The notes: generated by a model not told the origin, from the letters alone. A stretch of DNA of 64,000 nucleotides from an uncultured Gemmatimonadaceae bacterium (GCA_963829055.1 CAWHHI010000003.1:416001-480000), one strand, 5' to 3'; shown: positions 1 to 64,000, counted from the first letter of the stretch. A program made the numbers and translations.

Positions 1-2
1 CG

Positions 3-3000
3 GGCGGCGCCGCTCATGTGCTGCTGCTCGAAGACGATGACCTACGACCCGCCGCCTCGTTCGGAACGAGCGGCGGCGCAGTCGGAGGACTACGGGAATC
101 GGATCAGGCGTTGGCTGCCGAGGCGGTTCGAGCGCGGCGCGCGGTGCGCGCCGACGATCTCGACGCGACCACGCACGAACGCGCCGCTGCGACCGCCGTG
201 GAGCCGCAGCAGCGCGGCCGCATTGGCGCGGTCGCTGCGCCTCTGCAGATCGGCGGACGGCCGATCGGCGCGGTCGTGGTCATCAACAAGCCCGAGCGGC
301 AGTTCTCGGAACACGAAGAGCAGCTGCTCATCACACTCGCCACGCACGGCGCGATAGCGCTCGAGAACGCGAAGCTGTACCGCGCCGCGGCACAGACCGC
401 GCGCCACGCGGGCATCCTCGCGGCAACCGCGCGCACACTGACCTTCAACGTCTCAGCGGAAACCCTCTACGCGGGCCTCGCACGGCTCGTGACGGAGTCA
501 CTGCGAGCGGACGGCTTCAGTATTCACGCGGCGGACGCCGCGTACGAGCAGGTGACGCTGCTGCACAGCCAGGGCAGCGGCGCCGAGGCGCCTAACGCGA
601 ACGTCGAGATCTTCTGGGATACGCCGGCAGGAACTACCATGCGATCCGGCGCGCCTCTGTTCGTGGGCGACGTGTCTGCCGACGCGTCCGCGCAGCCGGA
701 CCCCGGCGCCCGCGACGATGCGACCGCGCGCACCACGCGCGGCTCCATGGCGGTCCTGCCGCTCATCATCGAAGGACGCCCGCGCGGCGTTCTCACGCTG
801 CGGTTCCGGCACCCGCGTGACTTCGACGATCGCGAGCGCACGCTGCTCGTCGATTTCTCCACCGCCGTCGCCGTGGCCATGCGCAACGCCTCGCTCGTTG
901 GAGACCTCGAGCGGCGTGCTACGCGACTCTCGGCCGTCGCGAAGGTGCAGCTCGCAATGTCACGCACCGAGCTCCACGACGTCTACGCCGAGATCTATCG
1001 CGCGGTCGCGTCCTCGGTGTCGAACGCCACGTGCTTCGCGCTGGTCCTCGCCGATCAGAGCGCGTCGCTCTTCCGACCACAGCTCATCGTGGTCGACGGC
1101 ATCGTGACGTGGTCACCCGCGCTGCCCGCAGTGCCACTCACCGAGTGCGCCGCGTCGATCGCGCTGCGCACCGGCCAGACCGTCGTCTCGAATCAACCGG
1201 TGCGGTCGTGGGGCGCGCTCGTTCCGGGGACCGCCGCGACGCTCGCGTCGCAGCTGGTGTCGGAGATCGCCATCCCGATGGTGCATGGCGATCACACGCT
1301 CGGCGTCCTGATCGTACAGTCGGAAAAGCGCGGGGCGTTCAGCGACGAAGACCTCGAGCTCCTCTCCATCATCGCTCGTCAGGCAGGCGTCGCCATCGAG
1401 AACGCCCGCCTGTTCGAGTTGCAGCGCGCCGAGCGCGAGATGGCGGAAGCGGCAGCACGCGTCGCGCGCATCGCCCTGTCGAGCACGACTGCCGCGGACG
1501 CCGCCGCGGCCATCCTCGACGTGGTCGGCGACGTGGTGTCGCTCGCGGGCGCCGCGATCGGCCTCCTGCACCGAGACGACTCCGTCGTCTACGTGAGCGC
1601 CACCGGCAGCTCGCATTCGGCGGTCGGCAGACGCGTGCCGCTCGTCGCGAGTGTCGCCCGTGACGTGTTGCCGTCACAGGCCGACCGCCCGACCGGAGAC
1701 GCCGCCGCGGCGCCTAACGAGCAACGAGAGGAACCGCGCGACGAGGAGCTCTCCCGCGGCGGCGTGGTGTTGCCGCTGGCCGCCAAGAACCGAATGCTCG
1801 GCGTCCTCACAGCGGCCGCGCGGCCTGGCAGCACCCTGCCCCAGGCCGACATCGACGCGCTCCGCCGGCTCGCGTCCTCGATCGCGCTCGCCATCGACGT
1901 CCAGCTGCTCGGAGAAGGTGAGCGACATCGGCGTGAGCGAGAGCGCATGCTGGCGACGGCCCTGGCGACGATGGACCAGCCAGTGTTCGTGCTCGCGCTC
2001 GACCGGCGCGTGCTGTACGCGAACGACGCCGCTGTTCGCGAGTACGGCTATAGTCTCGACGAGCTCACCACGATGTCGGTGGACGTGTTCGTTGCCTCCG
2101 CGGTGCCCATTCGCGCCAGCGACGACCTCTCGCGCACGCCGGCGAACGTCGTCATCGCCGAACACGTGCACCGCCGGCGAGACGGGTCACAGTTCCCGGC
2201 CACGGTCGCGCTCAGCTTCATCCGACAGGACAACGGAGCGCCGATCGGGCAAGTGCTCAGCGTCCGCAACCTGACCGATGAGCGTCGTATCGCCGAGCAG
2301 TTACGTCAGAGCGAGAAGCTCGCCGCGTTAGGCGAGCTCGTCGCTGGCGTCGCGCACGAGCTGAACAACCCGCTTGCCGGCATCTCGGCCTTCGCCCAGC
2401 TCCTGCTCGAGGAAGAGCTGGACGCAGATCAGCGCGAGTCGGCGCGCCTGATCAAGCGCGAGGCCGACCGCGCCGTGGGCGTGATCCGCGACCTGCTGCT
2501 GTTCTCGAGGAAGACCGGGCCGAGCGTCGGGCCAGTGGACCTGAATGCGCTCGTGCAGTTCACGCTGCGCCTGCGAGCCTACAGTTTGCGGTCCTCGGGT
2601 GTCGAGGTCGAGACGAACCTCGACCCGTCCCTTCCCGAGCTCTCGGGCGATGATCAGAAGCTGCAGCAGGTGATCCTCAACCTGATCGTCAACGCCGAAT
2701 ACGCCATGCGGCGAACGCCGACGAAGCGTCTCGTGATCCGGACGGCCTGGGAGGGGGATACGGTCGTCACCGAGGTGTCGGACACCGGAACCGGGATGTC
2801 CGAGGAGACGCTCCAGCGGGTGTTCGAACCGTTCTTCACGACCAAACCAGCTGGCGACGGAACCGGGTTAGGGCTCAGCGTGAGTTACGGCATCGTCGAG
2901 GCCCACGGAGGAATCATCACCGTCGAGAGTGCGCCTGGACGGGGGACGAGCTTTCGCATCGTCCTGCCGGTGCCCCGCGCCCACTCGGAATCCCGCGGCC

Positions 3001-3011
3001 GATCCGCGTGA
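3..3011 (+). CDS. Multi-GAF/PAS sensor histidine kinase (5' end probably outside window)
   Basis: Frame open from window edge; repeated GAF signatures (AIALENAKLY, GVAIENARLF), PAS (HRRRDGSQFPA), H-box VAHELNNPL, N-box LNLIVNA, DTGTGM, FEPFFTTK, GTGLGL. Confidence 0.92.
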   Translation, partial: GGAAHVLLLEDDDLRPAASFGTSGGAVGGLRESDQALAAEAVRARRAVRADDLDATTHERAAATAVEPQQRGRIGAVAAPLQIGGRPIGAVVVINKPERQFSEHEEQLLITLATHGAIALENAKLYRAAAQTARHAGILAATARTLTFNVSAETLYAGLARLVTESLRADGFSIHAADAAYEQVTLLHSQGSGAEAPNANVEIFWDTPAGTTMRSGAPLFVGDVSADASAQPDPGARDDATARTTRGSMAVLPLIIEGRPRGVLTLRFRHPRDFDDRERTLLVDFSTAVAVAMRNASLVGDLERRATRLSAVAKVQLAMSRTELHDVYAEIYRAVASSVSNATCFALVLADQSASLFRPQLIVVDGIVTWSPALPAVPLTECAASIALRTGQTVVSNQPVRSWGALVPGTAATLASQLVSEIAIPMVHGDHTLGVLIVQSEKRGAFSDEDLELLSIIARQAGVAIENARLFELQRAEREMAEAAARVARIALSSTTAADAAAAILDVVGDVVSLAGAAIGLLHRDDSVVYVSATGSSHSAVGRRVPLVASVARDVLPSQADRPTGDAAAAPNEQREEPRDEELSRGGVVLPLAAKNRMLGVLTAAARPGSTLPQADIDALRRLASSIALAIDVQLLGEGERHRRERERMLATALATMDQPVFVLALDRRVLYANDAAVREYGYSLDELTTMSVDVFVASAVPIRASDDLSRTPANVVIAEHVHRRRDGSQFPATVALSFIRQDNGAPIGQVLSVRNLTDERRIAEQLRQSEKLAALGELVAGVAHELNNPLAGISAFAQLLLEEELDADQRESARLIKREADRAVGVIRDLLLFSRKTGPSVGPVDLNALVQFTLRLRAYSLRSSGVEVETNLDPSLPELSGDDQKLQQVILNLIVNAEYAMRRTPTKRLVIRTAWEGDTVVTEVSDTGTGMSEETLQRVFEPFFTTKPAGDGTGLGLSVSYGIVEAHGGIITVESAPGRGTSFRIVLPVPRAHSESRGRSA

Positions 3012-4114
3012 CGCCGAAGATACCGACACCGCCGAATGGCGGGTTGACCAATCGCGTCATCGGAGACGGTGGCCCGTGGCGTGTCCTCATCGTCGATGAC
3101 GAAGAGACCATTCGGCTCGCGCTCTCCAAGTTCCTGCGCACGCGTGGGTACAACGTACAGACGGCCGAATCCGGCGCCGCCGCGCTCGATCTGCTCCAGC
3201 GCGGGAAGTACGTGCTGATGCTCTGCGACGTGCGCATGCCGGGCCTGAGTGGAGTCGACTTGGTGCCGCGCGCCCTCGCCATCGATCCCGAGCTCGCGAT
3301 CGTGATGTTGACCGCGGTCAACGACGCCCCGACGGCCGCCGAGGTCCTGTCGGCCGGCGCGATGGACTACCTGATGAAGCCCATCGAGCTGACCGATCTG
3401 CAACAGGCCCTCGAGCGCGTGCTCCATCGGCGGGGCCTCTCGATCGAGCAACGGAACGTCGAACGCCTCATCCGCGAGGAGGTCGCGCTTCGCACGGCCG
3501 AGTTGGAGCGCGAAAAGCTCGCGCTCCGCGCCCTCAGCATCGATGTCGTCGAGGCACTCATCAACGCGCTCGAGGCGAGGGATGTATACCTGCGTGGCCA
3601 CTCACAGAGAGTCGCACACCTCGCCGCGGCCATCGCGCAGGACATGGGGCTCGACGCGGATACGGTCGAAGAGATTCGCCTGGCCGGCCGGCTCCACGAC
3701 GTCGGGAAGATCGGCATTCGCGAGTCCGTGTTGAACAAGCCCGGGCCGCTGACTACGGAGGAGTTCGACCACGTCCGCACGCACGTTCGTATTGGGGTCG
3801 ACATCCTCACGCCACTCCGTCACCTCGGACAGGCCGTGCTGTACGTGCACGACCATCACGAGCATTGGGATGGCGGCGGCTACCCACGGGGTCTTGCGGG
3901 CGAGAACATTTCGCTCGGCGGGCGCATTCTGTGCGCTGCCGACGCGTTCGACGCCCTGACGTCGCTGCGCTCCTATCGCGGCGCGTTGACCCCCGAGGCG
4001 ACGATCGATTACCTCGCCGCACACAGCGGTGGCTTGATCGATCCCTCGGTGTTCGACGTGCTGGCCACTGTCGTCCGTCGTGGCCGCGCCCTCGTCTTCA
4101 TCGACGACGTCTGA
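3008..4114 (+). CDS. Response regulator with HD-GYP phosphodiesterase domain
   Basis: Receiver (VLIVDDE, CDVRMPG, YLMKP); LHDVGKIG and HHEHWDGGGYP; GTGA overlap with kinase stop. Confidence 0.92.
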   Translation: MTPKIPTPPNGGLTNRVIGDGGPWRVLIVDDEETIRLALSKFLRTRGYNVQTAESGAAALDLLQRGKYVLMLCDVRMPGLSGVDLVPRALAIDPELAIVMLTAVNDAPTAAEVLSAGAMDYLMKPIELTDLQQALERVLHRRGLSIEQRNVERLIREEVALRTAELEREKLALRALSIDVVEALINALEARDVYLRGHSQRVAHLAAAIAQDMGLDADTVEEIRLAGRLHDVGKIGIRESVLNKPGPLTTEEFDHVRTHVRIGVDILTPLRHLGQAVLYVHDHHEHWDGGGYPRGLAGENISLGGRILCAADAFDALTSLRSYRGALTPEATIDYLAAHSGGLIDPSVFDVLATVVRRGRALVFIDDV

Positions 4115-4221
4115 TCGCCCGACGCCCGACGCGGTTCAGCGGTCCAACGATCGATAGGACGCACCGCGCCGGATGTGTCGTATTCCCATCGATTTCCGCC
4201 TGACCGACGTATTAAGCAGAC

Positions 4222-5667
4222 ATGTCTCTTTACCGTTTTTCCCTCGCCATCGCTGCGCTTGCAGCGTCCGCGTTCCAGAGTCACGCTCAGGCGCGCGACA
4301 TTCGTACGGGTACACCGTCCGACACCATCCGCCTCGCGATCGACGAGGCGGTTTCGCGCGCCGTTCGTCAGAGCGACGAAACGCGCCTGTCCTCGGCCCA
4401 GGTCGAGGTCACGGAAGCCCAGATCACGACTGCCCGCGCCGCCGGTCTGCCACAGATCCGGATCAACGGAGCCTACACACAGGTCATAGAAAACGCCCGC
4501 GCCAACATCGTCGGGTCCGTGTTCGCCCAGGCTTTCACGTACAACTCGAACGCGAACATCTCGCAGACGATCTTCCAGGGCGGCCGCATTTTCGCAAGCA
4601 CGCGGGCAGCTGCGGATGCTCGCCGGGCGGCCCGGTTCGACCAGGCCAATGTTCAGGCCCGCGTCTCGGTTGATATTCAGCGCGCCTACTTCCTGGCACT
4701 GCTGAGCGATCGCCTGTACGAGATCCAGATCCGCAACCTCGCCCTCGCCGATGAGCGACTCAAGCAGGTCGAGCGTCTGGCGGCTGGTGGCCGTGCCGCA
4801 CGCTATGACGTGCTCCGCGCTCGCGTGGAGCGCACGAACCTCGAGCCGGGCCTCATTCAGGCGCGCAGCGATCGCGATCTCGCGCTGCTCGAGGTAAAAC
4901 GGATCCTGAACCTTCCGGTCAAGCAGCCGCTCGTCCTGACGAGCGCGCTCGACCCAGAAGGGCTGCAGACCTTTATCGCGACGGTCGCCAACGACTCGAC
5001 AGCCGACCCGCTCCGCGCGTCGGTCCGCGCCGCCGAATCGATCGTCGAAGCCCGCGGCGAAGGCATTCGCGTGGCCCGCGCCGACCTGATGCCTACCGTG
5101 TCCGCGTTCTTTCAGACCGGCTACCTGGCTCTTCCGTCGAGCAACGGGTTGCCGACAAACTGGGGACAGGCCGGGTCGACGATCTGCCCGCCCGGCTCAG
5201 CACCCAACCGTATCTGTCAGAACAACGGCTGGTTCCCCGACCGGAACTTTGGTGTACAGATTTCCTGGGCGCTATTCGACGGGTTCCGCGCGAAAGGAAA
5301 CATCGACCTCGCGCAAGCCAACCGGCGAGTCGCCGAGCTGCAGCTGTCCCAGGAGCGGGAGGCGGTCGAGGTGGAACGTGCGCAGGCTCGTGCCGAATTC
5401 GCGCGCGCTCGGTCCGCGTATGACGCACAACACGACAACGCGCGTGAGGCAGAAGAGGCCTACCGCCTTGCCGCGTTGCGATTCGAGCGCGGTCTGGACA
5501 CCCAGCTCGATGCGTCGGCGGTGCAATTGCAACTCCTCGTCGCGAAAACGAACGAGGCCCGCTCCATCTTCGACCTCTACATCGCGGCTGCAGATCTCGC
5601 GCGCGCACGTGGACTTCCCGTCCCGCTACCGCCTACGCGTCCCGTAACCGCTCCTCCTTCTCGCTGA
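4222..5667 (+). CDS. TolC-family outer membrane efflux protein
   Basis: Signal peptide, two OEP-like helical repeats (LPQIRING, LMPTVSAF), position upstream of MFP and RND genes. Confidence 0.85.
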   Translation: MSLYRFSLAIAALAASAFQSHAQARDIRTGTPSDTIRLAIDEAVSRAVRQSDETRLSSAQVEVTEAQITTARAAGLPQIRINGAYTQVIENARANIVGSVFAQAFTYNSNANISQTIFQGGRIFASTRAAADARRAARFDQANVQARVSVDIQRAYFLALLSDRLYEIQIRNLALADERLKQVERLAAGGRAARYDVLRARVERTNLEPGLIQARSDRDLALLEVKRILNLPVKQPLVLTSALDPEGLQTFIATVANDSTADPLRASVRAAESIVEARGEGIRVARADLMPTVSAFFQTGYLALPSSNGLPTNWGQAGSTICPPGSAPNRICQNNGWFPDRNFGVQISWALFDGFRAKGNIDLAQANRRVAELQLSQEREAVEVERAQARAEFARARSAYDAQHDNAREAEEAYRLAALRFERGLDTQLDASAVQLQLLVAKTNEARSIFDLYIAAADLARARGLPVPLPPTRPVTAPPSR

Positions 5668-5685
5668 TCTCTGCTCACATCGCTT

Positions 5686-6930
5686 GTGTCGATAGCATCG
5701 CTCCTGCGTTCGCCCGCCGTGATCGTCGCGGCCACCGCTCTTGTCGTTACCGCGTGCTCGAAGGAGGCCGGAGACGGAACTCCCGCGTCCGCCGCAGCCG
5801 CTACTACCAAGTCCGACCGCGGTGGTGAGAAAGGCGGCGCACCTGGCGCTGCCGGCGCGCGGCGTACGAACTCCATCATTCTCGCGGCGAGCGACGTCAA
5901 GACGGTCGATCGTGGTACCATCGAGGCCGGCGTCTCGATCTCGGGCGATCTCAAGGCGATCGAAGAAGCCGTGGTCCGTGCCCGCCTCGAGGGTGACCTC
6001 GTGGGTGTCTACGTCCGCGAAGGTGACCGCGTCACCTCGGGCCAGCTGCTCGCGAAGTTCGAAGACAGCGAGCAGGAGAGCAACCATACGTCCGCAATCG
6101 CCGACCGCGAATCGGCACAGAGCGACCTCGAGACAGCCAAGTGGAACGCCGAGCAGGCCGACCAGCTGTTCAAGGCTGGCGCTATTGCCGAGCGCGATCT
6201 GCGCACCGCGCAACAGACGTTCGCCGCGAGCCGAGCTCGGCTCGCGGCTGCCGAGGCGCGGGTTCGCGCGACGATGTCGTTGTTGAGCGACACGCGCGCG
6301 GTCGCGCCCACCACCGGGGTCGTCGCCAGGCGCGGTGTCGAGAACGGTGAGCACGTCGCGCGCGGGGCAGAGATGTTCACGGTCGTTCGTTCGGATGTCC
6401 TCGAGCTCGGGGCTGCCGTGCCAGCACGTCAGGCGGGCGAGATCAAGGTCGGACAGCGCGTACACTTCGCCGCCGGCGGGCGGGACTTCGAGGGGCGCGT
6501 CGCGCGGATCAGCCCCACCATCGATCCCACGAACCGGTCCATCACCGTCTACATGCAGGTGCCTAACGTCGGCGGGGTGCTCAAGGCGAACTCGTTCTCC
6601 ACGGGTCGCATCGTCTCGCGCACCGTCGATGGCGCGATCGTCATTCCTAACGCGGCGATCCGTCAGGCCCAGGGCAACGACAAGCCGTTCGTCTACCGCC
6701 TCGACGCGACCGACGCGCTCGAGCGCGCGCCGGTCAGCGTCGGCATCGTGGACGAGAGCCAGGCGATCGCCGAGATCGTCGAAGGCCTCAAACCCGGCGA
6801 CCGCATCATCGTCGGCAACGTCGGCACGCTCGGCGCCGGTATGAAGGTGACCATCGCCGGCGGCGGCGAAGGCGCGAACGGGGAACGCGGAGCCGGCACG
6901 CGACGGCCCGGTGCTCCACCAGGACCCTAA
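5686..6930 (+). CDS. RND efflux periplasmic adaptor (membrane fusion lipoprotein)
   Basis: Lipobox-like VTAC; VREGDRVTSGQLL, APTTGVV, GLKPGDRII. Confidence 0.9.
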   Translation: MSIASLLRSPAVIVAATALVVTACSKEAGDGTPASAAAATTKSDRGGEKGGAPGAAGARRTNSIILAASDVKTVDRGTIEAGVSISGDLKAIEEAVVRARLEGDLVGVYVREGDRVTSGQLLAKFEDSEQESNHTSAIADRESAQSDLETAKWNAEQADQLFKAGAIAERDLRTAQQTFAASRARLAAAEARVRATMSLLSDTRAVAPTTGVVARRGVENGEHVARGAEMFTVVRSDVLELGAAVPARQAGEIKVGQRVHFAAGGRDFEGRVARISPTIDPTNRSITVYMQVPNVGGVLKANSFSTGRIVSRTVDGAIVIPNAAIRQAQGNDKPFVYRLDATDALERAPVSVGIVDESQAIAEIVEGLKPGDRIIVGNVGTLGAGMKVTIAGGGEGANGERGAGTRRPGAPPGP

Positions 6931-6951
6931 CGAGCAGCCGCGCAGCCGCCG

Positions 6952-6979
6952 GTTCCCGCTTCCCAGTTCCCTGTTCCCG
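6952..6979. repeat. Four imperfect 7-bp tandem units
   Basis: gttcccg-cttccca-gttccct-gttcccg in the MFP/RND intergenic gap. Confidence 0.6.
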
Positions 6980-6989
6980 GTCTCACTCG

Positions 6990-9900
6990 ATGTTCCTGTC
7001 AGATATCTCGATCCGTCGCCCGGTGTTCGCGACCATGATGATGGTCACGCTCGTCGTGCTCGGCATCGTTGCCTATCAGCGCCTCTCGCTCGACGAATAC
7101 CCCGACGTCACGTACCCGGTCATCATCGTCCAGACGAGCTACCCGGGGACATCGCCCGAAGTGATGGAGCGCCAGATTTCGCGCCCCATCGAGCAGGCCG
7201 TGAACACCGTCCAGGGCGTCTACGAAGTGAGCTCGACTTCGCTCGAAGGCATCTCGATCGTGCGCCTGCAGTTCAACCTCGGCGCGGACGTGAAGGGTGC
7301 GCAACAGGACGTCCAGGCGAAGGTGTCCGGGATCCGAAGGCAGCTTCCGCCGGATATCGACGAGCCAGTTGTTAGGCACTTCGACCCGAACGATAGTCCG
7401 ATCATCTCCATCGCGGCGCAGAGCACCGAGCGCCCGTTGCGCGAGATCACGGACATGGCCGACGAGACGATCGTCACGCGTCTCCAGGCCGTGCCCGGTG
7501 TCGGCGCGGTCAATCGCACCGGAGGCAGCGAGCGCGTCATCCGCGTGCAGCTCGACCCGTCAGCGCTCAACTCCTATCGCGTGAGCCCGCAGCAGGTGAT
7601 GCAGGCGCTGCAGCGTGAGAATCAGGAGGTCCCCGCCGGTCGCGTCGACTACGGCGACATCGAGCGCCTGGTTCGCGTCACCGGCCGCATCGTCGAGCCG
7701 CGCCAGTTCGCGAACATCGTCGTCGCCGTTCGCAACAACGTCCCGATTCGCATCTCGGACGTCGGCACCGTGATCGACGGCGAGGCCGACAAGCGCACCG
7801 CCGCCGAGATCGATCGCAACCCGGCCGTCTCGATCGAGATCCTCAAGATCTCGGGCGCGAACACGGTCGACGTGGCGGACTCGGTCCGCGCGGCGGTCGC
7901 CGATCTCTCGCGTCAGCTTCCGAGCGACGTGACGCTGCGCGTGACACGCGACGACTCCAGGCGCATCCGCGAATCGCTCGCCGACGTGCAGATGAGCCTC
8001 GTGCTCGGCGCCGTCCTCACGATCGCGATCATCTATCTCTTCCTGAACTCGTGGCGTTCCACCGTCATCACCGGGCTGGCGCTGCCGATCAGTATCATCT
8101 CGTCGTTCTTCATCATGTGGGTGATGGACTTCACCATCAACACGATGACGCTGCTCGCGCTTTCACTTGCGATCGGCCTCCTCATCGACGACGCCATCGT
8201 CGTCCGTGAGAACATCGTGCGTCACATGGAAATGGGGAAAGACCACTACACCGCGGCGCGCGACGGAACGTCCGAGATCGGGCTCGCCGTGTTCTCCACG
8301 ACACTCGCCGTCGTGGCCGTGTTCGTTCCGGTCGCCTTCATGGGCGGCATCATCGGAAAGATCTTCTTCCAGTTCGGCGTCACCGTCGCGTTCGCCGTGC
8401 TGGTGTCGTTGTTCGTGTCGTTCACACTCGACCCCATGCTCTCGAGCGTGTGGTACGACCCGGACGTCGAGCACGGTGCGAAGGCCGATGGAGCGCACGG
8501 CGAAACGGGTGGCGCGCCGCGTCGCGTCCGATCACCCATTCGCCGCGGCGCCATCGCGTTCAACAACTGGTTCGAACGCATGTCCGACAAGTACCCGACG
8601 ATGCTGCACTGGGCGTTGGGCCACCGCCTGTTGGTCATGGTCGTGTCCATCGCCCTGATCGTCGCGGCTGGCATCATCATCCCGCGACTCGGCTTCACGT
8701 GGATGCCCGACCCGAACGGCGATGACTTCTCCGTGGGCGTTCGTACGCCACCCGGATCGACGCTCGACTACACGCTCGCCAAGGGTCGCGAAGTCAGCGA
8801 CTTCCTCAAGTCACAACCGGAAGTCGAATACACGTACCTGACGGTTGGCGGCGGATTCCGCGGCACGCCTAACCAGGGATCCATCAACGTCCAGCTGCGC
8901 GCTGGACACGAACGCACGCTCACCGAGATCCAGACGGAGCTGCGCGGGAGGCTGCGGCAGGTGACGGGCATCGTTCCGACCATCAATCCGCCACAGAGCA
9001 TTTTCGGCGGCCGCGGACAGCCAATCCGCGTGAACATCCAGGGGCCGGAACAGTCGCGCCTCAAGATCGCTGCCGGGCGTGTGTACGAAGCCATGAAGCA
9101 GATCCCCGGCGTGGCCGAGCCGAATTCGAGCGACCAGGGCGACATTCCCCAGTTGGACGTCACCGTCGACCGGCAGCAGGCGTGGGCAGCTGGCCTCGGC
9201 ATCAATGCGATCGGGACAACGTTGCAGCCGCTGTTCTCGGGAACGCGGGCGACGCGTTGGGAAGACCCACAGGGCTACCAGCACGACGTCATCGTGGTCT
9301 ATCCCGACTCGCTGCGAAAAACGGCGGCCGATGTGGCGAACATCCCCATCGCCACCTCCAACATTGATCCGACCACCGGTCAGCCCACCATCGTCCCGCT
9401 CTCGCAGGTCGCCGAGGTTCGCAGCGGCGTCGGACCGCAGCAGATCGAGCGTCGGCAGCTCGAGCGACAGATCAACATCTCCGCCGGCGTCATTCCCGGG
9501 AATCCGCTGGGCGACGTTGCCGCTGCGGTGAAGGCGTCGATCGACTCACTGAACCTGCCGCCGGGATATCACGCCGTCTTTACCGGCGACGTCCAGAACC
9601 TGAATGACACGAAGGGCTACGTCGCGGAAGCCCTCATTCTCGCGGTGGTCTTCATCTACCTCATTCTCGCGTCGCTCTTCGGATCGTTCCTGCAGCCGCT
9701 CGCGATCATGCTCGCGCTGCCGCTGAGCTTCATCGGCGTCGCGCTGGCACTGCTCCTCACGCGCGGTAACATGAACGTGATGTCCATGATCGGTATCATC
9801 ATGCTCATGGGCCTCGTGACGAAGAACGGTATTCTGCTCGTCGACTTCACGAATCAGGAGCGCGAGCACGGACGCGAACGCGAGTCGGCGATCCTCACGG

Positions 9901-10181
9901 CCGCGCGCACCCGTCTTCGCCCGATCATCATGACCACGTTCGCTATGGTGTTCGGCATGATTCCGCTCGCACTGGCCATTGGCGCGGGAGCGGAACAGCG
10001 TGCCCCAATGGCGCGTGCGGTCATCGGTGGCTTGATCACTTCGACGTTCCTCACGTTGTTCGTCGTCCCCGTGATGTACACGCTCCTCGACGACACCGCG
10101 GCATGGGTGCTGAGCCGACGGCGCTCTCCACACAGGCCGACCGCCGAACCGCCGGTCACCGACCCTGCGTTCGGTGATTGA
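6990..10181 (+). CDS. AcrB/AcrD/AcrF-family RND permease
   Basis: 1063 aa; SIRRPVFA start, GLLIDDAIVVRENI, KNGILLVDF, RLRPIIMTT. Confidence 0.95.
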   Translation: MFLSDISIRRPVFATMMMVTLVVLGIVAYQRLSLDEYPDVTYPVIIVQTSYPGTSPEVMERQISRPIEQAVNTVQGVYEVSSTSLEGISIVRLQFNLGADVKGAQQDVQAKVSGIRRQLPPDIDEPVVRHFDPNDSPIISIAAQSTERPLREITDMADETIVTRLQAVPGVGAVNRTGGSERVIRVQLDPSALNSYRVSPQQVMQALQRENQEVPAGRVDYGDIERLVRVTGRIVEPRQFANIVVAVRNNVPIRISDVGTVIDGEADKRTAAEIDRNPAVSIEILKISGANTVDVADSVRAAVADLSRQLPSDVTLRVTRDDSRRIRESLADVQMSLVLGAVLTIAIIYLFLNSWRSTVITGLALPISIISSFFIMWVMDFTINTMTLLALSLAIGLLIDDAIVVRENIVRHMEMGKDHYTAARDGTSEIGLAVFSTTLAVVAVFVPVAFMGGIIGKIFFQFGVTVAFAVLVSLFVSFTLDPMLSSVWYDPDVEHGAKADGAHGETGGAPRRVRSPIRRGAIAFNNWFERMSDKYPTMLHWALGHRLLVMVVSIALIVAAGIIIPRLGFTWMPDPNGDDFSVGVRTPPGSTLDYTLAKGREVSDFLKSQPEVEYTYLTVGGGFRGTPNQGSINVQLRAGHERTLTEIQTELRGRLRQVTGIVPTINPPQSIFGGRGQPIRVNIQGPEQSRLKIAAGRVYEAMKQIPGVAEPNSSDQGDIPQLDVTVDRQQAWAAGLGINAIGTTLQPLFSGTRATRWEDPQGYQHDVIVVYPDSLRKTAADVANIPIATSNIDPTTGQPTIVPLSQVAEVRSGVGPQQIERRQLERQINISAGVIPGNPLGDVAAAVKASIDSLNLPPGYHAVFTGDVQNLNDTKGYVAEALILAVVFIYLILASLFGSFLQPLAIMLALPLSFIGVALALLLTRGNMNVMSMIGIIMLMGLVTKNGILLVDFTNQEREHGRERESAILTAARTRLRPIIMTTFAMVFGMIPLALAIGAGAEQRAPMARAVIGGLITSTFLTLFVVPVMYTLLDDTAAWVLSRRRSPHRPTAEPPVTDPAFGD

Positions 10182-10382
10182 GACGATCATTCGCGACCTC
10201 GTTATGTCGCTCGTTGTGTTGCAGGTCGCTTGACTCCACGACATTGCCATTGTACTAGGGTGACGTGAAGTGGCGCGCGTTTTCGCGCTCACTTGAAAAA
10301 CGCGAAGGGGCTCGTGCGTGCACCTTTCCCGTTCGGCTTTCCCCCTGGATCGAACCGGACGGCAATCTCACAGGAGGCGGTC

Positions 10383-11062
10383 ATGCCGCGCGGTGACGAG
10401 TTGGAACGTGAGTTCAAGTTTTCCGATCGGGATGACGAGTCCGACGACTTGGGCTATGGGGGCGGGGGAAGTTCGTTCGAAGAAGACGATGACGAGGACG
10501 GCGGCTGGGTACTGAACCAGCGCGACGAAAGCCTCTGGGACGACGCCGACGAGTCTGATGGAGACGAAGACGAGGAGGCCGAGACCGGCGCCGGAGCGGC
10601 CGGTGGCGGCGAGAAGACGACGAAGAAGAAGAGGAAGTTTTTCCTCGACCTGGCAGACCTGGACGTCCGCGACGCACGCCGGCTGCGCCGGGAGCGTCCG
10701 CTGCCAGCCCGGCGCCTGCGGCTGCGCCCAGCCCTGCGGTTGCACCAGCCGCCGCGGTGAGCGCACCAGCGGCAAAGGCCGCACAATCAAAGGCTCCGAC
10801 GAAGCAGCCGGCCGCGAAGCAGGCTCCCGCGAAGAAGGCCGCGGCAAAGTCGGGCGCCAAGACCGAGCCGGCACGGCCGACGGCCAAGAAGGCGACGAAG
10901 GTCGCCGCGAAAAAGGCTGGCGCCGCGAAGGGTAAGAAAACCGCGGCGAAGCGCCCGGCCTCTCAGGGCGCCAAGAAGTCGGCGAGCAAGAAAGCGCCAG
11001 CAAAGAAGGCGGCGAAGTCCAGCGGGGGACGCACTGCGGGACGCGCCGCGAAGAAGAAGTAG
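10383..11062 (+). CDS. Low-complexity protein with Asp/Glu-rich N half and Lys/Ala/Pro-rich histone-H1-like C half (apparent 1-nt deletion near 10613)
   Basis: AGGAGG RBS before ATG 10383; the acidic run continues in the second frame (EDDEEEEEVFPR) and leads into PAKK/AAKK repeats. Confidence 0.7.
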
Positions 11063-11214
11063 GTCGGCAGCGCTCTCGCCGGCGCTCGGGTTCGGGCGCC
11101 GGACTGTTGGATACGACCGCGGGTGCTGCCGGCTTGGGCCGGCGCCCCGCGGTCTCGTCTTCTCGCTGAGAAAGCGTTCGCCGCCACCGTCGTTTCCATT
11201 TCACTCGTCGGACC

Positions 11215-12838
11215 ATGCTGTCCACCGATTCTTTGGAACGTCAGCTCATCGATGCGGTCCCCGTCAGCATCTACGCGTTCGATCTCGATGCTCACGTCAC
11301 GAGCATCCATCTCGCGGCCGCACGATTCGGGGAAGACACTGGGCTCGCGACCCAGGCCACCGCGGACGAGACCCGCGGACGTCCCGTGTGGGACGCAATG
11401 CAGGGACGTCTCTCGCGCGAACAGGTCGAGCACGGCATGCACCTGCTCCGCACCGGACGCGCCCCGGTCGTTCGGTGGGAGTTGAATCCGGCATCACACG
11501 ATCGCCGCACGCTCCTGGCCCAGATGACGCCTCTGCACGACGAGTCACACGCCGTGACCGGGTTCGTCATCTCCACCGTCGATATCACGTCCGTCGAACG
11601 TGCCCGCGAGGCGTCGATCGAGTCCGGCATCGCCCTCGCACGCGCGATCGATGTCGACCATGCGCTGCTGGAGGCCGCGCAGCAGCTTCGGCAACACGTT
11701 CGTCCGGATCTCATTGTGATGGCGCTTGGCGGCGAAGACGGTGCGGGCCCAAAGGTCGCGTACGAGAATGGCGCCGACGCTGAGAACCACATACTCGAGC
11801 GACGCTTCGCGGAGTCGTGGCGTAGCCGCGCTGAGTGATGGAGATGTTCACACGACTCGCGGCGACTCGACGGTCGAGCTCACCGTTTCGATGATCGGAT
11901 CAGCTGGACCGCTCGGTGTCATCACCATCATCAGCGACGATATCGAGTCGCCCGATCGACTCGCGGACGCGCAGCGCTTCGTCGCAGCGGTCGCCGCGCA
12001 GACGGCCGCCGCCGTCGAGCGTTCACGTCACATTCGCCGTTCCGGCCATCGACGTCGTAGTGAGGCCATTGGCGAGATCGCGGCCGGCGTCTCGCAGGAG
12101 TTGCGCAACCCGATATTCGGTATCTCCTCCGCGGCCCAGTTGCTTCGATTCCGCGCCCGTGAAGACCCCGTGATGGAGAAGAACGTTGGGAGGATTCTCC
12201 GCGAGGTCGAGCGCCTCAATCGAATGGTCGGCACTCTCGGCGAGCTTGGCCGACCCATCGCACTCAACCTGTCGACGCACGACCCGGACGCCGTGTGGGA
12301 TGACGTGCTGCAATCGGAACGCGGGCGCCTCGAAAGCCGAGCGCTCGCGGTGCAACGGACCAGACCCGAGTCCGGTGCGGCGATTGTGCTGGACGCTGAG
12401 CAACTCGCCCAGGCATTCAGAAACATTCTCTCGAATGCCGTCGATGCCGCACCCGAGGCGACTGACATCAGTCTGGAATCGGTTGTGGTTCCCAACGGGG
12501 GTTGGCGCTGCCGGCTGACGAATGGTGGGCCACCCATTGCACCTGAAACGCTGCCGCGCGTGTTCGAGTTGTTCCTTTCCACAAAGCCGGGAAGCACCGG
12601 CGTAGGCCTCGCGCTCGCGCAGCGGATCGTCGAAGAGCACGACGGAACGATTGCTATCCAGAGTAGCCGAGACGCGGGGACTACTGTGTCTGTCAGCCTG
12701 CCCGAGCACCCCTCGTATCGCGTCTCTGCCGTAATTATGTTGGCATCATGGCTGAATCTCCTGTCGCAATGCTCCGTGCCCACTCCCGGCACGCCCCCTG
12801 GAACGCGCGAGGACTCGCTGCCCACGTCACCGCGTTAG
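11215..12838 (+). CDS. PAS/GAF-like sensor histidine kinase-like protein, frameshifted near 11825
   Basis: Upstream ORF PAS-like; downstream ORF has VSQELRNPI, NILSNA, FELFLSTKPGSTGVGLAL; 3' end uncertain because it overlaps the next gene. Confidence 0.75.
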
Positions 12839-13296
12839 TCGACGCGGCCGGCATGCGGCCCACGAATGCCTCCGCGCGCGCGGCCCCGAGTGCGCGGGCC
12901 GTTCGCTTCTACGTATCCAACGGGCTGCTAGACCGCCCCGAGGGGACTGGTACGGCGGCGACCTACAACTATCGCCACCTCCTGCAGCTCCTCGCCATCA
13001 AGATCCGCCAGCGCGAAGGTCAGACGCTGGAAGTCATCAAGCGAGAGATGAGAGAGAGCACGGGCGACCAGCTCGAGCGACGCATCGCGCAGTCGCTCGC
13101 GCCTGCGCTCGGCGTTCGCGCCGATGCCGCGGTCGCGCAGGACGATCAGCGGACGTTCGCCTGGCGTCGCATTCCCGTCGCCGACGGCATCGAGATCCAC
13201 GTGCGCGACGATTCGGCCGCGTCCAGCGAAGACGCGCTCATCGCAATGCGCGAAGCGGTCCGCGCTGCGTTGGGACGCGCGGACATCCGAGGCTGA
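12748..13296 (+). CDS. MerR-type HTH transcriptional regulator
   Basis: SARAVRFYVSNGLLDRPEG...YNYRHL resembles a MerR HTH. Confidence 0.75.
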   Translation: MAESPVAMLRAHSRHAPWNARGLAAHVTALVDAAGMRPTNASARAAPSARAVRFYVSNGLLDRPEGTGTAATYNYRHLLQLLAIKIRQREGQTLEVIKREMRESTGDQLERRIAQSLAPALGVRADAAVAQDDQRTFAWRRIPVADGIEIHVRDDSAASSEDALIAMREAVRAALGRADIRG

Positions 13297-13297
13297 G

Positions 13298-14602
13298 TCA
13301 CAACACGCGCTGAAACGCGTTCGCTCCCCACTCGAGCAGCTTCTCGGTCCACGACCGTTGCTCGAACTCGGCCAGCTTGATCTCCTTGGCGTACCGAAGG
13401 TCCGCCATGAAAAGAGAGTCGAGGGTCGAGCCCACGCCTTCGTCGAGCGACGCAATGTTCGACTCGTTGTTGAACACGAGCGATCGATTGTCGAAGTTCA
13501 GCGAGCCGACGGTGGACCATACGCCGTCCACGACGAACGTTTTCGCGTGCATCATCGTCGGCCCATACTCGTACACACGAACGCCACCCTTCAGTAGCTC
13601 AGGATAGCGCGCACGCCCGGCGTACACGGTGGTCTTCACATCGCTCTTGTCTCCAGCCGTCAGCACTCGCACATCCACACCGCGTTTGGCCGCGCGGATC
13701 AGAAGCGCCCGAAAGTCGTCGTCGGGCACGAAGTAGGAATTTGAGATGTAGAGCGTTCGGCGCGCGGCACTGATCGAGAGCGCCAGGAAGCGCTCGGCGG
13801 GCGTACTGCCGATGGTCGGTACAGAATGAAGCACGCCGGCTGACACGGCACCGACCTCTGCGAACGATGCCGGCGGGAAGAACACATCCCCGGTGATGAG
13901 CTCGCCCTTGGCCTCTGCCCACCCCGACGCGAACGTCGCCTGCAACTGTGCGACGGCGGGTCCCTCGAAGCGAGCGTTCGATTCCCGCCACTGGTCTTCG
14001 GATTTGCCGTCGCCAAGCCAGTAGTCGGCAAGCCCGAATCCGCCGGTGTAGGCGACTCGACCATCGACCACGACCACGCGTACGTGGGACCGCTGCGCAG
14101 CCTTGTGCAGCGAGTACCAGTGGAGTGGCCGGAGCCACGCCACCTCGACTCCCGACTTCTCGAGATCATCGGCCCACTTGCCTCGCAATCCCTGCGAGCC
14201 GAATGCATCCAGGAGAAGCAGCACTCGCACTTTCGCGCGCGCCCGCTCTGCTAACAACTTCGCCATTGTATCGGCAACGGCACCGGGCTTCGAGAAGTAC
14301 ATCTGCACCGTGACCGTCTGGCGCGCGGAGCGAATGTCTCCCCACAACCGCGGATACGCCGCTCCGTTCGCGAGCACCTCGATCTTGTTCCCCGGCTCCA
14401 TGTGCAGGCCCGTGAACAGCTCGAGGGTGTGACTGAACAGCGAATCACGCACGCCTGGAAACCGCGTGTCGCCGACGGCAAGAACTCGCGTCACCGGCGA
14501 CCCACGCGTCACCGTGAGCACACCGATCAGCGCGAACGCGAGTAGAACCAGGACCGCGACCACGACCGAAATTCTCTTTACCGCTCGGAGCATTGGAACC
14601 AC
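13298..14602 (-). CDS. cls: Cardiolipin synthase-like phospholipase D
   Basis: Two HKD-type motifs (degenerate HVRVVVVD; HAKTFVVD...GSLNFDNRS); start approximate. Confidence 0.85.
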   Translation of the reverse strand: MVPMLRAVKRISVVVAVLVLLAFALIGVLTVTRGSPVTRVLAVGDTRFPGVRDSLFSHTLELFTGLHMEPGNKIEVLANGAAYPRLWGDIRSARQTVTVQMYFSKPGAVADTMAKLLAERARAKVRVLLLLDAFGSQGLRGKWADDLEKSGVEVAWLRPLHWYSLHKAAQRSHVRVVVVDGRVAYTGGFGLADYWLGDGKSEDQWRESNARFEGPAVAQLQATFASGWAEAKGELITGDVFFPPASFAEVGAVSAGVLHSVPTIGSTPAERFLALSISAARRTLYISNSYFVPDDDFRALLIRAAKRGVDVRVLTAGDKSDVKTTVYAGRARYPELLKGGVRVYEYGPTMMHAKTFVVDGVWSTVGSLNFDNRSLVFNNESNIASLDEGVGSTLDSLFMADLRYAKEIKLAEFEQRSWTEKLLEWGANAFQRVL

Positions 14603-14708
14603 CAGAGATCATCGACGATTGTACCCTCTGGAATGTCGCAAATGCAGAGGTCGTTCCACATTCTCGTGATCGGTTCCCTGTTGAACGTTCTCACTGTGGT
14701 CGCCATCA

Positions 14709-15440
14709 ATGTCTCAGACAAAATCTGAACTCTCGCTCGAAGGCAAAGTCGCCGTGCTCACCGGCGTGTCGCGTCAGGGCCAGGTGGGCGAGACCGTGGC
14801 TCAGTCGCTTGCGGAGCGCGGCGTCTCAGTCGTTCTCATCGACCGCACAGGCGTGGAGGCCGAGGCCCGAGCCAGGGAGATTCGCGACCGCGGTCATCGC
14901 GCGCTGGCGGTCAACGCGGATCTTACGGACGCATCACAGCTCGACGCGGTCGCGCGTGTTGTGAAGAACGAGTTCGGCGGCGTGGACGCGCTCGTGAACA
15001 TCGCCGGCGGCTTCAGCATGTCTGGAAAGGTGTCGGACAGCGACCCTGGCGCGTGGTCGCGTCAACTCGGCATTGGTCTCACGACGGCGTACCTGACGAC
15101 ACGTGCGTTTCTTCCCCTCGTTCGAGAGCGGCGCGGCGCGGTGCTTTTCTTTGCAGCCGCGGCTGCCCTACCCGGGGGCCGCATCGCGGAAATGTCCGCG
15201 TATGCAGTCTCCAAGGCCGGCGTCATCACGCTCATGCGGGCGGTGGCGCAGGAAGAACGACAGACGGGCGTCCGATCCAACGCGCTCGCGCCGACTGCGA
15301 TTCGTACGGCCGCAAACCTTGAGTCTATGGACGCGTCGACGCGATACGTCGAGCGCGAGGAAGTGGCGGATGCGGTACTATTTCTCTGCTTTTCCGACGC
15401 CGCTCGCTCGATAACCGGGCAAGTCATCCAGCTCGGCTAA
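14709..15440 (+). CDS. Short-chain dehydrogenase/reductase
   Basis: LEGKVAVLTG, LVNIAGG, YAVSK (YxxxK), ITGQVI. Confidence 0.9.
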   Translation: MSQTKSELSLEGKVAVLTGVSRQGQVGETVAQSLAERGVSVVLIDRTGVEAEARAREIRDRGHRALAVNADLTDASQLDAVARVVKNEFGGVDALVNIAGGFSMSGKVSDSDPGAWSRQLGIGLTTAYLTTRAFLPLVRERRGAVLFFAAAAALPGGRIAEMSAYAVSKAGVITLMRAVAQEERQTGVRSNALAPTAIRTAANLESMDASTRYVEREEVADAVLFLCFSDAARSITGQVIQLG

Positions 15441-15615
15441 GCGTACGTGCTCGGCCCAATGCTCGACAGTCTTATGCCATATTAGCGCCATAAAGGCGCT
15501 ATGTGACACGTCTGCGACAGTTCTGCTGAGCGATTGGCTCGATGGTAGGGCTTGAACGACAAATGTGAGACGTCGCCCCTAGCCGCCCGGCATTCGCTAC
15601 AGTACGCTACGCGGC

Positions 15616-16467
15616 ATGAGCCTCGCTGCGCATCGGCGAACCGCCACGCGCACGATCGTCCTCGACCGCTCGCTCGAGGCACTCCCGGTTTTCCGCCTGA
15701 GCGACTCGGCCGATGATTCGGCGGTGATTTACGCTCCTGAATCGGGAGGACGCTGGCGCGTCCTCCCGACGCCCGGCGACCGCGTCCCCGGCACGTTCGA
15801 CCAGGACGTCTACGTCGAGCTGCTTCGTCGCTACCACGAAGCGAACTGCCCCGATGACGGTGTCATCACGTTCACGCTTCACGCATTTCTTCGGGCGATC
15901 GGCCGGCGCGTAGACGGCCGTACGTACGAACAGCTTCGCGCGGCACTGAGCCGACTCGAACGCACAGCGCTCGAATCGAGCGGGGTCTACTTCGATGCGC
16001 TCACATCGGCGCGGCTCGATGGCCGATTCACGATCCTCAACTCCATCGCCATCGAGCGCCGCCGCTCGACTGACCGCGATCAACTCGCCCTCTTCCCCAC
16101 GATATCTGCATCCGAGCCCGGGGACGCGCGCGTTACCATCGCCCCCGCCATCCGCTCGAACATTGCCGCCGGCCACACCGTGACGTTGTCGGCCGCGCGC
16201 TACCTCGAGCTCTCGTCTCCGGTCGCGCGACGGCTCTATCGTCTGCTCGAGGTCGCACGAGAGGATGGCACGGTGACTTGGCGCATCGCGCTGGATAAGC
16301 TCGCCGAACAATTGCCCCTGGCACAGCGTTATCCATCGCACCTGCAGCGGGTCCTACAACCCGCGCATCAGATGCTGTTGGCAGCCGGCCTCGCTCGCGA
16401 CATCGTATTCCGACAACAGCGACGTGACTGGTTCGTCGACTACGTGCTGGCGTCGCGATTGGTGTAG
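15616..16467 (+). CDS. Plasmid-type replication initiator protein A-like protein
   Basis: LPVFRLS, PGTFDQDVYVELL, FTLHAFLRAIG..YEQLRAALSRL, YLELSSPVARRLYRLL resemble RPA/TrfA-like winged-helix initiators. Confidence 0.65.
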   Translation: MSLAAHRRTATRTIVLDRSLEALPVFRLSDSADDSAVIYAPESGGRWRVLPTPGDRVPGTFDQDVYVELLRRYHEANCPDDGVITFTLHAFLRAIGRRVDGRTYEQLRAALSRLERTALESSGVYFDALTSARLDGRFTILNSIAIERRRSTDRDQLALFPTISASEPGDARVTIAPAIRSNIAAGHTVTLSAARYLELSSPVARRLYRLLEVAREDGTVTWRIALDKLAEQLPLAQRYPSHLQRVLQPAHQMLLAAGLARDIVFRQQRRDWFVDYVLASRLV

Positions 16468-16544
16468 GACCTGCGACTCATGCTACATCTCACTTGAGTT
16501 GAAGGCGTCGATTCGCCTCAATCCAAACTCGACCGGGAGATTCC

Positions 16545-16739
16545 ATGGCAACGAAGCTCGACAAGACGATCAAACGCGAGATCGAGATGGATGGTCAGGC
16601 CTACATGGTCACGATCTCTCCCGATGGCGTTAAGCTCACGCAGAAGGGCTTTCGGAAGGGGCGAGAGATGTCGTGGCGCGCGCTCTGGGCCGGTGGAAGT
16701 GAGGAAGGCTCCGGCGGAACGGGCGGCAACACGGAGTGA
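16545..16739 (+). CDS. Small hypothetical protein
   Basis: GGGAG RBS; coding-like 64-aa ORF filling the gap. Confidence 0.7.
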   Translation: MATKLDKTIKREIEMDGQAYMVTISPDGVKLTQKGFRKGREMSWRALWAGGSEEGSGGTGGNTE

Positions 16740-16837
16740 CGCACGCCGCTTGCGTACCGTCCGGGTCAGGGAGACGAGGAACTCATCCTCGCGCTGCGCG
16801 TATCTTAGGTATCTACACTCGTTAAGCCGAGCTATTC

Positions 16838-18421
16838 ATGAAACGCAACCGTACTGCTCTCCTCGTCGGCATTGTTGCCGCCCCGCTGCTCGTTGGTGGA
16901 TTCGTCGTTCAGGAGCGCGCAACCGCCGACGGCGCTCGGCTCTTTGGCCAAGTGCTGGACCTCGTCTCTTCTCGCTTCGTTGACACCGTCGACGCGGCGT
17001 CGCTGTACGAGAAGGCCGCACGCGGCCTCGTAGGGCAACTGCAGGATCCCTACAGCGAACTGATGTCGCCGTCGCAGCTTCGCTCGTTCAACAGCAACAC
17101 GGGCGGACGCTACGGTGGACTCGGCATGTCTATCGAGGAGCAGCAGGGGAAAGGCATCACCGTCGCGAAGGTTTTTCACAACACTCCGGCCGAACGTGCC
17201 GGCATTCGTGAAGGCGACGTGATTGTTCTCGTCGATACGGTCTCGACGCGCGGCTGGACGTCCAAGAAGACCGCTGACGCGCTGACGGGTTCGCCCGGCA
17301 CGAAGGTCAACGTCGGCTTCTCGCGTCCCGGCGTCGCTGCGCCGATCAAGGTGGAGTTCACCCGCGCGGTTATTCGCGTACCCGCAGTGCCGTACGAGAT
17401 CACGTTCGACGGAAAGGTCGGCTACATCCCGCTCGAGCAGTTCAATGAGAACGCGACGTCCGAGCTCGTCGAGAGCGTCAAACGGCTGCAGAACGAAGGC
17501 GCACGTGGCATCGTGCTCGACCTTCGCAGCAATCCCGGCGGCTTCCTCGACCAAGCGCTCTCCATCAGCAACCTGTTCCTTCGTCAGGGGCAGGAGATCG
17601 CGAGCGTCCGCGGCCGCAACACCGAGCCGCAGATGTACTTCGCGCGCGAGAAGCCAATGGCGCCGGACGTCCCACTGGTCATCCTCACGAATCAGTACAC
17701 GGCGTCAGCGTCCGAAATCGTCGCCGGCGCGTTGCAGGACCATGACCGCGCGGTGATCGTCGGCAACACGTCGTTCGGAAAGGGACTCGTGCAGACGCTG
17801 TTCAACCTCGACGGCGGCTGGGCGCTCAAGATGACAACGGCCAAGTGGTATACGCCGAGTGGCCGCTCGATTCAGAAGGAGCGGAAGCTCACGCCCGACG
17901 GCCAGTTCGTCGAAGTGCATCCCGACTCGCTCGAGTCTGATTCGGCGCGCAAGGCACGTCCGCAGTTCAAGTCCGACGGCGGCCGCGTGGTCTACGGCGG
18001 CGGTGCGGTGACGCCGGATCTTCTCGTGCAGGCCGACACGCTCACCACGGCCGAGCAGGATTTCCGTAAGGCGATGGCGCCGAAATCCCAGGAGTATTAC
18101 GTCGCACTCTACGACCTCGCGTACGAGCTCAAGGCTCAGGTGAAGCCGGACTTCGTCGTGAAGCCCGAGTGGCGGAACGATTTCCTTGGACGACTCGAGA
18201 AAGCGGGCGTGAAGGTCGATCGCAAACAGTGGGACGCTGCCACCTCGCTCATCGATCGTGACCTCGAGTTGCGCGTTGCTCGTTCGGCGTTCGGTGACTC
18301 GACTGTTCGTCGCCGCACACTGGACGAAGACCCGCAGCTGCGGAAGGCGATCGAGATCATCCAGCGCGGGCAGTCACAGAAGGATCTGTTCGCCCTCGTC
18401 GCGTCGAGGTCGCAGCGATAG
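16838..18421 (+). CDS. S41 carboxyl-terminal processing protease with PDZ domain
   Basis: DPYS, GLGMSI, LDLRSNPGG, TASASEIVAGALQD, SFGKG. Confidence 0.93.
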   Translation: MKRNRTALLVGIVAAPLLVGGFVVQERATADGARLFGQVLDLVSSRFVDTVDAASLYEKAARGLVGQLQDPYSELMSPSQLRSFNSNTGGRYGGLGMSIEEQQGKGITVAKVFHNTPAERAGIREGDVIVLVDTVSTRGWTSKKTADALTGSPGTKVNVGFSRPGVAAPIKVEFTRAVIRVPAVPYEITFDGKVGYIPLEQFNENATSELVESVKRLQNEGARGIVLDLRSNPGGFLDQALSISNLFLRQGQEIASVRGRNTEPQMYFAREKPMAPDVPLVILTNQYTASASEIVAGALQDHDRAVIVGNTSFGKGLVQTLFNLDGGWALKMTTAKWYTPSGRSIQKERKLTPDGQFVEVHPDSLESDSARKARPQFKSDGGRVVYGGGAVTPDLLVQADTLTTAEQDFRKAMAPKSQEYYVALYDLAYELKAQVKPDFVVKPEWRNDFLGRLEKAGVKVDRKQWDAATSLIDRDLELRVARSAFGDSTVRRRTLDEDPQLRKAIEIIQRGQSQKDLFALVASRSQR

Positions 18422-18430
18422 CTTTCCTGC

Positions 18431-19522
18431 ATGACGAGACAGGCTTTTAGCGCCGCCACGACTCTCGTCGTGGCGGCGTTTGCGTATGGGTGTCACTCGG
18501 CCCCGAATCCTGCACCGGCCCCTGCCGGCGCCGCTCCCACCGCCGCAGCCCGCGTCGACGCGGAGCCGGGCGAGTCGCACCTGGTGAACATCCGCCGTCT
18601 TACGAACGGCGGAGAGAACGCTGAGGCGTACTTCAGCCGCGACGGCCAGTGGCTGACGTTCCAGTCTACGCGCGAGGGACGGACGTGCGATCAGCAGTAC
18701 GTAATGCGCACGGACGGTTCAGGGCTTCGCCGCATCTCCAACGGAGATGGTAAGACGACCTGCGGGTATTTCTTCGACGGGGATCGACAGCTCCTCTTCG
18801 CATCCACACACGCGCACGGCGCAGCGTGTCCTGCGCGACCTGACGCGTCACAGGGATACGTCTGGGGACTCGACAAGTTCGACATCTACACGACGGATCG
18901 CGATGGCTCGAAGCTTCGTCGCCTGACGAACTACGACGTGTACACCGCGGAGGGGACGCTGTCGCCCGACGGACGGACGGTCGTGTTCACGTCGCTGAAG
19001 GATGGCGATCTGGACATCTACACGATGAACATCGACGGCTCGCACATCCGGCGCCTAACGACGGCACCGGGCTACGACGGCGGACCGTTCTTCTCTCCGG
19101 ACGGGAAGCGCATCGTCTATCGCGCCTACCATCCGACGGATTCCGTTGAGCTGCGCACGTATCGCGACTTGCTGCGTCAGGAAATGGTGCGGCCGAACAA
19201 GATGGAGATCTGGGTCATGAACGCCGACGGCTCCGATCAGCGTCAGGTGACGAACCTGGGGGGAGCCAACTTCGCGCCATTCTTCACGCCGGACGGTCGG
19301 CGCATCATCTTCTCGTCGAATCACAAGAACCCACGCAGCCGCAATTTCGATCTGTACCTCGTGAATCCGGATGGGACAGGGCTCGAACAGGTCACGACGA
19401 ACCCGGACTTCGACGGCTTCCCGCAATTCAGCCCGGACGGCAGGGAGATCGTTTGGGCGTCCAACCGCTTCGACGCAAAACCCGGTGAGACGAACATCTT
19501 CATCGCGGATTGGAAGAACTAG
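18431..19522 (+). CDS. TolB-like PD40 beta-propeller lipoprotein
   Basis: Lipobox-like AYGC; repeated FSPDG motifs. Confidence 0.88.
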   Translation: MTRQAFSAATTLVVAAFAYGCHSAPNPAPAPAGAAPTAAARVDAEPGESHLVNIRRLTNGGENAEAYFSRDGQWLTFQSTREGRTCDQQYVMRTDGSGLRRISNGDGKTTCGYFFDGDRQLLFASTHAHGAACPARPDASQGYVWGLDKFDIYTTDRDGSKLRRLTNYDVYTAEGTLSPDGRTVVFTSLKDGDLDIYTMNIDGSHIRRLTTAPGYDGGPFFSPDGKRIVYRAYHPTDSVELRTYRDLLRQEMVRPNKMEIWVMNADGSDQRQVTNLGGANFAPFFTPDGRRIIFSSNHKNPRSRNFDLYLVNPDGTGLEQVTTNPDFDGFPQFSPDGREIVWASNRFDAKPGETNIFIADWKN

Positions 19523-19543
19523 GTCACCAGCGAAGGAGTCACC

Positions 19544-20659
19544 ATGATCGGTATGATCTTATTCGCTATCCTCGCCGCTTTCGGCCTGACCGTTTTCGCG
19601 GCAGCCGTGAAGATCATCGGACAGGCCGAGGTCATGGTCATAGAGCGACTCGGTCGCTTTCACCGTGTCGGCCGATCGGGGTTGAACCTGTTGATCCCGT
19701 TCGTCGAACGCCCGCGTCCGATCGATGTCCGATACGTCGAAGCAGACGTTTCGGGGATGAAACGCATCACCTCGGGAACAACGTCTCGCATCGATCTGCG
19801 CGAGCAGGTGCTGAACTTTCCGAGTCAGCCCGTCATCACGAAGGACAACGTCACCATCGATATCGACGCGGTGCTGTACTACCGTATCGCCGATCCGCAG
19901 AAGGCGACCTACGCCGTCCAGAACCTTCCGTACGCGCTCGAGACCCTAACGCGAACGACGCTGCGCAACATCGTCGGCGAAATGGAGCTCGATCAGACGC
20001 TCGCGAGCCGCGATCAGATCAACAGGCGCATGCGCGAAGTCATCGAGGAAGCGTCCATCGGGTGGGGCGTCGACGTGACGCGCGTCGAGCTCCAGGCCAT
20101 CGAGCCGCCGCGCGACATCCAACAGTCGATGGAACTGCAGATGCGGGCGGAACGAGAGCGCCGCGCAGCGGTCACGAACGCCGAAGCCGGGAAACGCGCG
20201 GCGATCCTCGAGGCCGAGGGCCTCCGCGAATCGCAGGTCCGCAAGGCGGAGGGCGAGAAGGAAGCCGCGATCCTGCGCGCGGAGGGTTTGGCGACCGCGC
20301 GACTCGCCATGGCGCAGGCGGAAGCTGAAGCCATCCAGCGGATCACGGCGTCGCTGCCCGAGGGTCAGGCGGCGATGTACTTGCTTGGGCTCAAGTACCT
20401 GGAAGCGCTGCCGGCAGTAACGCAGGGCAAGGGAACGACGATCTTTCTCCCCGCCGAGGCCTCGGGCGTCATGGGCGCGCTTGGCGGTATGCGCGAGCTG
20501 CTCAAGGCAACTGCCGGGACCGGGGGCGCCGTTGGCGGCCCGAATCAGGCTGCGTACACACCGCCCGCCGCGCGACCGGCTTTCAAGTCGCTGGCCGACG
20601 GTACATCGGGCTCGACGATCGCCGGCTCGAGCCCATCCGGTTCCTCGGACAACAGCTAG
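19544..20659 (+). CDS. SPFH/band 7 (stomatin/QmcA-like) membrane protein
   Basis: N-terminal TM, VIERLGRF, QPVITKDNV, RAERERRA. Confidence 0.92.
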   Translation: MIGMILFAILAAFGLTVFAAAVKIIGQAEVMVIERLGRFHRVGRSGLNLLIPFVERPRPIDVRYVEADVSGMKRITSGTTSRIDLREQVLNFPSQPVITKDNVTIDIDAVLYYRIADPQKATYAVQNLPYALETLTRTTLRNIVGEMELDQTLASRDQINRRMREVIEEASIGWGVDVTRVELQAIEPPRDIQQSMELQMRAERERRAAVTNAEAGKRAAILEAEGLRESQVRKAEGEKEAAILRAEGLATARLAMAQAEAEAIQRITASLPEGQAAMYLLGLKYLEALPAVTQGKGTTIFLPAEASGVMGALGGMRELLKATAGTGGAVGGPNQAAYTPPAARPAFKSLADGTSGSTIAGSSPSGSSDNS

Positions 20660-20669
20660 GAGTCATGAC

Positions 20670-20894
20670 TTGGCCAAGGTGATCACCCGCGAACGCGCTG
20701 AGCGGATCGCGCGGGCGCACGCCTGTGAGCATTGCAAGGAGTACAGCTTCAAGAAGCTTGTCGTGAAGCCGGCGACCGACGCGAACAAAGCCGAATTCAA
20801 CGAGACATGGCACGCCGTGCGAATCTGCGGCGTGTGCGGCTCGCACGAGGAAATCGGCATCGATGGCGAGGGAGATATCGTGTACGTCGCGTGA
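20670..20894 (+). CDS. Small zinc-ribbon-like protein
   Basis: TTG start 7 nt after AGGAG; CEHC and CGVC motifs. Confidence 0.7.
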   Translation: MAKVITRERAERIARAHACEHCKEYSFKKLVVKPATDANKAEFNETWHAVRICGVCGSHEEIGIDGEGDIVYVA

Positions 20895-20917
20895 GGCTGC
20901 AGCCGCGACGCCGTCCG

Positions 20918-21658
20918 TCAGGGCCACGGCATCTTTTTGGAGTACGGTGTTCCGAACAGCGCGCTGAGGAGCGGATCTGGATCTTCGAGGCGCGCCACGA
21001 CGTCGATCAGATCGCCGCTAAGGACAGGTCGGTCGAACGTGCTGTAGCGGCGATAGCCGTGACAGAAGCACAGCGGCCCGCGACGTGAAAGGCGTCCGAG
21101 CAGAATGTCCGGGATCCCGACCCAGGACGACACGAAGAAATTGCTGAGCGTTCGCGGCCACATCGCGTCGTCGTTCACGATGCCTCTCGGCATTGATCCG
21201 TGCTTCCCCCACTGCACGTCGATCGAGACGGTTCCGCGGCCACGCCAGTCTGCGTGGAGCACCTTCCCGTGCCAGTACGTCCAAATGTCTGTTGGCGCCT
21301 GAGTCGAGTCATAGCCGACCCACACGATCTCTTCGTCTGTCGCTTTCGTGAACGGGATCCAGGCGCCGTGAACGTCGTCGCGCCAGAGCAGGTAGTAACC
21401 GATGATTGGTCGGTTTGGATGGACGACTGCCACGACGCGCTCGAGCCGGAACCATTCGTCACGTTGCAGGTACAACACAGGCGCTAGTGCATGGGCTATG
21501 TGGACCGCTGGGTCGTCAGATGGGAGTGCCGAGGCGATCGCGGTTGGCCGAGTGGGGATGTGCGCTCTGGGGCCGCATCCGGCGAGCAGGGCTGATGTGA
21601 CCAGCGCACAGGCTGGAAGCGGTAACCGCAAGGCGTATGTATGCCTAGATTTGCGCAT
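20918..21658 (-). CDS. Hypothetical lipoprotein
   Basis: LLAGC lipobox; Trp-rich globular region; no family recognised. Confidence 0.65.
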   Translation of the reverse strand: MRKSRHTYALRLPLPACALVTSALLAGCGPRAHIPTRPTAIASALPSDDPAVHIAHALAPVLYLQRDEWFRLERVVAVVHPNRPIIGYYLLWRDDVHGAWIPFTKATDEEIVWVGYDSTQAPTDIWTYWHGKVLHADWRGRGTVSIDVQWGKHGSMPRGIVNDDAMWPRTLSNFFVSSWVGIPDILLGRLSRRGPLCFCHGYRRYSTFDRPVLSGDLIDVVARLEDPDPLLSALFGTPYSKKMPWP

Positions 21659-21731
21659 TTAGATGGTTACTTTTCGGTAGTGAGACACTCTCGGTTGAGG
21701 GTTTCTCGCGGTTCACCATCGGGGAGGGAGC

Positions 21732-21941
21732 ATGAGAAAGCCACGTCCGAACACGTATAACCCCGCCCAGGCACTTCATCTCATCTCGAGCGATCGTAGC
21801 GGCCGACCGCTCAGTTGTCCATCGTGCTCTGGCCCGATCGAACGCGATCCTACGCACACGCCTCCGCCGCCTCGTTCGCAAGTGACGCTCCGCTGTCGCA
21901 ATTGTGGCCGCTTCGCGCGATACATCGCGGGAGCCGCATAA
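21732..21941 (+). CDS. Small zinc-ribbon-like protein
   Basis: GGAGGGAG RBS; CPSC and CRNC. Confidence 0.6.
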   Translation: MRKPRPNTYNPAQALHLISSDRSGRPLSCPSCSGPIERDPTHTPPPPRSQVTLRCRNCGRFARYIAGAA

Positions 21942-22134
21942 AGCGCTGTCGTTCAATCGTTAAGCTAGAGCTCGTCGTCGTAAGTAGTGCATATTTCCTG
22001 CTTTTGGGGCCTGTCGATCTGCGTACATCCGTTTATTTTGGATGTACGGGTCTTGATCTGGTGGTCGCACCGCTCAGGGTGACCGGCAAGATCCGGGTCA
22101 CAGTTAGCCCCAGTACGGGACGAGGAAAGGTTTC

Positions 22135-22344
22135 ATGTCACGCATCAATGGCGTAGTGAAGTGGTTCAACGACGCGAAAGGATTCGGCTTCATTTCGCGC
22201 GACGGCGGCCCCGACGTGTTTGTCCACTTCAGCGCGATCCAAGGGTCCGGATTCAAGTCGCTGGCCGAGGGCGATCGAGTCGAGTTCGAGATCGTCCAGG
22301 GTCAGAAGGGTCCACAGGCGGCTGACGTCGTAAAGACGGCCTGA
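22135..22344 (+). CDS. csp: Cold-shock protein (CspA family)
   Basis: [24 protein letters not shown]. Confidence 0.97.
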
Positions 22345-22358
22345 CCTCCTTCCCGATG

Positions 22359-22404
22359 AACGAAAGAGCGCCCCGGCATGCAATGCCGGGGCGCTCTTTC
22401 GTTT
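22359..22404. terminator. Probable bidirectional intrinsic terminator
   Basis: Perfect stem aacgaaagagcgccccggcat / atgccggggcgctctttcgtt between convergent genes. Confidence 0.85.
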
Positions 22405-22457
22405 GGACCTTCTCTATGCTGTCGTCTCGTTGGCAGCTTCCGCCAACGTTGCCCACG

Positions 22458-22733
22458 TCACGCGGCAAAGATCTCGAGCTGGCGGAGGTCTCCGTCGCTC
22501 GTGCCCGTTGCTGGGTCGCTGCAGGCCCCGAGCAGATGCGCGGTCTGGTGGTACAATCGGAGTGTCTGCACTGGCGCGATCATCGCGCGACCGCCGCGGC
22601 GTGCTATGAGCAGTGCTTCCTCTCGCACCTGGCGCGGCAATGCGCGCGCAAGTGGATGGTGAAGCAGCTCCATGATTCGCTGGGCGTCGCGAGCCAGCAG
22701 CGCAGTGCAAAGGGTATCCAAAAACGCCAGCAC
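22458..22733 (-). CDS. Small hypothetical helical protein
   Basis: GGAG before start; AT-rich upstream region; ends before the terminator. Confidence 0.55.
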   Translation of the reverse strand: MLAFLDTLCTALLARDAQRIMELLHHPLARALPRQVREEALLIARRGGRAMIAPVQTLRLYHQTAHLLGACSDPATGTSDGDLRQLEIFAA

Positions 22734-22906
22734 GGAGACTCCGTCGTATTTGGTGTTATATACACATTGTAACTAATACCCATGACGGTCAACCCTGTTC
22801 CCCGTAACAGGACAGACATTTTTCGCCCGGGGCACGGCTGAGCACCACCGGCGCGTTAACGCGCCGGTGGTGCTCAGCTCGATTCCCTCAGTTATTGGAG
22901 GGGCTC

Positions 22907-23612
22907 CTAGCCTGAAAGCAGATCGAAGCGGACCCCACGACGCTGATTCCTGCGCCGTCGAGGGGCGTAGCGGAACAGCTGGGCCGGGCGGCCACGCCCC
23001 TCGCTCCGCCACTCGTCTGTCGGCTCCACAAGCCACGCGGCCTGCAGGGCGCGTCGGAAGCTCGCCTTGTGAAGGCGACGCCCCAACAGCAGCTCATAGG
23101 TCTGCTGCAGCTCACTGAGCGTGAACGTTGGTGGCAGCAGACGAAACGCGATCGGAGCTTGGTCGAGCCGCAGGCGAATCGTCTCCAGGGCAGCATCGAG
23201 GAGCGCGCGCTGACGAGGCGTTATGCGTCGGCACATCCGCGAGCGCGAACCAACCACTCTCTTCGCCGTTCGGCAACGAGCTTCCTTGAGGCACCACGCC
23301 GACGTACGCGACGGACAAATCTGTTTCAGTCGGATGACGGCGCCCATCACCAAATGCGCCAACCTGCTCGAGCCACGTGGGCTCGACCTCAGCCGCTTCG
23401 GTAGCGATGCGTCGCGCCGCATCGATCATTGATTCATCTACCCGCGGCTCGTCGTGCGGCACCCACCAACGCTCACGCGCGCGCGCCTCGTCCGCTCGGA
23501 TGAGCAACACCGCGAGCTGCTTGCCTCGCGGCGTGAGAAGAACGACATCCACGGAGAATGTCGTGCGCCGCGGAACGGGTCGCGCAGCGGTGGCCTGAGG
23601 GCGTTCGCGCAT
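22907..23612 (-). CDS. NrtR-like Nudix/wHTH transcriptional regulator (frameshift near 23230)
   Basis: SVDVVLLT, WLEQVGAFGD, then FRLLPPTFTLSELQQTYELLLG and GRPAQLFRY. Confidence 0.85.
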
Positions 23613-23621
23613 CGTGCGCGA

Positions 23622-23649
23622 ATTAGTCACGAAAGGAGACTAATGTCAA
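23622..23649 (-). promoter_or_regulatory. Palindromic operator abutting a TTGACA -35 box upstream of the NrtR-like gene
   Basis: ATTAGTC-N9-GACTAAT at 23622-23644; TGTCAA at 23644-23649. Confidence 0.55.
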
Positions 23650-23800
23650 GGCCTCGCGAATTTTGTCACGGTTCGACACCAACTCAGAGACACGTCGGCT
23701 CGCGCGCTTATTGTAGGTCGGTCGCGAGACACCGTCAACGTCTCGTTATGATCCGGACGCGATGCACGTTCGCATCCGATCTGCATCTCGCGTGTCACGC

Positions 23801-25624
23801 TCACATCTCGAGATCGCTGCGCGTCGCGTCACGGCGCTCACCTCCACCGAATGATGCAAATGGCGGAAGACTTATCGGCAACGTGCCCGTGATCGCACTC
23901 GAGCCCAGCAGCGCGCGCGCTGCTGCCTGCTGCGAGACTTGGCTCGGACCCCACGCGATCATGTACGACGACACAGACGGTGTCTGTTGCAGCAGATACG
24001 GCGTGCCGAACGACACGAGCACCAGGCGCCGACTGCTTCGCATTCCAAGCTTGGCAATGAAATCGACGAACGCACGAGGCGCACCGGCCGTGGCGGTCGT
24101 CGAACTGATATTCACGTACGATCCGACGAGCACGACGTCGGACGAATCAGCAGCTGCTAGCAGTCGCTGAAAATCTGGAGCGACGTCGTCCGAGCTGACG
24201 AATTCGGTTCGCAAGCGAATCGTATGCACGTCGCATTTCCGCGGTGAACGCGACACCGGCGCCGAGATCGGTACGACGCGCGTACGTGATCGAGAGGACG
24301 CGCGTTGATCGCCGAGTGGAAAGCGGCACAGTTCGCATCGAATCGTTCACGAGCACTAGTCCGCGCTCGGCCACGCGCCGCGCAACCGCGGCATGAGTCG
24401 TATCGCCAACGATAGCGCGAACCGAATCGAGATTCACGAGGCGGGCGCGGTCGAGACCGAAGTGCCGCTTCCATCTCGAGCAGTCGTGCCACCGACGCGT
24501 CGATTCTCGATTCGGGATACCGACCTTCGCTGCACGGCAGCAACAACCGCGTCGATCGTCCCCGTCACGTCTGACGGCATGAGTAGCACATCCGCTCCCG
24601 CGGCGACCGCGCGCCGTGCGGCTTCAGCGGCGCCGAACTGGCGCAGCACACCAGCCATATCCATGGCGTCAGTGATCAACACACCGCCGTATCCGAGCGA
24701 GTCCCGGAGAAGTCCGGTGAGCACGCGCGGTGACAGCGTGGCAGGCACGCCGCTGCTGTCGAGGGCCGGCAGAATGCCATGATACGTCATGATCGCGCCG
24801 ATGCCCGCCGAGATCGCGGCGCGAAACGGTACGAGCTCTACCGAGTCGAGTCTCGCCCTACTGGCTGTAACCGTCGATAGCTCGAGATGGGAGTTCGTCT
24901 CGGTGTCTCCGTGACCGGGAAAATGCTTTCCCGTCGCGAGCATCCCGTGCTCCTGGACACCACGCACGAGCGCGGCACCAAGACGTGCGGTCAGCCGAGG
25001 GTCTTCGCTGAACGAGCGCGCGCCAATGACCGGGTTGGCCGGGTTGTTATTGACATCGAGTACCGGCCCAAAGCTGACGTGGATCCCGAGCGCCCTCCCC
25101 TCGAGCGCCGTAACACGACCGACGTCATACGCCAGCGTCGTGTCACGCGCTGCGCCGAGCGCCATCTGCAACGGGAAGACAGTCGCTCCGCCAAGATCGA
25201 TCGCGTTCGGCACAAAGTATCCACCGCGTACGCGAAAGCCGACTCCTGTCTCGAAGTCGGCGCTGAACAGTAGCGGGACGCGAGCCATGCGCTGAAGCGC
25301 ATTGATCTTCGTCGCAATGTCGAGTGGAGATCCCACCGACACGATGAAGCCGCCTACCTGCTCCTGCACGACGAGTCGCTCGAGCTGCGTCCACGATGGC
25401 GCGTCCGTTGCCGCATAGTCCCCAAGCATGAACGGCCACACCATCTGCGCCACCTTCTGTCGCAGCGACATCGTCGCGAGCACTGAGTCGGTCCACGCCG
25501 ACCGCTTCACCGATCGAGCATTGCCGGCGGCCACTGCACCAGAATGTTGGTGCGCGGGACGATGACGATGCACAAGCGGCCGCAAACACGCCGATTGTCG
25601 CGACCACAACGCGTGTCGACGCAC
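23801..25624 (-). CDS. Glycoside hydrolase family 3 (beta-N-acetylhexosaminidase-like), several frameshifts
   Basis: ADFETG, PVLDVNNNPANPVIGARSF, KHFPGHGDT, ITDAMDM; C-terminal SFGTPY domain in other frames. Confidence 0.85.
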
Positions 25625-25654
25625 TCCACCGCGCGTGACGACGCGGCCGCGCCG

Positions 25655-25933
25655 CTACCACTGAATCGTTCCTTTCTTCGTCGTGTCGACGTCCTCGCCC
25701 ATTCCGCTCTTGAAGAGAAACGCCGTCATGTTGTTCGTGAGGAACGCGCGGGCTTGTGGATCCATCACATTGAGGCCGTAATGGTTGATCAGCATTGTCT
25801 GTTGCTTCAACCATTCGCTCCAACATTGCTGACAGATCTCCTGCACCACGCGTGCGCCGATCTTGCCGGGAAATGGAGGGCGTTCGAAGCCACTGCGCGT
25901 CTGTCCGCAGCGCGAGCAAGTCACGTCGGGCAT
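25655..25933 (-). CDS. YggX-like Fe(II)-trafficking / oxidative damage protection protein
   Basis: PPFPGKIG, WSEWLKQQTMLIN. Confidence 0.85.
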   Translation of the reverse strand: MPDVTCSRCGQTRSGFERPPFPGKIGARVVQEICQQCWSEWLKQQTMLINHYGLNVMDPQARAFLTNNMTAFLFKSGMGEDVDTTKKGTIQW

Positions 25934-26148
25934 AAACTCTGGAGTCGAGGCGGTACGGGTCGATCTTTCGCGATGCCCGCTATGGCGAATCGATGGCGAT
26001 CATCGAAGGCATCGGTGTGCCCCGAAACGTAAAGTGCCGAGCGACTCACACCCAGTGGCGGAGATCGCTCGGCACTCTGCTTTCGCGGTTCGTCTTGCTG
26101 CTTTCGTCACGCACGCAGGTTCGCCGAGCGCGACGGTGTTCGCATTCG

Positions 26149-26911
26149 TTATGCGCGCCCTGTGCTGCGGGCGTACTGCACCTTCGCCAGGCCAATGAGC
26201 GACAGGATTCGGATGTAGAACCAACCTACATCGAACTCATACCATTTCGCTTTGAACTTCGCGGAGTGCGGGTCGGCGTGATGGTTGTTGTGCAGCTCTT
26301 CGCCGCCGAGCCAGATCGCGATCGGTGAGATGTTTCGGCTCTCGTCCTTGACCTCGAAGTTGCGGTAGCCGAGCGCGTGACCGACTCCATTGATGATTCC
26401 GGCCGCCCAGAACGGAATCCAGATCATCTGAACACCCCACACGATGGGGCCGACGAAGAAGCCAAAGAGATACAGATCGGCCACGAGCATCAGCGAGGAT
26501 GCCGACCCAGTTGAGACGGCTCAACAGCGCGCGCTCGATCCAGTCGTTGGGCGTTCCCTTGCCGTACTTTTCGAGGACGCCCGGTTGGCGGACGGCGGCG
26601 CGGTAGTAGAAGGCACCTTTGAGTACGATGTTTCGAAGCCCCTCGACGAGCGGGCTGTGCGGATCACCTTCTCGGTCCGCGAAAGCATGGTGCTTTCGAT
26701 GACATGCGACCCACTCCTTGGTGACGATCGCTGTGGACAGCCACAGCCAGATGCGCATTGGGAACGCCGCGAGAAAATGAAATTTGACGCTGCGATGAGT
26801 CTGTGCCCGATGTAGAAAGAGCGTCACGCAGACGTTCGTGAGGTGGCCGGCTACAATGATGAACACAATCGGTTTCCACCACGCCGTTCCCCAACTTCCA
26901 AAATCTGGCAT
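26149..26911 (-). CDS. Acyl-CoA (delta-9-like) fatty acid desaturase, frameshift near 26490
   Basis: His boxes HRAQTH, HRKHH, HNNHH across two frames. Confidence 0.9.
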
Positions 26912-27106
26912 CGCGTCGTTTCTCCGTCCCGGTTTCGATCTGCCCCGTCGCAACGAGCACTCGACGATGAGGTCCGGCGCACGAGGGCGCCGGGAAATGA
27001 ACCCTCAATGTACAAAGCACCTTCCGCTCTTGACAACCACGACCGCACACTGGTTTCTGGCGTTGGGGCTTGCTCGGCGCTACTGGGCTACATACCGTCA
27101 CCAACA

Positions 27107-28213
27107 ATGACGAGACGAGGCAGCCAGGAGATCGCTACGGAGCAGCGCGCCACCGCCGCCGGCACCGAGCGGTTCCAGCGGCGGTTCGGCGAGCAGTTCG
27201 TCGAAGACTTCTTCCGCCCCCTCGGCGGCGGGCTCGTCGCTTCGTCGATTGGGATCGGTACATACCTCGGCGAGTGCGATGATGCTGACGACGTCACCTA
27301 CGCTGCTGCTATACGCGCCGCTCTCGAGAACGGCATCAACATCATCGATTCGTCAGTCAACTACCGCTGCCAACGGTCCGAGAGAACCGTAGGACTGGTA
27401 CTTCGCGACGCCCTCGCTGACGGAATCGTCAAACGCGATGAGGTGATCGTGTGTACGAAGGGCGGCTACATCCCGCTCGACTCGTCAGCGCCGTCAACGC
27501 GCGATGAGTATCTGTCGTATCTCCAGCGCACGTTCATCGACACGGGTATCGTGTCCGCGGACGACGTCGTGGGCGGCGGCCATGCACTTTCGCCATCGTT
27601 CCTCGCACACCAGATCCAACTCAGCCAGACGAATCTCGGTGTGCGCACGCTGGACGTGTATTACCTGCACAACCCCGAACAGCAACTCGATTCAGTACAG
27701 CCCGCGCGGTTCCGAACGATCCTCCGACGGGCGTTCGCGTTGCTCGAGGAGCGCGTCGCGAGCGGAGACATCGGATGCTACGGATGCGCAACGTGGAACG
27801 GATTGCGCACGGCGCCGGACGCGCGCGGACATCTCGACCTCGCTGAGCTCGTGGGCATCGCTCGCGATGTTGGCGGCGAGGATCATCATTTCCGCATCGT
27901 ACAGATGCCGGTGAACCTGGCGATGTCAGAAGCGGTGCGGACGCCGACGCAGCGGCTCGGCACTCGGCGCGTCGTACCACCGTTACAGGCAGCGACGGAA
28001 CTTGGCCTCTCGGTTGTTGCCAGTGCGACACTCATGCAGGCGCGTCTCACCACCGACCTGCCTGCCGCGTTGCGCGATACATTCCCCGCGCTCGCGACCG
28101 ATGCCCAGCGCGCAATCGCGTTCGTGCGGTCGCTTCCCGGCGTGAGCTCGGCGTTGGTGGGGATGCGCTCTCTGGATCACGTCAGCGAGAACATCGCCGC
28201 GGCATCCCGGTGA
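27107..28213 (+). CDS. Aldo/keto reductase
   Basis: SSIGIGTY, GINIIDSSVNY, VCTKGG, LDVYYLHNPE. Confidence 0.9.
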   Translation: MTRRGSQEIATEQRATAAGTERFQRRFGEQFVEDFFRPLGGGLVASSIGIGTYLGECDDADDVTYAAAIRAALENGINIIDSSVNYRCQRSERTVGLVLRDALADGIVKRDEVIVCTKGGYIPLDSSAPSTRDEYLSYLQRTFIDTGIVSADDVVGGGHALSPSFLAHQIQLSQTNLGVRTLDVYYLHNPEQQLDSVQPARFRTILRRAFALLEERVASGDIGCYGCATWNGLRTAPDARGHLDLAELVGIARDVGGEDHHFRIVQMPVNLAMSEAVRTPTQRLGTRRVVPPLQAATELGLSVVASATLMQARLTTDLPAALRDTFPALATDAQRAIAFVRSLPGVSSALVGMRSLDHVSENIAAASR

Positions 28214-28559
28214 GCGACGGCGATGCGTCGTCCTGACGGCGTCGGGTTGCCGTGCGTGCGAGTCGCACGCCGCGTCAGGCAGAGTGTGATCGGCGAGGGA
28301 GAGGCCTTTCACCGGACGTCCCCGGATGGCGATCGCGGTGAGAAGGCCGATCTCCACTCGCCTGCACAATTCACGCAATGATCACGCGCGCGTTGCACTG
28401 GCGTGAAAGTTGGCGATTGTTGCGAATCACGCAATACGCTGACAACTCATTCCGAACAATTCGCGAAAATATTCTGCCGTCGATTTCGGTCGCTCCGATC
28501 GCTCTGACTGCCCCGATGTCGATCGACATTGTCGCATCACCTCGGCGATTCTCCAGCTC

Positions 28560-29579
28560 GTGAGCGACGAATCATCCCGACCCTCGCATCATCGCGCGGG
28601 CGGCGGCTTTCGCAACCCGTGGCCTGGCGGTACGCCGCGCGGACTCGGCGGCGTACTGCGCTGGATGTTCTACGATCGCGTCGTTCATCCCCGCGAGAAG
28701 GATCCTCCACGATCAGCATTTCCGCTGGTTCAGTCGTCGTTCTTCTCGCCGCGCGCGCTCGCGAAGACGTTGGGCGCGACGTGGGTTGGTCATTCCACGG
28801 TGCTCGTTCAACTCGGCGCGACGAACATACTGACGGACCCCATGTGGTCCGAGCGCGCGTCACCCGTGTCGTTCGCTGGGCCACGCCGCGTCGTTCCGGC
28901 CGCCGTGTCACTCGACGCGTTGCCTCCGCTCGATCTCGTTCTGCTCTCACACAATCATTACGACCACCTCGATGAGGTCACCGTTCGGGCGCTGGTCGCA
29001 CGTAACCCCGAGGCAACGTGGGTCGTGCCGCTCGGCGTCGCGGCATTCGTTAGGGCAGGCGGCGCGCACAACATCGTTGAGCTCGATTGGTGGCAGGTGA
29101 TGCGGACCGGCGAAGTCGAGGTGACGTGCACGCCGGCGCAACATTTCAGCGGACGAAGCATCAACGACCGGGATCTCACGTTGTGGTGTTCATGGAGCGT
29201 GAGGTCCCACGATCTCGCGCTGTACTTCGGCGGTGATAGCGCGTACCACCCCGAGTACCCCGCGATTGCGTCCCGATGCGGGCCGTTCGATGCCGTGTTG
29301 CTCCCGATCGGCGCGTATGAGCCACGATGGTTCATGCGAGCGGTGCACATGAACGCGCAGGAAGCCGTTCGCAGCTATCGTGACCTGGTTGCCGGCACAT
29401 CTCGCGACCGGCGGACCATCATGGTCCCGATCCACTGGGGAACGTTCAAGCTGACGGACGAGCCCCTCGATGAGCCACCCGCGAAACTTCTCGAGGCGTG
29501 GGACGACGCGGGGCTGTCGAGGGACGATCTCTGGCTGCTCCGGCACGGGGAGTCGCGCCATGTCACAATCGGAGCGTGA
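28560..29579 (+). CDS. MBL-fold metallo-hydrolase (NAPE-PLD/RomA-like)
   Basis: WVGHST, SHNHYDHLD, PAQHFSGR, LPIGAYEP, PIHWGTF. Confidence 0.92.
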   Translation: MSDESSRPSHHRAGGGFRNPWPGGTPRGLGGVLRWMFYDRVVHPREKDPPRSAFPLVQSSFFSPRALAKTLGATWVGHSTVLVQLGATNILTDPMWSERASPVSFAGPRRVVPAAVSLDALPPLDLVLLSHNHYDHLDEVTVRALVARNPEATWVVPLGVAAFVRAGGAHNIVELDWWQVMRTGEVEVTCTPAQHFSGRSINDRDLTLWCSWSVRSHDLALYFGGDSAYHPEYPAIASRCGPFDAVLLPIGAYEPRWFMRAVHMNAQEAVRSYRDLVAGTSRDRRTIMVPIHWGTFKLTDEPLDEPPAKLLEAWDDAGLSRDDLWLLRHGESRHVTIGA

Positions 29580-29645
29580 TCAGGGCTCGCGGTGGACTGG
29601 TCCGCCGTTCAACTTCCCGATCCCATTCTGCCGATACGGTTAGGC

Positions 29646-30232
29646 ATGACCATCGCGACTCAGAAGGCGCTGGTGCCTTCGCTGGCATCGATTGCCTTGA
29701 TCCTTGCGTGCCCCGACGCAATTGCCGGGCAGTCGTTGAGCACACGCCCGGCGTCTGTCGCGTTGACGGTGGTGGTGCCCCCACGCGCGCCGCCCGTGCT
29801 GGTGGAGCAGTGACGGATGGGAGTGCGACCGTCCTCGGTCGCACGTCCACCGCGGTCGATCTCGAAACGATGGTAGGGCTCGGAGATCACCTGACATCCC
29901 GGATCGAGGTCCGGCTCGGAGCCGCGTGGACCACGGATTCCGCGCGCGTGTGGGTACGAAGCCGAAACGGCACGTTCGAGCAACTTCTCAGCAACACAAT
30001 GATCGTGGCGCTCGACGCGCCACTCGCGCGTTCGGTCGTGCGGTCGCCGTTGCATTTCCGTGTCGAGTCGGCTCGGCCCCTCGCGTTGCCGTCGCTGTCG
30101 ATTCCGGTCGAGTACCGCCTGACTGTCGGCACCGGAGACGAAATCGCGGTGTGGACCTTTCCGACGGTCATCCGATTCGATTCGACCCCACCTAACGTTG
30201 ACTTCGGATCGCCGTCGCCATCTAGTCGTTAG
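29646..30232 (+). CDS. Secreted beta-rich hypothetical protein (frameshift near 29805)
   Basis: Signal peptide in one frame (MTIATQKALV...AIAG-QS); beta-rich body in the 29498..30232 frame. Confidence 0.5.
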
Positions 30233-31929
30233 GCTCGACGGGCGGTCGCACAGCCGCCGGCGGCGGCGGGTGTCGCCTTCCCCGGTAGCACGCGGCGCAC
30301 GACGATGCGAAGTGGCGTGCTCTCGCGCTCGAGGCGCGGCGTCGCGGTAGCGGGTGCGGAGACCAGCTCGAACTGACCGGTGGCGAGGAACTCCTCGAGC
30401 AAGACGCGAACTGGAACGTCGCGGCGGCTGGACATCCGAACGAAGAAGCGCCCGCGCGAGTCGGTCACCACGGCCGAGCCACCGATTTCGACGGTTGCGC
30501 CGTCCACTGGAGTAGACGCTTCATTCACGACCGTCCCCTCGACGATATAGCGCTCGAACTTGATCTCCACAGCGTGGCCGCCCCCGCCGAGCACGTCGCC
30601 CGCGTAGAAGAACGTGCTTGCCGATCCAGTGTAGTTCACCCGACCGTCGGGCATCACGAAGCTGGCAGCGTTCACGCGATAGCCGCCGATCGGGACGCGC
30701 ACGTTCAGCGCGATCGTCTGCACGAAGGGCTGCGTGGGACGATATGGTGTGTGAACGACCTGGTAGTCCACACCGACCGACGCCAGCCCTGACGCCATCG
30801 CTCCGCCGAACGAGACGGACGTGCGGCCATTGGCATATGTCAGTACCTGCAGCACCGATAGTCGCGGTGAGAGGAACTCGCGAACGTGCAGCACAGGCGT
30901 GGTGGAACGGGCCGGTGCCGGCGACCACACGCGCAACAGGTAGAAATCGGCTTGCAGCCAGCTCGCGACGTCGCGAGCTGCCGTGAAGTACGAGCTCACA
31001 CTCCGCGTCCCGGGCGTGCGTGAATCGAAGATGCCGGCCGCGAGGTTCGCGCCGATGAATCGCGCCGATCCGAACGCCTGGTTCAGCATCGCGCGATCTG
31101 GAGCGTTAGGCAGCGTGGAGTCCTGGCGGAAGTGCTGACGGCCAGCTCCGAAGGAGAAGCCGGGTGCTGGCCGAACCGTGACCACGATGTTCTCGCGGTC
31201 TGCCTCGCTCTGTGCCGGAGTAGGCACTCCGGTTCGACGGAACCGATCACTCATGCTGACGTATGCCGCTCGCACGTCCAGCCTTTCATGCCTGATCGCC
31301 ATGCTCGCCGATCCGTACGGCTTGTTCCCGCCGACGCCACCGGTCGCGCCGGCTTCGAAGCCGCTGGGCGACTCCCACTTGATGCCCCCGAGAACGGTCT
31401 GGCGCGACGAGAACAGCGCGTGCGTCGTTAGGCGTAGCGTGGGTGATAGCAGACGCTCTGCCTGGACGACACCGATCACCTTGTCCTGATGGAGCGCGTT
31501 GACGAACGGCGCCGGCGTCGCGACCGCGCTCGTACCGGCGAACGCATACAGCGACGACCGTCGAGTCGCCCGGCGAAGCCCGGCACCTTGCGCTAGAATC
31601 GCGTGCGAACCTCCGAATACGTCGGTCGCGAAACGGACGGCAATCGCGTCGTTGCCGAGGCGCAACGTATCGCGCCCGAGCCGCTGTTTGAGGAACGCAC
31701 TGAAGCGAAACCCGCCGAGATAGCCGAGCCCGAGGTTCCCTTCGAACCCTTCGCCCCAAACGTTGAGTGCACCGCCATACCCCTGATACAACGAAGAGCC
31801 ACCACCCTGCACTTCGAAGACCTGCGCGCGCACGACGGTCGGCACTGCCACCATGGACGCTGCGACAACCAGCGTCCGTGACCAACGCTTGGTCGCCGAG
31901 ACGACGGTAAGTGGCGCAGTGACGTTCAC
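30229..31929 (-). CDS. Putative outer-membrane beta-barrel (usher-like) with C-terminal carboxypeptidase-regulatory-like domain
   Basis: GTG start overlaps upstream stop; signal peptide VRA-Q; many amphipathic strands; C-terminal EGTVVNEASTPVDGATV...TDSRGRF. Confidence 0.6.
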   Translation of the reverse strand: MNVTAPLTVVSATKRWSRTLVVAASMVAVPTVVRAQVFEVQGGGSSLYQGYGGALNVWGEGFEGNLGLGYLGGFRFSAFLKQRLGRDTLRLGNDAIAVRFATDVFGGSHAILAQGAGLRRATRRSSLYAFAGTSAVATPAPFVNALHQDKVIGVVQAERLLSPTLRLTTHALFSSRQTVLGGIKWESPSGFEAGATGGVGGNKPYGSASMAIRHERLDVRAAYVSMSDRFRRTGVPTPAQSEADRENIVVTVRPAPGFSFGAGRQHFRQDSTLPNAPDRAMLNQAFGSARFIGANLAAGIFDSRTPGTRSVSSYFTAARDVASWLQADFYLLRVWSPAPARSTTPVLHVREFLSPRLSVLQVLTYANGRTSVSFGGAMASGLASVGVDYQVVHTPYRPTQPFVQTIALNVRVPIGGYRVNAASFVMPDGRVNYTGSASTFFYAGDVLGGGGHAVEIKFERYIVEGTVVNEASTPVDGATVEIGGSAVVTDSRGRFFVRMSSRRDVPVRVLLEEFLATGQFELVSAPATATPRLERESTPLRIVVRRVLPGKATPAAAGGCATARRA

Positions 31930-32507
31930 TGCGTGACCGCGCGAATGTTGAGGATACCTGTGTACGCACCTGGAGTGAGCACGCGACCCACGAGATCCAG
32001 CTGGAGCTCCAGATCGAACGTGAGCGTTCCGGTCTTGCTGTAGCCCAGCACAGGCTGCGTGGCGAGCGAGAGACTTCCCCCGGGCATGCCGATTCCGCCA
32101 GCCGCGCTCTGCGTGAACGCGGTGAATGCCGTCGGCGCCCCAGGAGTTCCCGCCGTCAGCACACGTCCCTTGAGCCAACTCGATGGAATGGACGCAGGCC
32201 CGCTGGTCATCGCCGCCGACGGATCACTGAAATAGCCGATCACCTGCACCGACCCCGTGGACGGGTGCAGATCCCATGTGAGCGTGATGCCGACAGGGAA
32301 AGGGAACGAGGTGGCGACGTCGTCCGAGACGCTGCCGAGCGCCTGGATCGCGCCTGCGTTGACACTCACTGCGATAGACCCGGTAATCTCCGCACTCGCC
32401 GTCGGGAGCGCACTGACAGTCGATCGCACGCCCGCCTGCGCGCCCGCGGCTCCGGTGAGGAGCATCGAACCGACGAACGCAGGAATGCACGACCGCACGA
32501 ACCGCAT
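31926..32507 (-). CDS. Secreted pilin-like subunit 2
   Basis: Signal peptide AGA-Q; paralog of 33263..33841; ends PGAYTGILNIRAVTQ. Confidence 0.65.
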   Translation of the reverse strand: MRFVRSCIPAFVGSMLLTGAAGAQAGVRSTVSALPTASAEITGSIAVSVNAGAIQALGSVSDDVATSFPFPVGITLTWDLHPSTGSVQVIGYFSDPSAAMTSGPASIPSSWLKGRVLTAGTPGAPTAFTAFTQSAAGGIGMPGGSLSLATQPVLGYSKTGTLTFDLELQLDLVGRVLTPGAYTGILNIRAVTQ

Positions 32508-32540
32508 GAATGGGCGACGAGAGGCGAGGTGGCGGTGCGA

Positions 32541-33260
32541 CTACGCGCTGATCAGTTCAGATCGCTTGCGTCGCTCCTCCACAGTGAAGTTCGCGAAGCG
32601 GAGAATGAGTTTCTCGGGAGTGAGGTCATCACTCCATGGAATCTCGAGCACGCGGCGGCTATGTGGAAACAGTGGGAACGCGCCGCCCGGGGTCGGCTTT
32701 TTTCCGCCGACGCTCACCTCGCTGCTGAGCACTCGCCCTAACGCGGCGCTGGAATTCTCCAGCTCAACGTGAACCCGTTTTGCGGCCGAGTCGAAGTCGA
32801 ACGCGTGAACGATCACGTCGGCTTGTCGCAGCGGCTGCGGCTGGAGCATGTACACGACGTGCGGCAGCTCGATGCGGACATTGAGGCCCGTCTGCGTCCG
32901 CGCTCCCGTTAGGGTGCTGCTGATGAGGAACCACGACGGAAAACTCTTGGCGGTCGCCTCGTAGAACACGGTGTAGGTCTCGCGCGGCGGAATGCGAAAG
33001 CTCATCGCCGAGATCTTGACCCGCATGCGCGTGGTATCGAGCGGTTCCTCGATCAGCTCACCAGTCGGCTCCACGTGAAAACCACGCGGCTCGAGCACCA
33101 CGGTCAGCGGGAACAACGTCTCGTTGACGAGCTCGAACTTGCCACGCGCCTGTTCGGAAAACTCGACGACCGCCGGGCGCACGGTCTGCGCCTCCAGCGG
33201 TCGTACGATACCAGCGGTCATCACGATTGCGGCGAATCGAGCTCCGCCAGCCCACGTCAT
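32541..33260 (-). CDS. Putative periplasmic pilus chaperone-like protein
   Basis: Signal peptide LEA-Q; TVRPAVVEF, FELVNET, FRIPPRET, VELENSS..LGR, LFPHSRR suggest a two-Ig-domain chaperone pattern. Confidence 0.6.
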   Translation of the reverse strand: MTWAGGARFAAIVMTAGIVRPLEAQTVRPAVVEFSEQARGKFELVNETLFPLTVVLEPRGFHVEPTGELIEEPLDTTRMRVKISAMSFRIPPRETYTVFYEATAKSFPSWFLISSTLTGARTQTGLNVRIELPHVVYMLQPQPLRQADVIVHAFDFDSAAKRVHVELENSSAALGRVLSSEVSVGGKKPTPGGAFPLFPHSRRVLEIPWSDDLTPEKLILRFANFTVEERRKRSELISA

Positions 33261-33262
33261 CA

Positions 33263-33841
33263 CTATTGGGTAACCGCGCGAAGATTGAGCGTGCCGGTGT
33301 ACGTACCAGGGGTCGTCGTCTGCCCCGTGAGATCGAGCTGCAACTCGAGGTCGATCGTACGGGTCGACTTCTTGTTCGCCCCCGTAATGGTCTCGGTGAA
33401 CAACGTTAGGCTCCCGCTCGCCGTTCCAACGCCGCCAACCGCGCTCTGCGTGAACGCCGTGAACGATGCGGGCGCGCCCGGCGTGGCGGCGGTCGTCACG
33501 CGGCCCTTCACTTGGGTCGTCGCAATGTTGAACGTGCCGTTCGTGAGTGCAGCCGCGGCGCTCGAGAAGTAGCCGACGAGCGACACCGACGCGGCCGACG
33601 GATTGATATCCCAGCTGGTCGTGATGTTCACGGCCGACGGGAAGTTGTTCGTGGCGTTGTCGGTGATGCTCGCGATGCTCTGCGTGCCCCCCGAGTTCAC
33701 CGCGACAGTCAGCGAGGTCGCCTTCACGGCGCTCAACGACACGTTGGCGACGTTCGACGTCAGACCGGCTTGGGCCGAAGCCTTCGCGGAAACCAGCGCG
33801 AACGTCGCAACGGCGACGGGAAGAATGCGGAGTCGAATCAT
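33263..33841 (-). CDS. Secreted pilin-like subunit 1 (probable major subunit)
   Basis: Signal peptide ASA-Q; Thr/Ser/Ala-rich, Cys-free; ends PGTYTGTLNLRAVTQ. Confidence 0.7.
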   Translation of the reverse strand: MIRLRILPVAVATFALVSAKASAQAGLTSNVANVSLSAVKATSLTVAVNSGGTQSIASITDNATNNFPSAVNITTSWDINPSAASVSLVGYFSSAAAALTNGTFNIATTQVKGRVTTAATPGAPASFTAFTQSAVGGVGTASGSLTLFTETITGANKKSTRTIDLELQLDLTGQTTTPGTYTGTLNLRAVTQ

Positions 33842-34511
33842 TCAGCGAGTACCTGTCAGAGGGTGGCAGAGACCGGCGCACAGTGCGCAAGTCATTGTGC
33901 TGGAGCGCACAAAACCGGGCTGATCCGTTCCGCTCCACCCGCGCCGTTGACGAACGATCTGTGCCGCCGTCACCCTGCTCGACACTGTACTGGAACGCGA
34001 CATCGGGTCGGACGCCCACGAATCGGCGCCCGTGACGACTGGAAATTCATCCTGCGGATCGTCGTCGCGCTAACTGGTTGTCGCGTTCCCCGACACCGCG
34101 TCACGAGCGCTCGACGTTCGATCGCAAACTCAAGCGCGGCAACGCGTTCAAGTTTTTGAGCCGATCTGCCGATACTGCGATCTTTTTGTCGACTGTGAGG
34201 GGTCCAGGTGGGTCGCGATTCCGGCACAATCGAGCGCCGCAGCATCACGTTTTACCGCGGTCACGGAGTGCCACGTGGGACCATTTCTTCGATGCCCACT
34301 CCGCTCATGTCGACCACGAGCCGGCACAACGGCGACGTTGCAATCCGCAAGAAGCCAGTGATTCTGCAATGTCACCGCGCGGGTACGATGCGACTTCGGG
34401 AGTGCGACTCGCGAACGCAGCAGAACCGCGCTATCGTCGCCACGTCATCGGGCTCGGCACTGCGCGCGAATCTTGCGCAGAAGCGCCCTGTACCTTCCCT
34501 CGAGGAATTCA

Positions 34512-34886
34512 ATGATGGCGACAGCATCGAAGTCGTCAGGCGGGAAATCGCGCAGCAAGTCGACGGCAGCGTCGAAGGCCGGTGCAGCGCGAGGCAAGAC
34601 CAGTAAGGCCAGCACGAAGACCGGTACGAAGACCAGCGCGAAGCCAGCGACGAAAGCCTCAGCTGGCACGAAGCGAAAGAACGCTCCGAAGGTCGTCTCG
34701 CGCTCCAAGGCGAAGAAGTCAGCGGCAAAGCGGCCGGCGAAGCGAGCTGCCAGGAAGCAGTCTCCCGTAACGCGCATCAAGCGTGTCGCCAACGCAGTAC
34801 TTCAGCAGGGCGCGACCGCCGCGAAGCAGAGTGTCGAGGCAGTCGAGCGTCTCGTCGAGGGCGTGAAGGACCGCGTCACGACCTGA
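34512..34886 (+). CDS. Small Lys/Ser/Ala-rich basic (histone-like) protein
   Basis: GAGGA RBS; K/S/A/T-rich N region and amphipathic C-terminal helix. Confidence 0.7.
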   Translation: MMATASKSSGGKSRSKSTAASKAGAARGKTSKASTKTGTKTSAKPATKASAGTKRKNAPKVVSRSKAKKSAAKRPAKRAARKQSPVTRIKRVANAVLQQGATAAKQSVEAVERLVEGVKDRVTT

Positions 34887-34921
34887 TCACGGCAGGGCTT
34901 TATCGGAGTTCCATGCTCGGG

Positions 34922-34946
34922 CGGGACGGCGTTGTCCGCCGTCCCG
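34922..34946. terminator. Hairpin between convergent genes
   Basis: cgggacggcg-ttgtc-cgccgtcccg. Confidence 0.5.
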
Positions 34947-34980
34947 TTCGGCCATCACGGGGACCGTTGGCGCGTCGCAC

Positions 34981-35899
34981 TTACCCGACCGACCGTTCCT
35001 CGCGACCCCGCGGAGCGTGCGTGCTCAACCAACTGGCGACGGCGGCGAAGATCGCATCTCGGCCGTAGTCGACGGTGATGATGTGGCCGTTCCCCTCTGT
35101 CCAGACGAGTTGACGCTCGCTCGCCGTGAACAGGGCGAACGCGCGCTCGGCGGCGTCCGCCGGGATGCGGTGGTCCTGGCGTGATTGAACGACGAGCGTT
35201 GGTGCGGAGACCTTCGGTGCCGCTTTGCGGGCGCGCTCGACGACGCGGGCGAGCTCGAACACGAGGCGCGGTGTTGTGAAACCGTAGGCGAGGTTGCGAG
35301 CGACTTCGGCCGGGTCTCGTATGGACCGCTCACCTCCGCCGCGGAGATACGGAAGCGGCACGCCGAGGACGTGGTGAAAGAGAGCGGCACGACGCAGCCG
35401 CGTGGGCATGCTGAGGTACGGCGCGAGCAACACCAGGGCTGCCAAGTCCGACATCTCGGCTGCGAGGATCGTCGCGAGCGAACCCCCCATCGAGAGACCG
35501 ATTACCGAGACCGTTTCGTAGCGGGACCGGAGCGACTCCACTTCCGCGCGCGCGGACTCGATCCAGTCGTCGGCGCGGCTCGCGGCGAAGTCGGTGAGCG
35601 TCCGCCCATGACCCGGCAGGAGCGGCGCTCGCACCGTCCAGCCCTGTGCGTTGATCGCCTGCGCGAGATACCCGAGCGTCTGCGGCGTGTCGCCGAAGCC
35701 ATGAAGCATCAACACGGCGGCACCGCCCGTCCGCGGGCAGGTCGATGGGTGCGGCCCCGAAAACGATACCATCGGGCCGCAGCGTTAGGCGCGTCCCGAC
35801 ATCCGCGTGAGCCCGCGTCGTCGTCCGCGAGCGCAGCATGAGGACGCCGGCGGCGACGAGCACGAATGCGAGGAGCACGAACGCGACGAGCGCGATCAC
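34981..35899 (-). CDS. Membrane-anchored alpha/beta hydrolase (carboxylesterase-like), frameshift near 35735
   Basis: LHGFG, GLSMGG, QDH, GHIIT; N-terminal TM in the adjacent frame. Confidence 0.85.
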
Positions 35900-35924
35900 G
35901 CTCCCTCGCGATCCGTCACGCGCG

Positions 35925-37107
35925 TCAGTACGTCGGAACGGATGCGTCGACCTCCTCGCTCCACCGGTCTATGCCTCCTGACAGGTTCCAGACGCGATCA
36001 AAACCTTGCGCGACAAGGTGCTCGCCGGCAGCAAGACTCCGGGACCCGTGGTGGCAATAGAGAACGATGTCGCGATCGCGGGCGAGCTCCGCCACGGACA
36101 TGCCGATGCGGCCCAGCGGAATGAGGCGCGCTCCCTCGATCCGAGCAATCCGCCATTCGTACGGCTCGCGCACGTCAATGAGATCGATCGCGTCGCCGCG
36201 ACGTAGCCGCTCGGACAGTTCTCGCGGCGCGATGTCGCGGACAGTGTCCGAGCGCGTGGCATCGCGAGACGACGGCGTTCCGCAGAACTCGTCGTAGTCG
36301 ATCAGCGCCGTCAGCTCGCGCGTGCCGCACGCGGGACAGTCGGGATCTCGGCGAAGCTGGATGGTTCGGAAGTGCATTCGCAACGCATCCACCAGCAGCA
36401 GTCGGCCGGCGAGCGTGTCACCCACGCCGAGGATCAACTTGATCGCCTCGGTCGCCTGGATGGTGCCGATGAGACCCGGAAGCACGCCCAGCACCCCCGC
36501 CTCCGCACAACTCGGGACGAGCCCCGGAGGCGGCGGCTCTCGAAAGAGACAGCGGTAGCACGGTCCGTTGGGCGTGGCGAACACAGATGCTTGGCCTTCA
36601 AAGCGAAGGACGCTGCCGTAGACGTTCGGACGGCCGAGCAGGACGCAGGCGTCGTTCGTCAGATACCGCGTCTTGAAATTGTCGGTGCCGTCGATGACGA
36701 CGTCGTATGCGCCAATGACCTCGAGCGCATTCGACGCCGTGAGCTCCGCGTCGATCGTCTCGACGTGCACCAGCGGATTGATGGCCTGCAGCCGAGCGCG
36801 CGCCGATGCCGTTTTTCGCGAGCCGATACCGTGCGTATCGTGCAGCACCTGTCGTTGGAGGTTGCTGAGATCGACGTCATCGAAATCGGCGATTCCGAGT
36901 CCGACCGACGCCCGCCGCAGCAAGGTAGAGCGCGGCGGGCGAGCCCAGGCCGCCCGCCCCGACGATGAGCACACTCGCCTGCTTCAGTCGACGCTGGCCG
37001 CTCTCACCAACCTCCGTCAGACCAATATGCCGACTGTACCGGACGAGCTCTTCGGGCTCGAGCTGACTCTCCGGTGAGATTGCGTCGACGAACGAGGATT
37101 TGGGCAT
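35925..37107 (-). CDS. moeB: MoeB/ThiF adenylyltransferase fused to rhodanese (MoeZ type), frameshift near 36900
   Basis: [30 protein letters not shown], rhodanese YCHHGSRS. Confidence 0.9.
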
Positions 37108-37233
37108 CGCGCGAGACATACGCCGTGGTGAATGGCGGGGAGGCCAGGCGGGAGCCCCAATATACTCCCGCGCGCGACGGCGTCTGTGCGCAATGGTGTG
37201 TCGGCTGCCGGGCCCGGGCCGGGCCGCGGCGAA

Positions 37234-37977
37234 CTAGTCGCGCACGGCGAGGGGGATCTCGCCCGTGACGGTCAGCGGGACCTCGCCATCGAGTCGGCTG
37301 TTGTCGAGCCGCTCAGTGAGCGCGCTCACCGACGGAATGTAGATCGTGGTGCCACTGCGTTCGGCAAGGCCCTCGGCGACCAATCGTGTGAGCACGAGCG
37401 ACACCGACTCTCGCGTGGCTCCGACTAGCTCGCAGAGCAACTTGTACTGCGCCGAGCCCAAGGCGATGCGACCATCGTCAGTCGTGAAGACGCGCGAACG
37501 AGCGAGGTGAACCAAAGACGAGATCAGGCGTTGTTCGACACTGAGTGTTGCCAGCTCGCGGAGCTTCTCGAGCAGGGCGGTTCGCTCATCCACCATTTGC
37601 CCCATGAGAGACAACGCGTGCTGTGGCCGCTCGCGAACGAATTGTCGGAACCGAGCGCTGCTGAGATGCAGGGTGTCTGATTCCTCATCGGCGCGTGCGT
37701 CAGTCGCGTAACGCGCGTTGACGGCCAGCCCTTCCCATCCGAAGGTCTCTCCCTCACGCGCGAGCGCTGGCACGAACGCCCGACCAGCTTTCACGCGACT
37801 CCGGAGGACGATACGACCACGCAGGACGATGAACATTCCGTCCGCAAACGCGCCGCGCTGATAGACGACGAACCCCGCGGGCCAGGTCGCCTTCGCGGCG
37901 TACGCAGCGACGGCTTCCGCTACGTCTGCCGGCAATCGTTTGTCCCGTCGCTTCACTTCTGTATCCAGCAACTTCAT
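37234..37977 (-). CDS. Crp/Fnr-family transcriptional regulator
   Basis: cNMP-binding-like domain (GETFGWE), VEQRL, HTH ELVGATRESVSLVL. Confidence 0.88.
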   Translation of the reverse strand: MKLLDTEVKRRDKRLPADVAEAVAAYAAKATWPAGFVVYQRGAFADGMFIVLRGRIVLRSRVKAGRAFVPALAREGETFGWEGLAVNARYATDARADEESDTLHLSSARFRQFVRERPQHALSLMGQMVDERTALLEKLRELATLSVEQRLISSLVHLARSRVFTTDDGRIALGSAQYKLLCELVGATRESVSLVLTRLVAEGLAERSGTTIYIPSVSALTERLDNSRLDGEVPLTVTGEIPLAVRD

Positions 37978-38077
37978 ATCTCACAGCAGCTGACGAGAAG
38001 ATGATAGCTGCAATGTCCGTTCCGTCTGGACAGGTCGTGTGTTCGACGCTTGCTTTGAACAGCAACTTCCTCTCTAC

Positions 38078-39848
38078 ATGCCCGCCTCCACACCAACGGT
38101 TGATCGCCGCTCGATTCCCGCGGTGGCGATCATCGGCAACGATGCTGTGCTAGTGGCTGCGCCGGCGACGCCGGTGCAGTTGTCGCACGCCTGTCTGCGT
38201 CGTGGATTCTCGGTTGCTGTACCGGCAAGTTGGGGTGACGAGTTGATCGCCGCCGAGGCCATGCGGAAGCTCGCGTCGCGAGACAAAGGACCAGCCGTGA
38301 TGTGCGTGTGCCCTTACGCGCGGTCACGCTTGCTCACGCCAGGCCCCGATCTCGAGCCGTTCCTCGTCTCGCTCGTCGCGCCGCCGGTGGCCACGGCACG
38401 CTACCTCCGCGCCGTGTACGGCGAGCGCGGAGTACACATCACGTACATCGGCTCGTGCCCCAGCGCGAACGACCCGGCGATCGATGAGCGCCTAACGCCC
38501 GACGCGTTTCTGGCCGACCTCGCTGAGCGAGGGATCGCGCTCTCCGAGCAGCCGCTCGTGTTCGACTCGATCGTTCCGCCGGACCGCCGTCGTTGGTGTT
38601 CGCTGGCTGGCGGGGTACCGAGTGGCGAAATGCCCGGCAGTGACGCGGACACCCGCACGCTCATCGAGATCGAGCGCGACGATGTGTCCACGGATCTCGC
38701 GCAGCATATCATCGCCCGTGAGAACGTGCTGCTCGATCTCGCACCGGGTCTCGGCTGCGCGTGCAGCGGGGCGATCGGCCCTCTGAGGCCGCGCGGTGCT
38801 CGCGCGGCCGTCACCGCCCTCGAGCCACCTCGCGCGCTCGGCCCCGTCGTTGACCTCACGGTCGTCGTAGCCCTGGATGCGCCGCTCTCGGCGCCGGTGA
38901 TTGCACCGACTGCCAGCTCGCCGGCGGTCTCCCGCGAGACGCACACCGACCTCCTCGAGCGGCAGCTGGACGAGATGCTGGGGGTCGAAGCGAGTCACCC
39001 GGAGATGAAGCGCGCGTTGGACGCGGAGTTCGAAGCCGAACTGGACGCAGACCTCGCCGAGGTCTTTCTCGCGGCTGGCCGTCCCGCCGAAGCACCACAT
39101 CATCCGGAATCACTGGCGTCGGAATCGGAATTGCCGCTTGAGCCGTCCGTTGTCCCCGGGTCAGGAGACCCGCGGGGCGGCATAGGGACGACCGCGTTCA
39201 GTCCGACGGAGGACGTTAGCGACGCTGCGGTTGCGGACCGCGACGTCGAGAGTCGCGACATCGTTGGGAGTCACGTGGAAGCGCCAAGGCATCACGTGCG
39301 TCGTCGAACGCCGCCGTCAACGCCCTCGCGCTACGCGGGCAACAGCGTTCCGACGGCGACGGGAACGGATGGGCGGCCGCTACCACGTGCGTACGTCGCG
39401 AAGCGGCGGACGCCTTCCGTGGGAATCCCAACTATTGATGAGTCCCTGCCCCCCGTGACTGACACTGCGCCTTCGCCAGACGAGCAGGCCGCTGTGGGGC
39501 CCCCTCCGTTCGAGGACATGGCATCATTGGCTGCAGCAGACGCTATCACAGGCGAGGTGCCCGCATCCACAGGGTCGCCGAGAGCCGAGAGCGAGGAGGT
39601 TGCCGCCACCGTCAGTGACATCGCGGATTCATCTGCAGCCGCAGCGAGTTGATCCACCTTCAGCAGAGTCGGGTGAGCGTACCGAATCAGGCGGGGCGCC
39701 GCGTGTCGAGCCGCCTGCCGGCCCTCAGGTCAGCTCGAGCGGCGCCGCCGCTGCCGCGGCTCTGCCGAATCAGGACATATTGAGGATGCTGACATTCGCC
39801 GTGTTGCTGGCGTTTGCGGCCGTCGTGTTGTACACGCTGCAGCCCTGA
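38078..39848 (+). CDS. Protein with degenerate [FeFe]-hydrogenase/Nar1-like N-terminal domain, disordered linker and probable C-terminal TM (frameshift near 39645)
   Basis: LRRGF..VPASWGDEL, VMCVCP, PPVATARYLR, YIGSCP, LDLAPGLGCACSG; TM helix in the 39600..39848 frame. Confidence 0.55.
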
Positions 39849-39901
39849 GCGTCCTCAGCAACATCTGCTGGAGCGTGAGCGGTCCGCCGCGTGTGCGTCA
39901 C

Positions 39902-42031
39902 CTAACGCCGAACCGATTGCGTCGCGTCGTCGAGCGCCGCCGTAGCCGCGTCGAAGCGTCGCGCCAGATCTTCGATCTCGCCCTGTACCAGTGTAGCGTC
40001 ACCAGTTCGTATGGCCTCGTTCACCGACGGGAACACGATGTTCGCGTACCCGTTGTTCTCGTCCGCGGCGTAAATGAGGTTGCGATACCACGGGCGCGTT
40101 TTCAGCCCCTGTGGTCGCGTGAGCGCCCGCTCGACGCGAAGCAGCGCGGCATTCGTGGTTCGACGTGTGGCTGCGGCCAGCGGGCGCGCCAGCGCTGAAT
40201 CGCGCGCCGACGCGAACGTGGCTGCGCTCTTCTCCATACGATCGATAGCCGTTGCGAGCACCGAGCTCGAGACGCGCCACTGACGAGACGCGATGCCCTT
40301 GTCGACGGCTGGCAGATAGCGGCGCATCGTTCGCGCGTACTCGACGTAGTCGTAGGGCACGATGTCGGCATTCGCGAGGCGAAGCGCCATTGCTGCACCG
40401 AGGCGGGCCGCGGTCGCGTGGTAGCGGTATCCGCTGTCGCCGAACGTTTCCATCCAATGGCGACTGTCATAGGCGGAGTGGTACACACCGCCTGCACCAC
40501 CGAATCCCCAGTCGGCGTGCGGAATGCCGAGGTGGTTATAGAAGCCGGCGAAGTCGGAGCCGCCGCCGGGATCGCCCATTTCGGGCTCGGCCGAGTCCGC
40601 AACGTTCGAGGCGCGTCGCCAGACGTCGTAGACACTGCCCTTCCCGTTAGGATCTGCGACCAATCGCGCAATCGATCGCACTGTCGCACGCAGTGACGGA
40701 GACCCGCCGGCTCCGAAGCTGGGGCCTTGCGCGGCGACGTCCTGATTCAGGTAGGCCACTGCGCCGCGCAACAGCCGAAGGCTGTCGTCCTCGACGTACT
40801 CGGTCGATCCGACCAACCCCCATTCCTCGGCATCCCAAGTAGCGAACACGATCGTGCGCTTGGGACGAATGCCGCGCTTGGCCAACTCGGCGACCGCGCG
40901 CGCGGACTCGAGTACGCTGACCGTGCCACTGACGTTGTCCGCGGCGCCGGGACCCCACGCGTCCCGGTGCCCTCCGATGACGATCATCTCATCTGGAAAC
41001 TCGGTGCCTCGAATGATCCCGAACGTGTCCCAGATGGTCTTGTATGGCGCCGTGGCCGTGTCGGTCATTACCGCCACGCGGGCGGAGACCGGGCCCGGTC
41101 CGACATGATACCGGAACGGGAGGCCACCCTGCCACGGCTGTGGAATGCGCGTGCCGCGAACGTCGCGCAGCAACTCGGCGGCGTTGCCGTACGAGATTGG
41201 GACGACGGGAATCCGCGACACGCCCGCCTCTGCGAGCGGGATGCGCTTCGCGCCCGCTCGGCTCGGCGTGCCGGGTGTCGTCGGATCACCAGCGCCGTTG
41301 AAGACGCTGCCGCGCTGGATGCCCTGTGACGGCCGCATGGGACCGGCGGGGTACACGTCCCCACGGACGAAGCCGTCGTCCGCCGGATCGCTGTAGATGA
41401 GCAGCGCCACCGCTCCGTGGCGTTCCGCCTCGCGCGCCTTGATCCCACGGAATGAACGGCCATAGCGCGCGACGGCGACCTTGCCCCGGACGGACACGCC
41501 TAACGAGTCGAGTGTGGCGTAATCCTCGATCAATCCGTAGTTCACGTAGACCACTTCGGCGGTGACGTCGCCGCTCCCACCGTAGCCATTGATGGGCGGT
41601 ACCTCGGGCATCGACGAGGTCGAGTCGCCCGCGACGGGCCCTTCGGTGAGCGCGAGCTCGCGAGCATCGGGTGACACGCGCCAGACGCGAATGCTCGTCG
41701 GATGCGGCATCCAGACCTGGTATGCACGGACCTCGGTCTCCAGACCCCACGATCGCATGCGGTCGATGACGTAGTCGCGCGTGCGCGCCTGTGCCGGAGT
41801 GCCCGACATGTGCGGTTCGCGAGACAGCGCTCGCGAATACTCCGCCGCGTTCGTCGGCGAGGGTAGTGCGATCGCATCCGCCTCTGTCCGACGTTCCACG
41901 CCGGCGTTCGCCGCCCCATACCCAGGGATGGCCGGCGGCGACTGCGTGCGCGCCGCAACGATGGCGAGCGCGAGCACGGACGTCAGTGCGCCGCGCGGAG
42001 AAAGGAGGCGGACCGCGAAGTTGGCAGCCAT
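39902..42031 (-). CDS. M28 peptidase (glutamate carboxypeptidase II-like) with PA and transferrin-receptor-like dimerisation domains
   Basis: VYVNYG, GGHRDAW, GAADNVSG, WDAEEWGLVGSTE, GSDF, YHSAYD. Confidence 0.92.
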   Translation of the reverse strand: MAANFAVRLLSPRGALTSVLALAIVAARTQSPPAIPGYGAANAGVERRTEADAIALPSPTNAAEYSRALSREPHMSGTPAQARTRDYVIDRMRSWGLETEVRAYQVWMPHPTSIRVWRVSPDARELALTEGPVAGDSTSSMPEVPPINGYGGSGDVTAEVVYVNYGLIEDYATLDSLGVSVRGKVAVARYGRSFRGIKAREAERHGAVALLIYSDPADDGFVRGDVYPAGPMRPSQGIQRGSVFNGAGDPTTPGTPSRAGAKRIPLAEAGVSRIPVVPISYGNAAELLRDVRGTRIPQPWQGGLPFRYHVGPGPVSARVAVMTDTATAPYKTIWDTFGIIRGTEFPDEMIVIGGHRDAWGPGAADNVSGTVSVLESARAVAELAKRGIRPKRTIVFATWDAEEWGLVGSTEYVEDDSLRLLRGAVAYLNQDVAAQGPSFGAGGSPSLRATVRSIARLVADPNGKGSVYDVWRRASNVADSAEPEMGDPGGGSDFAGFYNHLGIPHADWGFGGAGGVYHSAYDSRHWMETFGDSGYRYHATAARLGAAMALRLANADIVPYDYVEYARTMRRYLPAVDKGIASRQWRVSSSVLATAIDRMEKSAATFASARDSALARPLAAATRRTTNAALLRVERALTRPQGLKTRPWYRNLIYAADENNGYANIVFPSVNEAIRTGDATLVQGEIEDLARRFDAATAALDDATQSVRR

Positions 42032-42062
42032 GAGGGTCGAGTCGTGGGTTCGTTAGGGAGCG

Positions 42063-42674
42063 TTAGGCGTCGTCGAGTCGCTCGATCGCACGCGCGATCG
42101 CACGCTGCAACTGAATCTCGCGTTCGCCGGCGTTGATGACGGTATCTGGTAGCGCGGCGGCAAGTAGGGTGCACTGTCGTAGCATTTCGTCGCGCACGAT
42201 CGCCGGCGATGGGTCGCGGACACCAAGGCTCTGCAGCACCCCAGATGCAAGCACCCGGAGTTGATCGCGCGTCGTGTCGGTCAGCCCGTCGAGCGTGGGC
42301 GGGTCGAGTGGGGCTTCGATGACCGCGGGCTCGCCCGGCGGTCGTCGCCCCGTGGCCGCGCTCAGGGGTGCGAGTCGGACCACGAACGAACCGGGTGAGT
42401 GCTCACTATGCTCGAGTACAACGCCGCGCGTCGACAGGAACGCGATGAGGCGCCTAACGGCTTCGCGCACGACGGGTACTGCGCCGAAGCTCTGGTTCCC
42501 CCGCCCCGTGATCACGAGCACTTCACGGGCCCCTTCGGCCTGCTTCATACGCAACCAGCTTTCGGTGCGCTTCACCGCTTCCGCGGCGGTGGGCAGCGAT
42601 GCGCGGAGATTCAGCGTTCCGGTTCGCCCGAAGCGGATCTCGTCGAGCGCGTGTTGGAGCGGTCGTCGCGTCAC
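42063..42674 (-). CDS. Smr/MutS2-domain protein
   Basis: LNLR, VLVITGRGNQS, GSFVVRL. Confidence 0.75.
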   Translation of the reverse strand: MTRRPLQHALDEIRFGRTGTLNLRASLPTAAEAVKRTESWLRMKQAEGAREVLVITGRGNQSFGAVPVVREAVRRLIAFLSTRGVVLEHSEHSPGSFVVRLAPLSAATGRRPPGEPAVIEAPLDPPTLDGLTDTTRDQLRVLASGVLQSLGVRDPSPAIVRDEMLRQCTLLAAALPDTVINAGEREIQLQRAIARAIERLDDA

Positions 42675-42678
42675 GCCG

Positions 42679-44266
42679 TTAGCGTATGGACGAGCGCAAC
42701 ACGTGGCCGTCGAGGCGTTCAAGGGGCGTTATGCCGAGCACCTCGGCGAGAGTCGGTGCCATGTCGACGACACGCGCAAACTCGTCGTACTTGCCCGGCT
42801 TGAAGGGCGGACCGTAGAAGAGCACGGGCACATGCGCGTCGTAGTCGTGCGGCGTCCCATGCGTCGCGTTTCCCTGCCCCCAATAATTGTATGGCTGAAG
42901 CGTGACGACGACTTCGACGGGAAGCTCTGGCGGCAGCATGTGCAGCCAGCGACGCGCGATCGCGTCCTTCGTTGTGTCGGCGCGCGCGAGGTCACGCACG
43001 AGGTCGACGCGGAGCACGCCCGGGACTTTCCGCTCCGCGGCAACAAAGGCCGCGATCACAGAGTCGGGTGACAGTCGGCCCGCTGCCAGCGCCTTCCTGT
43101 TCACCAGCAGGAAGGGCGTGTCCCAGATGAATCGCGTCGAATCGCGCAGCGCGGCCGTTACGCGCGCTTCCGCGGCCCACGCCGTGTCGAGCGCGGCACG
43201 AACGTACGTTGCTCCCGCGTTAGGGTCGTGAGACTTCACACCGAGATATGGCGCGACTCCATGATCGGCGGTGAGCGTGACGATCACGCGCGACGAGTCG
43301 CGGACCTTGTACAACGAGTCGAAGAACGCGCCGAGGTACCGATCGAGGCGGAGGATCTGGTCGTGCAGTTCTCGCGAATCCGGTCCATAGGCATGACCAA
43401 TCGCGTCGGTCGTGGAGAGCGAGACCGCGAGGATGTCGGTCTGCGGGCCGGTACCGAGCTTCAGCGCCTCGAGACCTTCGAGCGCGAACTGCAACGTCAG
43501 GTCGTCCATCCACGGAAACGCGGCGAACACACTCGCCGCCTGCGCCGGATCAGCCGGCGCGACGTGCGGAAATGTCGTCCCGCCCCGGCCAGCGTTTTCC
43601 TGCGGGACGTCGTCTGGTTCGGGGTATTGCGTTGGGTCGAGCAGCAGCGTCCACTCTTTACCGGCATATTGGGCGGGAATGCGTCGCGCGTTGAAGCGCT
43701 GCACCCACGTCGGCAGTGTGTCGGCGTAGTACGTGCTGGTCGAGAAGTTTCCGGTCGTCGCGTACCAGAACACCGACTGCTTCGCACGCCCCATCGGGAG
43801 AATGGCTCCGCGGTCTTTCCGCGACACGGACAGCGCATGTGATCGCGGGTCCTTGCGCTGCAGCCATTCGATCAGCGTCGTTCCACGAAACCGAAACGGC
43901 GACGCGCCGATCGCGCCACCGCCGATCACGGGAGATCGCGGGTCTTCCACCCCTCGCGAGTTCTCCAAGATCCCCGTGCTCCGCGGAAATCGTCCCGCCA
44001 TCGTCACCGAATGGCCAGGTGCCGTTTCGGTGATCGCATGATCATGAAACGCATTGGTGTAGAAAGCGCCACCGCGGTACAGCCGAGCGAGGCCTCCGGT
44101 CAGTTGGGGCTCGAAGCGCGAGAAATAGTCGGGGCGCATCTGGTCCACGGTGATGAAGACCAGAAGCGACGGCGTCGCGCTCGCCACGGGTCCCTGAGAG
44201 TTCTGCGCGCACGCAACGGCGGGGAGCAGTCCCAAGGCGAGGCAAGAAGACTCGTGAACGAAGCAT
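42679..44266 (-). CDS. Alkaline phosphatase superfamily protein (PafA/NPP-like); signal peptide probably frameshifted near 44243
   Basis: VDQMRPDY, TETAPGH, TDAIGHAYGPDS, TADHG, THGTP. Confidence 0.9.
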
Positions 44267-44468
44267 GGAGATCCGCGGAAGTGGATGCGTGAATCTACCA
44301 TGCGCACGCTCAGGTCGTCACGCCGCGAACGCTTCTGAGAGGATAGGCGTCATGGTATCGTTTTTCCTCTCTGGTGCCTTGATTCCGTACCGCTCGCGTG
44401 TGTGGCGCACACGTCCGCCGCGAGCCTCCAATGTGTTCCTGGTGTTCTTTGATGGAGGAAGGATCGTA

Positions 44469-45107
44469 ATGCGAACCACGATGCTCGTCGCGCTCTCGGC
44501 GTTCGCGGTGACGGCGACGTCTCCAGCTGCCGCCCAGATGCGGATGAACCAGCAGGGCTCTGGCCGACCTATTTCGTTTGCGTTCGGCGGTGGCGCGAGT
44601 GTACCGATCGGGACGTACAAGGATGCGTTGAAGGCTGGCTGGAATGGCCAGGGATCTCTGATCTTCAACTTTCCGGGGTTCCCTATCGCGCTGCGTACGG
44701 ACCTCAACTACAACAAGTTCAACCTCAAGGAAAACCTGCCGTTCACGCCCGGCGGTACCGGCGGCGGCACCGTCACGACGACCGAGGATATGACACAGCA
44801 GATCCTGGGTGGGCTCGCGAACATCACGATTCCCTTCCCGATGGGTCCGATCTCTCCGTACATCACCGCGGGCATCGCGGGCTTCAACGTCAAGACCAAG
44901 TTCGCGGGCGGCGCTGGTGGGGCCGAGGACCAGAGCGATACCGAGTTCGCGATCAACGGCGGCGCAGGGCTTTCGATGAAACTGTTCGGCGCGTCAGCAT
45001 TCATCGAAGCCAAGCTGAACAACGTCTACACCGAAGAGAAGTTCATCAATAGCCAGGAGCTGAAGGCGCTGCAATTCATTCCGATCACGTTCGGCTTCGT
45101 GTTCTAA
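44469..45107 (+). CDS. Small outer-membrane beta-barrel protein
   Basis: Signal peptide AAA-Q; PYITAGIAG; C-terminal IPITFGFVF. Confidence 0.82.
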   Translation: MRTTMLVALSAFAVTATSPAAAQMRMNQQGSGRPISFAFGGGASVPIGTYKDALKAGWNGQGSLIFNFPGFPIALRTDLNYNKFNLKENLPFTPGGTGGGTVTTTEDMTQQILGGLANITIPFPMGPISPYITAGIAGFNVKTKFAGGAGGAEDQSDTEFAINGGAGLSMKLFGASAFIEAKLNNVYTEEKFINSQELKALQFIPITFGFVF

Positions 45108-45138
45108 CGCCGAGCGGTTCGGCGCAGTTGAAGCGCGA

Positions 45139-45183
45139 TCGTCCGGCGTGACGCGGAGTTTCGTGCCGCGTCGCGCCGGACGA
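45139..45183. terminator. Long hairpin between convergent genes
   Basis: tcgtccggcgtgacgcgg / ccgcgtcgcgccggacga. Confidence 0.55.
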
Positions 45184-45250
45184 CTGTGCCTAACGAAGTG
45201 ACATCGCTGGTGACCCCCGGCGCGCGATCCGCTGGGTGCGGCGTTGTCGC

Positions 45251-46435
45251 CTAGATCACCTGCTCCAGGATCGCCAACCCTCGCGCAATGTCCTCGCGCG
45301 ACGCCACGAGCGGCGGGAGGATCCGCAGCGTATAGTCGCCCGCTGTGAGCAAAAGGAGGCCAGCCTCTCGCGCACGGGCAACCACATCACCCGCAGCCTC
45401 ACCCACATCGAGGCCCCAGATGAAACCCGTGCCGCGAATGGCGCGAACTTTTCCCGTTCGCTCGCCGATGCCACGGAGCCCTTCACCGATCAACTTGCCC
45501 GTTGATTTGACGTGCGCGAGGAACGCCGCATCGGCGATGCGCTCGAGCACGTGGAGCGCGACCGACGCGACGAAGGGCCCGCCTCCGAACGTCGTGCCGT
45601 GCTCGCCCGCCTTCATTGTGGACGCGATCTGCCCGTTGAGAAGCACCGCACCCATCGGGAGGCCGCCTGCGATGGGCTTGGCCAGTGTCAGCATATCTGG
45701 CTCGACGCCGATCTGCTCGTAGGCGAACAGCGTTCCCGTCCGGCCCATGCCGCACTGAATCTCGTCGAAGATGAGCGCGACTTTGCGCTCGCGAGTCAAT
45801 GCGCGGAGCTCACGGATGAATCCGTGGTCGAGCACGCGCACACCGCCCTCGCCCTGCACCGGCTCGAGGATGACGGCCGCAACGGTCTCAGCGTCGAGCA
45901 CGATGGCGAGATCTTCGATGTCTCGCTCGACTATCGACACTCCGCCGGCCAGAGGGCGGAACGGCGCGCGATACGCGGGGCGATCAGTTGCCGCGAGCGA
46001 GGCGAACAGACGCCCGTGGAAGGAGCCACGAAGTGCGATGATATCGGTCTTCGCGGCGCCGACGGTGCTGCGGGCCCATTTGCGCGCGAACTTGAACGCC
46101 CCCTCGTTCGCTTCCGCTCCCGAATTGCAGAAGAACACCTTGTCCGCGAACGACAGCTCCACGAGGCGCGACGCGAGCTGCTCGCCCGGCGCAGTCCGGA
46201 ACAGATTCGAGACGTGAATCAATCCATCGACGGCGGCGTGCATTGCTTCACGCAGGCCGTCGTCCGCGTAGCCTAACGCGTTGACGGCAATGCCGCTGGC
46301 GAAATCGAGGTACGCGCGACCGTCGGCATCGAACAGTTCGACACCCTCGCCGCGAACGAGCTCGATCGGAGCACGCTTGTACAGACCCAGCAGCGCATCC
46401 GCGCTCGGCGGAGCGACCGTCGTGATAGTGGCCAT
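45251..46435 (-). CDS. argD: Acetylornithine aminotransferase
   Basis: FCNSGAEANE, FHGR, EPVQGEGG, DEIQCGMGRTG, LAKPIAGG; arg cluster context. Confidence 0.93.
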   Translation of the reverse strand: MATITTVAPPSADALLGLYKRAPIELVRGEGVELFDADGRAYLDFASGIAVNALGYADDGLREAMHAAVDGLIHVSNLFRTAPGEQLASRLVELSFADKVFFCNSGAEANEGAFKFARKWARSTVGAAKTDIIALRGSFHGRLFASLAATDRPAYRAPFRPLAGGVSIVERDIEDLAIVLDAETVAAVILEPVQGEGGVRVLDHGFIRELRALTRERKVALIFDEIQCGMGRTGTLFAYEQIGVEPDMLTLAKPIAGGLPMGAVLLNGQIASTMKAGEHGTTFGGGPFVASVALHVLERIADAAFLAHVKSTGKLIGEGLRGIGERTGKVRAIRGTGFIWGLDVGEAAGDVVARAREAGLLLLTAGDYTLRILPPLVASREDIARGLAILEQVI

Positions 46436-46437
46436 TG

Positions 46438-47190
46438 TCAGACCGTCGTTGTAGAAAGTGTGATCACTGTTCCCGCGGTCGCGGACTCGATCCCCGCGAT
46501 GTTCCCGATTCGGACCCTCGATACGCCGAGCTCCACCGCGCGTCGCGCGGCCTGGAGCTTGGCGGCCATCCCTTCGCGAGCCGTTCCATTGTCGACCAAT
46601 GCGGCAGCCTGTTCGAGGTCGAGCTCCGGCACAACCACGCCGTTGGCCATGACACCCGGCACGTCGGCGATGAGCACGAGCTCCTCAGCACCCATGGCAA
46701 CCGCGATGGCCGCGGCGGCATCGTCCCCGTTGACGTTCAACGTCGCGCCGCTTTCCTCGTCTCGAGCGAGCGGTGAGACCACGGGCACGTACCCAGCGCT
46801 CACGAGCAGCTCGAGCAGCCGCGGATCGACCTGTGACGGCGCGCCCACCTCGCCTAACGTCTCCCGCGAGCTGACCCGCGCGCGCAGGAGGCCGTCGTCC
46901 TCGCCGGAAATACCGACAGCGCGAATTCCTTCGCTCACAAACGTCGAAACCAGACGTTTGTTGGCGCTTCCGGACAGCACCATCCGCACGATCTCGAGGT
47001 CGGCTGCAGTCGTCACCCGGCGTCCACCGTGAAACGTGGGGGTCATGCCGAGGCGTCGCTGGAGCCCCGACACCTCGTCGCCGCCGCCATGCACGACAAC
47101 GACGCGACCGTTGTTGGCCGCATGTCGTATCGCCGGCGCAAGGCCCGCATCTGATTGCGCTCGCCCACCGATCTTTAGTACGCGCGTCAT
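46438..47190 (-). CDS. argB: Acetylglutamate kinase
   Basis: VLKIGG, VVHGGG, GRRVT, NVNGD, GMAAKL. Confidence 0.92.
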   Translation of the reverse strand: MTRVLKIGGRAQSDAGLAPAIRHAANNGRVVVVHGGGDEVSGLQRRLGMTPTFHGGRRVTTAADLEIVRMVLSGSANKRLVSTFVSEGIRAVGISGEDDGLLRARVSSRETLGEVGAPSQVDPRLLELLVSAGYVPVVSPLARDEESGATLNVNGDDAAAAIAVAMGAEELVLIADVPGVMANGVVVPELDLEQAAALVDNGTAREGMAAKLQAARRAVELGVSRVRIGNIAGIESATAGTVITLSTTTV

Positions 47191-48147
47191 AAGGGGAGTC
47201 CGGCTGGCTCGTCCAGCCCGAGCACTACGTTCGCGTTCTGCACGGCCTGCCCGGCCGCCCCTTTCACAAGGTTGTCGATCGCTGACAACACGATGAGCGT
47301 CGGCTGACGCACGCCGGCCGCGTGATGCGCGGAGATGCGTACGACGTTGCGACGAACGACATCGCGGAGCGTTGGTGGCTCGCCGTCGATCTCCACGAAC
47401 GGCTCCCCTCCGAACTCGTCCTGCCACGGCGCGAGCGGGTCCGCGAGTCGTTCGGTGACCTGCACGATGATCGTGGCGAGGATGCCGCGCGCAACGGGCA
47501 GCAGGTGCGGTGTGAAGATGAGGTCCGCATCCGCACCATTGCCGTCGAGCACGGAGCGCATCTCGGTCAGGTGGCGGTGCGTGTTGCCGACGGCGTAAGC
47601 CCTGAAGTCTTCCGCGACCTCGCCGAACAACAGATCGGTACGAGGGGTGAGGCCGGCGCCTGTTACACCGCTCGCGGCGGTCGCGGTAATGGTGCTCCCA
47701 GGCGCGATGAGACCGCGCTTCGCGAGGGGCAGGAGCGCCATCAGGATCGCCGTCGCATAGCAGCCAGGGTTCGCGACGACGCTCGCATCGTGGAGCTGAT
47801 CCCGTGCGACCTCGGTGAGCCCGTAGGGAATCGCCCCTGCCCCGTGGCCGGGCCGCAGGTCCGACGACAGGTCTACGACCTTTGGTCCCGCAGCTCGGAC
47901 GCGCTCCACCCACGTGGCCGACGCGCCATGCGGCAGCGCCGAGAATACGAGCTGCGCATCAGCCAACGGCGCGTCGTCGTGCGCGATGAATCGCACGTCC
48001 GCGCCGCCAAGGCGCGCGCGCTGGCCGCGCTGCTCGTTCGCCGTCGCGAACGAGAGCTCGCAGCCGTGGGTGGCGGGCAACGAGGGCGCACAACTCGCGG
48101 CCGGCATAGCCGCTCGCGCCAAGAACTCCAACAGGGATTCTATGCAC
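47187..48147 (-). CDS. argC: N-acetyl-gamma-glutamyl-phosphate reductase (one extra base near 48061)
   Basis: GASGYAGREL in the first frame; ALPHG, ANPGCY, SGVTGAG, DNLVKGAAGQAVQN in the second. Confidence 0.92.
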
Positions 48148-48149
48148 AA

Positions 48150-48170
48150 CTAATGCATATTATTGCATCC
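48150..48170. promoter_or_regulatory. ARG-box-like site between argC and argR
   Basis: TGCAT-ATTA-TTGCA at 48154-48167 in an AT-rich patch. Confidence 0.55.
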
Positions 48171-48284
48171 GCGACATGTCAACCGGGCGGCACATGCAAC
48201 GAATCGATTCGCCGGCGTCACGGCGTGTCCTGCCGCTCGCCCGCTTCGCGTGGTATCGTCCCGCCAACTCACGGAGGAACCTGC

Positions 48285-48740
48285 GTGGACAAGCGCAAGC
48301 GTCAGGCAGCAATCCTGGAACTCGTCGGACATCAGCCGGTCGGGAGCCAGGAAGAGCTCCGGGTCCTGCTGCACAAGCGCGGGTGGGATGTCACGCAGTC
48401 GACGCTCTCGCGAGACCTTCGCGAGCTGCGGTTGGCGCGCGTGCCCACGCCCGACGGAGTTCGATATGCGGTCGCCGATGGCACGCTCAGCAGCGCTGCG
48501 CGCCCGGCGTTGGACGCGCTCCTCCCGCAGCTTCTGACTCGCGTCGACGGCGTCGGCGAGATGATCGTGCTCCGCACGGTGCCTGGCGGCGCTCAGCCCG
48601 TCGCGTCGGCGCTCGACGGTGAGTCGTGGCCGGACGTTCTCGGGACGGTCGGCGGCGACGACACCATCCTCGTGGTCTGTCGCTCATCCGCCGCGCGCGA
48701 GCGGCTCGAGCGGCGACTCAGAAAGCTGGCCGAGATCTGA
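48285..48740 (+). CDS. argR: Arginine repressor
   Basis: SQEEL, VTQSTLSRDLREL, GTVGGDDTILV; GGAGG RBS. Confidence 0.95.
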   Translation: MDKRKRQAAILELVGHQPVGSQEELRVLLHKRGWDVTQSTLSRDLRELRLARVPTPDGVRYAVADGTLSSAARPALDALLPQLLTRVDGVGEMIVLRTVPGGAQPVASALDGESWPDVLGTVGGDDTILVVCRSSAARERLERRLRKLAEI

Positions 48741-48820
48741 CGCCGCGCGCGTGGCCCAGTGAAGGCGCCACTGAGCCTACGCGAGCCGAAATTTCCGCGC
48801 GCGGCAGTAGATGGCCGACA

Positions 48821-48876
48821 TTGACGACGCCCGCATAAGTGGTTAATTATGCATGACACCTGAATAGTTATCTTGT
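48821..48876 (+). promoter_or_regulatory. argG promoter region with tandem ARG-box-like sites
   Basis: TTGACG at 48821; TGGTT-AATT-ATGCA (48840) and TGAAT-AGTT-ATCTT (48861), 21 bp apart. Confidence 0.6.
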
Positions 48877-48890
48877 CCTGTGGAGCGCCC

Positions 48891-50150
48891 ATGAAGACCA
48901 TAGTGCTTGCCTACTCTGGCGGGCTGGATACTTCGATCATCGTGCCCTGGCTGCGCGAGAAGTACGACGCGCGCGTTATCTGCGTCGCCGCCGACATCGG
49001 GCAGGGTGCCGAAGAATTGGCCGGCGTGCGCGCGAAAGCGTTGGCGTCAGGCGCCGAGGAGTGCTACGTCGAAGACCTCCGGGAAGAGTTCGTTCGCGAC
49101 TTCATCTTCCCTACCCTCCGCGCCGGCGCGATCTACAATCGCAAATACCTGCTCGGCACCTCCATGGCGCGACCGCTGATCGCCAAGCGCCAGGTCGAGA
49201 TGGCCCGGGCCGTCGGCGCCGACGCGCTCGCACACGGATGCACCGGCAAAGGCAACGACCAGGTCCGCTTCGAGCTGACCTACATGGCGTTCGCACCCGA
49301 CCTTCCGGTGATCGCGCCGTGGCGCGAGTGGGATATTCGCAGCCGCGAGGATGCGATCGCGTACGCCGCCGCCCGGAACATTCCCGTCGCGGCGACGAAG
49401 GAAAAGATCTACTCGCGCGACCGAAATCTCTGGCACATCTCGCATGAAGGAGGAATCCTCGAGGATCCCGCTCAGGGCCCCCCGAAGGACGTCTTCATGC
49501 TCAGCACCGATCCGCAGGATGCGCCTAACGCACCCGAGGATGTCGTCATCGGATTCGTTGCCGGCACGCCGGTCTCGGTGAATGGCCAGGAGCTCGGACC
49601 GATCGACCTCATCGCTCAGCTGAATGCCATCGGGGGCAAGCACGGCGTCGGGCGCATTGACCTGGTCGAGGACCGCATGGTCGGCATGAAGTCGCGCGGC
49701 GTCTACGAGACGCCGGGCGGCACCCTGCTCTACTCGGCGCACAGTGAGCTCGAACAACTCGTCCTTGATCGTCGCACCCTGGCCGCCAAGGATCTGATCG
49801 CGCCGCGTTATGCGGACATCGTGTACGAGGGCCGCTGGTGGACGACTGAACGCGAGGCCTACGATGCCTTCGTCGGCGTTACCCAACAACGCGTGACGGG
49901 CTCGGTGAAGCTCCGCCTGTACAAGGGTTCGGCGTCCGTCATCGGGCGTGAGAGCGTGCACGCGCTGTACGACGAGCGGTTCGTGACGTTCGGCGAGGAC
50001 GACGTGTACGAGCAGAGCGACGCCGCCGGCTTCATCCGGCTGTACGGACTCTCCATGCGCGTTCGCGCCATCAAGGATCAGGAGATGGCCGCGGCTCAAT
50101 CGCCGGCGCCGGCCGAGGGAGCGTCCGAGGCGGCGCTCGTCGGCGCGTGA
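48891..50150 (+). CDS. argG: Argininosuccinate synthase
   Basis: [35 protein letters not shown]. Confidence 0.97.
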
Positions 50151-51718
50151 GCGCTACGGAAGGCGGGCACCCGGCAGGCACCGTCGTCACGGGAGAATTC
50201 GCGCACGATAGCGGAGGCAGCATTGAGGCCGGTCGCAGCGAGGCCGGCTTCGCGGGCGACACGGAGGCAGGGCCGGCCCGGAGGGCGTCGTTAGGCGCTC
50301 CGGCGCACAAGTTGTGGGGCGGGAGATTCAGCTCGGGCCCCGCTCCCGCGCTCGAGGCCGTGAATCGGTCGATCGGCACAGACTTCCGCCTCTGGCCGTT
50401 CGATATTCGCCTGTCCAAGGCGTGGGCCGTCGCGCTGTGGAACGCCGGGATCCTGACCCTCGAGGAGAGCCGGCAAATCGAGTCGGGGCTCGATGCCGTC
50501 GCCCAGCGGTTCAGTGCCGGCGAGTCACCCGTCGCGACGGACGAAGACGTGCACACGATGATCGACCGGCTTCTTCATGCGGAGGTCGGCGATGTCGCGT
50601 CGAAGCTGCACACGGGACGCAGCCGAAACGATCAGGTTTCGACCGCCACGCGTCTTTGGTGCATCGACGCGTGCGATACGATCGACAGCGCAGTGCGGAA
50701 CCTGCAGCACGTCATGGTGCGCCAGGCGTCCGAGCATCAGCACGCGCTCATGCCGTCCTACACGCATATGCAGCGTGCGCAGCCCGTGTCGGCGGCGCAC
50801 TGGATGTTATCGCATTTCTGGCCGCTCGATCGCGATCGCGCCCGACTGTCGACGGCCGCGCGTTCGGCTGGCGTTTTGCCGTTAGGCTCCGGCGCCGTCG
50901 CCGGTTGTGCCTTCCCAATCTCCCGTGTGTTGCTCAAGGGGAGCCTCGGGTTTTCGGCGATCTCCAGGAACAGCATCGACGCCGTTGCCGACCGTGATTT
51001 CGTGGCCGAGCTGCTGTTCTCCCTGTCGCTCCTCGGCGCGCACATCTCGAGGCTCGGTGAGGATCTGATCCTGTACGGGTCGAGCGAGTTCGGGTTCGTT
51101 CGGTTCGGAGATTCGTACACGACCGGGTCGAGCATGATGCCGCAGAAACGCAACCCGGACGCGCTGGAGCTCGCCCGAGGATCGGGCGCTCGGATGCTCG
51201 GAGATCTCACGGCGCTGCTGGCGACCTTGAAGGGGCTGCCAAGCGGCTACAACAAGGATCTCCAGGACGACAAGCGCGCGCTGTTCGACGCTGTGGACGG
51301 GATGCTGCTGGTGCTCCCGGCGGTCTCGGGAACGCTGGACGAGCTGACCTTCGACACAGCCCGCATGGGGGCCGCTGTGTCGAGCACGATGATGGCGACC
51401 GATCTGGCGGACTATCTGGTCGGGAAGGGAATCACGTTCCGGGAAGCGCATTCCAGTGTGGGGCAACTCGTCCGGCAAGCTGAAGAGACCGGGATCGAGT
51501 TGCATGCGTTGCCGATGTCGGTGTTCACCGGCGCGCACGCCGCGTTCGGCCCCGACGTGCGCGACGCGTTGTCGGCGCAGGCATCGGTCGAACGCCGCGA
51601 GGTCGATGGGGGAACTGGCCCGCGGGCCGTTCGCGCGCAACTCGATGCCGCGATCGCGTCGCTGGTGCAGGGCGGGGAGCCGGCACGCGGCAACGAGCTG
51701 AGTATCCGCGCGGACTAA
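50147..51718 (+). CDS. argH: Argininosuccinate lyase
   Basis: [27 protein letters not shown]. Confidence 0.97.
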
Positions 51719-51740
51719 CGACCGGACGGTGCCTAACAGC

Positions 51741-51774
51741 AGCGGCCCACGGAGACTACTCTCCGTGGGCCGCT
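51741..51774. terminator. Hairpin between convergent genes
   Basis: agcggcccacggaga / tctccgtgggccgct. Confidence 0.7.
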
Positions 51775-51820
51775 CTGCTCATGTAGCGCCTGCGATCTAG
51801 GGCTGTCCCGAGCGCGAGTA

Positions 51821-52348
51821 CTAGAACAGAATGCCGAACGTCAGCGGAATCATCTGCGCCGAGTTCGGATCGGAGAAGATGTTGTGGAATCGCACCTCGG
51901 CGAATGTGCTGAAGCCACTCAGGGCGAACCGAGCACCGATTCCACCGTTGATGCCGATGTCGTTCCTCGACTCGTCAGCGCCCTCGGCCTTGGAGTTGTA
52001 CCAGCCGGCTCCAGCGATCAGATACGGCGTTGCGGTCATGCCGCCAGGAAACGCGTAGACGAGATTTCCGTTGATCGTCCAGACCTTCACATCCGAGCCG
52101 GAATTTTTGCCGGAAAGGTCGTTGTACATCCCATCAACTCGGAAACCGAGCGGTGAGCTGGCCGTTCCCGAGATCGCGAGCGTTCCGAGCACATGAAAGC
52201 CCGTCGACGTCGCATCACCGAGGTCGCTAACCGGGAAAGTAGCTCCAGCAGCCACGCCCAACGAGGCCCGACGCTGGGCGTGGGCCGGCAGTGCAATGGC
52301 GAACAGCGCCGCGACGACGAACGCACTGCGAACGAATTTGCGCTTCAT
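51821..52348 (-). CDS. Small outer-membrane beta-barrel protein
   Basis: Signal peptide AHA-Q; PYLIAGAG; C-terminal IPLTFGILF; similar to 44469..45107. Confidence 0.85.
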   Translation of the reverse strand: MKRKFVRSAFVVAALFAIALPAHAQRRASLGVAAGATFPVSDLGDATSTGFHVLGTLAISGTASSPLGFRVDGMYNDLSGKNSGSDVKVWTINGNLVYAFPGGMTATPYLIAGAGWYNSKAEGADESRNDIGINGGIGARFALSGFSTFAEVRFHNIFSDPNSAQMIPLTFGILF

Positions 52349-52413
52349 ATGAAGTTTCTCCGTTTACCGAGAATTTTCCTTACTGCGCGTTAACTGATTC
52401 GCCGACCCAAAAG

Positions 52414-52428
52414 GCACCAGCCGTGCCA
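52414..52428 (-). promoter_or_regulatory. Possible sigma-54 promoter
   Basis: Minus-strand TGGCACG-GCTG-GTGC (GG-N10-GC) about 65 bp upstream of the OMP gene. Confidence 0.4.
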
Positions 52429-52541
52429 GACAACGCCTGCCATCCAGCGCCCTCGTGGTGGATCGTTAAGGCGTTTGGCGGCGACGAACTCGCGCTCTAT
52501 GGTGGAAAGTGCTAGTCTATATTCCTCTCTAGGGAGGAACT

Positions 52542-52928
52542 ATGCCGATCTACGATCTCGCCGCAGTCGCTGAGGCGCTCGATCTTACGCCGAAGCAGCT
52601 CGACAATCTTCTGTCGCGCAACCACTTGCCGGGAGTCGAGCGGAAGAAGCGCGGCATTGCCAGACGAATTACGTCCGACGTGGCTGCTGTCGTGTGCCTC
52701 GCGCGTGAGCTCTCTGCCGCTTTGAGCGTTCCCCTCGCGAATGTGCTCGGGTTTTCGCAGGCCGCCATCGAGCATGGGGCGCAGCAGATCGAGCTTGGGC
52801 GATTCACGAAGCTGAGCATTGATCAACCCGCGCTTCGCGCGTTGGTCGCGGAGCGTCTCGACGCGGCTGTCGAGACCGTGGGACGCCGTCGCCGAGGCCG
52901 ACCGCCGAGGAGGAGAGAACAGAATTAG
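52542..52928 (+). CDS. Hypothetical HTH-like DNA-binding protein
   Basis: GGAGG RBS; YDLAAVAEALDLTPKQLDNLL; basic RRRRGRPP tail. Confidence 0.6.
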   Translation: MPIYDLAAVAEALDLTPKQLDNLLSRNHLPGVERKKRGIARRITSDVAAVVCLARELSAALSVPLANVLGFSQAAIEHGAQQIELGRFTKLSIDQPALRALVAERLDAAVETVGRRRRGRPPRRREQN

Positions 52929-52943
52929 CACTGGATGGGAAAC

Positions 52944-52977
52944 TGAAAGGCGGGCGCTGGTGGGCGCCCGCCTTTCA
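52944..52977. terminator. Probable bidirectional intrinsic terminator
   Basis: tgaaaggcgggcgc / gcgcccgcctttca between convergent genes. Confidence 0.8.
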
Positions 52978-52998
52978 ACTACCGCCTCCGGCCAGCGC

Positions 52999-53211
52999 TC
53001 AGGCGCCGGCCTTACTCACGTTCTCTGCGGCCGGACCCTTCGGCCCTTGGACGATATCGAATTCGACTGCATCGCCTTCCGCGAGCGTCTTGAACCCACT
53101 GCCCTGAATCGCGCTGTAGTGCACGAAGCAATCTTTCGTGCCGTTGTCAGGGGTGATGAAGCCAAAACCCTTCGCGTCGTTGAACCACTTCACTTTGCCG
53201 GTCGTACGCAT
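52999..53211 (-). CDS. csp: Cold-shock protein (CspA family)
   Basis: [22 protein letters not shown]. Confidence 0.97.
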
Positions 53212-53445
53212 TCCAGACTCCAGGAAAGAACACTTGTCGAGGGAGCGGAACGCGCCGAGCCCTGACAGTAGTGACACGCGCGGGACCGCTCAGACCCCCC
53301 ACGCTAGGTCTCGCCCTCGCCCCGAGACGATCGGTAAGAGCGGCACATTATAAGACGGGTTGGCCAGCTGAACAATACGAGCCTGGCCAAATTGTGTTGA
53401 ATCGCAAGGAATTTGTCGTTGGCGGCCTACCCCTCGTTCGGGCAA

Positions 53446-53910
53446 CTACTGGCCGACGACGCGCACTCCATTGACGAAATACTCCGTCTCTCCGAAACAG
53501 GACGTGGGCACGCCCTTGTGCTGCTCGTACTGGATCGCGACACGTTGGCCCTGCGCCTTGTTGATCACGGCCGCGAGACTGTCGCTCCGGACCGTGAACT
53601 GGAACGTGTTCGCGAGCTGCCCGGGCAGGTTGACCATCGCGATCTCGCCCTCGTAGGTCTTACAGAGCCAGCCCTTCTGGGAAAACTTCTGGACGTAGCC
53701 AACGCGCTCGCCCGAGGAGTACGTGTACGCCATCGCGATGAGAGTCCAGAGCGTGAGCCCCAGGATCGGCACGAGCACGATTGTGGCAGCCAGCAGCTTC
53801 CCCCAGTGCCGCCGCCTGAAGCTTTTCCTGACGGGCGGCTCCGAGCCACGAATTGCCTCGACATCCTTGGTGTTGTATCCCCGATCGGGGTAGTGCTCGT
53901 CTTGGGTCAT
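53446..53910 (-). CDS. Hypothetical single-TM protein
   Basis: TM helix followed by [26 protein letters not shown]. Confidence 0.7.
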
Positions 53911-53969
53911 GGCAGCTCGATGTATCTTGGAACGGTAGGTTTAGACAGGATTTGGCGACGGGAGAGGTC

Positions 53970-55205
53970 GTGGCGTTCGGAACTCGCAGACATACGGTAA
54001 CAGTTACTGTTGGCGGCGTGCAAATCGGGTCGCCGCATCCGGTCGTCGTTCAGTCGATGACGAACACGGATACCGCCGACGCGGTGGGCACGGCGGACCA
54101 AGTTGCCGCACTGGCGTCCGCCGGTTCTCAACTGGTCCGCGTGACAGTAAACAACGAGGCCGCAGCAGCCGCGGTTCCGGAAATCGTCGCCCGGTTGGCG
54201 GACCGCGGAATTGATACGCCCGTTATCGGCGACTTTCACTACAACGGCCACCTGCTGCTCACGAAGTATCCCGAGTGTGCGCGCGCGCTGGCGAAGTATC
54301 GAATCAACCCGGGCAATGTCGGGAGCAAGCGGCGAGACGAGAACTTCCGATCCATCGTTACGGTCGCGCTCGAGCACGACAAACCGGTTCGCATCGGTGT
54401 GAACTGGGGATCGCTCGATCAGGATCTGTTGACGACCATGATGGACGCCAACGCCAGCTCACCCGAGCCGCGCGACGCGAAGGACGTCTACATCGAAGCG
54501 ATGATCGAGAGCGCACTTCGCTCCGCAGCGTTGGCGGAGCAGGTCGGGCTTCGCCACGATCGCATTCTGATTTCCGCCAAGGTGTCGACGGTCCAGGACC
54601 TCGTCACCGTCTACCGACGGCTCGGCGCTCGCTGCGACTTTCCGCTCCACCTGGGACTCACCGAGGCCGGACTGGGCACGAAGGGCGTCGTCGCGAGCAC
54701 GGCTGCCCTGTCGATCCTGCTGGCCGAGGGTATCGGTGATACGATCCGCGTGTCACTCACGCCGAGGCCTAACGGCGATCGCACGGAGGAAGTGCTGGTC
54801 GCGCAGCAGATTCTGCAATCGCTCGGTCTGCGCAACTTCACGCCGCAGGTCACCGCGTGCCCCGGCTGCGGACGAACAACGTCCACGTTTTTCCAGCAGA
54901 TGGCGGAGGACATCCAGAACTACCTTCGCGAGCAGATGCCGGTCTGGCGCGCGCAGCACCCGGGCGTCGAGGAGATGCGCGTCGCCGTCATGGGCTGTGT
55001 CGTCAACGGCCCGGGCGAGTCGAAGCACGCGAACATCGGGATCTCACTGCCGGGGACCTTCGAGGAACCCGTGGCGCCCGTGTACGTCGACGGGAAACTC
55101 GCGACCACGCTCCGGGGCGGGTCGATCGTGCCGGAATTTCTGGAGATTCTCGAGCAGTACGTTGCCCGTCGCTACCCGTCGGGCGAACCGGTCGCGGTAG
55201 CCTAA
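53970..55205 (+). CDS. ispG: (E)-4-hydroxy-3-methylbut-2-enyl-diphosphate synthase
   Basis: [50 protein letters not shown]. Confidence 0.97.
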
Positions 55206-55912
55206 CGATTCACACTGCGGTCAGTAGGTTGGGACGGAGGGTAGCGCGTCTGGCTGCTCTCGCGCGCGGTCTCGGCTCCAAGCGGATTGTGCCGTACGTC
55301 GCTTCCCGGTACCCACCCTGCCAGATCGCGCGCGGCGTCATCGAGCTCGCGCATGATCGGCGCATCGAATCCGACGTCGCGTAGCCGATCGTGCACGCGG
55401 CGGTACCAGCGAATCGTAGCCTCGCGCCCTGCGCTGAAACGCCCCCAGACCGTTTCCGGATAGTCGGTGCGCTTGAGGTCCGAGAGGATGGTGCTCGCGT
55501 TATGCACTTTGTCCGCCGCACAGACCCAACAGGCACGAGCACTCGCATCGGATAGCCGCGCGAGGTAATCGTCCTTCCGCTCCTCGGACGACATTTCGGT
55601 GCCGTCGTCGTCGTACTTGCGGCTCGTCACCGCGAGCACGGTGGACAGGACATCGGTGCCGAACTTGTCAGCCACCCGACTCTCCAGCATGTCACGCGTG
55701 TACCCGTCGCGCACACAATCCTCGATCACGTCGTGGAGAATTCCCGCGACCACCGTTTCCTCATCCTGGCCGTATCGCGTCAGGATGATGGCGACGTTCG
55801 CAGGGTGCGTGAGGTAGGGAAGTCGCGTTCCCTTACGCACCTGCTGGTCGTGGTGCTTCGCCGCGAACGCGAGCGCGTGGTTGATGCGGTCCGAGTATCC
55901 GATACTCGTCAT
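55202..55912 (-). CDS. Stand-alone HD-domain hydrolase (SpoT/MESH1-like)
   Basis: [27 protein letters not shown]. Confidence 0.8.
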
Positions 55913-56006
55913 GGCGGCGCCCCGTGGGCGAAAGAACTTCGAACGCGCGGATGGTTAACATAGCGCGCAGCCATGGCCTTGGGCAGACGCCCGCGGTCCG
56001 TGGTCG

Positions 56007-56441
56007 CTAGATCAATCGCGCAATAATCCCTGCAAATGTGAGATCGAGCACAAGGAGCCCCAGGCCTTGTACAATGATGCCGAGTCCGGCACCGATCCCG
56101 TTCAGTTTCCGGTTGGACATCCGTGCCGCGACGAGAGCCGCCACGCCCACTCCGACGATTCCAACGTCCAGCCCCACGGCGAACCACGTGAGTCGATCGA
56201 GACGGGTGGCCGCTGACACGTCGCGCATCGAGAGCGACTGCCAGCGTGCGGCCGCGACGATGAGCTCCGCCGAGCCCCATGCGAGCGTCTGAATCGCGAA
56301 TGCCAGAATGATCGGCGCGGCGACTCGGCGAAGCGTGAGGATGCTGACGACAGCGCTGCCGAGCACGGCGCACGTCACAGCCCAGAGCACGACGCGAATG
56401 AGGTGGCTCCGCTCAGCAGCCAACAACGTGTCAGACCACAT
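56007..56441 (-). CDS. Hypothetical membrane protein with about four TM segments
   Basis: Four hydrophobic segments; lies in a minus-strand gene run. Confidence 0.65.
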   Translation of the reverse strand: MWSDTLLAAERSHLIRVVLWAVTCAVLGSAVVSILTLRRVAAPIILAFAIQTLAWGSAELIVAAARWQSLSMRDVSAATRLDRLTWFAVGLDVGIVGVGVAALVAARMSNRKLNGIGAGLGIIVQGLGLLVLDLTFAGIIARLI

Positions 56442-56447
56442 CGCGTC

Positions 56448-58188
56448 TCAACGGTCCGAAGCGATGAGGCTCGCGTCGGTCGCGGCACGGTCGTTCGCGA
56501 ACCAACTCTCGAAGATCCACGGGGGATCGAGACTCGGAGCATCGGCAGCCCACAGCACGATGCCGATGATCTGCGCGCCGTTGTCGCGCAGGGACGCCAC
56601 GGCCGCGCGCAACGTGCTCACGAGCGAATGAGCGACGTGTGCGCAAACCAGCACCGCGGGTGCCACCCGCACATTGTTCGCCTGTCCGAATGACGACACG
56701 ATGACGGTGAGCTCATAGTGGCGTGCCGCGCGAACGATGGCGTCTCGCAGCACCTGTGCCTCGCGCGTAGCAATCGGACCGCGCTGGTCTCTGCCGCTCG
56801 GCACAACGTCGAGCAACCGGTCGCGACCGACCAACGCCTGAAGCGCGACCCGCGAGAGATCGCCGCCACCACTCAATAATCCCGCGATGCCGTCCGCCGG
56901 CGGCAGTCGAAGCACCGACGTGACGGGTTGGTTCTCGAGATCAGCATCGACGAGGAGCGTACTGCGCATTTCGTTTGCCGAGACCGCCGCAATGTTGGCC
57001 GCGATGGTCGCGGTGACCGATGAAACGTCGCCCGTGATCATCACCACCGCGCGGGACGATCCGACGACGCTCGCGTGTGATGCGAGTAGTCGGTATGCGT
57101 CGGACGTCGGGTCGATGAGTGGCGGCAACCGAAGGTCGGCCTTTCGCCTCGCGCGCTCGGGGGGAATCTCACGCGGCCGCACGACGGCGAGCACGCGCGC
57201 GCCCGTCACGCGCTCGGCTTCCTGAAGGTCAGAGACCCGTGGCCTCGAGATCTCGATCATCAAGGCGGCGGCGAATCCGAGCGTCAGACCGAGCACGAGC
57301 GCGGCAGCGAGGATCGCGATAGGAGGCGCGACGACGTTCGCTTGCGCACGTGCTTCCCGAAGCTGGCGGTCGGTCATGACGTTGGCGCGCCGCGCGACGT
57401 CGAGAGCTGAGATCGCGGAGTCGCGTCGCGCTAGCTCCGCATCGCGCCGCTGCAACGGGCCGAGCGTGTCCACCGCAACGACGACGGGTGCGCTCACCAC
57501 GGCGGGGCGTAAGCGCGCCAGCGAATCACGGAGGCTGCTCTGCCGCGATTCAGCGACGGCTTGTATCGACCTTCCCATCGCGGTCGCGCGAGCCGTCAGC
57601 GCAACGAAGATAGGATCGACGCCACCCCCGGCTCCGAACTCCTCGCGTTCGCGCTCGACGTCCGCGAGTGAATCCAGCAACGACGCGTACTCGAGGATCG
57701 TCGCGTATCGCCGGACTTTCGCCGAGTGCCCGGTACGATTGCGGAAGGGGAGAGTTCTCCACTCGGTCGAGCAGGCGCGCAAGATCGGCGCTCGCGGCGG
57801 CGATCGCATTGCGCTTCGCGACCATGTCCGTCGACAGCGTATCGGGTCGCGGAACAAGGACGGGACGGGACGCGAGCGCGCGCCGCACGGCGACAGTCGA
57901 TTCCGCGACCGCCAAGGCATGCGCTGTTGAGTCGACCGATCGCAGTAAAGGGACTGTGTCGCGCCAGCGTGTGGAGAGGGGTGCGATCTCGCGAGAGGCG
58001 CGCCGCGCGTCACGCGGCGCAAGTACCAGCAGCACGAGGGCACCCGTGAACAGCGTACCGGAGATCGCCGCGAGGCGTACAGGATGCCGCAGCGTGTTTC
58101 TCGTTCGCGCCGCGACCCATGCCGCACGCATTTCGGCGCGACGTCGGCGAGTGTAACGCGGTGCAGCTCCGGTGATCGTGTCGACCAT
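56448..58188 (-). CDS. Wzc/chain-length-determinant-like membrane protein with degenerate ATPase domain (frameshift near 57690)
   Basis: TM, coiled coil, TM; AERVTGARVLAVV, SDAYRLLA, TLLVDADL; no intact Walker A. Confidence 0.65.
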
Positions 58189-58215
58189 GCGTTGGCGATA
58201 ATCGGAGGGGCGCGT

Positions 58216-59175
58216 TCAGCGCGCAAGCCGCGCGTGGGCGGATGTCGTTGGCCCTGAACTATCGGTCGTCGGTAGTCGCGAGCGAAGTGCCTCACGCAGG
58301 CTGACGATCGCGTCGTCCTTCGCTTTCGCCTCGATGTCGACGGTGATGTCGCGGTCCAACCAGGTTGGAGGGAAATCGTCGGGATCGATGTAATCCGCGT
58401 GCGGCCGCGGGTTCGATGCGTTCGCGCCGTCCCGGGAGGTGGAGACGTGCATCCAAGGCTCGCGTCCACACCAGGATTCAGTCGCGAGATCAGTCGCGGT
58501 CTCTACGTCGAGTCCGTCCGGGTTGCAGCGATGATGGTGTACGTCGTACACGAGCGGCACGCCGGACCGCATGCAGAGCGGGTGAAGGTCGTGCACCGTG
58601 AACAGGCGGTCGTCGTTCTCGAGCGCGAGTCGGGACCGCGCGTCGGAGGAGAGCCGCTCCATATTCCGCTCCAGCCGCGCGAGCGCAGCGGTTTTCCCGT
58701 CCGTCATGCCGCCGACGTGGAGCGTGATCGTATCTGCGCCGACGATGCTCGCCACCGTTGCCTGTGCGTCGAGCTCGCGGATGGAGGAGATCACGACTTC
58801 ATCGCGGGTCGAGTTCAGGACCACGAACTGGTCGGGATGAAAGCTCAGGCGAATGCCGAGCGCTCTGGCGAGCGCACCGGCGGCGACAAACGAGCGGGTG
58901 ATAGTACCGTCGTCATCCAGAGACTGAAGCGTGTATCCACTTACTGGATGTGTAATGAGCGGCAGGATCTGGCTGTTGATGCGAAAGGCGCCGATCTCGA
59001 GCTCGGCACAGCGCGCGACGGCGTGCGCCAGGGCGATGGTGTTCGAGCGCGCGATGTCACGCAGATACGAGAGCCGAGCAGGTGGCTCCAGCGTCGCGAC
59101 GTAGCGGTGGGTCGCCTGGCGGAAGCGCACGCCGCCGTCGGCGAATTGACAACACAGTCCCCAACGAATTCCCAC
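58216..59175 (-). CDS. uvsE: UV DNA damage endonuclease
   Basis: FRINSQILP, RLSFHPDQF, LALENDD, YDVHHH, HADYI, IEAKAKD. Confidence 0.93.
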   Translation of the reverse strand: MGIRWGLCCQFADGGVRFRQATHRYVATLEPPARLSYLRDIARSNTIALAHAVARCAELEIGAFRINSQILPLITHPVSGYTLQSLDDDGTITRSFVAAGALARALGIRLSFHPDQFVVLNSTRDEVVISSIRELDAQATVASIVGADTITLHVGGMTDGKTAALARLERNMERLSSDARSRLALENDDRLFTVHDLHPLCMRSGVPLVYDVHHHRCNPDGLDVETATDLATESWCGREPWMHVSTSRDGANASNPRPHADYIDPDDFPPTWLDRDITVDIEAKAKDDAIVSLREALRSRLPTTDSSGPTTSAHARLAR

Positions 59176-59325
59176 AGTCCGGCTCCGATGCGGCTCACAT
59201 TTTCGGCGCGACGCGCTGTATGAGCATGCGCGGTGCCCGCCGTGCCTAACGTTCGCACCGAGACGGCATCGACGTGCTGCTCTGCCGCGTTATGCGCTGT
59301 TATGCGCTCATGAGTGGCAAGCAAA

Positions 59326-59357
59326 CGGGGCGAGGACGCAGTAGCGTCCTCGCCCCG
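59326..59357 (-). terminator. Intrinsic terminator of the blue-copper gene
   Basis: cggggcgaggacgc / gcgtcctcgccccg followed by TTTGCTT on the minus strand. Confidence 0.65.
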
Positions 59358-59426
59358 GAAATCATGCTGACATCTAACCCTCGTACCAACTCGACGCAGA
59401 GCGCCGAGGTGATCGAGGTCGCTGAA

Positions 59427-59939
59427 CTACTGAACCGTGATCGTGCCCTTCATGCCCATCGCGAGGTGCGGCGTGCAGTGGTACGGGTACTGACCAGGCT
59501 TCACATTCGCGAACGAGATGGTGTACGACTCGTTCGGGTTCATGAACAGCGGGCTCGAGAGCTCAGCCTGCTGGTTCGGCATGTTCGCCATCAGCTGCGG
59601 CTTGACGTCGGCCGGGATGGTGGCCGGATCAAACGCGACGTTGTGTGGGCCGCCGGAGACCATGATGAACTTGATGCCGTCGCCCGCCTTGACCGTGATG
59701 TCGGCCGGGTCGAAGCGATAGCCCTTGTCATCGCCGATCATCTTCACTTCGTGCGTCTTGCCCGTGATCGCCGCGGCCGTGCCACCGCCTGCTGCCGGCG
59801 TCGTTGCAGCCGATGCTGCCGTGTCGGTCGTGGCCGGTGCGGGTGTAGCGGTCGTAGTATCCGTTGCCTTCTCGCCACCACCGCCGCACGCACCGAGGGC
59901 GATCGCGCTGCTCACAACCATAAATCCGAGAAACCGCAT
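59427..59939 (-). CDS. Plastocyanin/azurin-family blue copper lipoprotein
   Basis: LGAC lipobox, Thr/Ala linker, PHNVAF, YHCTPHLAMGMKG. Confidence 0.92.
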   Translation of the reverse strand: MRFLGFMVVSSAIALGACGGGGEKATDTTTATPAPATTDTAASAATTPAAGGGTAAAITGKTHEVKMIGDDKGYRFDPADITVKAGDGIKFIMVSGGPHNVAFDPATIPADVKPQLMANMPNQQAELSSPLFMNPNESYTISFANVKPGQYPYHCTPHLAMGMKGTITVQ

Positions 59940-60016
59940 TTCCTGAGGCCTCCAGAGCCGTACTAAATAGCTACGTTTGAATGAAGCCGAGACCTCCAAT
60001 GGGTGGTCTCAGAGCA

Positions 60017-60034
60017 TTGTGAATTTATTCACAT
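60017..60034. promoter_or_regulatory. Rex-type or CRP-type palindromic operator
   Basis: TTGTGAA-TTTA-TTCACAT, about 80 bp upstream of the blue-copper gene. Confidence 0.65.
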
Positions 60035-60152
60035 GGCTCCGGGAACGCAAATCGAGGGCCGGCGACGACGAATCACATGGGGGTACTCGGTGCACCCTTC
60101 ATACCGGCATCCGCATTGACGCCGTGTTCATCGCCCCATTACGTTCCGGCCC

Positions 60153-60224
60153 ATGATCGCCGCCTCGGTCCATCACCACACGCACCACAGCCACGTCCTT
60201 CGGGCCGAGGCCGTTTGCGTGTGA
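60153..60224 (+). CDS. hisL: his operon leader peptide MIAASVHHHTHHSHVLRAEAVCV
   Basis: Six His codons within 8 positions, directly upstream of a terminator and hisG. Confidence 0.85.
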   Translation: MIAASVHHHTHHSHVLRAEAVCV

Positions 60225-60267
60225 GCGGATGAAGCACTGATCGATCCGCCCTGTACGCTGAACGCCG

Positions 60268-60299
60268 CGGCCCGTCCACACGACGGGCCGTTTTTGTTT
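60268..60299 (+). terminator. his attenuator terminator
   Basis: cggcccgtc-cacac-gacgggccg followed by TTTTTGTTT. Confidence 0.85.
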
Positions 60300-60339
60300 C
60301 TCCGATACCCCTCTCGATGCGTCATAACCGACCGCAGCC

Positions 60340-61206
60340 ATGCTGAGGATCGCACTACCCAACAAGGGTCGTCTCGCAGAAGACACGCGTGATCTGTTCG
60401 AAGACGCAGGCCTCGCCGTGCGCGCTCGTGGCGAGCGGGCACTGACTGCGTCGCTGGGCGGCGAGTACGAGGCGATCTTCGTCCGCGCTCAGGATATTCC
60501 GGAGTTCGTCGCCGACGGCGCCGCCGACGCCGGTATCACCGGGTGGGACCTCGTGTGCGAATCGGAGCGCGAGCTCGACGTGCGGCTCGATCTCGAGTTC
60601 GGCCGTTGCCGGCTGGTCGTAGCGGCGCGCGAGGACAGCGGTATCGAGCGACTCGATCAGATCGTGAGCGGCCGGGTGGCTACGGTCTTTCCCCGCGTGA
60701 CGCGTCGCTTCTTCGATCGACCAGGGTGCCGCGTCGAGGTGGTCCCGGTGTCTGGTGCGGCGGAAATCGCTCCGCACCTGGGTATCGCCGACATCGTCGT
60801 CGACCTCACTTCGACGGGCTCGACTCTAAAGGTGAACGGGCTCCGCGAAGTCGCGACGGTGCTCGAGTCTTCGGCACGCCTGGTCACGCGGATGTCCGGC
60901 ACCGCACCGGCCGACTCGACGAAGCGCCGCGCGTTCGACGAACTGGCAGCCGCGCTCGAGAGTGTGTTGCGTGCACGAGGCCAGCGCTACGTCATGGCGA
61001 ACGTGCCACGCGCCGCGCTCGACCGGGTAAAGGAAGTCCTGCCAGGGCTGAACGGGCCGACGGTCATCGACATCATGAACGGCGGCGAGCACGTGGCGGT
61101 TCACGCGGTCGTGCCGGCGGCGGCCATCTTCCGCACGATCGCCCAACTGAAGGCGTTAGGCGGCGCAGGAATTCTCGTCACGCGCATCGAGAGGCTCATG
61201 CCATGA
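60340..61206 (+). CDS. hisG: ATP phosphoribosyltransferase (long form)
   Basis: LRIALPNKGRL, RAQDIP, DLTSTGSTL. Confidence 0.96.
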   Translation: MLRIALPNKGRLAEDTRDLFEDAGLAVRARGERALTASLGGEYEAIFVRAQDIPEFVADGAADAGITGWDLVCESERELDVRLDLEFGRCRLVVAAREDSGIERLDQIVSGRVATVFPRVTRRFFDRPGCRVEVVPVSGAAEIAPHLGIADIVVDLTSTGSTLKVNGLREVATVLESSARLVTRMSGTAPADSTKRRAFDELAAALESVLRARGQRYVMANVPRAALDRVKEVLPGLNGPTVIDIMNGGEHVAVHAVVPAAAIFRTIAQLKALGGAGILVTRIERLMP

Positions 61207-62519
61207 CCGGAGTAGGTACAGCAGTACGCATTCGATTCCGTGGACCTGTCGCGGCGCTGAGCGCGACCGAGCGATTACGGCTCATCGACCGAGTCCCGGA
61301 GTCCGACGACATCGTGCGCACGACCAGTGAGGCGATCATCGACGTCGTCCGTCGTGAAGGCGATGCCGCGCTGGTGGCGCTCGCGCGAGACTACGACAAG
61401 GTGCGTCTCAAGTCGTTGGAAGTACCGCGCGAGACGTGGCGCGAGGCGCTGCAGGCGCTCGAGCCGGCCGTCAGAGCCGCTATGGAACGAGCCGCCGCGA
61501 ACATTCGCGCCGTGCATACCGCGATGGTGCCGCAGAGCCTGGAAACGAATCCGGAGCCGGGTGTCACCATTGGCCGACGGCCCGATCCGCTGCAGCGCGT
61601 TGGCGTGTACGCGCCCGGTGGGCGCGCCGCGTATCCGAGTAGTGTGTTGATGGGCGTCATCCCGGCGCGCGTGGCAGGCGTCGGCGACGTCATCATCTGC
61701 GCTCCGCCAGGCGCGAACGGGCTGCCCGCCGCGGTCACGCTCGCCGCGGCCGAGCTATCGGGTGCGGATAGAGTGTTTGCGGTGGGTGGTGCAGGGGCGA
61801 TCGCGGCGATGGCCTACGGCACGGAGACGATCCCTCGCGTAGACCGAATCGTCGGCCCGGGTAACGCCTACGTCGCCCAGGCGAAGCTGCTCGTCGCGAG
61901 TGCCGTCGCCATCGACGCACCCGCGGGTCCGAGTGAGCTTCTCGTGATCGCCGACGAGGACGCGAATCCCACGCGCATCGCGATCGAGCTCCTCGCCCAG
62001 GCGGAGCACGACCCGGACGCGGCGGTGGTGTTGGTCGCAGTCGGAGAGACGATCGCCGATCGAGTCGTCGCGGAGATCGAGCGCCATCTGCCGGTGCAGG
62101 CGCGGCGCACGATCATCGAGCAGGCGTTCGCCGATCGCGGCGCGGTGCTCACGGCGCCTACAACAAAGGATGCCGTGATCTTCGCGAACGAGTTCGCACC
62201 CGAACATCTCCTGCTCGCCACCCGCGATGCCGACGCACTGCTCGCCGACGTCCGCTCGGCTGGTACCGTGTTCGTGGGCGAGGCGAGCTCCGTCGTCTTC
62301 GGTGACTATATGACGGGCGCCAACCACGTTCTTCCGACTGGCGGACTCGCGCGGTCCTACTCGGGATTGAGTACGCTCGACTTCGTGCGGTGGACGACGT
62401 ACCAGCGTATAGACCGTGAGGCGGCCGCTCGCCTGTCCCAGGATGTCGGCGTGTTCGCTGACGCAGAGCAGTTGCCGGCACACGCGGCCGCAGCCCGCGC
62501 ATGGAGGCCGTCAGCGTGA
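61203..62519 (+). CDS. hisD: Histidinol dehydrogenase
   Basis: GVYAPGG, GPGNAYV, AGPSE, QAEHD, APEHL, NHVLPT. Confidence 0.96.
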   Translation: MTGVGTAVRIRFRGPVAALSATERLRLIDRVPESDDIVRTTSEAIIDVVRREGDAALVALARDYDKVRLKSLEVPRETWREALQALEPAVRAAMERAAANIRAVHTAMVPQSLETNPEPGVTIGRRPDPLQRVGVYAPGGRAAYPSSVLMGVIPARVAGVGDVIICAPPGANGLPAAVTLAAAELSGADRVFAVGGAGAIAAMAYGTETIPRVDRIVGPGNAYVAQAKLLVASAVAIDAPAGPSELLVIADEDANPTRIAIELLAQAEHDPDAAVVLVAVGETIADRVVAEIERHLPVQARRTIIEQAFADRGAVLTAPTTKDAVIFANEFAPEHLLLATRDADALLADVRSAGTVFVGEASSVVFGDYMTGANHVLPTGGLARSYSGLSTLDFVRWTTYQRIDREAAARLSQDVGVFADAEQLPAHAAAARAWRPSA

Positions 62520-63634
62520 CGCGGTCGAACTCCAGCTCCGTGGTCAGCGAGTCGCTGCAGCTGGCGCGTGCGACGATCCGCGACATCGTGCCCTATCCGA
62601 CTGAGCGCACGCCGTGTGAAGCGGACCTCAGCGATAACACGAATCTGTTCGGAGCGCCGCCGGCAGCGTTGCGCGAGCTTGCGAACAGCGGCCACGAGGA
62701 CATCACGCGCTACCCGGGGCTGCACACGCGGCAGCTTCGCGATGCGTTGGCGGAATACGCGGGCGTGCGTCCCGAACAAGTTGTCACCGGATGCGGGTCG
62801 GACGACGTGATCGATTCCGCCGTGCGCGCGTTCGCGGAGCCCGGCGAGTTGCTCGCGTACTCGGACCCGACGTTCAGCATGATCCCGGTGTTCGCGAAAG
62901 TGAACGGGCTCGTGCCGACGCCCGTGTCGTTCACGTCGTCACTCGACATCGACCCCGATGCGTTGTTGGCGACGAACGCGCGGGTGATCTACATCTGCTC
63001 GCCTAACAACCCCACCGGTACCCTACCGAGTCGTGAAGCGGTAGATCGAGTGATCGAGCGCGCGCCGGGCATCGTGATTCTCGACGAGGCATACGGCGAG
63101 TTCACGGATGCCGGACGAATCGCCGAGGGGCCCGCACACGAGCGACTGCTCGTCACGCGCACGTTATCGAAGGCGTTCGGGATGGCGGGCTTCCGCATTG
63201 GCTACGGCACCGGCGCGGCGTCGCTGATCAAGGACATCGAGCGCGTGCGCGGCCCGTACAAGGAAAACGCCCCCGGTGAACGCGCGGCGGCCGCTGCGCT
63301 CCGGGAGGACGTCGGCTGGATGCGCGACATGGCCGCGTTGGCGGTCGACAATCGAGAACGGCTCGCGGCAGCACTTCGTGCGCACGGGTTTCAGCCCTAT
63401 CCGTCGGCGGCCAACTTCATCCTCGTACCCGTACAGCACGCCGCGAAGGTCGCGCTACTCATGCGTCAACGGGGCGTTGCGGTTCGCCCCTATCTCGGAC
63501 TGCGGGGCATCGGGGATACGTTGCGCATAACGATCGGGCCGTGGCCGATGATGGAGCTCGCACTCAAGGCGCTCGTCGTCGCGCGGGACACCGTTGATCG
63601 CGGATCGAACGTCGCCGCGAACGCAACGACATGA
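62516..63634 (+). CDS. hisC: Histidinol-phosphate aminotransferase
   Basis: CSPNNPTG, DEAYGEF, RTLSKAFGMAGFRIGY. Confidence 0.94.
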   Translation: MTRSNSSSVVSESLQLARATIRDIVPYPTERTPCEADLSDNTNLFGAPPAALRELANSGHEDITRYPGLHTRQLRDALAEYAGVRPEQVVTGCGSDDVIDSAVRAFAEPGELLAYSDPTFSMIPVFAKVNGLVPTPVSFTSSLDIDPDALLATNARVIYICSPNNPTGTLPSREAVDRVIERAPGIVILDEAYGEFTDAGRIAEGPAHERLLVTRTLSKAFGMAGFRIGYGTGAASLIKDIERVRGPYKENAPGERAAAAALREDVGWMRDMAALAVDNRERLAAALRAHGFQPYPSAANFILVPVQHAAKVALLMRQRGVAVRPYLGLRGIGDTLRITIGPWPMMELALKALVVARDTVDRGSNVAANATT

Positions 63635-64000
63635 GGGCGACCATCTTCGACTACGGGGCGGGGAACATCCACTCGCTCGCGAAGGCCATTGAAGCGGCGG
63701 GAGCGACGGTAGTCGTCGAGCCTGATCCGCGCCGCGCCGTGGACACGGACGTGTTGGTGCTTCCCGGGGTCGGTGCGTTCGGTGCGGCAGCCGAGCGCTT
63801 GGCGCCTGGGCGAGACGCGATGCGTGATGCGCTCGCAAACGGCCTCCCCTGCCTCGGCATCTGTCTCGGCATGCAGCTGTTCCTCGATGGGAGCGAGGAA
63901 AGCGCGCCTAACGCCGGCGGGCTCGGCATCATCCCGGGGCAGGTGACGCGACTCCGAGCGCGGCACGTACCACAGATCGGATGGAACTCCATCGATCAGG
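63631..64000 (+). CDS. hisH: Imidazole glycerol phosphate synthase glutaminase subunit (runs off window)
   Basis: Read directly from sequence: FDYGAGNIHSL, LPGVGAF, LGICLGMQL, VPQIGWN. Confidence 0.93.
   Translation, partial: MRATIFDYGAGNIHSLAKAIEAAGATVVVEPDPRRAVDTDVLVLPGVGAFGAAAERLAPGRDAMRDALANGLPCLGICLGMQLFLDGSEESAPNAGGLGIIPGQVTRLRARHVPQIGWNSIDQ

Follow-up and report, generated by a model that had tools for sequence, protein, structure and literature searches.

The 64,000 nucleotides analysed here (the window) belong to a 7.78-Mb Gemmatimonadaceae genome (G000) and carry, among others, genes for a histidine kinase, argininosuccinate synthase and lyase, GcpE/IspG and histidinol dehydrogenase, together with 36 copies of a short word, CCTAACG (21) or its complement CGTTAGG (15), on both strands (Table 1). 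The host is a soil bacterium. All 36 copies, as well as six sites that match only the hexamer (2867, 7371, 8868, 29639, 51732 and 63002), were found exactly where the first-pass annotation had placed them. In 100 dinucleotide-preserving shuffles of the window, the heptamer appeared 3.0 times on average (sd 1.6, maximum 7) and none reached 36; thus the excess claimed earlier holds, and the accompanying estimate of about 7 expected copies was, if anything, too high. In contrast, the heptamer is not the true core, as had been assumed. The preceding base is G in 25 of the 36 window sites and in 78% of the 6391 heptamers of the genome, which defines the octamer GCCTAACG; its reverse complement, CGTTAGGC, differs from it, so the word is not palindromic. 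The proposed search for a flanking consensus gave one base per side: over the 6391 aligned sites, information content is about zero beyond positions −1 and +1, and no conserved sequence or structure of the REP/MITE type was found outside the core.

Table 1. Copies of the word in the window. Heptamer only, copies lacking the additional 5' G; frames are those of the gene concerned.
Word	Position	Strand	Context
GCCTAACG	590..597	+	histidine kinase gene, GCG CCT AAC GCG (A-P-N-A), sense
GCCTAACG	1712..1719	+	histidine kinase gene, Pro-Asn frame, sense
GCCTAACG	2326..2333	-	gene reads GCG TTA GGC (A-L-G)
GCCTAACG	6561..6568	+	HlyD-type gene, Pro-Asn frame
heptamer only (CCCTAACG)	6646..6652	+	HlyD-type gene
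heptamer only	6926..6932	+	TAA (6928-6930) is stop codon of ORF 5686..6930
GCCTAACG	19053..19060	+	PD40-repeat gene, CGC CTA ACG (R-L-T)
heptamer only	19945..19951	+	SPFH/Band 7 gene
heptamer only	29048..29054	-	gene reads GTT AGG (V-R)
heptamer only	30191..30197	+	outside Pfam-annotated ORFs
GCCTAACG	30227..30234	-	TAA (30231-30229) is stop codon of - strand ORF 30229..32178
GCCTAACG	31104..31111	-	649-aa ORF, Pro-Asn frame, sense
GCCTAACG	31426..31433	-	649-aa ORF, Leu-Thr frame, sense
heptamer only	32737..32743	+	antisense, TTA frame
heptamer only	32907..32913	-	Leu-Thr frame
GCCTAACG	33404..33411	-	Pro-Asn frame
GCCTAACG	35783..35790	-	outside Pfam-annotated ORFs
GCCTAACG	38490..38497	+	Leu-Thr frame; kept in G006, sole relative aligned there
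heptamer only (ACCTAACG)	39901..39907	+	G006 and G002 have GCCTAACG at this place
heptamer only	40645..40651	-	M28 peptidase gene
GCCTAACG	41498..41505	+	antisense TCG TTA GGC; heptamer kept in 4/4 aligned relatives
heptamer only	42051..42057	-	10 bp from next word
GCCTAACG	42061..42068	-	outside Pfam-annotated ORFs
GCCTAACG	42452..42459	+	kept in 0/4 aligned relatives
heptamer only	43218..43224	-	phosphodiesterase gene
GCCTAACG	45188..45195	+	kept in 2/2 aligned relatives
GCCTAACG	46271..46278	+	aminotransferase gene, antisense GCG TTA GGC; kept in 3/5 relatives
GCCTAACG	46852..46859	+	amino-acid kinase gene, antisense ACG TTA GGC; heptamer kept in 5/5 relatives
GCCTAACG	49523..49530	+	argininosuccinate synthase, GCG CCT AAC GCA; kept in 5/5 congeners and in G305, G241, G014
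GCCTAACG	50289..50296	-	argininosuccinate lyase, antisense TCG TTA GGC; heptamer kept in 3/5 relatives
GCCTAACG	50880..50887	-	argininosuccinate lyase, antisense CCG TTA GGC; kept in 3/5 relatives
GCCTAACG	54767..54774	+	GcpE/IspG, CCT AAC (P-N); G003 and G004 read Pro-Gly
GCCTAACG	55200..55207	+	TAA (55203-55205) is stop codon of GcpE/IspG ORF 53853..55205
GCCTAACG	59244..59251	+	outside Pfam-annotated ORFs
GCCTAACG	61154..61161	-	histidinol dehydrogenase gene, antisense GTT AGG (V-R)
GCCTAACG	63906..63913	+	outside Pfam-annotated ORFs

The whole-genome count gave 5004 copies of GCCTAACG (2457 on the + and 2547 on the − strand), that is 0.64 per kb or about one every 1.5 kb, and the density varies little among the 20 contigs (0.48-0.80 per kb). 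It is the top-ranking 8-mer under Markov models of order 1, 2 and 3 (expected 131, 102 and 257; observed/expected 19-49x), and when these models were trained with the word masked, only 19-57 copies were expected, an excess of about 90-260x. Of the tests suggested in the first-pass annotation, the codon-preserving one left the signal standing, since 10 synonymous-codon shuffles within genes produced 128-148 copies, against 3120 observed in ORFs (22x); under Markov models the ratio fell to 1.72 at order 4, and at maximal order the word was not outstanding. This shrinkage would be expected of a by-product, whether generated by composition, by codon usage, by errors of assembly or by some longer repeat family. 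It is circular, as the word's own sub-words occur almost only inside GCCTAACG; CCTAAC supplies 7103 of the 8933 CTAA in the genome. The lack of extended flanks, the masked model and the codon shuffle refute such an origin, as do public data: contigs from four metagenome runs, belonging to four different studies, span window positions 38001-58000, and none of the 40 differences listed (of about 607), which reach position 44311 and so cover 4 of the 12 words there, falls inside a word. Independent assemblies of relatives likewise carry GCCTAACG. The dispersed word is therefore not an assembly artefact, and the by-product explanation retains a practically negligible probability.

Within genes, GCCTAACG occupies all four open frames, and in the remaining two it provides stop codons. 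The frames reported earlier (CCT-AAC, CTA-ACG and TTA-GGC) are correct, and GTT-AGG occurs too. The word is written in the rarest codons, against the genome's own codon habits, with 45% of all TTA codons falling within it, and it is not associated with gene ends beyond its general share of TAA. The use of every open frame and the outcome of the codon shuffle bear out the earlier view that GCCTAACG is a genome-wide DNA-level signal unexplained by protein sequence.

The word has a degenerate form, GCMTAACG, and a second variant, GCATAACG, is present in 583 copies (11x), whose flanks match those of GCCTAACG. Internal one-letter variants remain at baseline, which speaks against a repair sink, and none of the C-to-T neighbours is depleted (GTCTAACG 1.0x, GCTTAACG 2.3x and GCCTAATG 1.6x of expectation). 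These values bear on a possible scheme in the manner of HIP1 and Dcm-Vsr, in which the word is the target of a methyltransferase and mismatch repair, being biased, turns near-matches into it. The link between cyanobacterial hyper-abundant octamers and orphan methyltransferases, described in the accessible part of PMC4390886, lends this idea some appeal. However, no match to Vsr, PF00145, PF01555 or PF02384 was detected in G000, which is 86% complete, and the only D12 methyltransferase is uncorrelated with the word: 17 of the 41 genomes have it, but it was not detected in G014, G010, G019, G020, G036 or G040. SMRT sequencing detects 5mC poorly; the published SMRT methylome of the record matching G305, a cultured word-rich relative, lists only RGATCY, ATGCAC and CCAGN7TCA. 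Since independent conversions are not expected to yield the over-dispersed spacing described below, this explanation is largely refuted and appears very improbable. Accordingly, of the uptake, protein-binding or modification-linked roles suggested in the first-pass annotation, the last is disfavoured.

The word lacks the polarity of replication-linked signals. On contig C16, the only one with a clear skew switch, 298 copies lie on the presumed leading and 367 on the lagging strand (45% leading), so the earlier opinion that a Chi or KOPS function fits less well stands. Of 4982 pairs of neighbouring words, 52% have the same orientation; the mean gap is 1530 bp, and short gaps are avoided: 215 are below 200 bp versus 614 +/- 24 under random placement, and all 16 control 8-mers of similar copy number gave 549-1178. 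This exclusion zone extends about 200-300 bp around each word, and only 13 inverted pairs at most 60 bp apart exist genome-wide. Over-dispersed spacing argues against an independent mutational origin and indicates a benefit that levels off once a DNA segment carries the word.

Even spacing in both orientations would suit the protection of two-ended breaks, and GCCTAACG could be a self tag of Chi-like logic that stops or modulates a nuclease or defence system, so that every resident replicon, plasmids and phages among them, is selected to carry it at close spacing and in either orientation. Like Chi and KOPS/SRS, it is an asymmetric 8-bp word over-represented genome-wide. In word-rich G305, all four replicons (20-kb samples) carry 0.6-0.85 per kb, including two megaplasmids and a 21-kb high-copy element, a possible phage according to its authors, and G000 possesses a divergent AddAB-like locus (C15:9.1-16.0 kb). 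Nevertheless, known Chi and KOPS sites show replication-linked skew, and known Chi sites are much less enriched than GCCTAACG. Moreover, of 41 relatives only one yielded RecC, and the AddB-like protein does not follow the distribution of the word: it occurs in G000, G003, G004 and G006 but also in word-poor G009, gives weak matches in G008 and G035, and was not found in G014, G010 or G040. We regard a protective tag as rather unlikely.

The survey of related genomes, which the first-pass annotation had recommended, revealed a patchy enrichment confined to Gemmatimonadales. Fifteen of 301 genomes of the phylum, and 14 of 41 relatives, exceed the reversed-word control (G018 and G021 fall just below), the richest being G014 (92% complete). 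Most members of the family do without the word; G294 has 66 copies, even though its divergence from its own word-rich congeners is no greater than that of other word-rich genera, and no alternative dispersed word was found in samples of G294 and of word-poor G007. One genus (G010, 1 of 41 genomes) uses a variant, GCCAAACG, in 925 dispersed copies (control, 110), and its flank preferences match those of GCCTAACG. Where the word is present, its places are retained: 36 of 53 heptamer places aligned in five congeners at 76% identity were kept, versus 16.5% of other 7-mers, and identical places persist across four genera at 70-76% DNA identity. Orthologous retention across species and genera thus spans 70-77% identity and at times alters amino acids; at word-less orthologous places the residues differ (Asn versus Gly or Asp). 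For example, at the argininosuccinate synthase site (49523..49530) G298 has the heptamer, whereas word-poor G294 has CCC GAC.

Positional conservation of this kind has been reported for HIP1 (GCGATCGC) in the accessible part of PMC5861425, where HIP1 and other highly iterated palindromes of cyanobacteria are described as octamers 15- to 300-fold over-represented, conserved in place within and between ORFs, patchy among lineages and long without a known function, features that GCCTAACG resembles. HIP1 is palindromic and lies inside orphan methyltransferase sites, whereas GCCTAACG is asymmetric and missing from the methylated motifs listed for the word-rich relative. As proposed for HIP1, the word might be bound by a nucleoid-associated protein or by one that organises the chromosome, each site being maintained by weak selection per site in very large populations, and its near-uniform density and exclusion zone would agree with such a role. 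However, we know of no candidate protein, and an essential architectural function is hard to square with repeated loss, with the 66 copies of G294 and with the many family members that live without the word. An organising role is accordingly improbable.

A resemblance that the first-pass annotation had missed concerns integrons. The sequence GCCTAAC/GTTAGGC fits, letter for letter, the attC core consensus RYYYAAC/GTTRRRY given in the available text of PMC5027507. True attC arrays, with sites 500-650 bp apart, occur in word-poor relatives (G027, G025 and G029), and there the few copies of the octamer serve as R'' boxes. Of the 11 attC sites missed by the octamer search, 10 likewise have the trailing G. 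As a positive control, attC model R1 produced 55 matches on the arrays' own strand at loci L081-L085. Applied to the 64-kb window, the same model gave 0 matches, and a scan of 341 kb of word-rich DNA gave 5 weak matches, 3 of them beside the intI gene; in the whole-genome run, 150 of 6637 candidates were scored. The 5004 dispersed copies, which lie in housekeeping genes, were therefore rejected as attC sites: the imperfect palindrome of 55-140 nt, the arrays and the link to intI are all absent, and adjacent words form no same-strand array next to intI.

The word could still be a double-strand target, bound or cut by a tyrosine recombinase resembling integron integrase or by some derivative of such an enzyme; the dispersed copies would then act as sites of recombination or capture, or would titrate the protein. 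In addition to its spelling and its identity with R'' boxes in word-poor relatives, the shared flanks of GCATAACG are consistent with this, and integron integrases score above the cut-off in 24 of 41 genomes of the order; G000 has one intI (C20:208041-208958), with 2-3 weak attC matches close by. Presence does not track the word, as full-length IntI above the cut-off was read from the match list in 7 of 16 word-carrying genomes (the 14 that exceed the reversed-word control, with G018 and G021 added) versus 12 of 25 others. The dispersed copies also lack attC structure, flank conservation and an association with gene ends beyond the TAA share, and the G010 dialect GCCAAACG violates the RYYYAAC rule. 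The core site of a tyrosine recombinase is not one single non-palindromic half-site, which is what GCCTAACG would be. According to the accessible part of bioRxiv 10.1101/2022.09.11.507474, IntI is able to use double-strand genomic sites, but these require only GWT. A role as a recombinase site therefore seems unlikely.

We tentatively favour, at a probability of roughly 0.4, the idea that GCCTAACG is a self tag similar to the DUS of Neisseriaceae and the USS of Pasteurellaceae, maintained by a process that acts on whole DNA segments. Hyper-abundance, a bare word, the use of open frames, strand balance, even spacing, positional retention and one dialect all point in this direction; these features, like the independence of coding and the lineage restriction, are observed directly. 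The word would be a double-strand 'self word' kept by a force on whole segments rather than on single mutations, most likely the same one that builds DUS and USS. A DNA-binding reader in an uptake or recombination route would prefer word-bearing fragments, and word-bearing alleles might replace word-less ones until nearly every fragment-sized stretch carries one. The place of this reader in uptake or recombination, and the transformability of these bacteria, are what we infer.

The likeness to DUS and USS covers the short non-palindromic word, its frequency of roughly one per kb on both strands, its retention among related species, lineage restriction, a dialect in one genus and spacing more even than chance; like them, it lies inside genes in several frames and alters peptides, as the accessible parts of PMC2817400 and PMC3630211 describe. 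The phylum and the word are different, and the rarest codons are used, whereas USS frames follow preferred codons (PMC2817400, available part). Neisserial DUS typically form inverted pairs at terminators, in contrast to the almost complete lack of close inverted pairs here. In DUS and USS systems, competent cells preferentially take up word-bearing DNA, and in Neisseria the cognate receptor is a ComP-type minor pilin. Of the general uptake machinery, ComEC and a PilQ-like secretin do not discriminate carriers of GCCTAACG, since both occur in G000 and in 40 of 41 relatives, with or without the word; a specific reader was not found among IntI, RecC, the AddB-like protein, ComEC, PilQ and the D12 methyltransferase, none of which tracks the word. 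The literature searched contained no description of GCCTAACG, as the first-pass annotation had supposed (the heptamers appeared only in an unrelated cancer review), and the terms 'DNA uptake sequence' and 'uptake signal sequence' were not found in the ten top-ranked Gemmatimonadota papers.

That no specific reader was found, the use of the rarest codons and the scarcity of close inverted pairs weigh against an uptake tag, as do further observations. Among relatives and across the phylum, the word is far more patchily distributed than DUS or USS are. The full density on the megaplasmids and putative phage element of G305, another difference from DUS and USS, suits a protective tag or some general process inside the cell at least as well. 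Finally, identity with the integron core fits a fixed, widely shared reader specificity better than a lineage-specific uptake receptor. It is conceivable, although we consider it quite improbable, that a DNA reader in some Gemmatimonadales came to recognise the universal core of integron cassettes, making the word a shared 'currency tag' of the soil. If so, integron cassettes would all arrive already tagged for capture, and host chromosomes would bear a tag roughly every 1.5 kb, in conserved places, allowing segment-by-segment exchange among word-bearing genomes.

Searching the window on both strands for the heptamer CCTAACG/CGTTAGG recovered 36 sites, at exactly the coordinates reported in the first-pass annotation, whose six hexamer-only sites were also positioned correctly. 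Dinucleotide-preserving shuffles of the window contained a mean of 3.0 heptamers (sd 1.6), and none of 100 reached the observed 36. The gene content of this DNA is that of an ordinary chromosome (an RND efflux system, arginine and histidine biosynthesis, IspG). The source genome (G000; 7.78 Mb in 20 contigs, 66.5% G+C, 86% complete), in which the window spans C3:416001-480000, carries 6391 heptamers. At its aligned sites the preceding base is G in 78% of cases, and more than one base away on either side there is essentially no information, just the three-base periodicity of coding DNA. Since the preceding G is common and the flanks are uninformative, the bare octamer GCCTAACG (the word) is the unit, not a piece of a longer repeat. 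G000 has 5004 copies of it (2457 on the plus and 2547 on the minus strand), at similar density on all 20 contigs (0.48-0.80 per kb); despite its TAA core, it ranks 14th in frequency among 32,697 octamers. Under Markov models of order 1, 2 and 3 it is the most over-represented octamer (131, 102 and 257 copies expected), and models trained with the word masked predict 19-57 copies. Little excess is left at order 4 and at maximal order, because these models take as given the sub-words, which are nearly confined to the word: 7103 of the 8933 CTAA tetramers lie in CCTAAC. The internal variant GCATAACG is enriched as well (583 copies, 11x) with the same flank preferences, and therefore the recognised form is approximately GCMTAACG. 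Separately, longer words (TCGGAATGACA, AGTCGAGGAAT, TCCGCTCGGA and TGTCATCCCGAG) head the high-order lists of G000, and the related GGAATGACA and CATTCCGGC head that of a sample from word-poor G007, which suggests a dispersed repeat family shared within Gemmatimonadaceae.

To place the word relative to genes we relied on a crude gene set made up of 5389 stop-to-stop ORFs of high GC3, which cover 70% of G000. The word was found in all four openable frames, in sense and antisense, most often as NCG-TTA-GGC, followed by CCT-AAC, CTA-ACG and GTT-AGG; in the remaining two frames it provides TAA or TAG stop codons. It contains 205 of 696 TAA stops (29%) and 153 of 1457 TAG stops, and holds 24% of all TAA triplets genome-wide. 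A special link with gene ends was rejected, as these shares are proportional to the word's general share of the triplets. Shuffling synonymous codons within ORFs left 128-148 copies in ten repeats versus 3120 observed, and 45% of all TTA codons lie within the word. Neither protein coding nor codon usage explains the word, in agreement with the earlier claim for protein sequence. The codon-preserving shuffle, named in the first-pass annotation as a refuting test, thus did not refute the signal. An artefact is extremely improbable and nearly excluded: the word is also present in independently assembled relatives and in contigs of four public metagenome runs, from four studies, that cover positions 38001-58000 of the window at ~99% identity. 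None of the 40 differences listed (of ~607) falls in a word, those listed reaching position 44311 and spanning 4 of the 12 words. Near-identical DNA is present in at least 15 metagenome studies.

The arrangement of the copies shows little regard for strand. Neighbouring words are co-oriented in 2587 of 4982 pairs (52%), and on contig C16, which has a GC-skew reversal near 500 kb, the presumed leading strand has 298 words and the lagging strand 367, about as predicted from a slight antisense preference and gene orientation. This split is no polarity of the Chi or KOPS kind, in line with the inference drawn from the weak strand bias in the window. There are 71, 215 and 453 gaps shorter than 100, 200 and 300 bp, respectively, compared with 315, 614 and 891 under random placement (sd 18-26), and all 16 control octamers with 4500-5500 copies have 549-1178 gaps below 200 bp. 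The spacing of the word is more even than chance.

The word is also retained over long divergence. In an alignment of positions 38001-58000 of the window with five congeners, which are not mutually independent (76% nucleotide identity), 36 of 53 aligned heptamer places were kept exactly, versus 16.5% of other 7-mers and 19.7% of those containing TA. At places without the word, several bases are changed and the protein as well. In IspG the word encodes Pro-Asn, and the relatives G003 and G004 have Pro-Gly. A site in argininosuccinate synthase, GCG CCT AAC G, is common to four genera (G000, G305, G241 and G014); G298 keeps the heptamer there, and word-poor G294 reads CCC GAC. Two more sites are common to G241, G305 and G014 at 70-76% identity, of which G298 has one exactly and the other as the heptamer. 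G294, equally diverged (77%), departs from the word by 4 of its 8 letters at two of the three sites in G241 and by 3 at the remaining one.

The even spacing of the word, its long retention and its disregard of strand, frame and gene all point to a word of double-stranded DNA that confers its benefit segment by segment. The process known to give rise to such a pattern is a bias in uptake and recombination towards fragments bearing the word, as with the uptake sequences of Neisseriaceae (DUS) and Pasteurellaceae (USS), and we give this reading a probability of roughly 0.4. Against it stand a missing receptor, extreme patchiness among relatives, a spelling in rare codons, a density undiminished on plasmids and on a putative phage, and the coincidence with the integron core. 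Reading the same evenly spaced copies as sites of a nucleoid protein seems distinctly improbable to us.

To define which genomes carry the word, we compared its count with that of the reversed word. Fourteen of 41 relatives exceed this control: all seven genomes of the same genus (2501-5112 copies), G014 (6360 copies in 5.1 Mb), and G010, G019, G020, G036, G038 and G040 (177-605); the rest have 6-194 copies, below the control word. Across the phylum, 15 of 301 genomes lie above the control, all within the same order (198 genomes) and none among the 103 outside it; G013, G086, G125 and G204 enter these tallies as word-poor members only. In the phylum of the genome behind locus L073, 0 of 79 genomes exceeded the control. 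Ranked by excess in samples, the octamer is first in G014 and G010 and eighth in G040, where the words ahead of it are AT-rich with 1-3 occurrences each. In G010 alone a dialect, GCCAAACG, outnumbers the main word; it has 925 copies versus 110 for its control, is dispersed and bare with the flank preferences of the main word, and is about as frequent as its control in each of the remaining 40 genomes. No replacement word of the dispersed, bare kind was found in samples of word-poor G007 (400 kb) and G294 (227 kb). The top word of the G294 sample, AGAAAGCAG (66 copies, 82x expectation), belongs to short tandem arrays of the heptamer GAAAGCA that face inverted arrays 50-100 bp away and recur many times in the sample; these arrays were rejected as a replacement, being a different kind of repeat. 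Over 5 kb, contig C2 of G305 matches plasmid NZ_CP007129.1 of Gemmatirosa kalamazoonensis with 100% identity; as G305 and G000 are members of one family, that family is Gemmatimonadaceae, and a placement in Longimicrobiales based on the names of matches was rejected. The word is present on each of the four G305 replicons, at 0.6-0.85 per kb in 20-kb samples. Among them are two replicons of ~1 Mb and a 21-kb high-copy element, possibly a phage according to its authors (PMC3974934).

None of the hand-picked candidate readers, that is, proteins that might recognise the word, tracks it, and IntI, RecC, the AddB-like protein, ComEC, the PilQ-like secretin and the D12 methyltransferase were all rejected. 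ComEC and the secretin are present in 40 of 41 genomes and RecC in 1 of 41. An alpha-type AddB was not found in G000, which has a divergent AddAB-like locus (C15, 9.1-16.0 kb); its AddB-like part was found in G000, G003, G004, G006 and word-poor G009, with weak matches in G008 and G035, and not in G014, G010 or G040. A role of the word as a protective Chi-like tag, for which this locus would speak, appears unlikely given the distribution of the AddB-like part and the strand balance. The Ssn/NTS system, as described in PMC11893778, differs in having longer repeats that flank its own nuclease gene. The modification-linked motif envisaged in the first-pass annotation is disfavoured. Three motifs, RGATCY, ATGCAC and CCAGN7TCA, make up the SMRT methylome reported for the strain that matches G305 (PMC3974934); each is methylated at >99% of its sites, and none resembles the word, of which that strain has 4469 copies. 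G000, at 86% completeness, gave no Vsr, C5, N4/N6 or N6_Mtase-family match, and the single D12 methyltransferase family that it has is found in 17 of 41 genomes, with no relation to the word. Internal one-letter variants stand at 0.65-3.2x expectation and C-to-T variants at 1.0-2.3x, so there is no sign of a repair sink. Maintenance by methylation or repair drive is very improbable and nearly excluded.

A connection with integrons came from word-poor G027, G025 and G029, in which the few copies are clustered on one strand, 500-650 bp apart, each starting an imperfect palindrome of 90-135 nt, GCCTAACG...TGTTAGGC. These palindromes are textbook attC sites, whose conserved cores are given as RYYYAAC and GTTRRRY in PMC5027507. 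A covariance model (R1) built from 36 of them recovered 55 sites on the arrays' own strand; among the 11 that the octamer search had missed, 8 have GTCTAACG at R'' and 10 retain the trailing G. Judged by sequence, the spelling of the word is exactly that of the local attC R'' box. The G010 dialect, in contrast, breaks the rule RYYYAAC.

The dispersed copies were nevertheless rejected as attC sites, on the grounds of the R1 results in the window and in word-rich DNA, bare flanks, few hairpins, the integrase mismatch and the G010 dialect. R1 matched nothing in the window; in 341 kb of word-rich DNA it gave five weak hits, of which three are next to the single intI of G000. In a whole-genome run on G000, 150 of 6637 candidates were scored, with no match among them. 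Of 786 R''...R' pairs screened by fold energy, just a handful were attC-like or hairpins with inverted words; a simple complementarity detector for attC was discarded after missing its positive control. Integron integrases above the curated cut-off are present in 24 of 41 relatives. Read from the hit list, full-length ones occur in 7 of 16 word-carrying genomes (the 14 that exceed the control, together with G018 and G021, which fall just short of it) versus 12 of 25 others. Integrase presence does not track the word. A site of the tyrosine-recombinase type, for which the shared core would speak, is quite unlikely given this mismatch.

Several further features are collected in the table. The weak attC-like sites lie on the 3' side of the G000 intI-like gene, an unusual layout, and the two perfect hairpins look like minimal attC sites or terminators. 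For the three word-free blocks, chimerism or mis-binning of contig ends, or a recent large transfer, is the probable cause, since a density of 0.64 words per kb leaves no room for gaps of such length by chance. The heptamer-free stretches of the window may have been acquired more recently. Single-base indels and frame-split genes indicate that the G000 assembly probably carries indel errors. A high-depth, multi-copy stretch was rejected as a tRNA or Rfam family and is a cold-shock protein gene.

Coordinates of individual features in G000, the window and relatives
Feature	Location	Remarks
intI-like gene	C20:208041-208958 (-)	265.7 bits, just at the curated cut-off (265)
Weak attC-like sites	L188:2696-2795, 15101-15191, 15716-15814	two or three within 16 kb of G000 intI
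Perfect hairpin	C20:163143-163194	52 nt; stem bounded by inverted words
Perfect hairpin	C18:97494-97548	55 nt; stem bounded by inverted words
Word-free blocks	C6:5440-55037, C6:591808-623330, C11:1-46789	31-50 kb, contig ends; housekeeping genes (FtsK, glutamine synthetase, FolD, GreA, trp, DAHP synthase)
Heptamer-free stretches	window 6932-19053 (12 kb), 19951-29048 (9 kb)	lower G+C (0.62-0.64); RND pump, PLD-like, S41 peptidase, SPFH, GH3
Single-base indels	window 39646-39648, 44246, 48059, 57684	relative to contigs of several independent runs
AddAB-like locus	C15:9162-16046	frame-split; long open frames in relatives
D12 methyltransferase	C8:134909-135647	frame-split; long open frames in relatives
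Cold-shock protein gene	window 52999-53277 (-)	92 codons; many paralogues in G000 and congeners (70-86% DNA identity, mostly 73-80%); very high summed depth in metagenome contigs
GAAAGCA tandem arrays (G294)	e.g. L212:612-691, 5693-5807	

The octamer was not found in the literature searched, and its heptamers appeared in one unrelated review alone; "DNA uptake sequence" and "uptake signal sequence" were not found in the top-ranked literature on Gemmatimonadota. This accords with the initial statement that no description of the motif was known. The present analysis adds the attC arrays of word-poor relatives, a covariance-model test that was negative for the dispersed copies, a control for spacing, the retention of sites across genera, the G010 dialect, the GCATAACG variant, the negative screen for readers and the use of a published methylome as evidence against modification. 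To our knowledge, proven uptake words are confined to two bacterial families, and cyanobacterial HIP1 has been without an explanation for thirty years. With the present word, a little-studied phylum of soil bacteria supplies a third hyper-abundant case of similar strength. It is tractable through on/off contrasts between similarly diverged genomes (for example G241 and G298 versus G294), one dialect, and the match of G305 to a strain that is in culture and fully sequenced and whose methylome is published, which makes a search for the reader and a direct test of uptake feasible. A practical use of the word is to reveal foreign or mis-binned DNA in assembled genomes of this kind. That it is spelled exactly like the integron cassette core gives further, independent grounds for interest and may link genome-wide words to cassette traffic.
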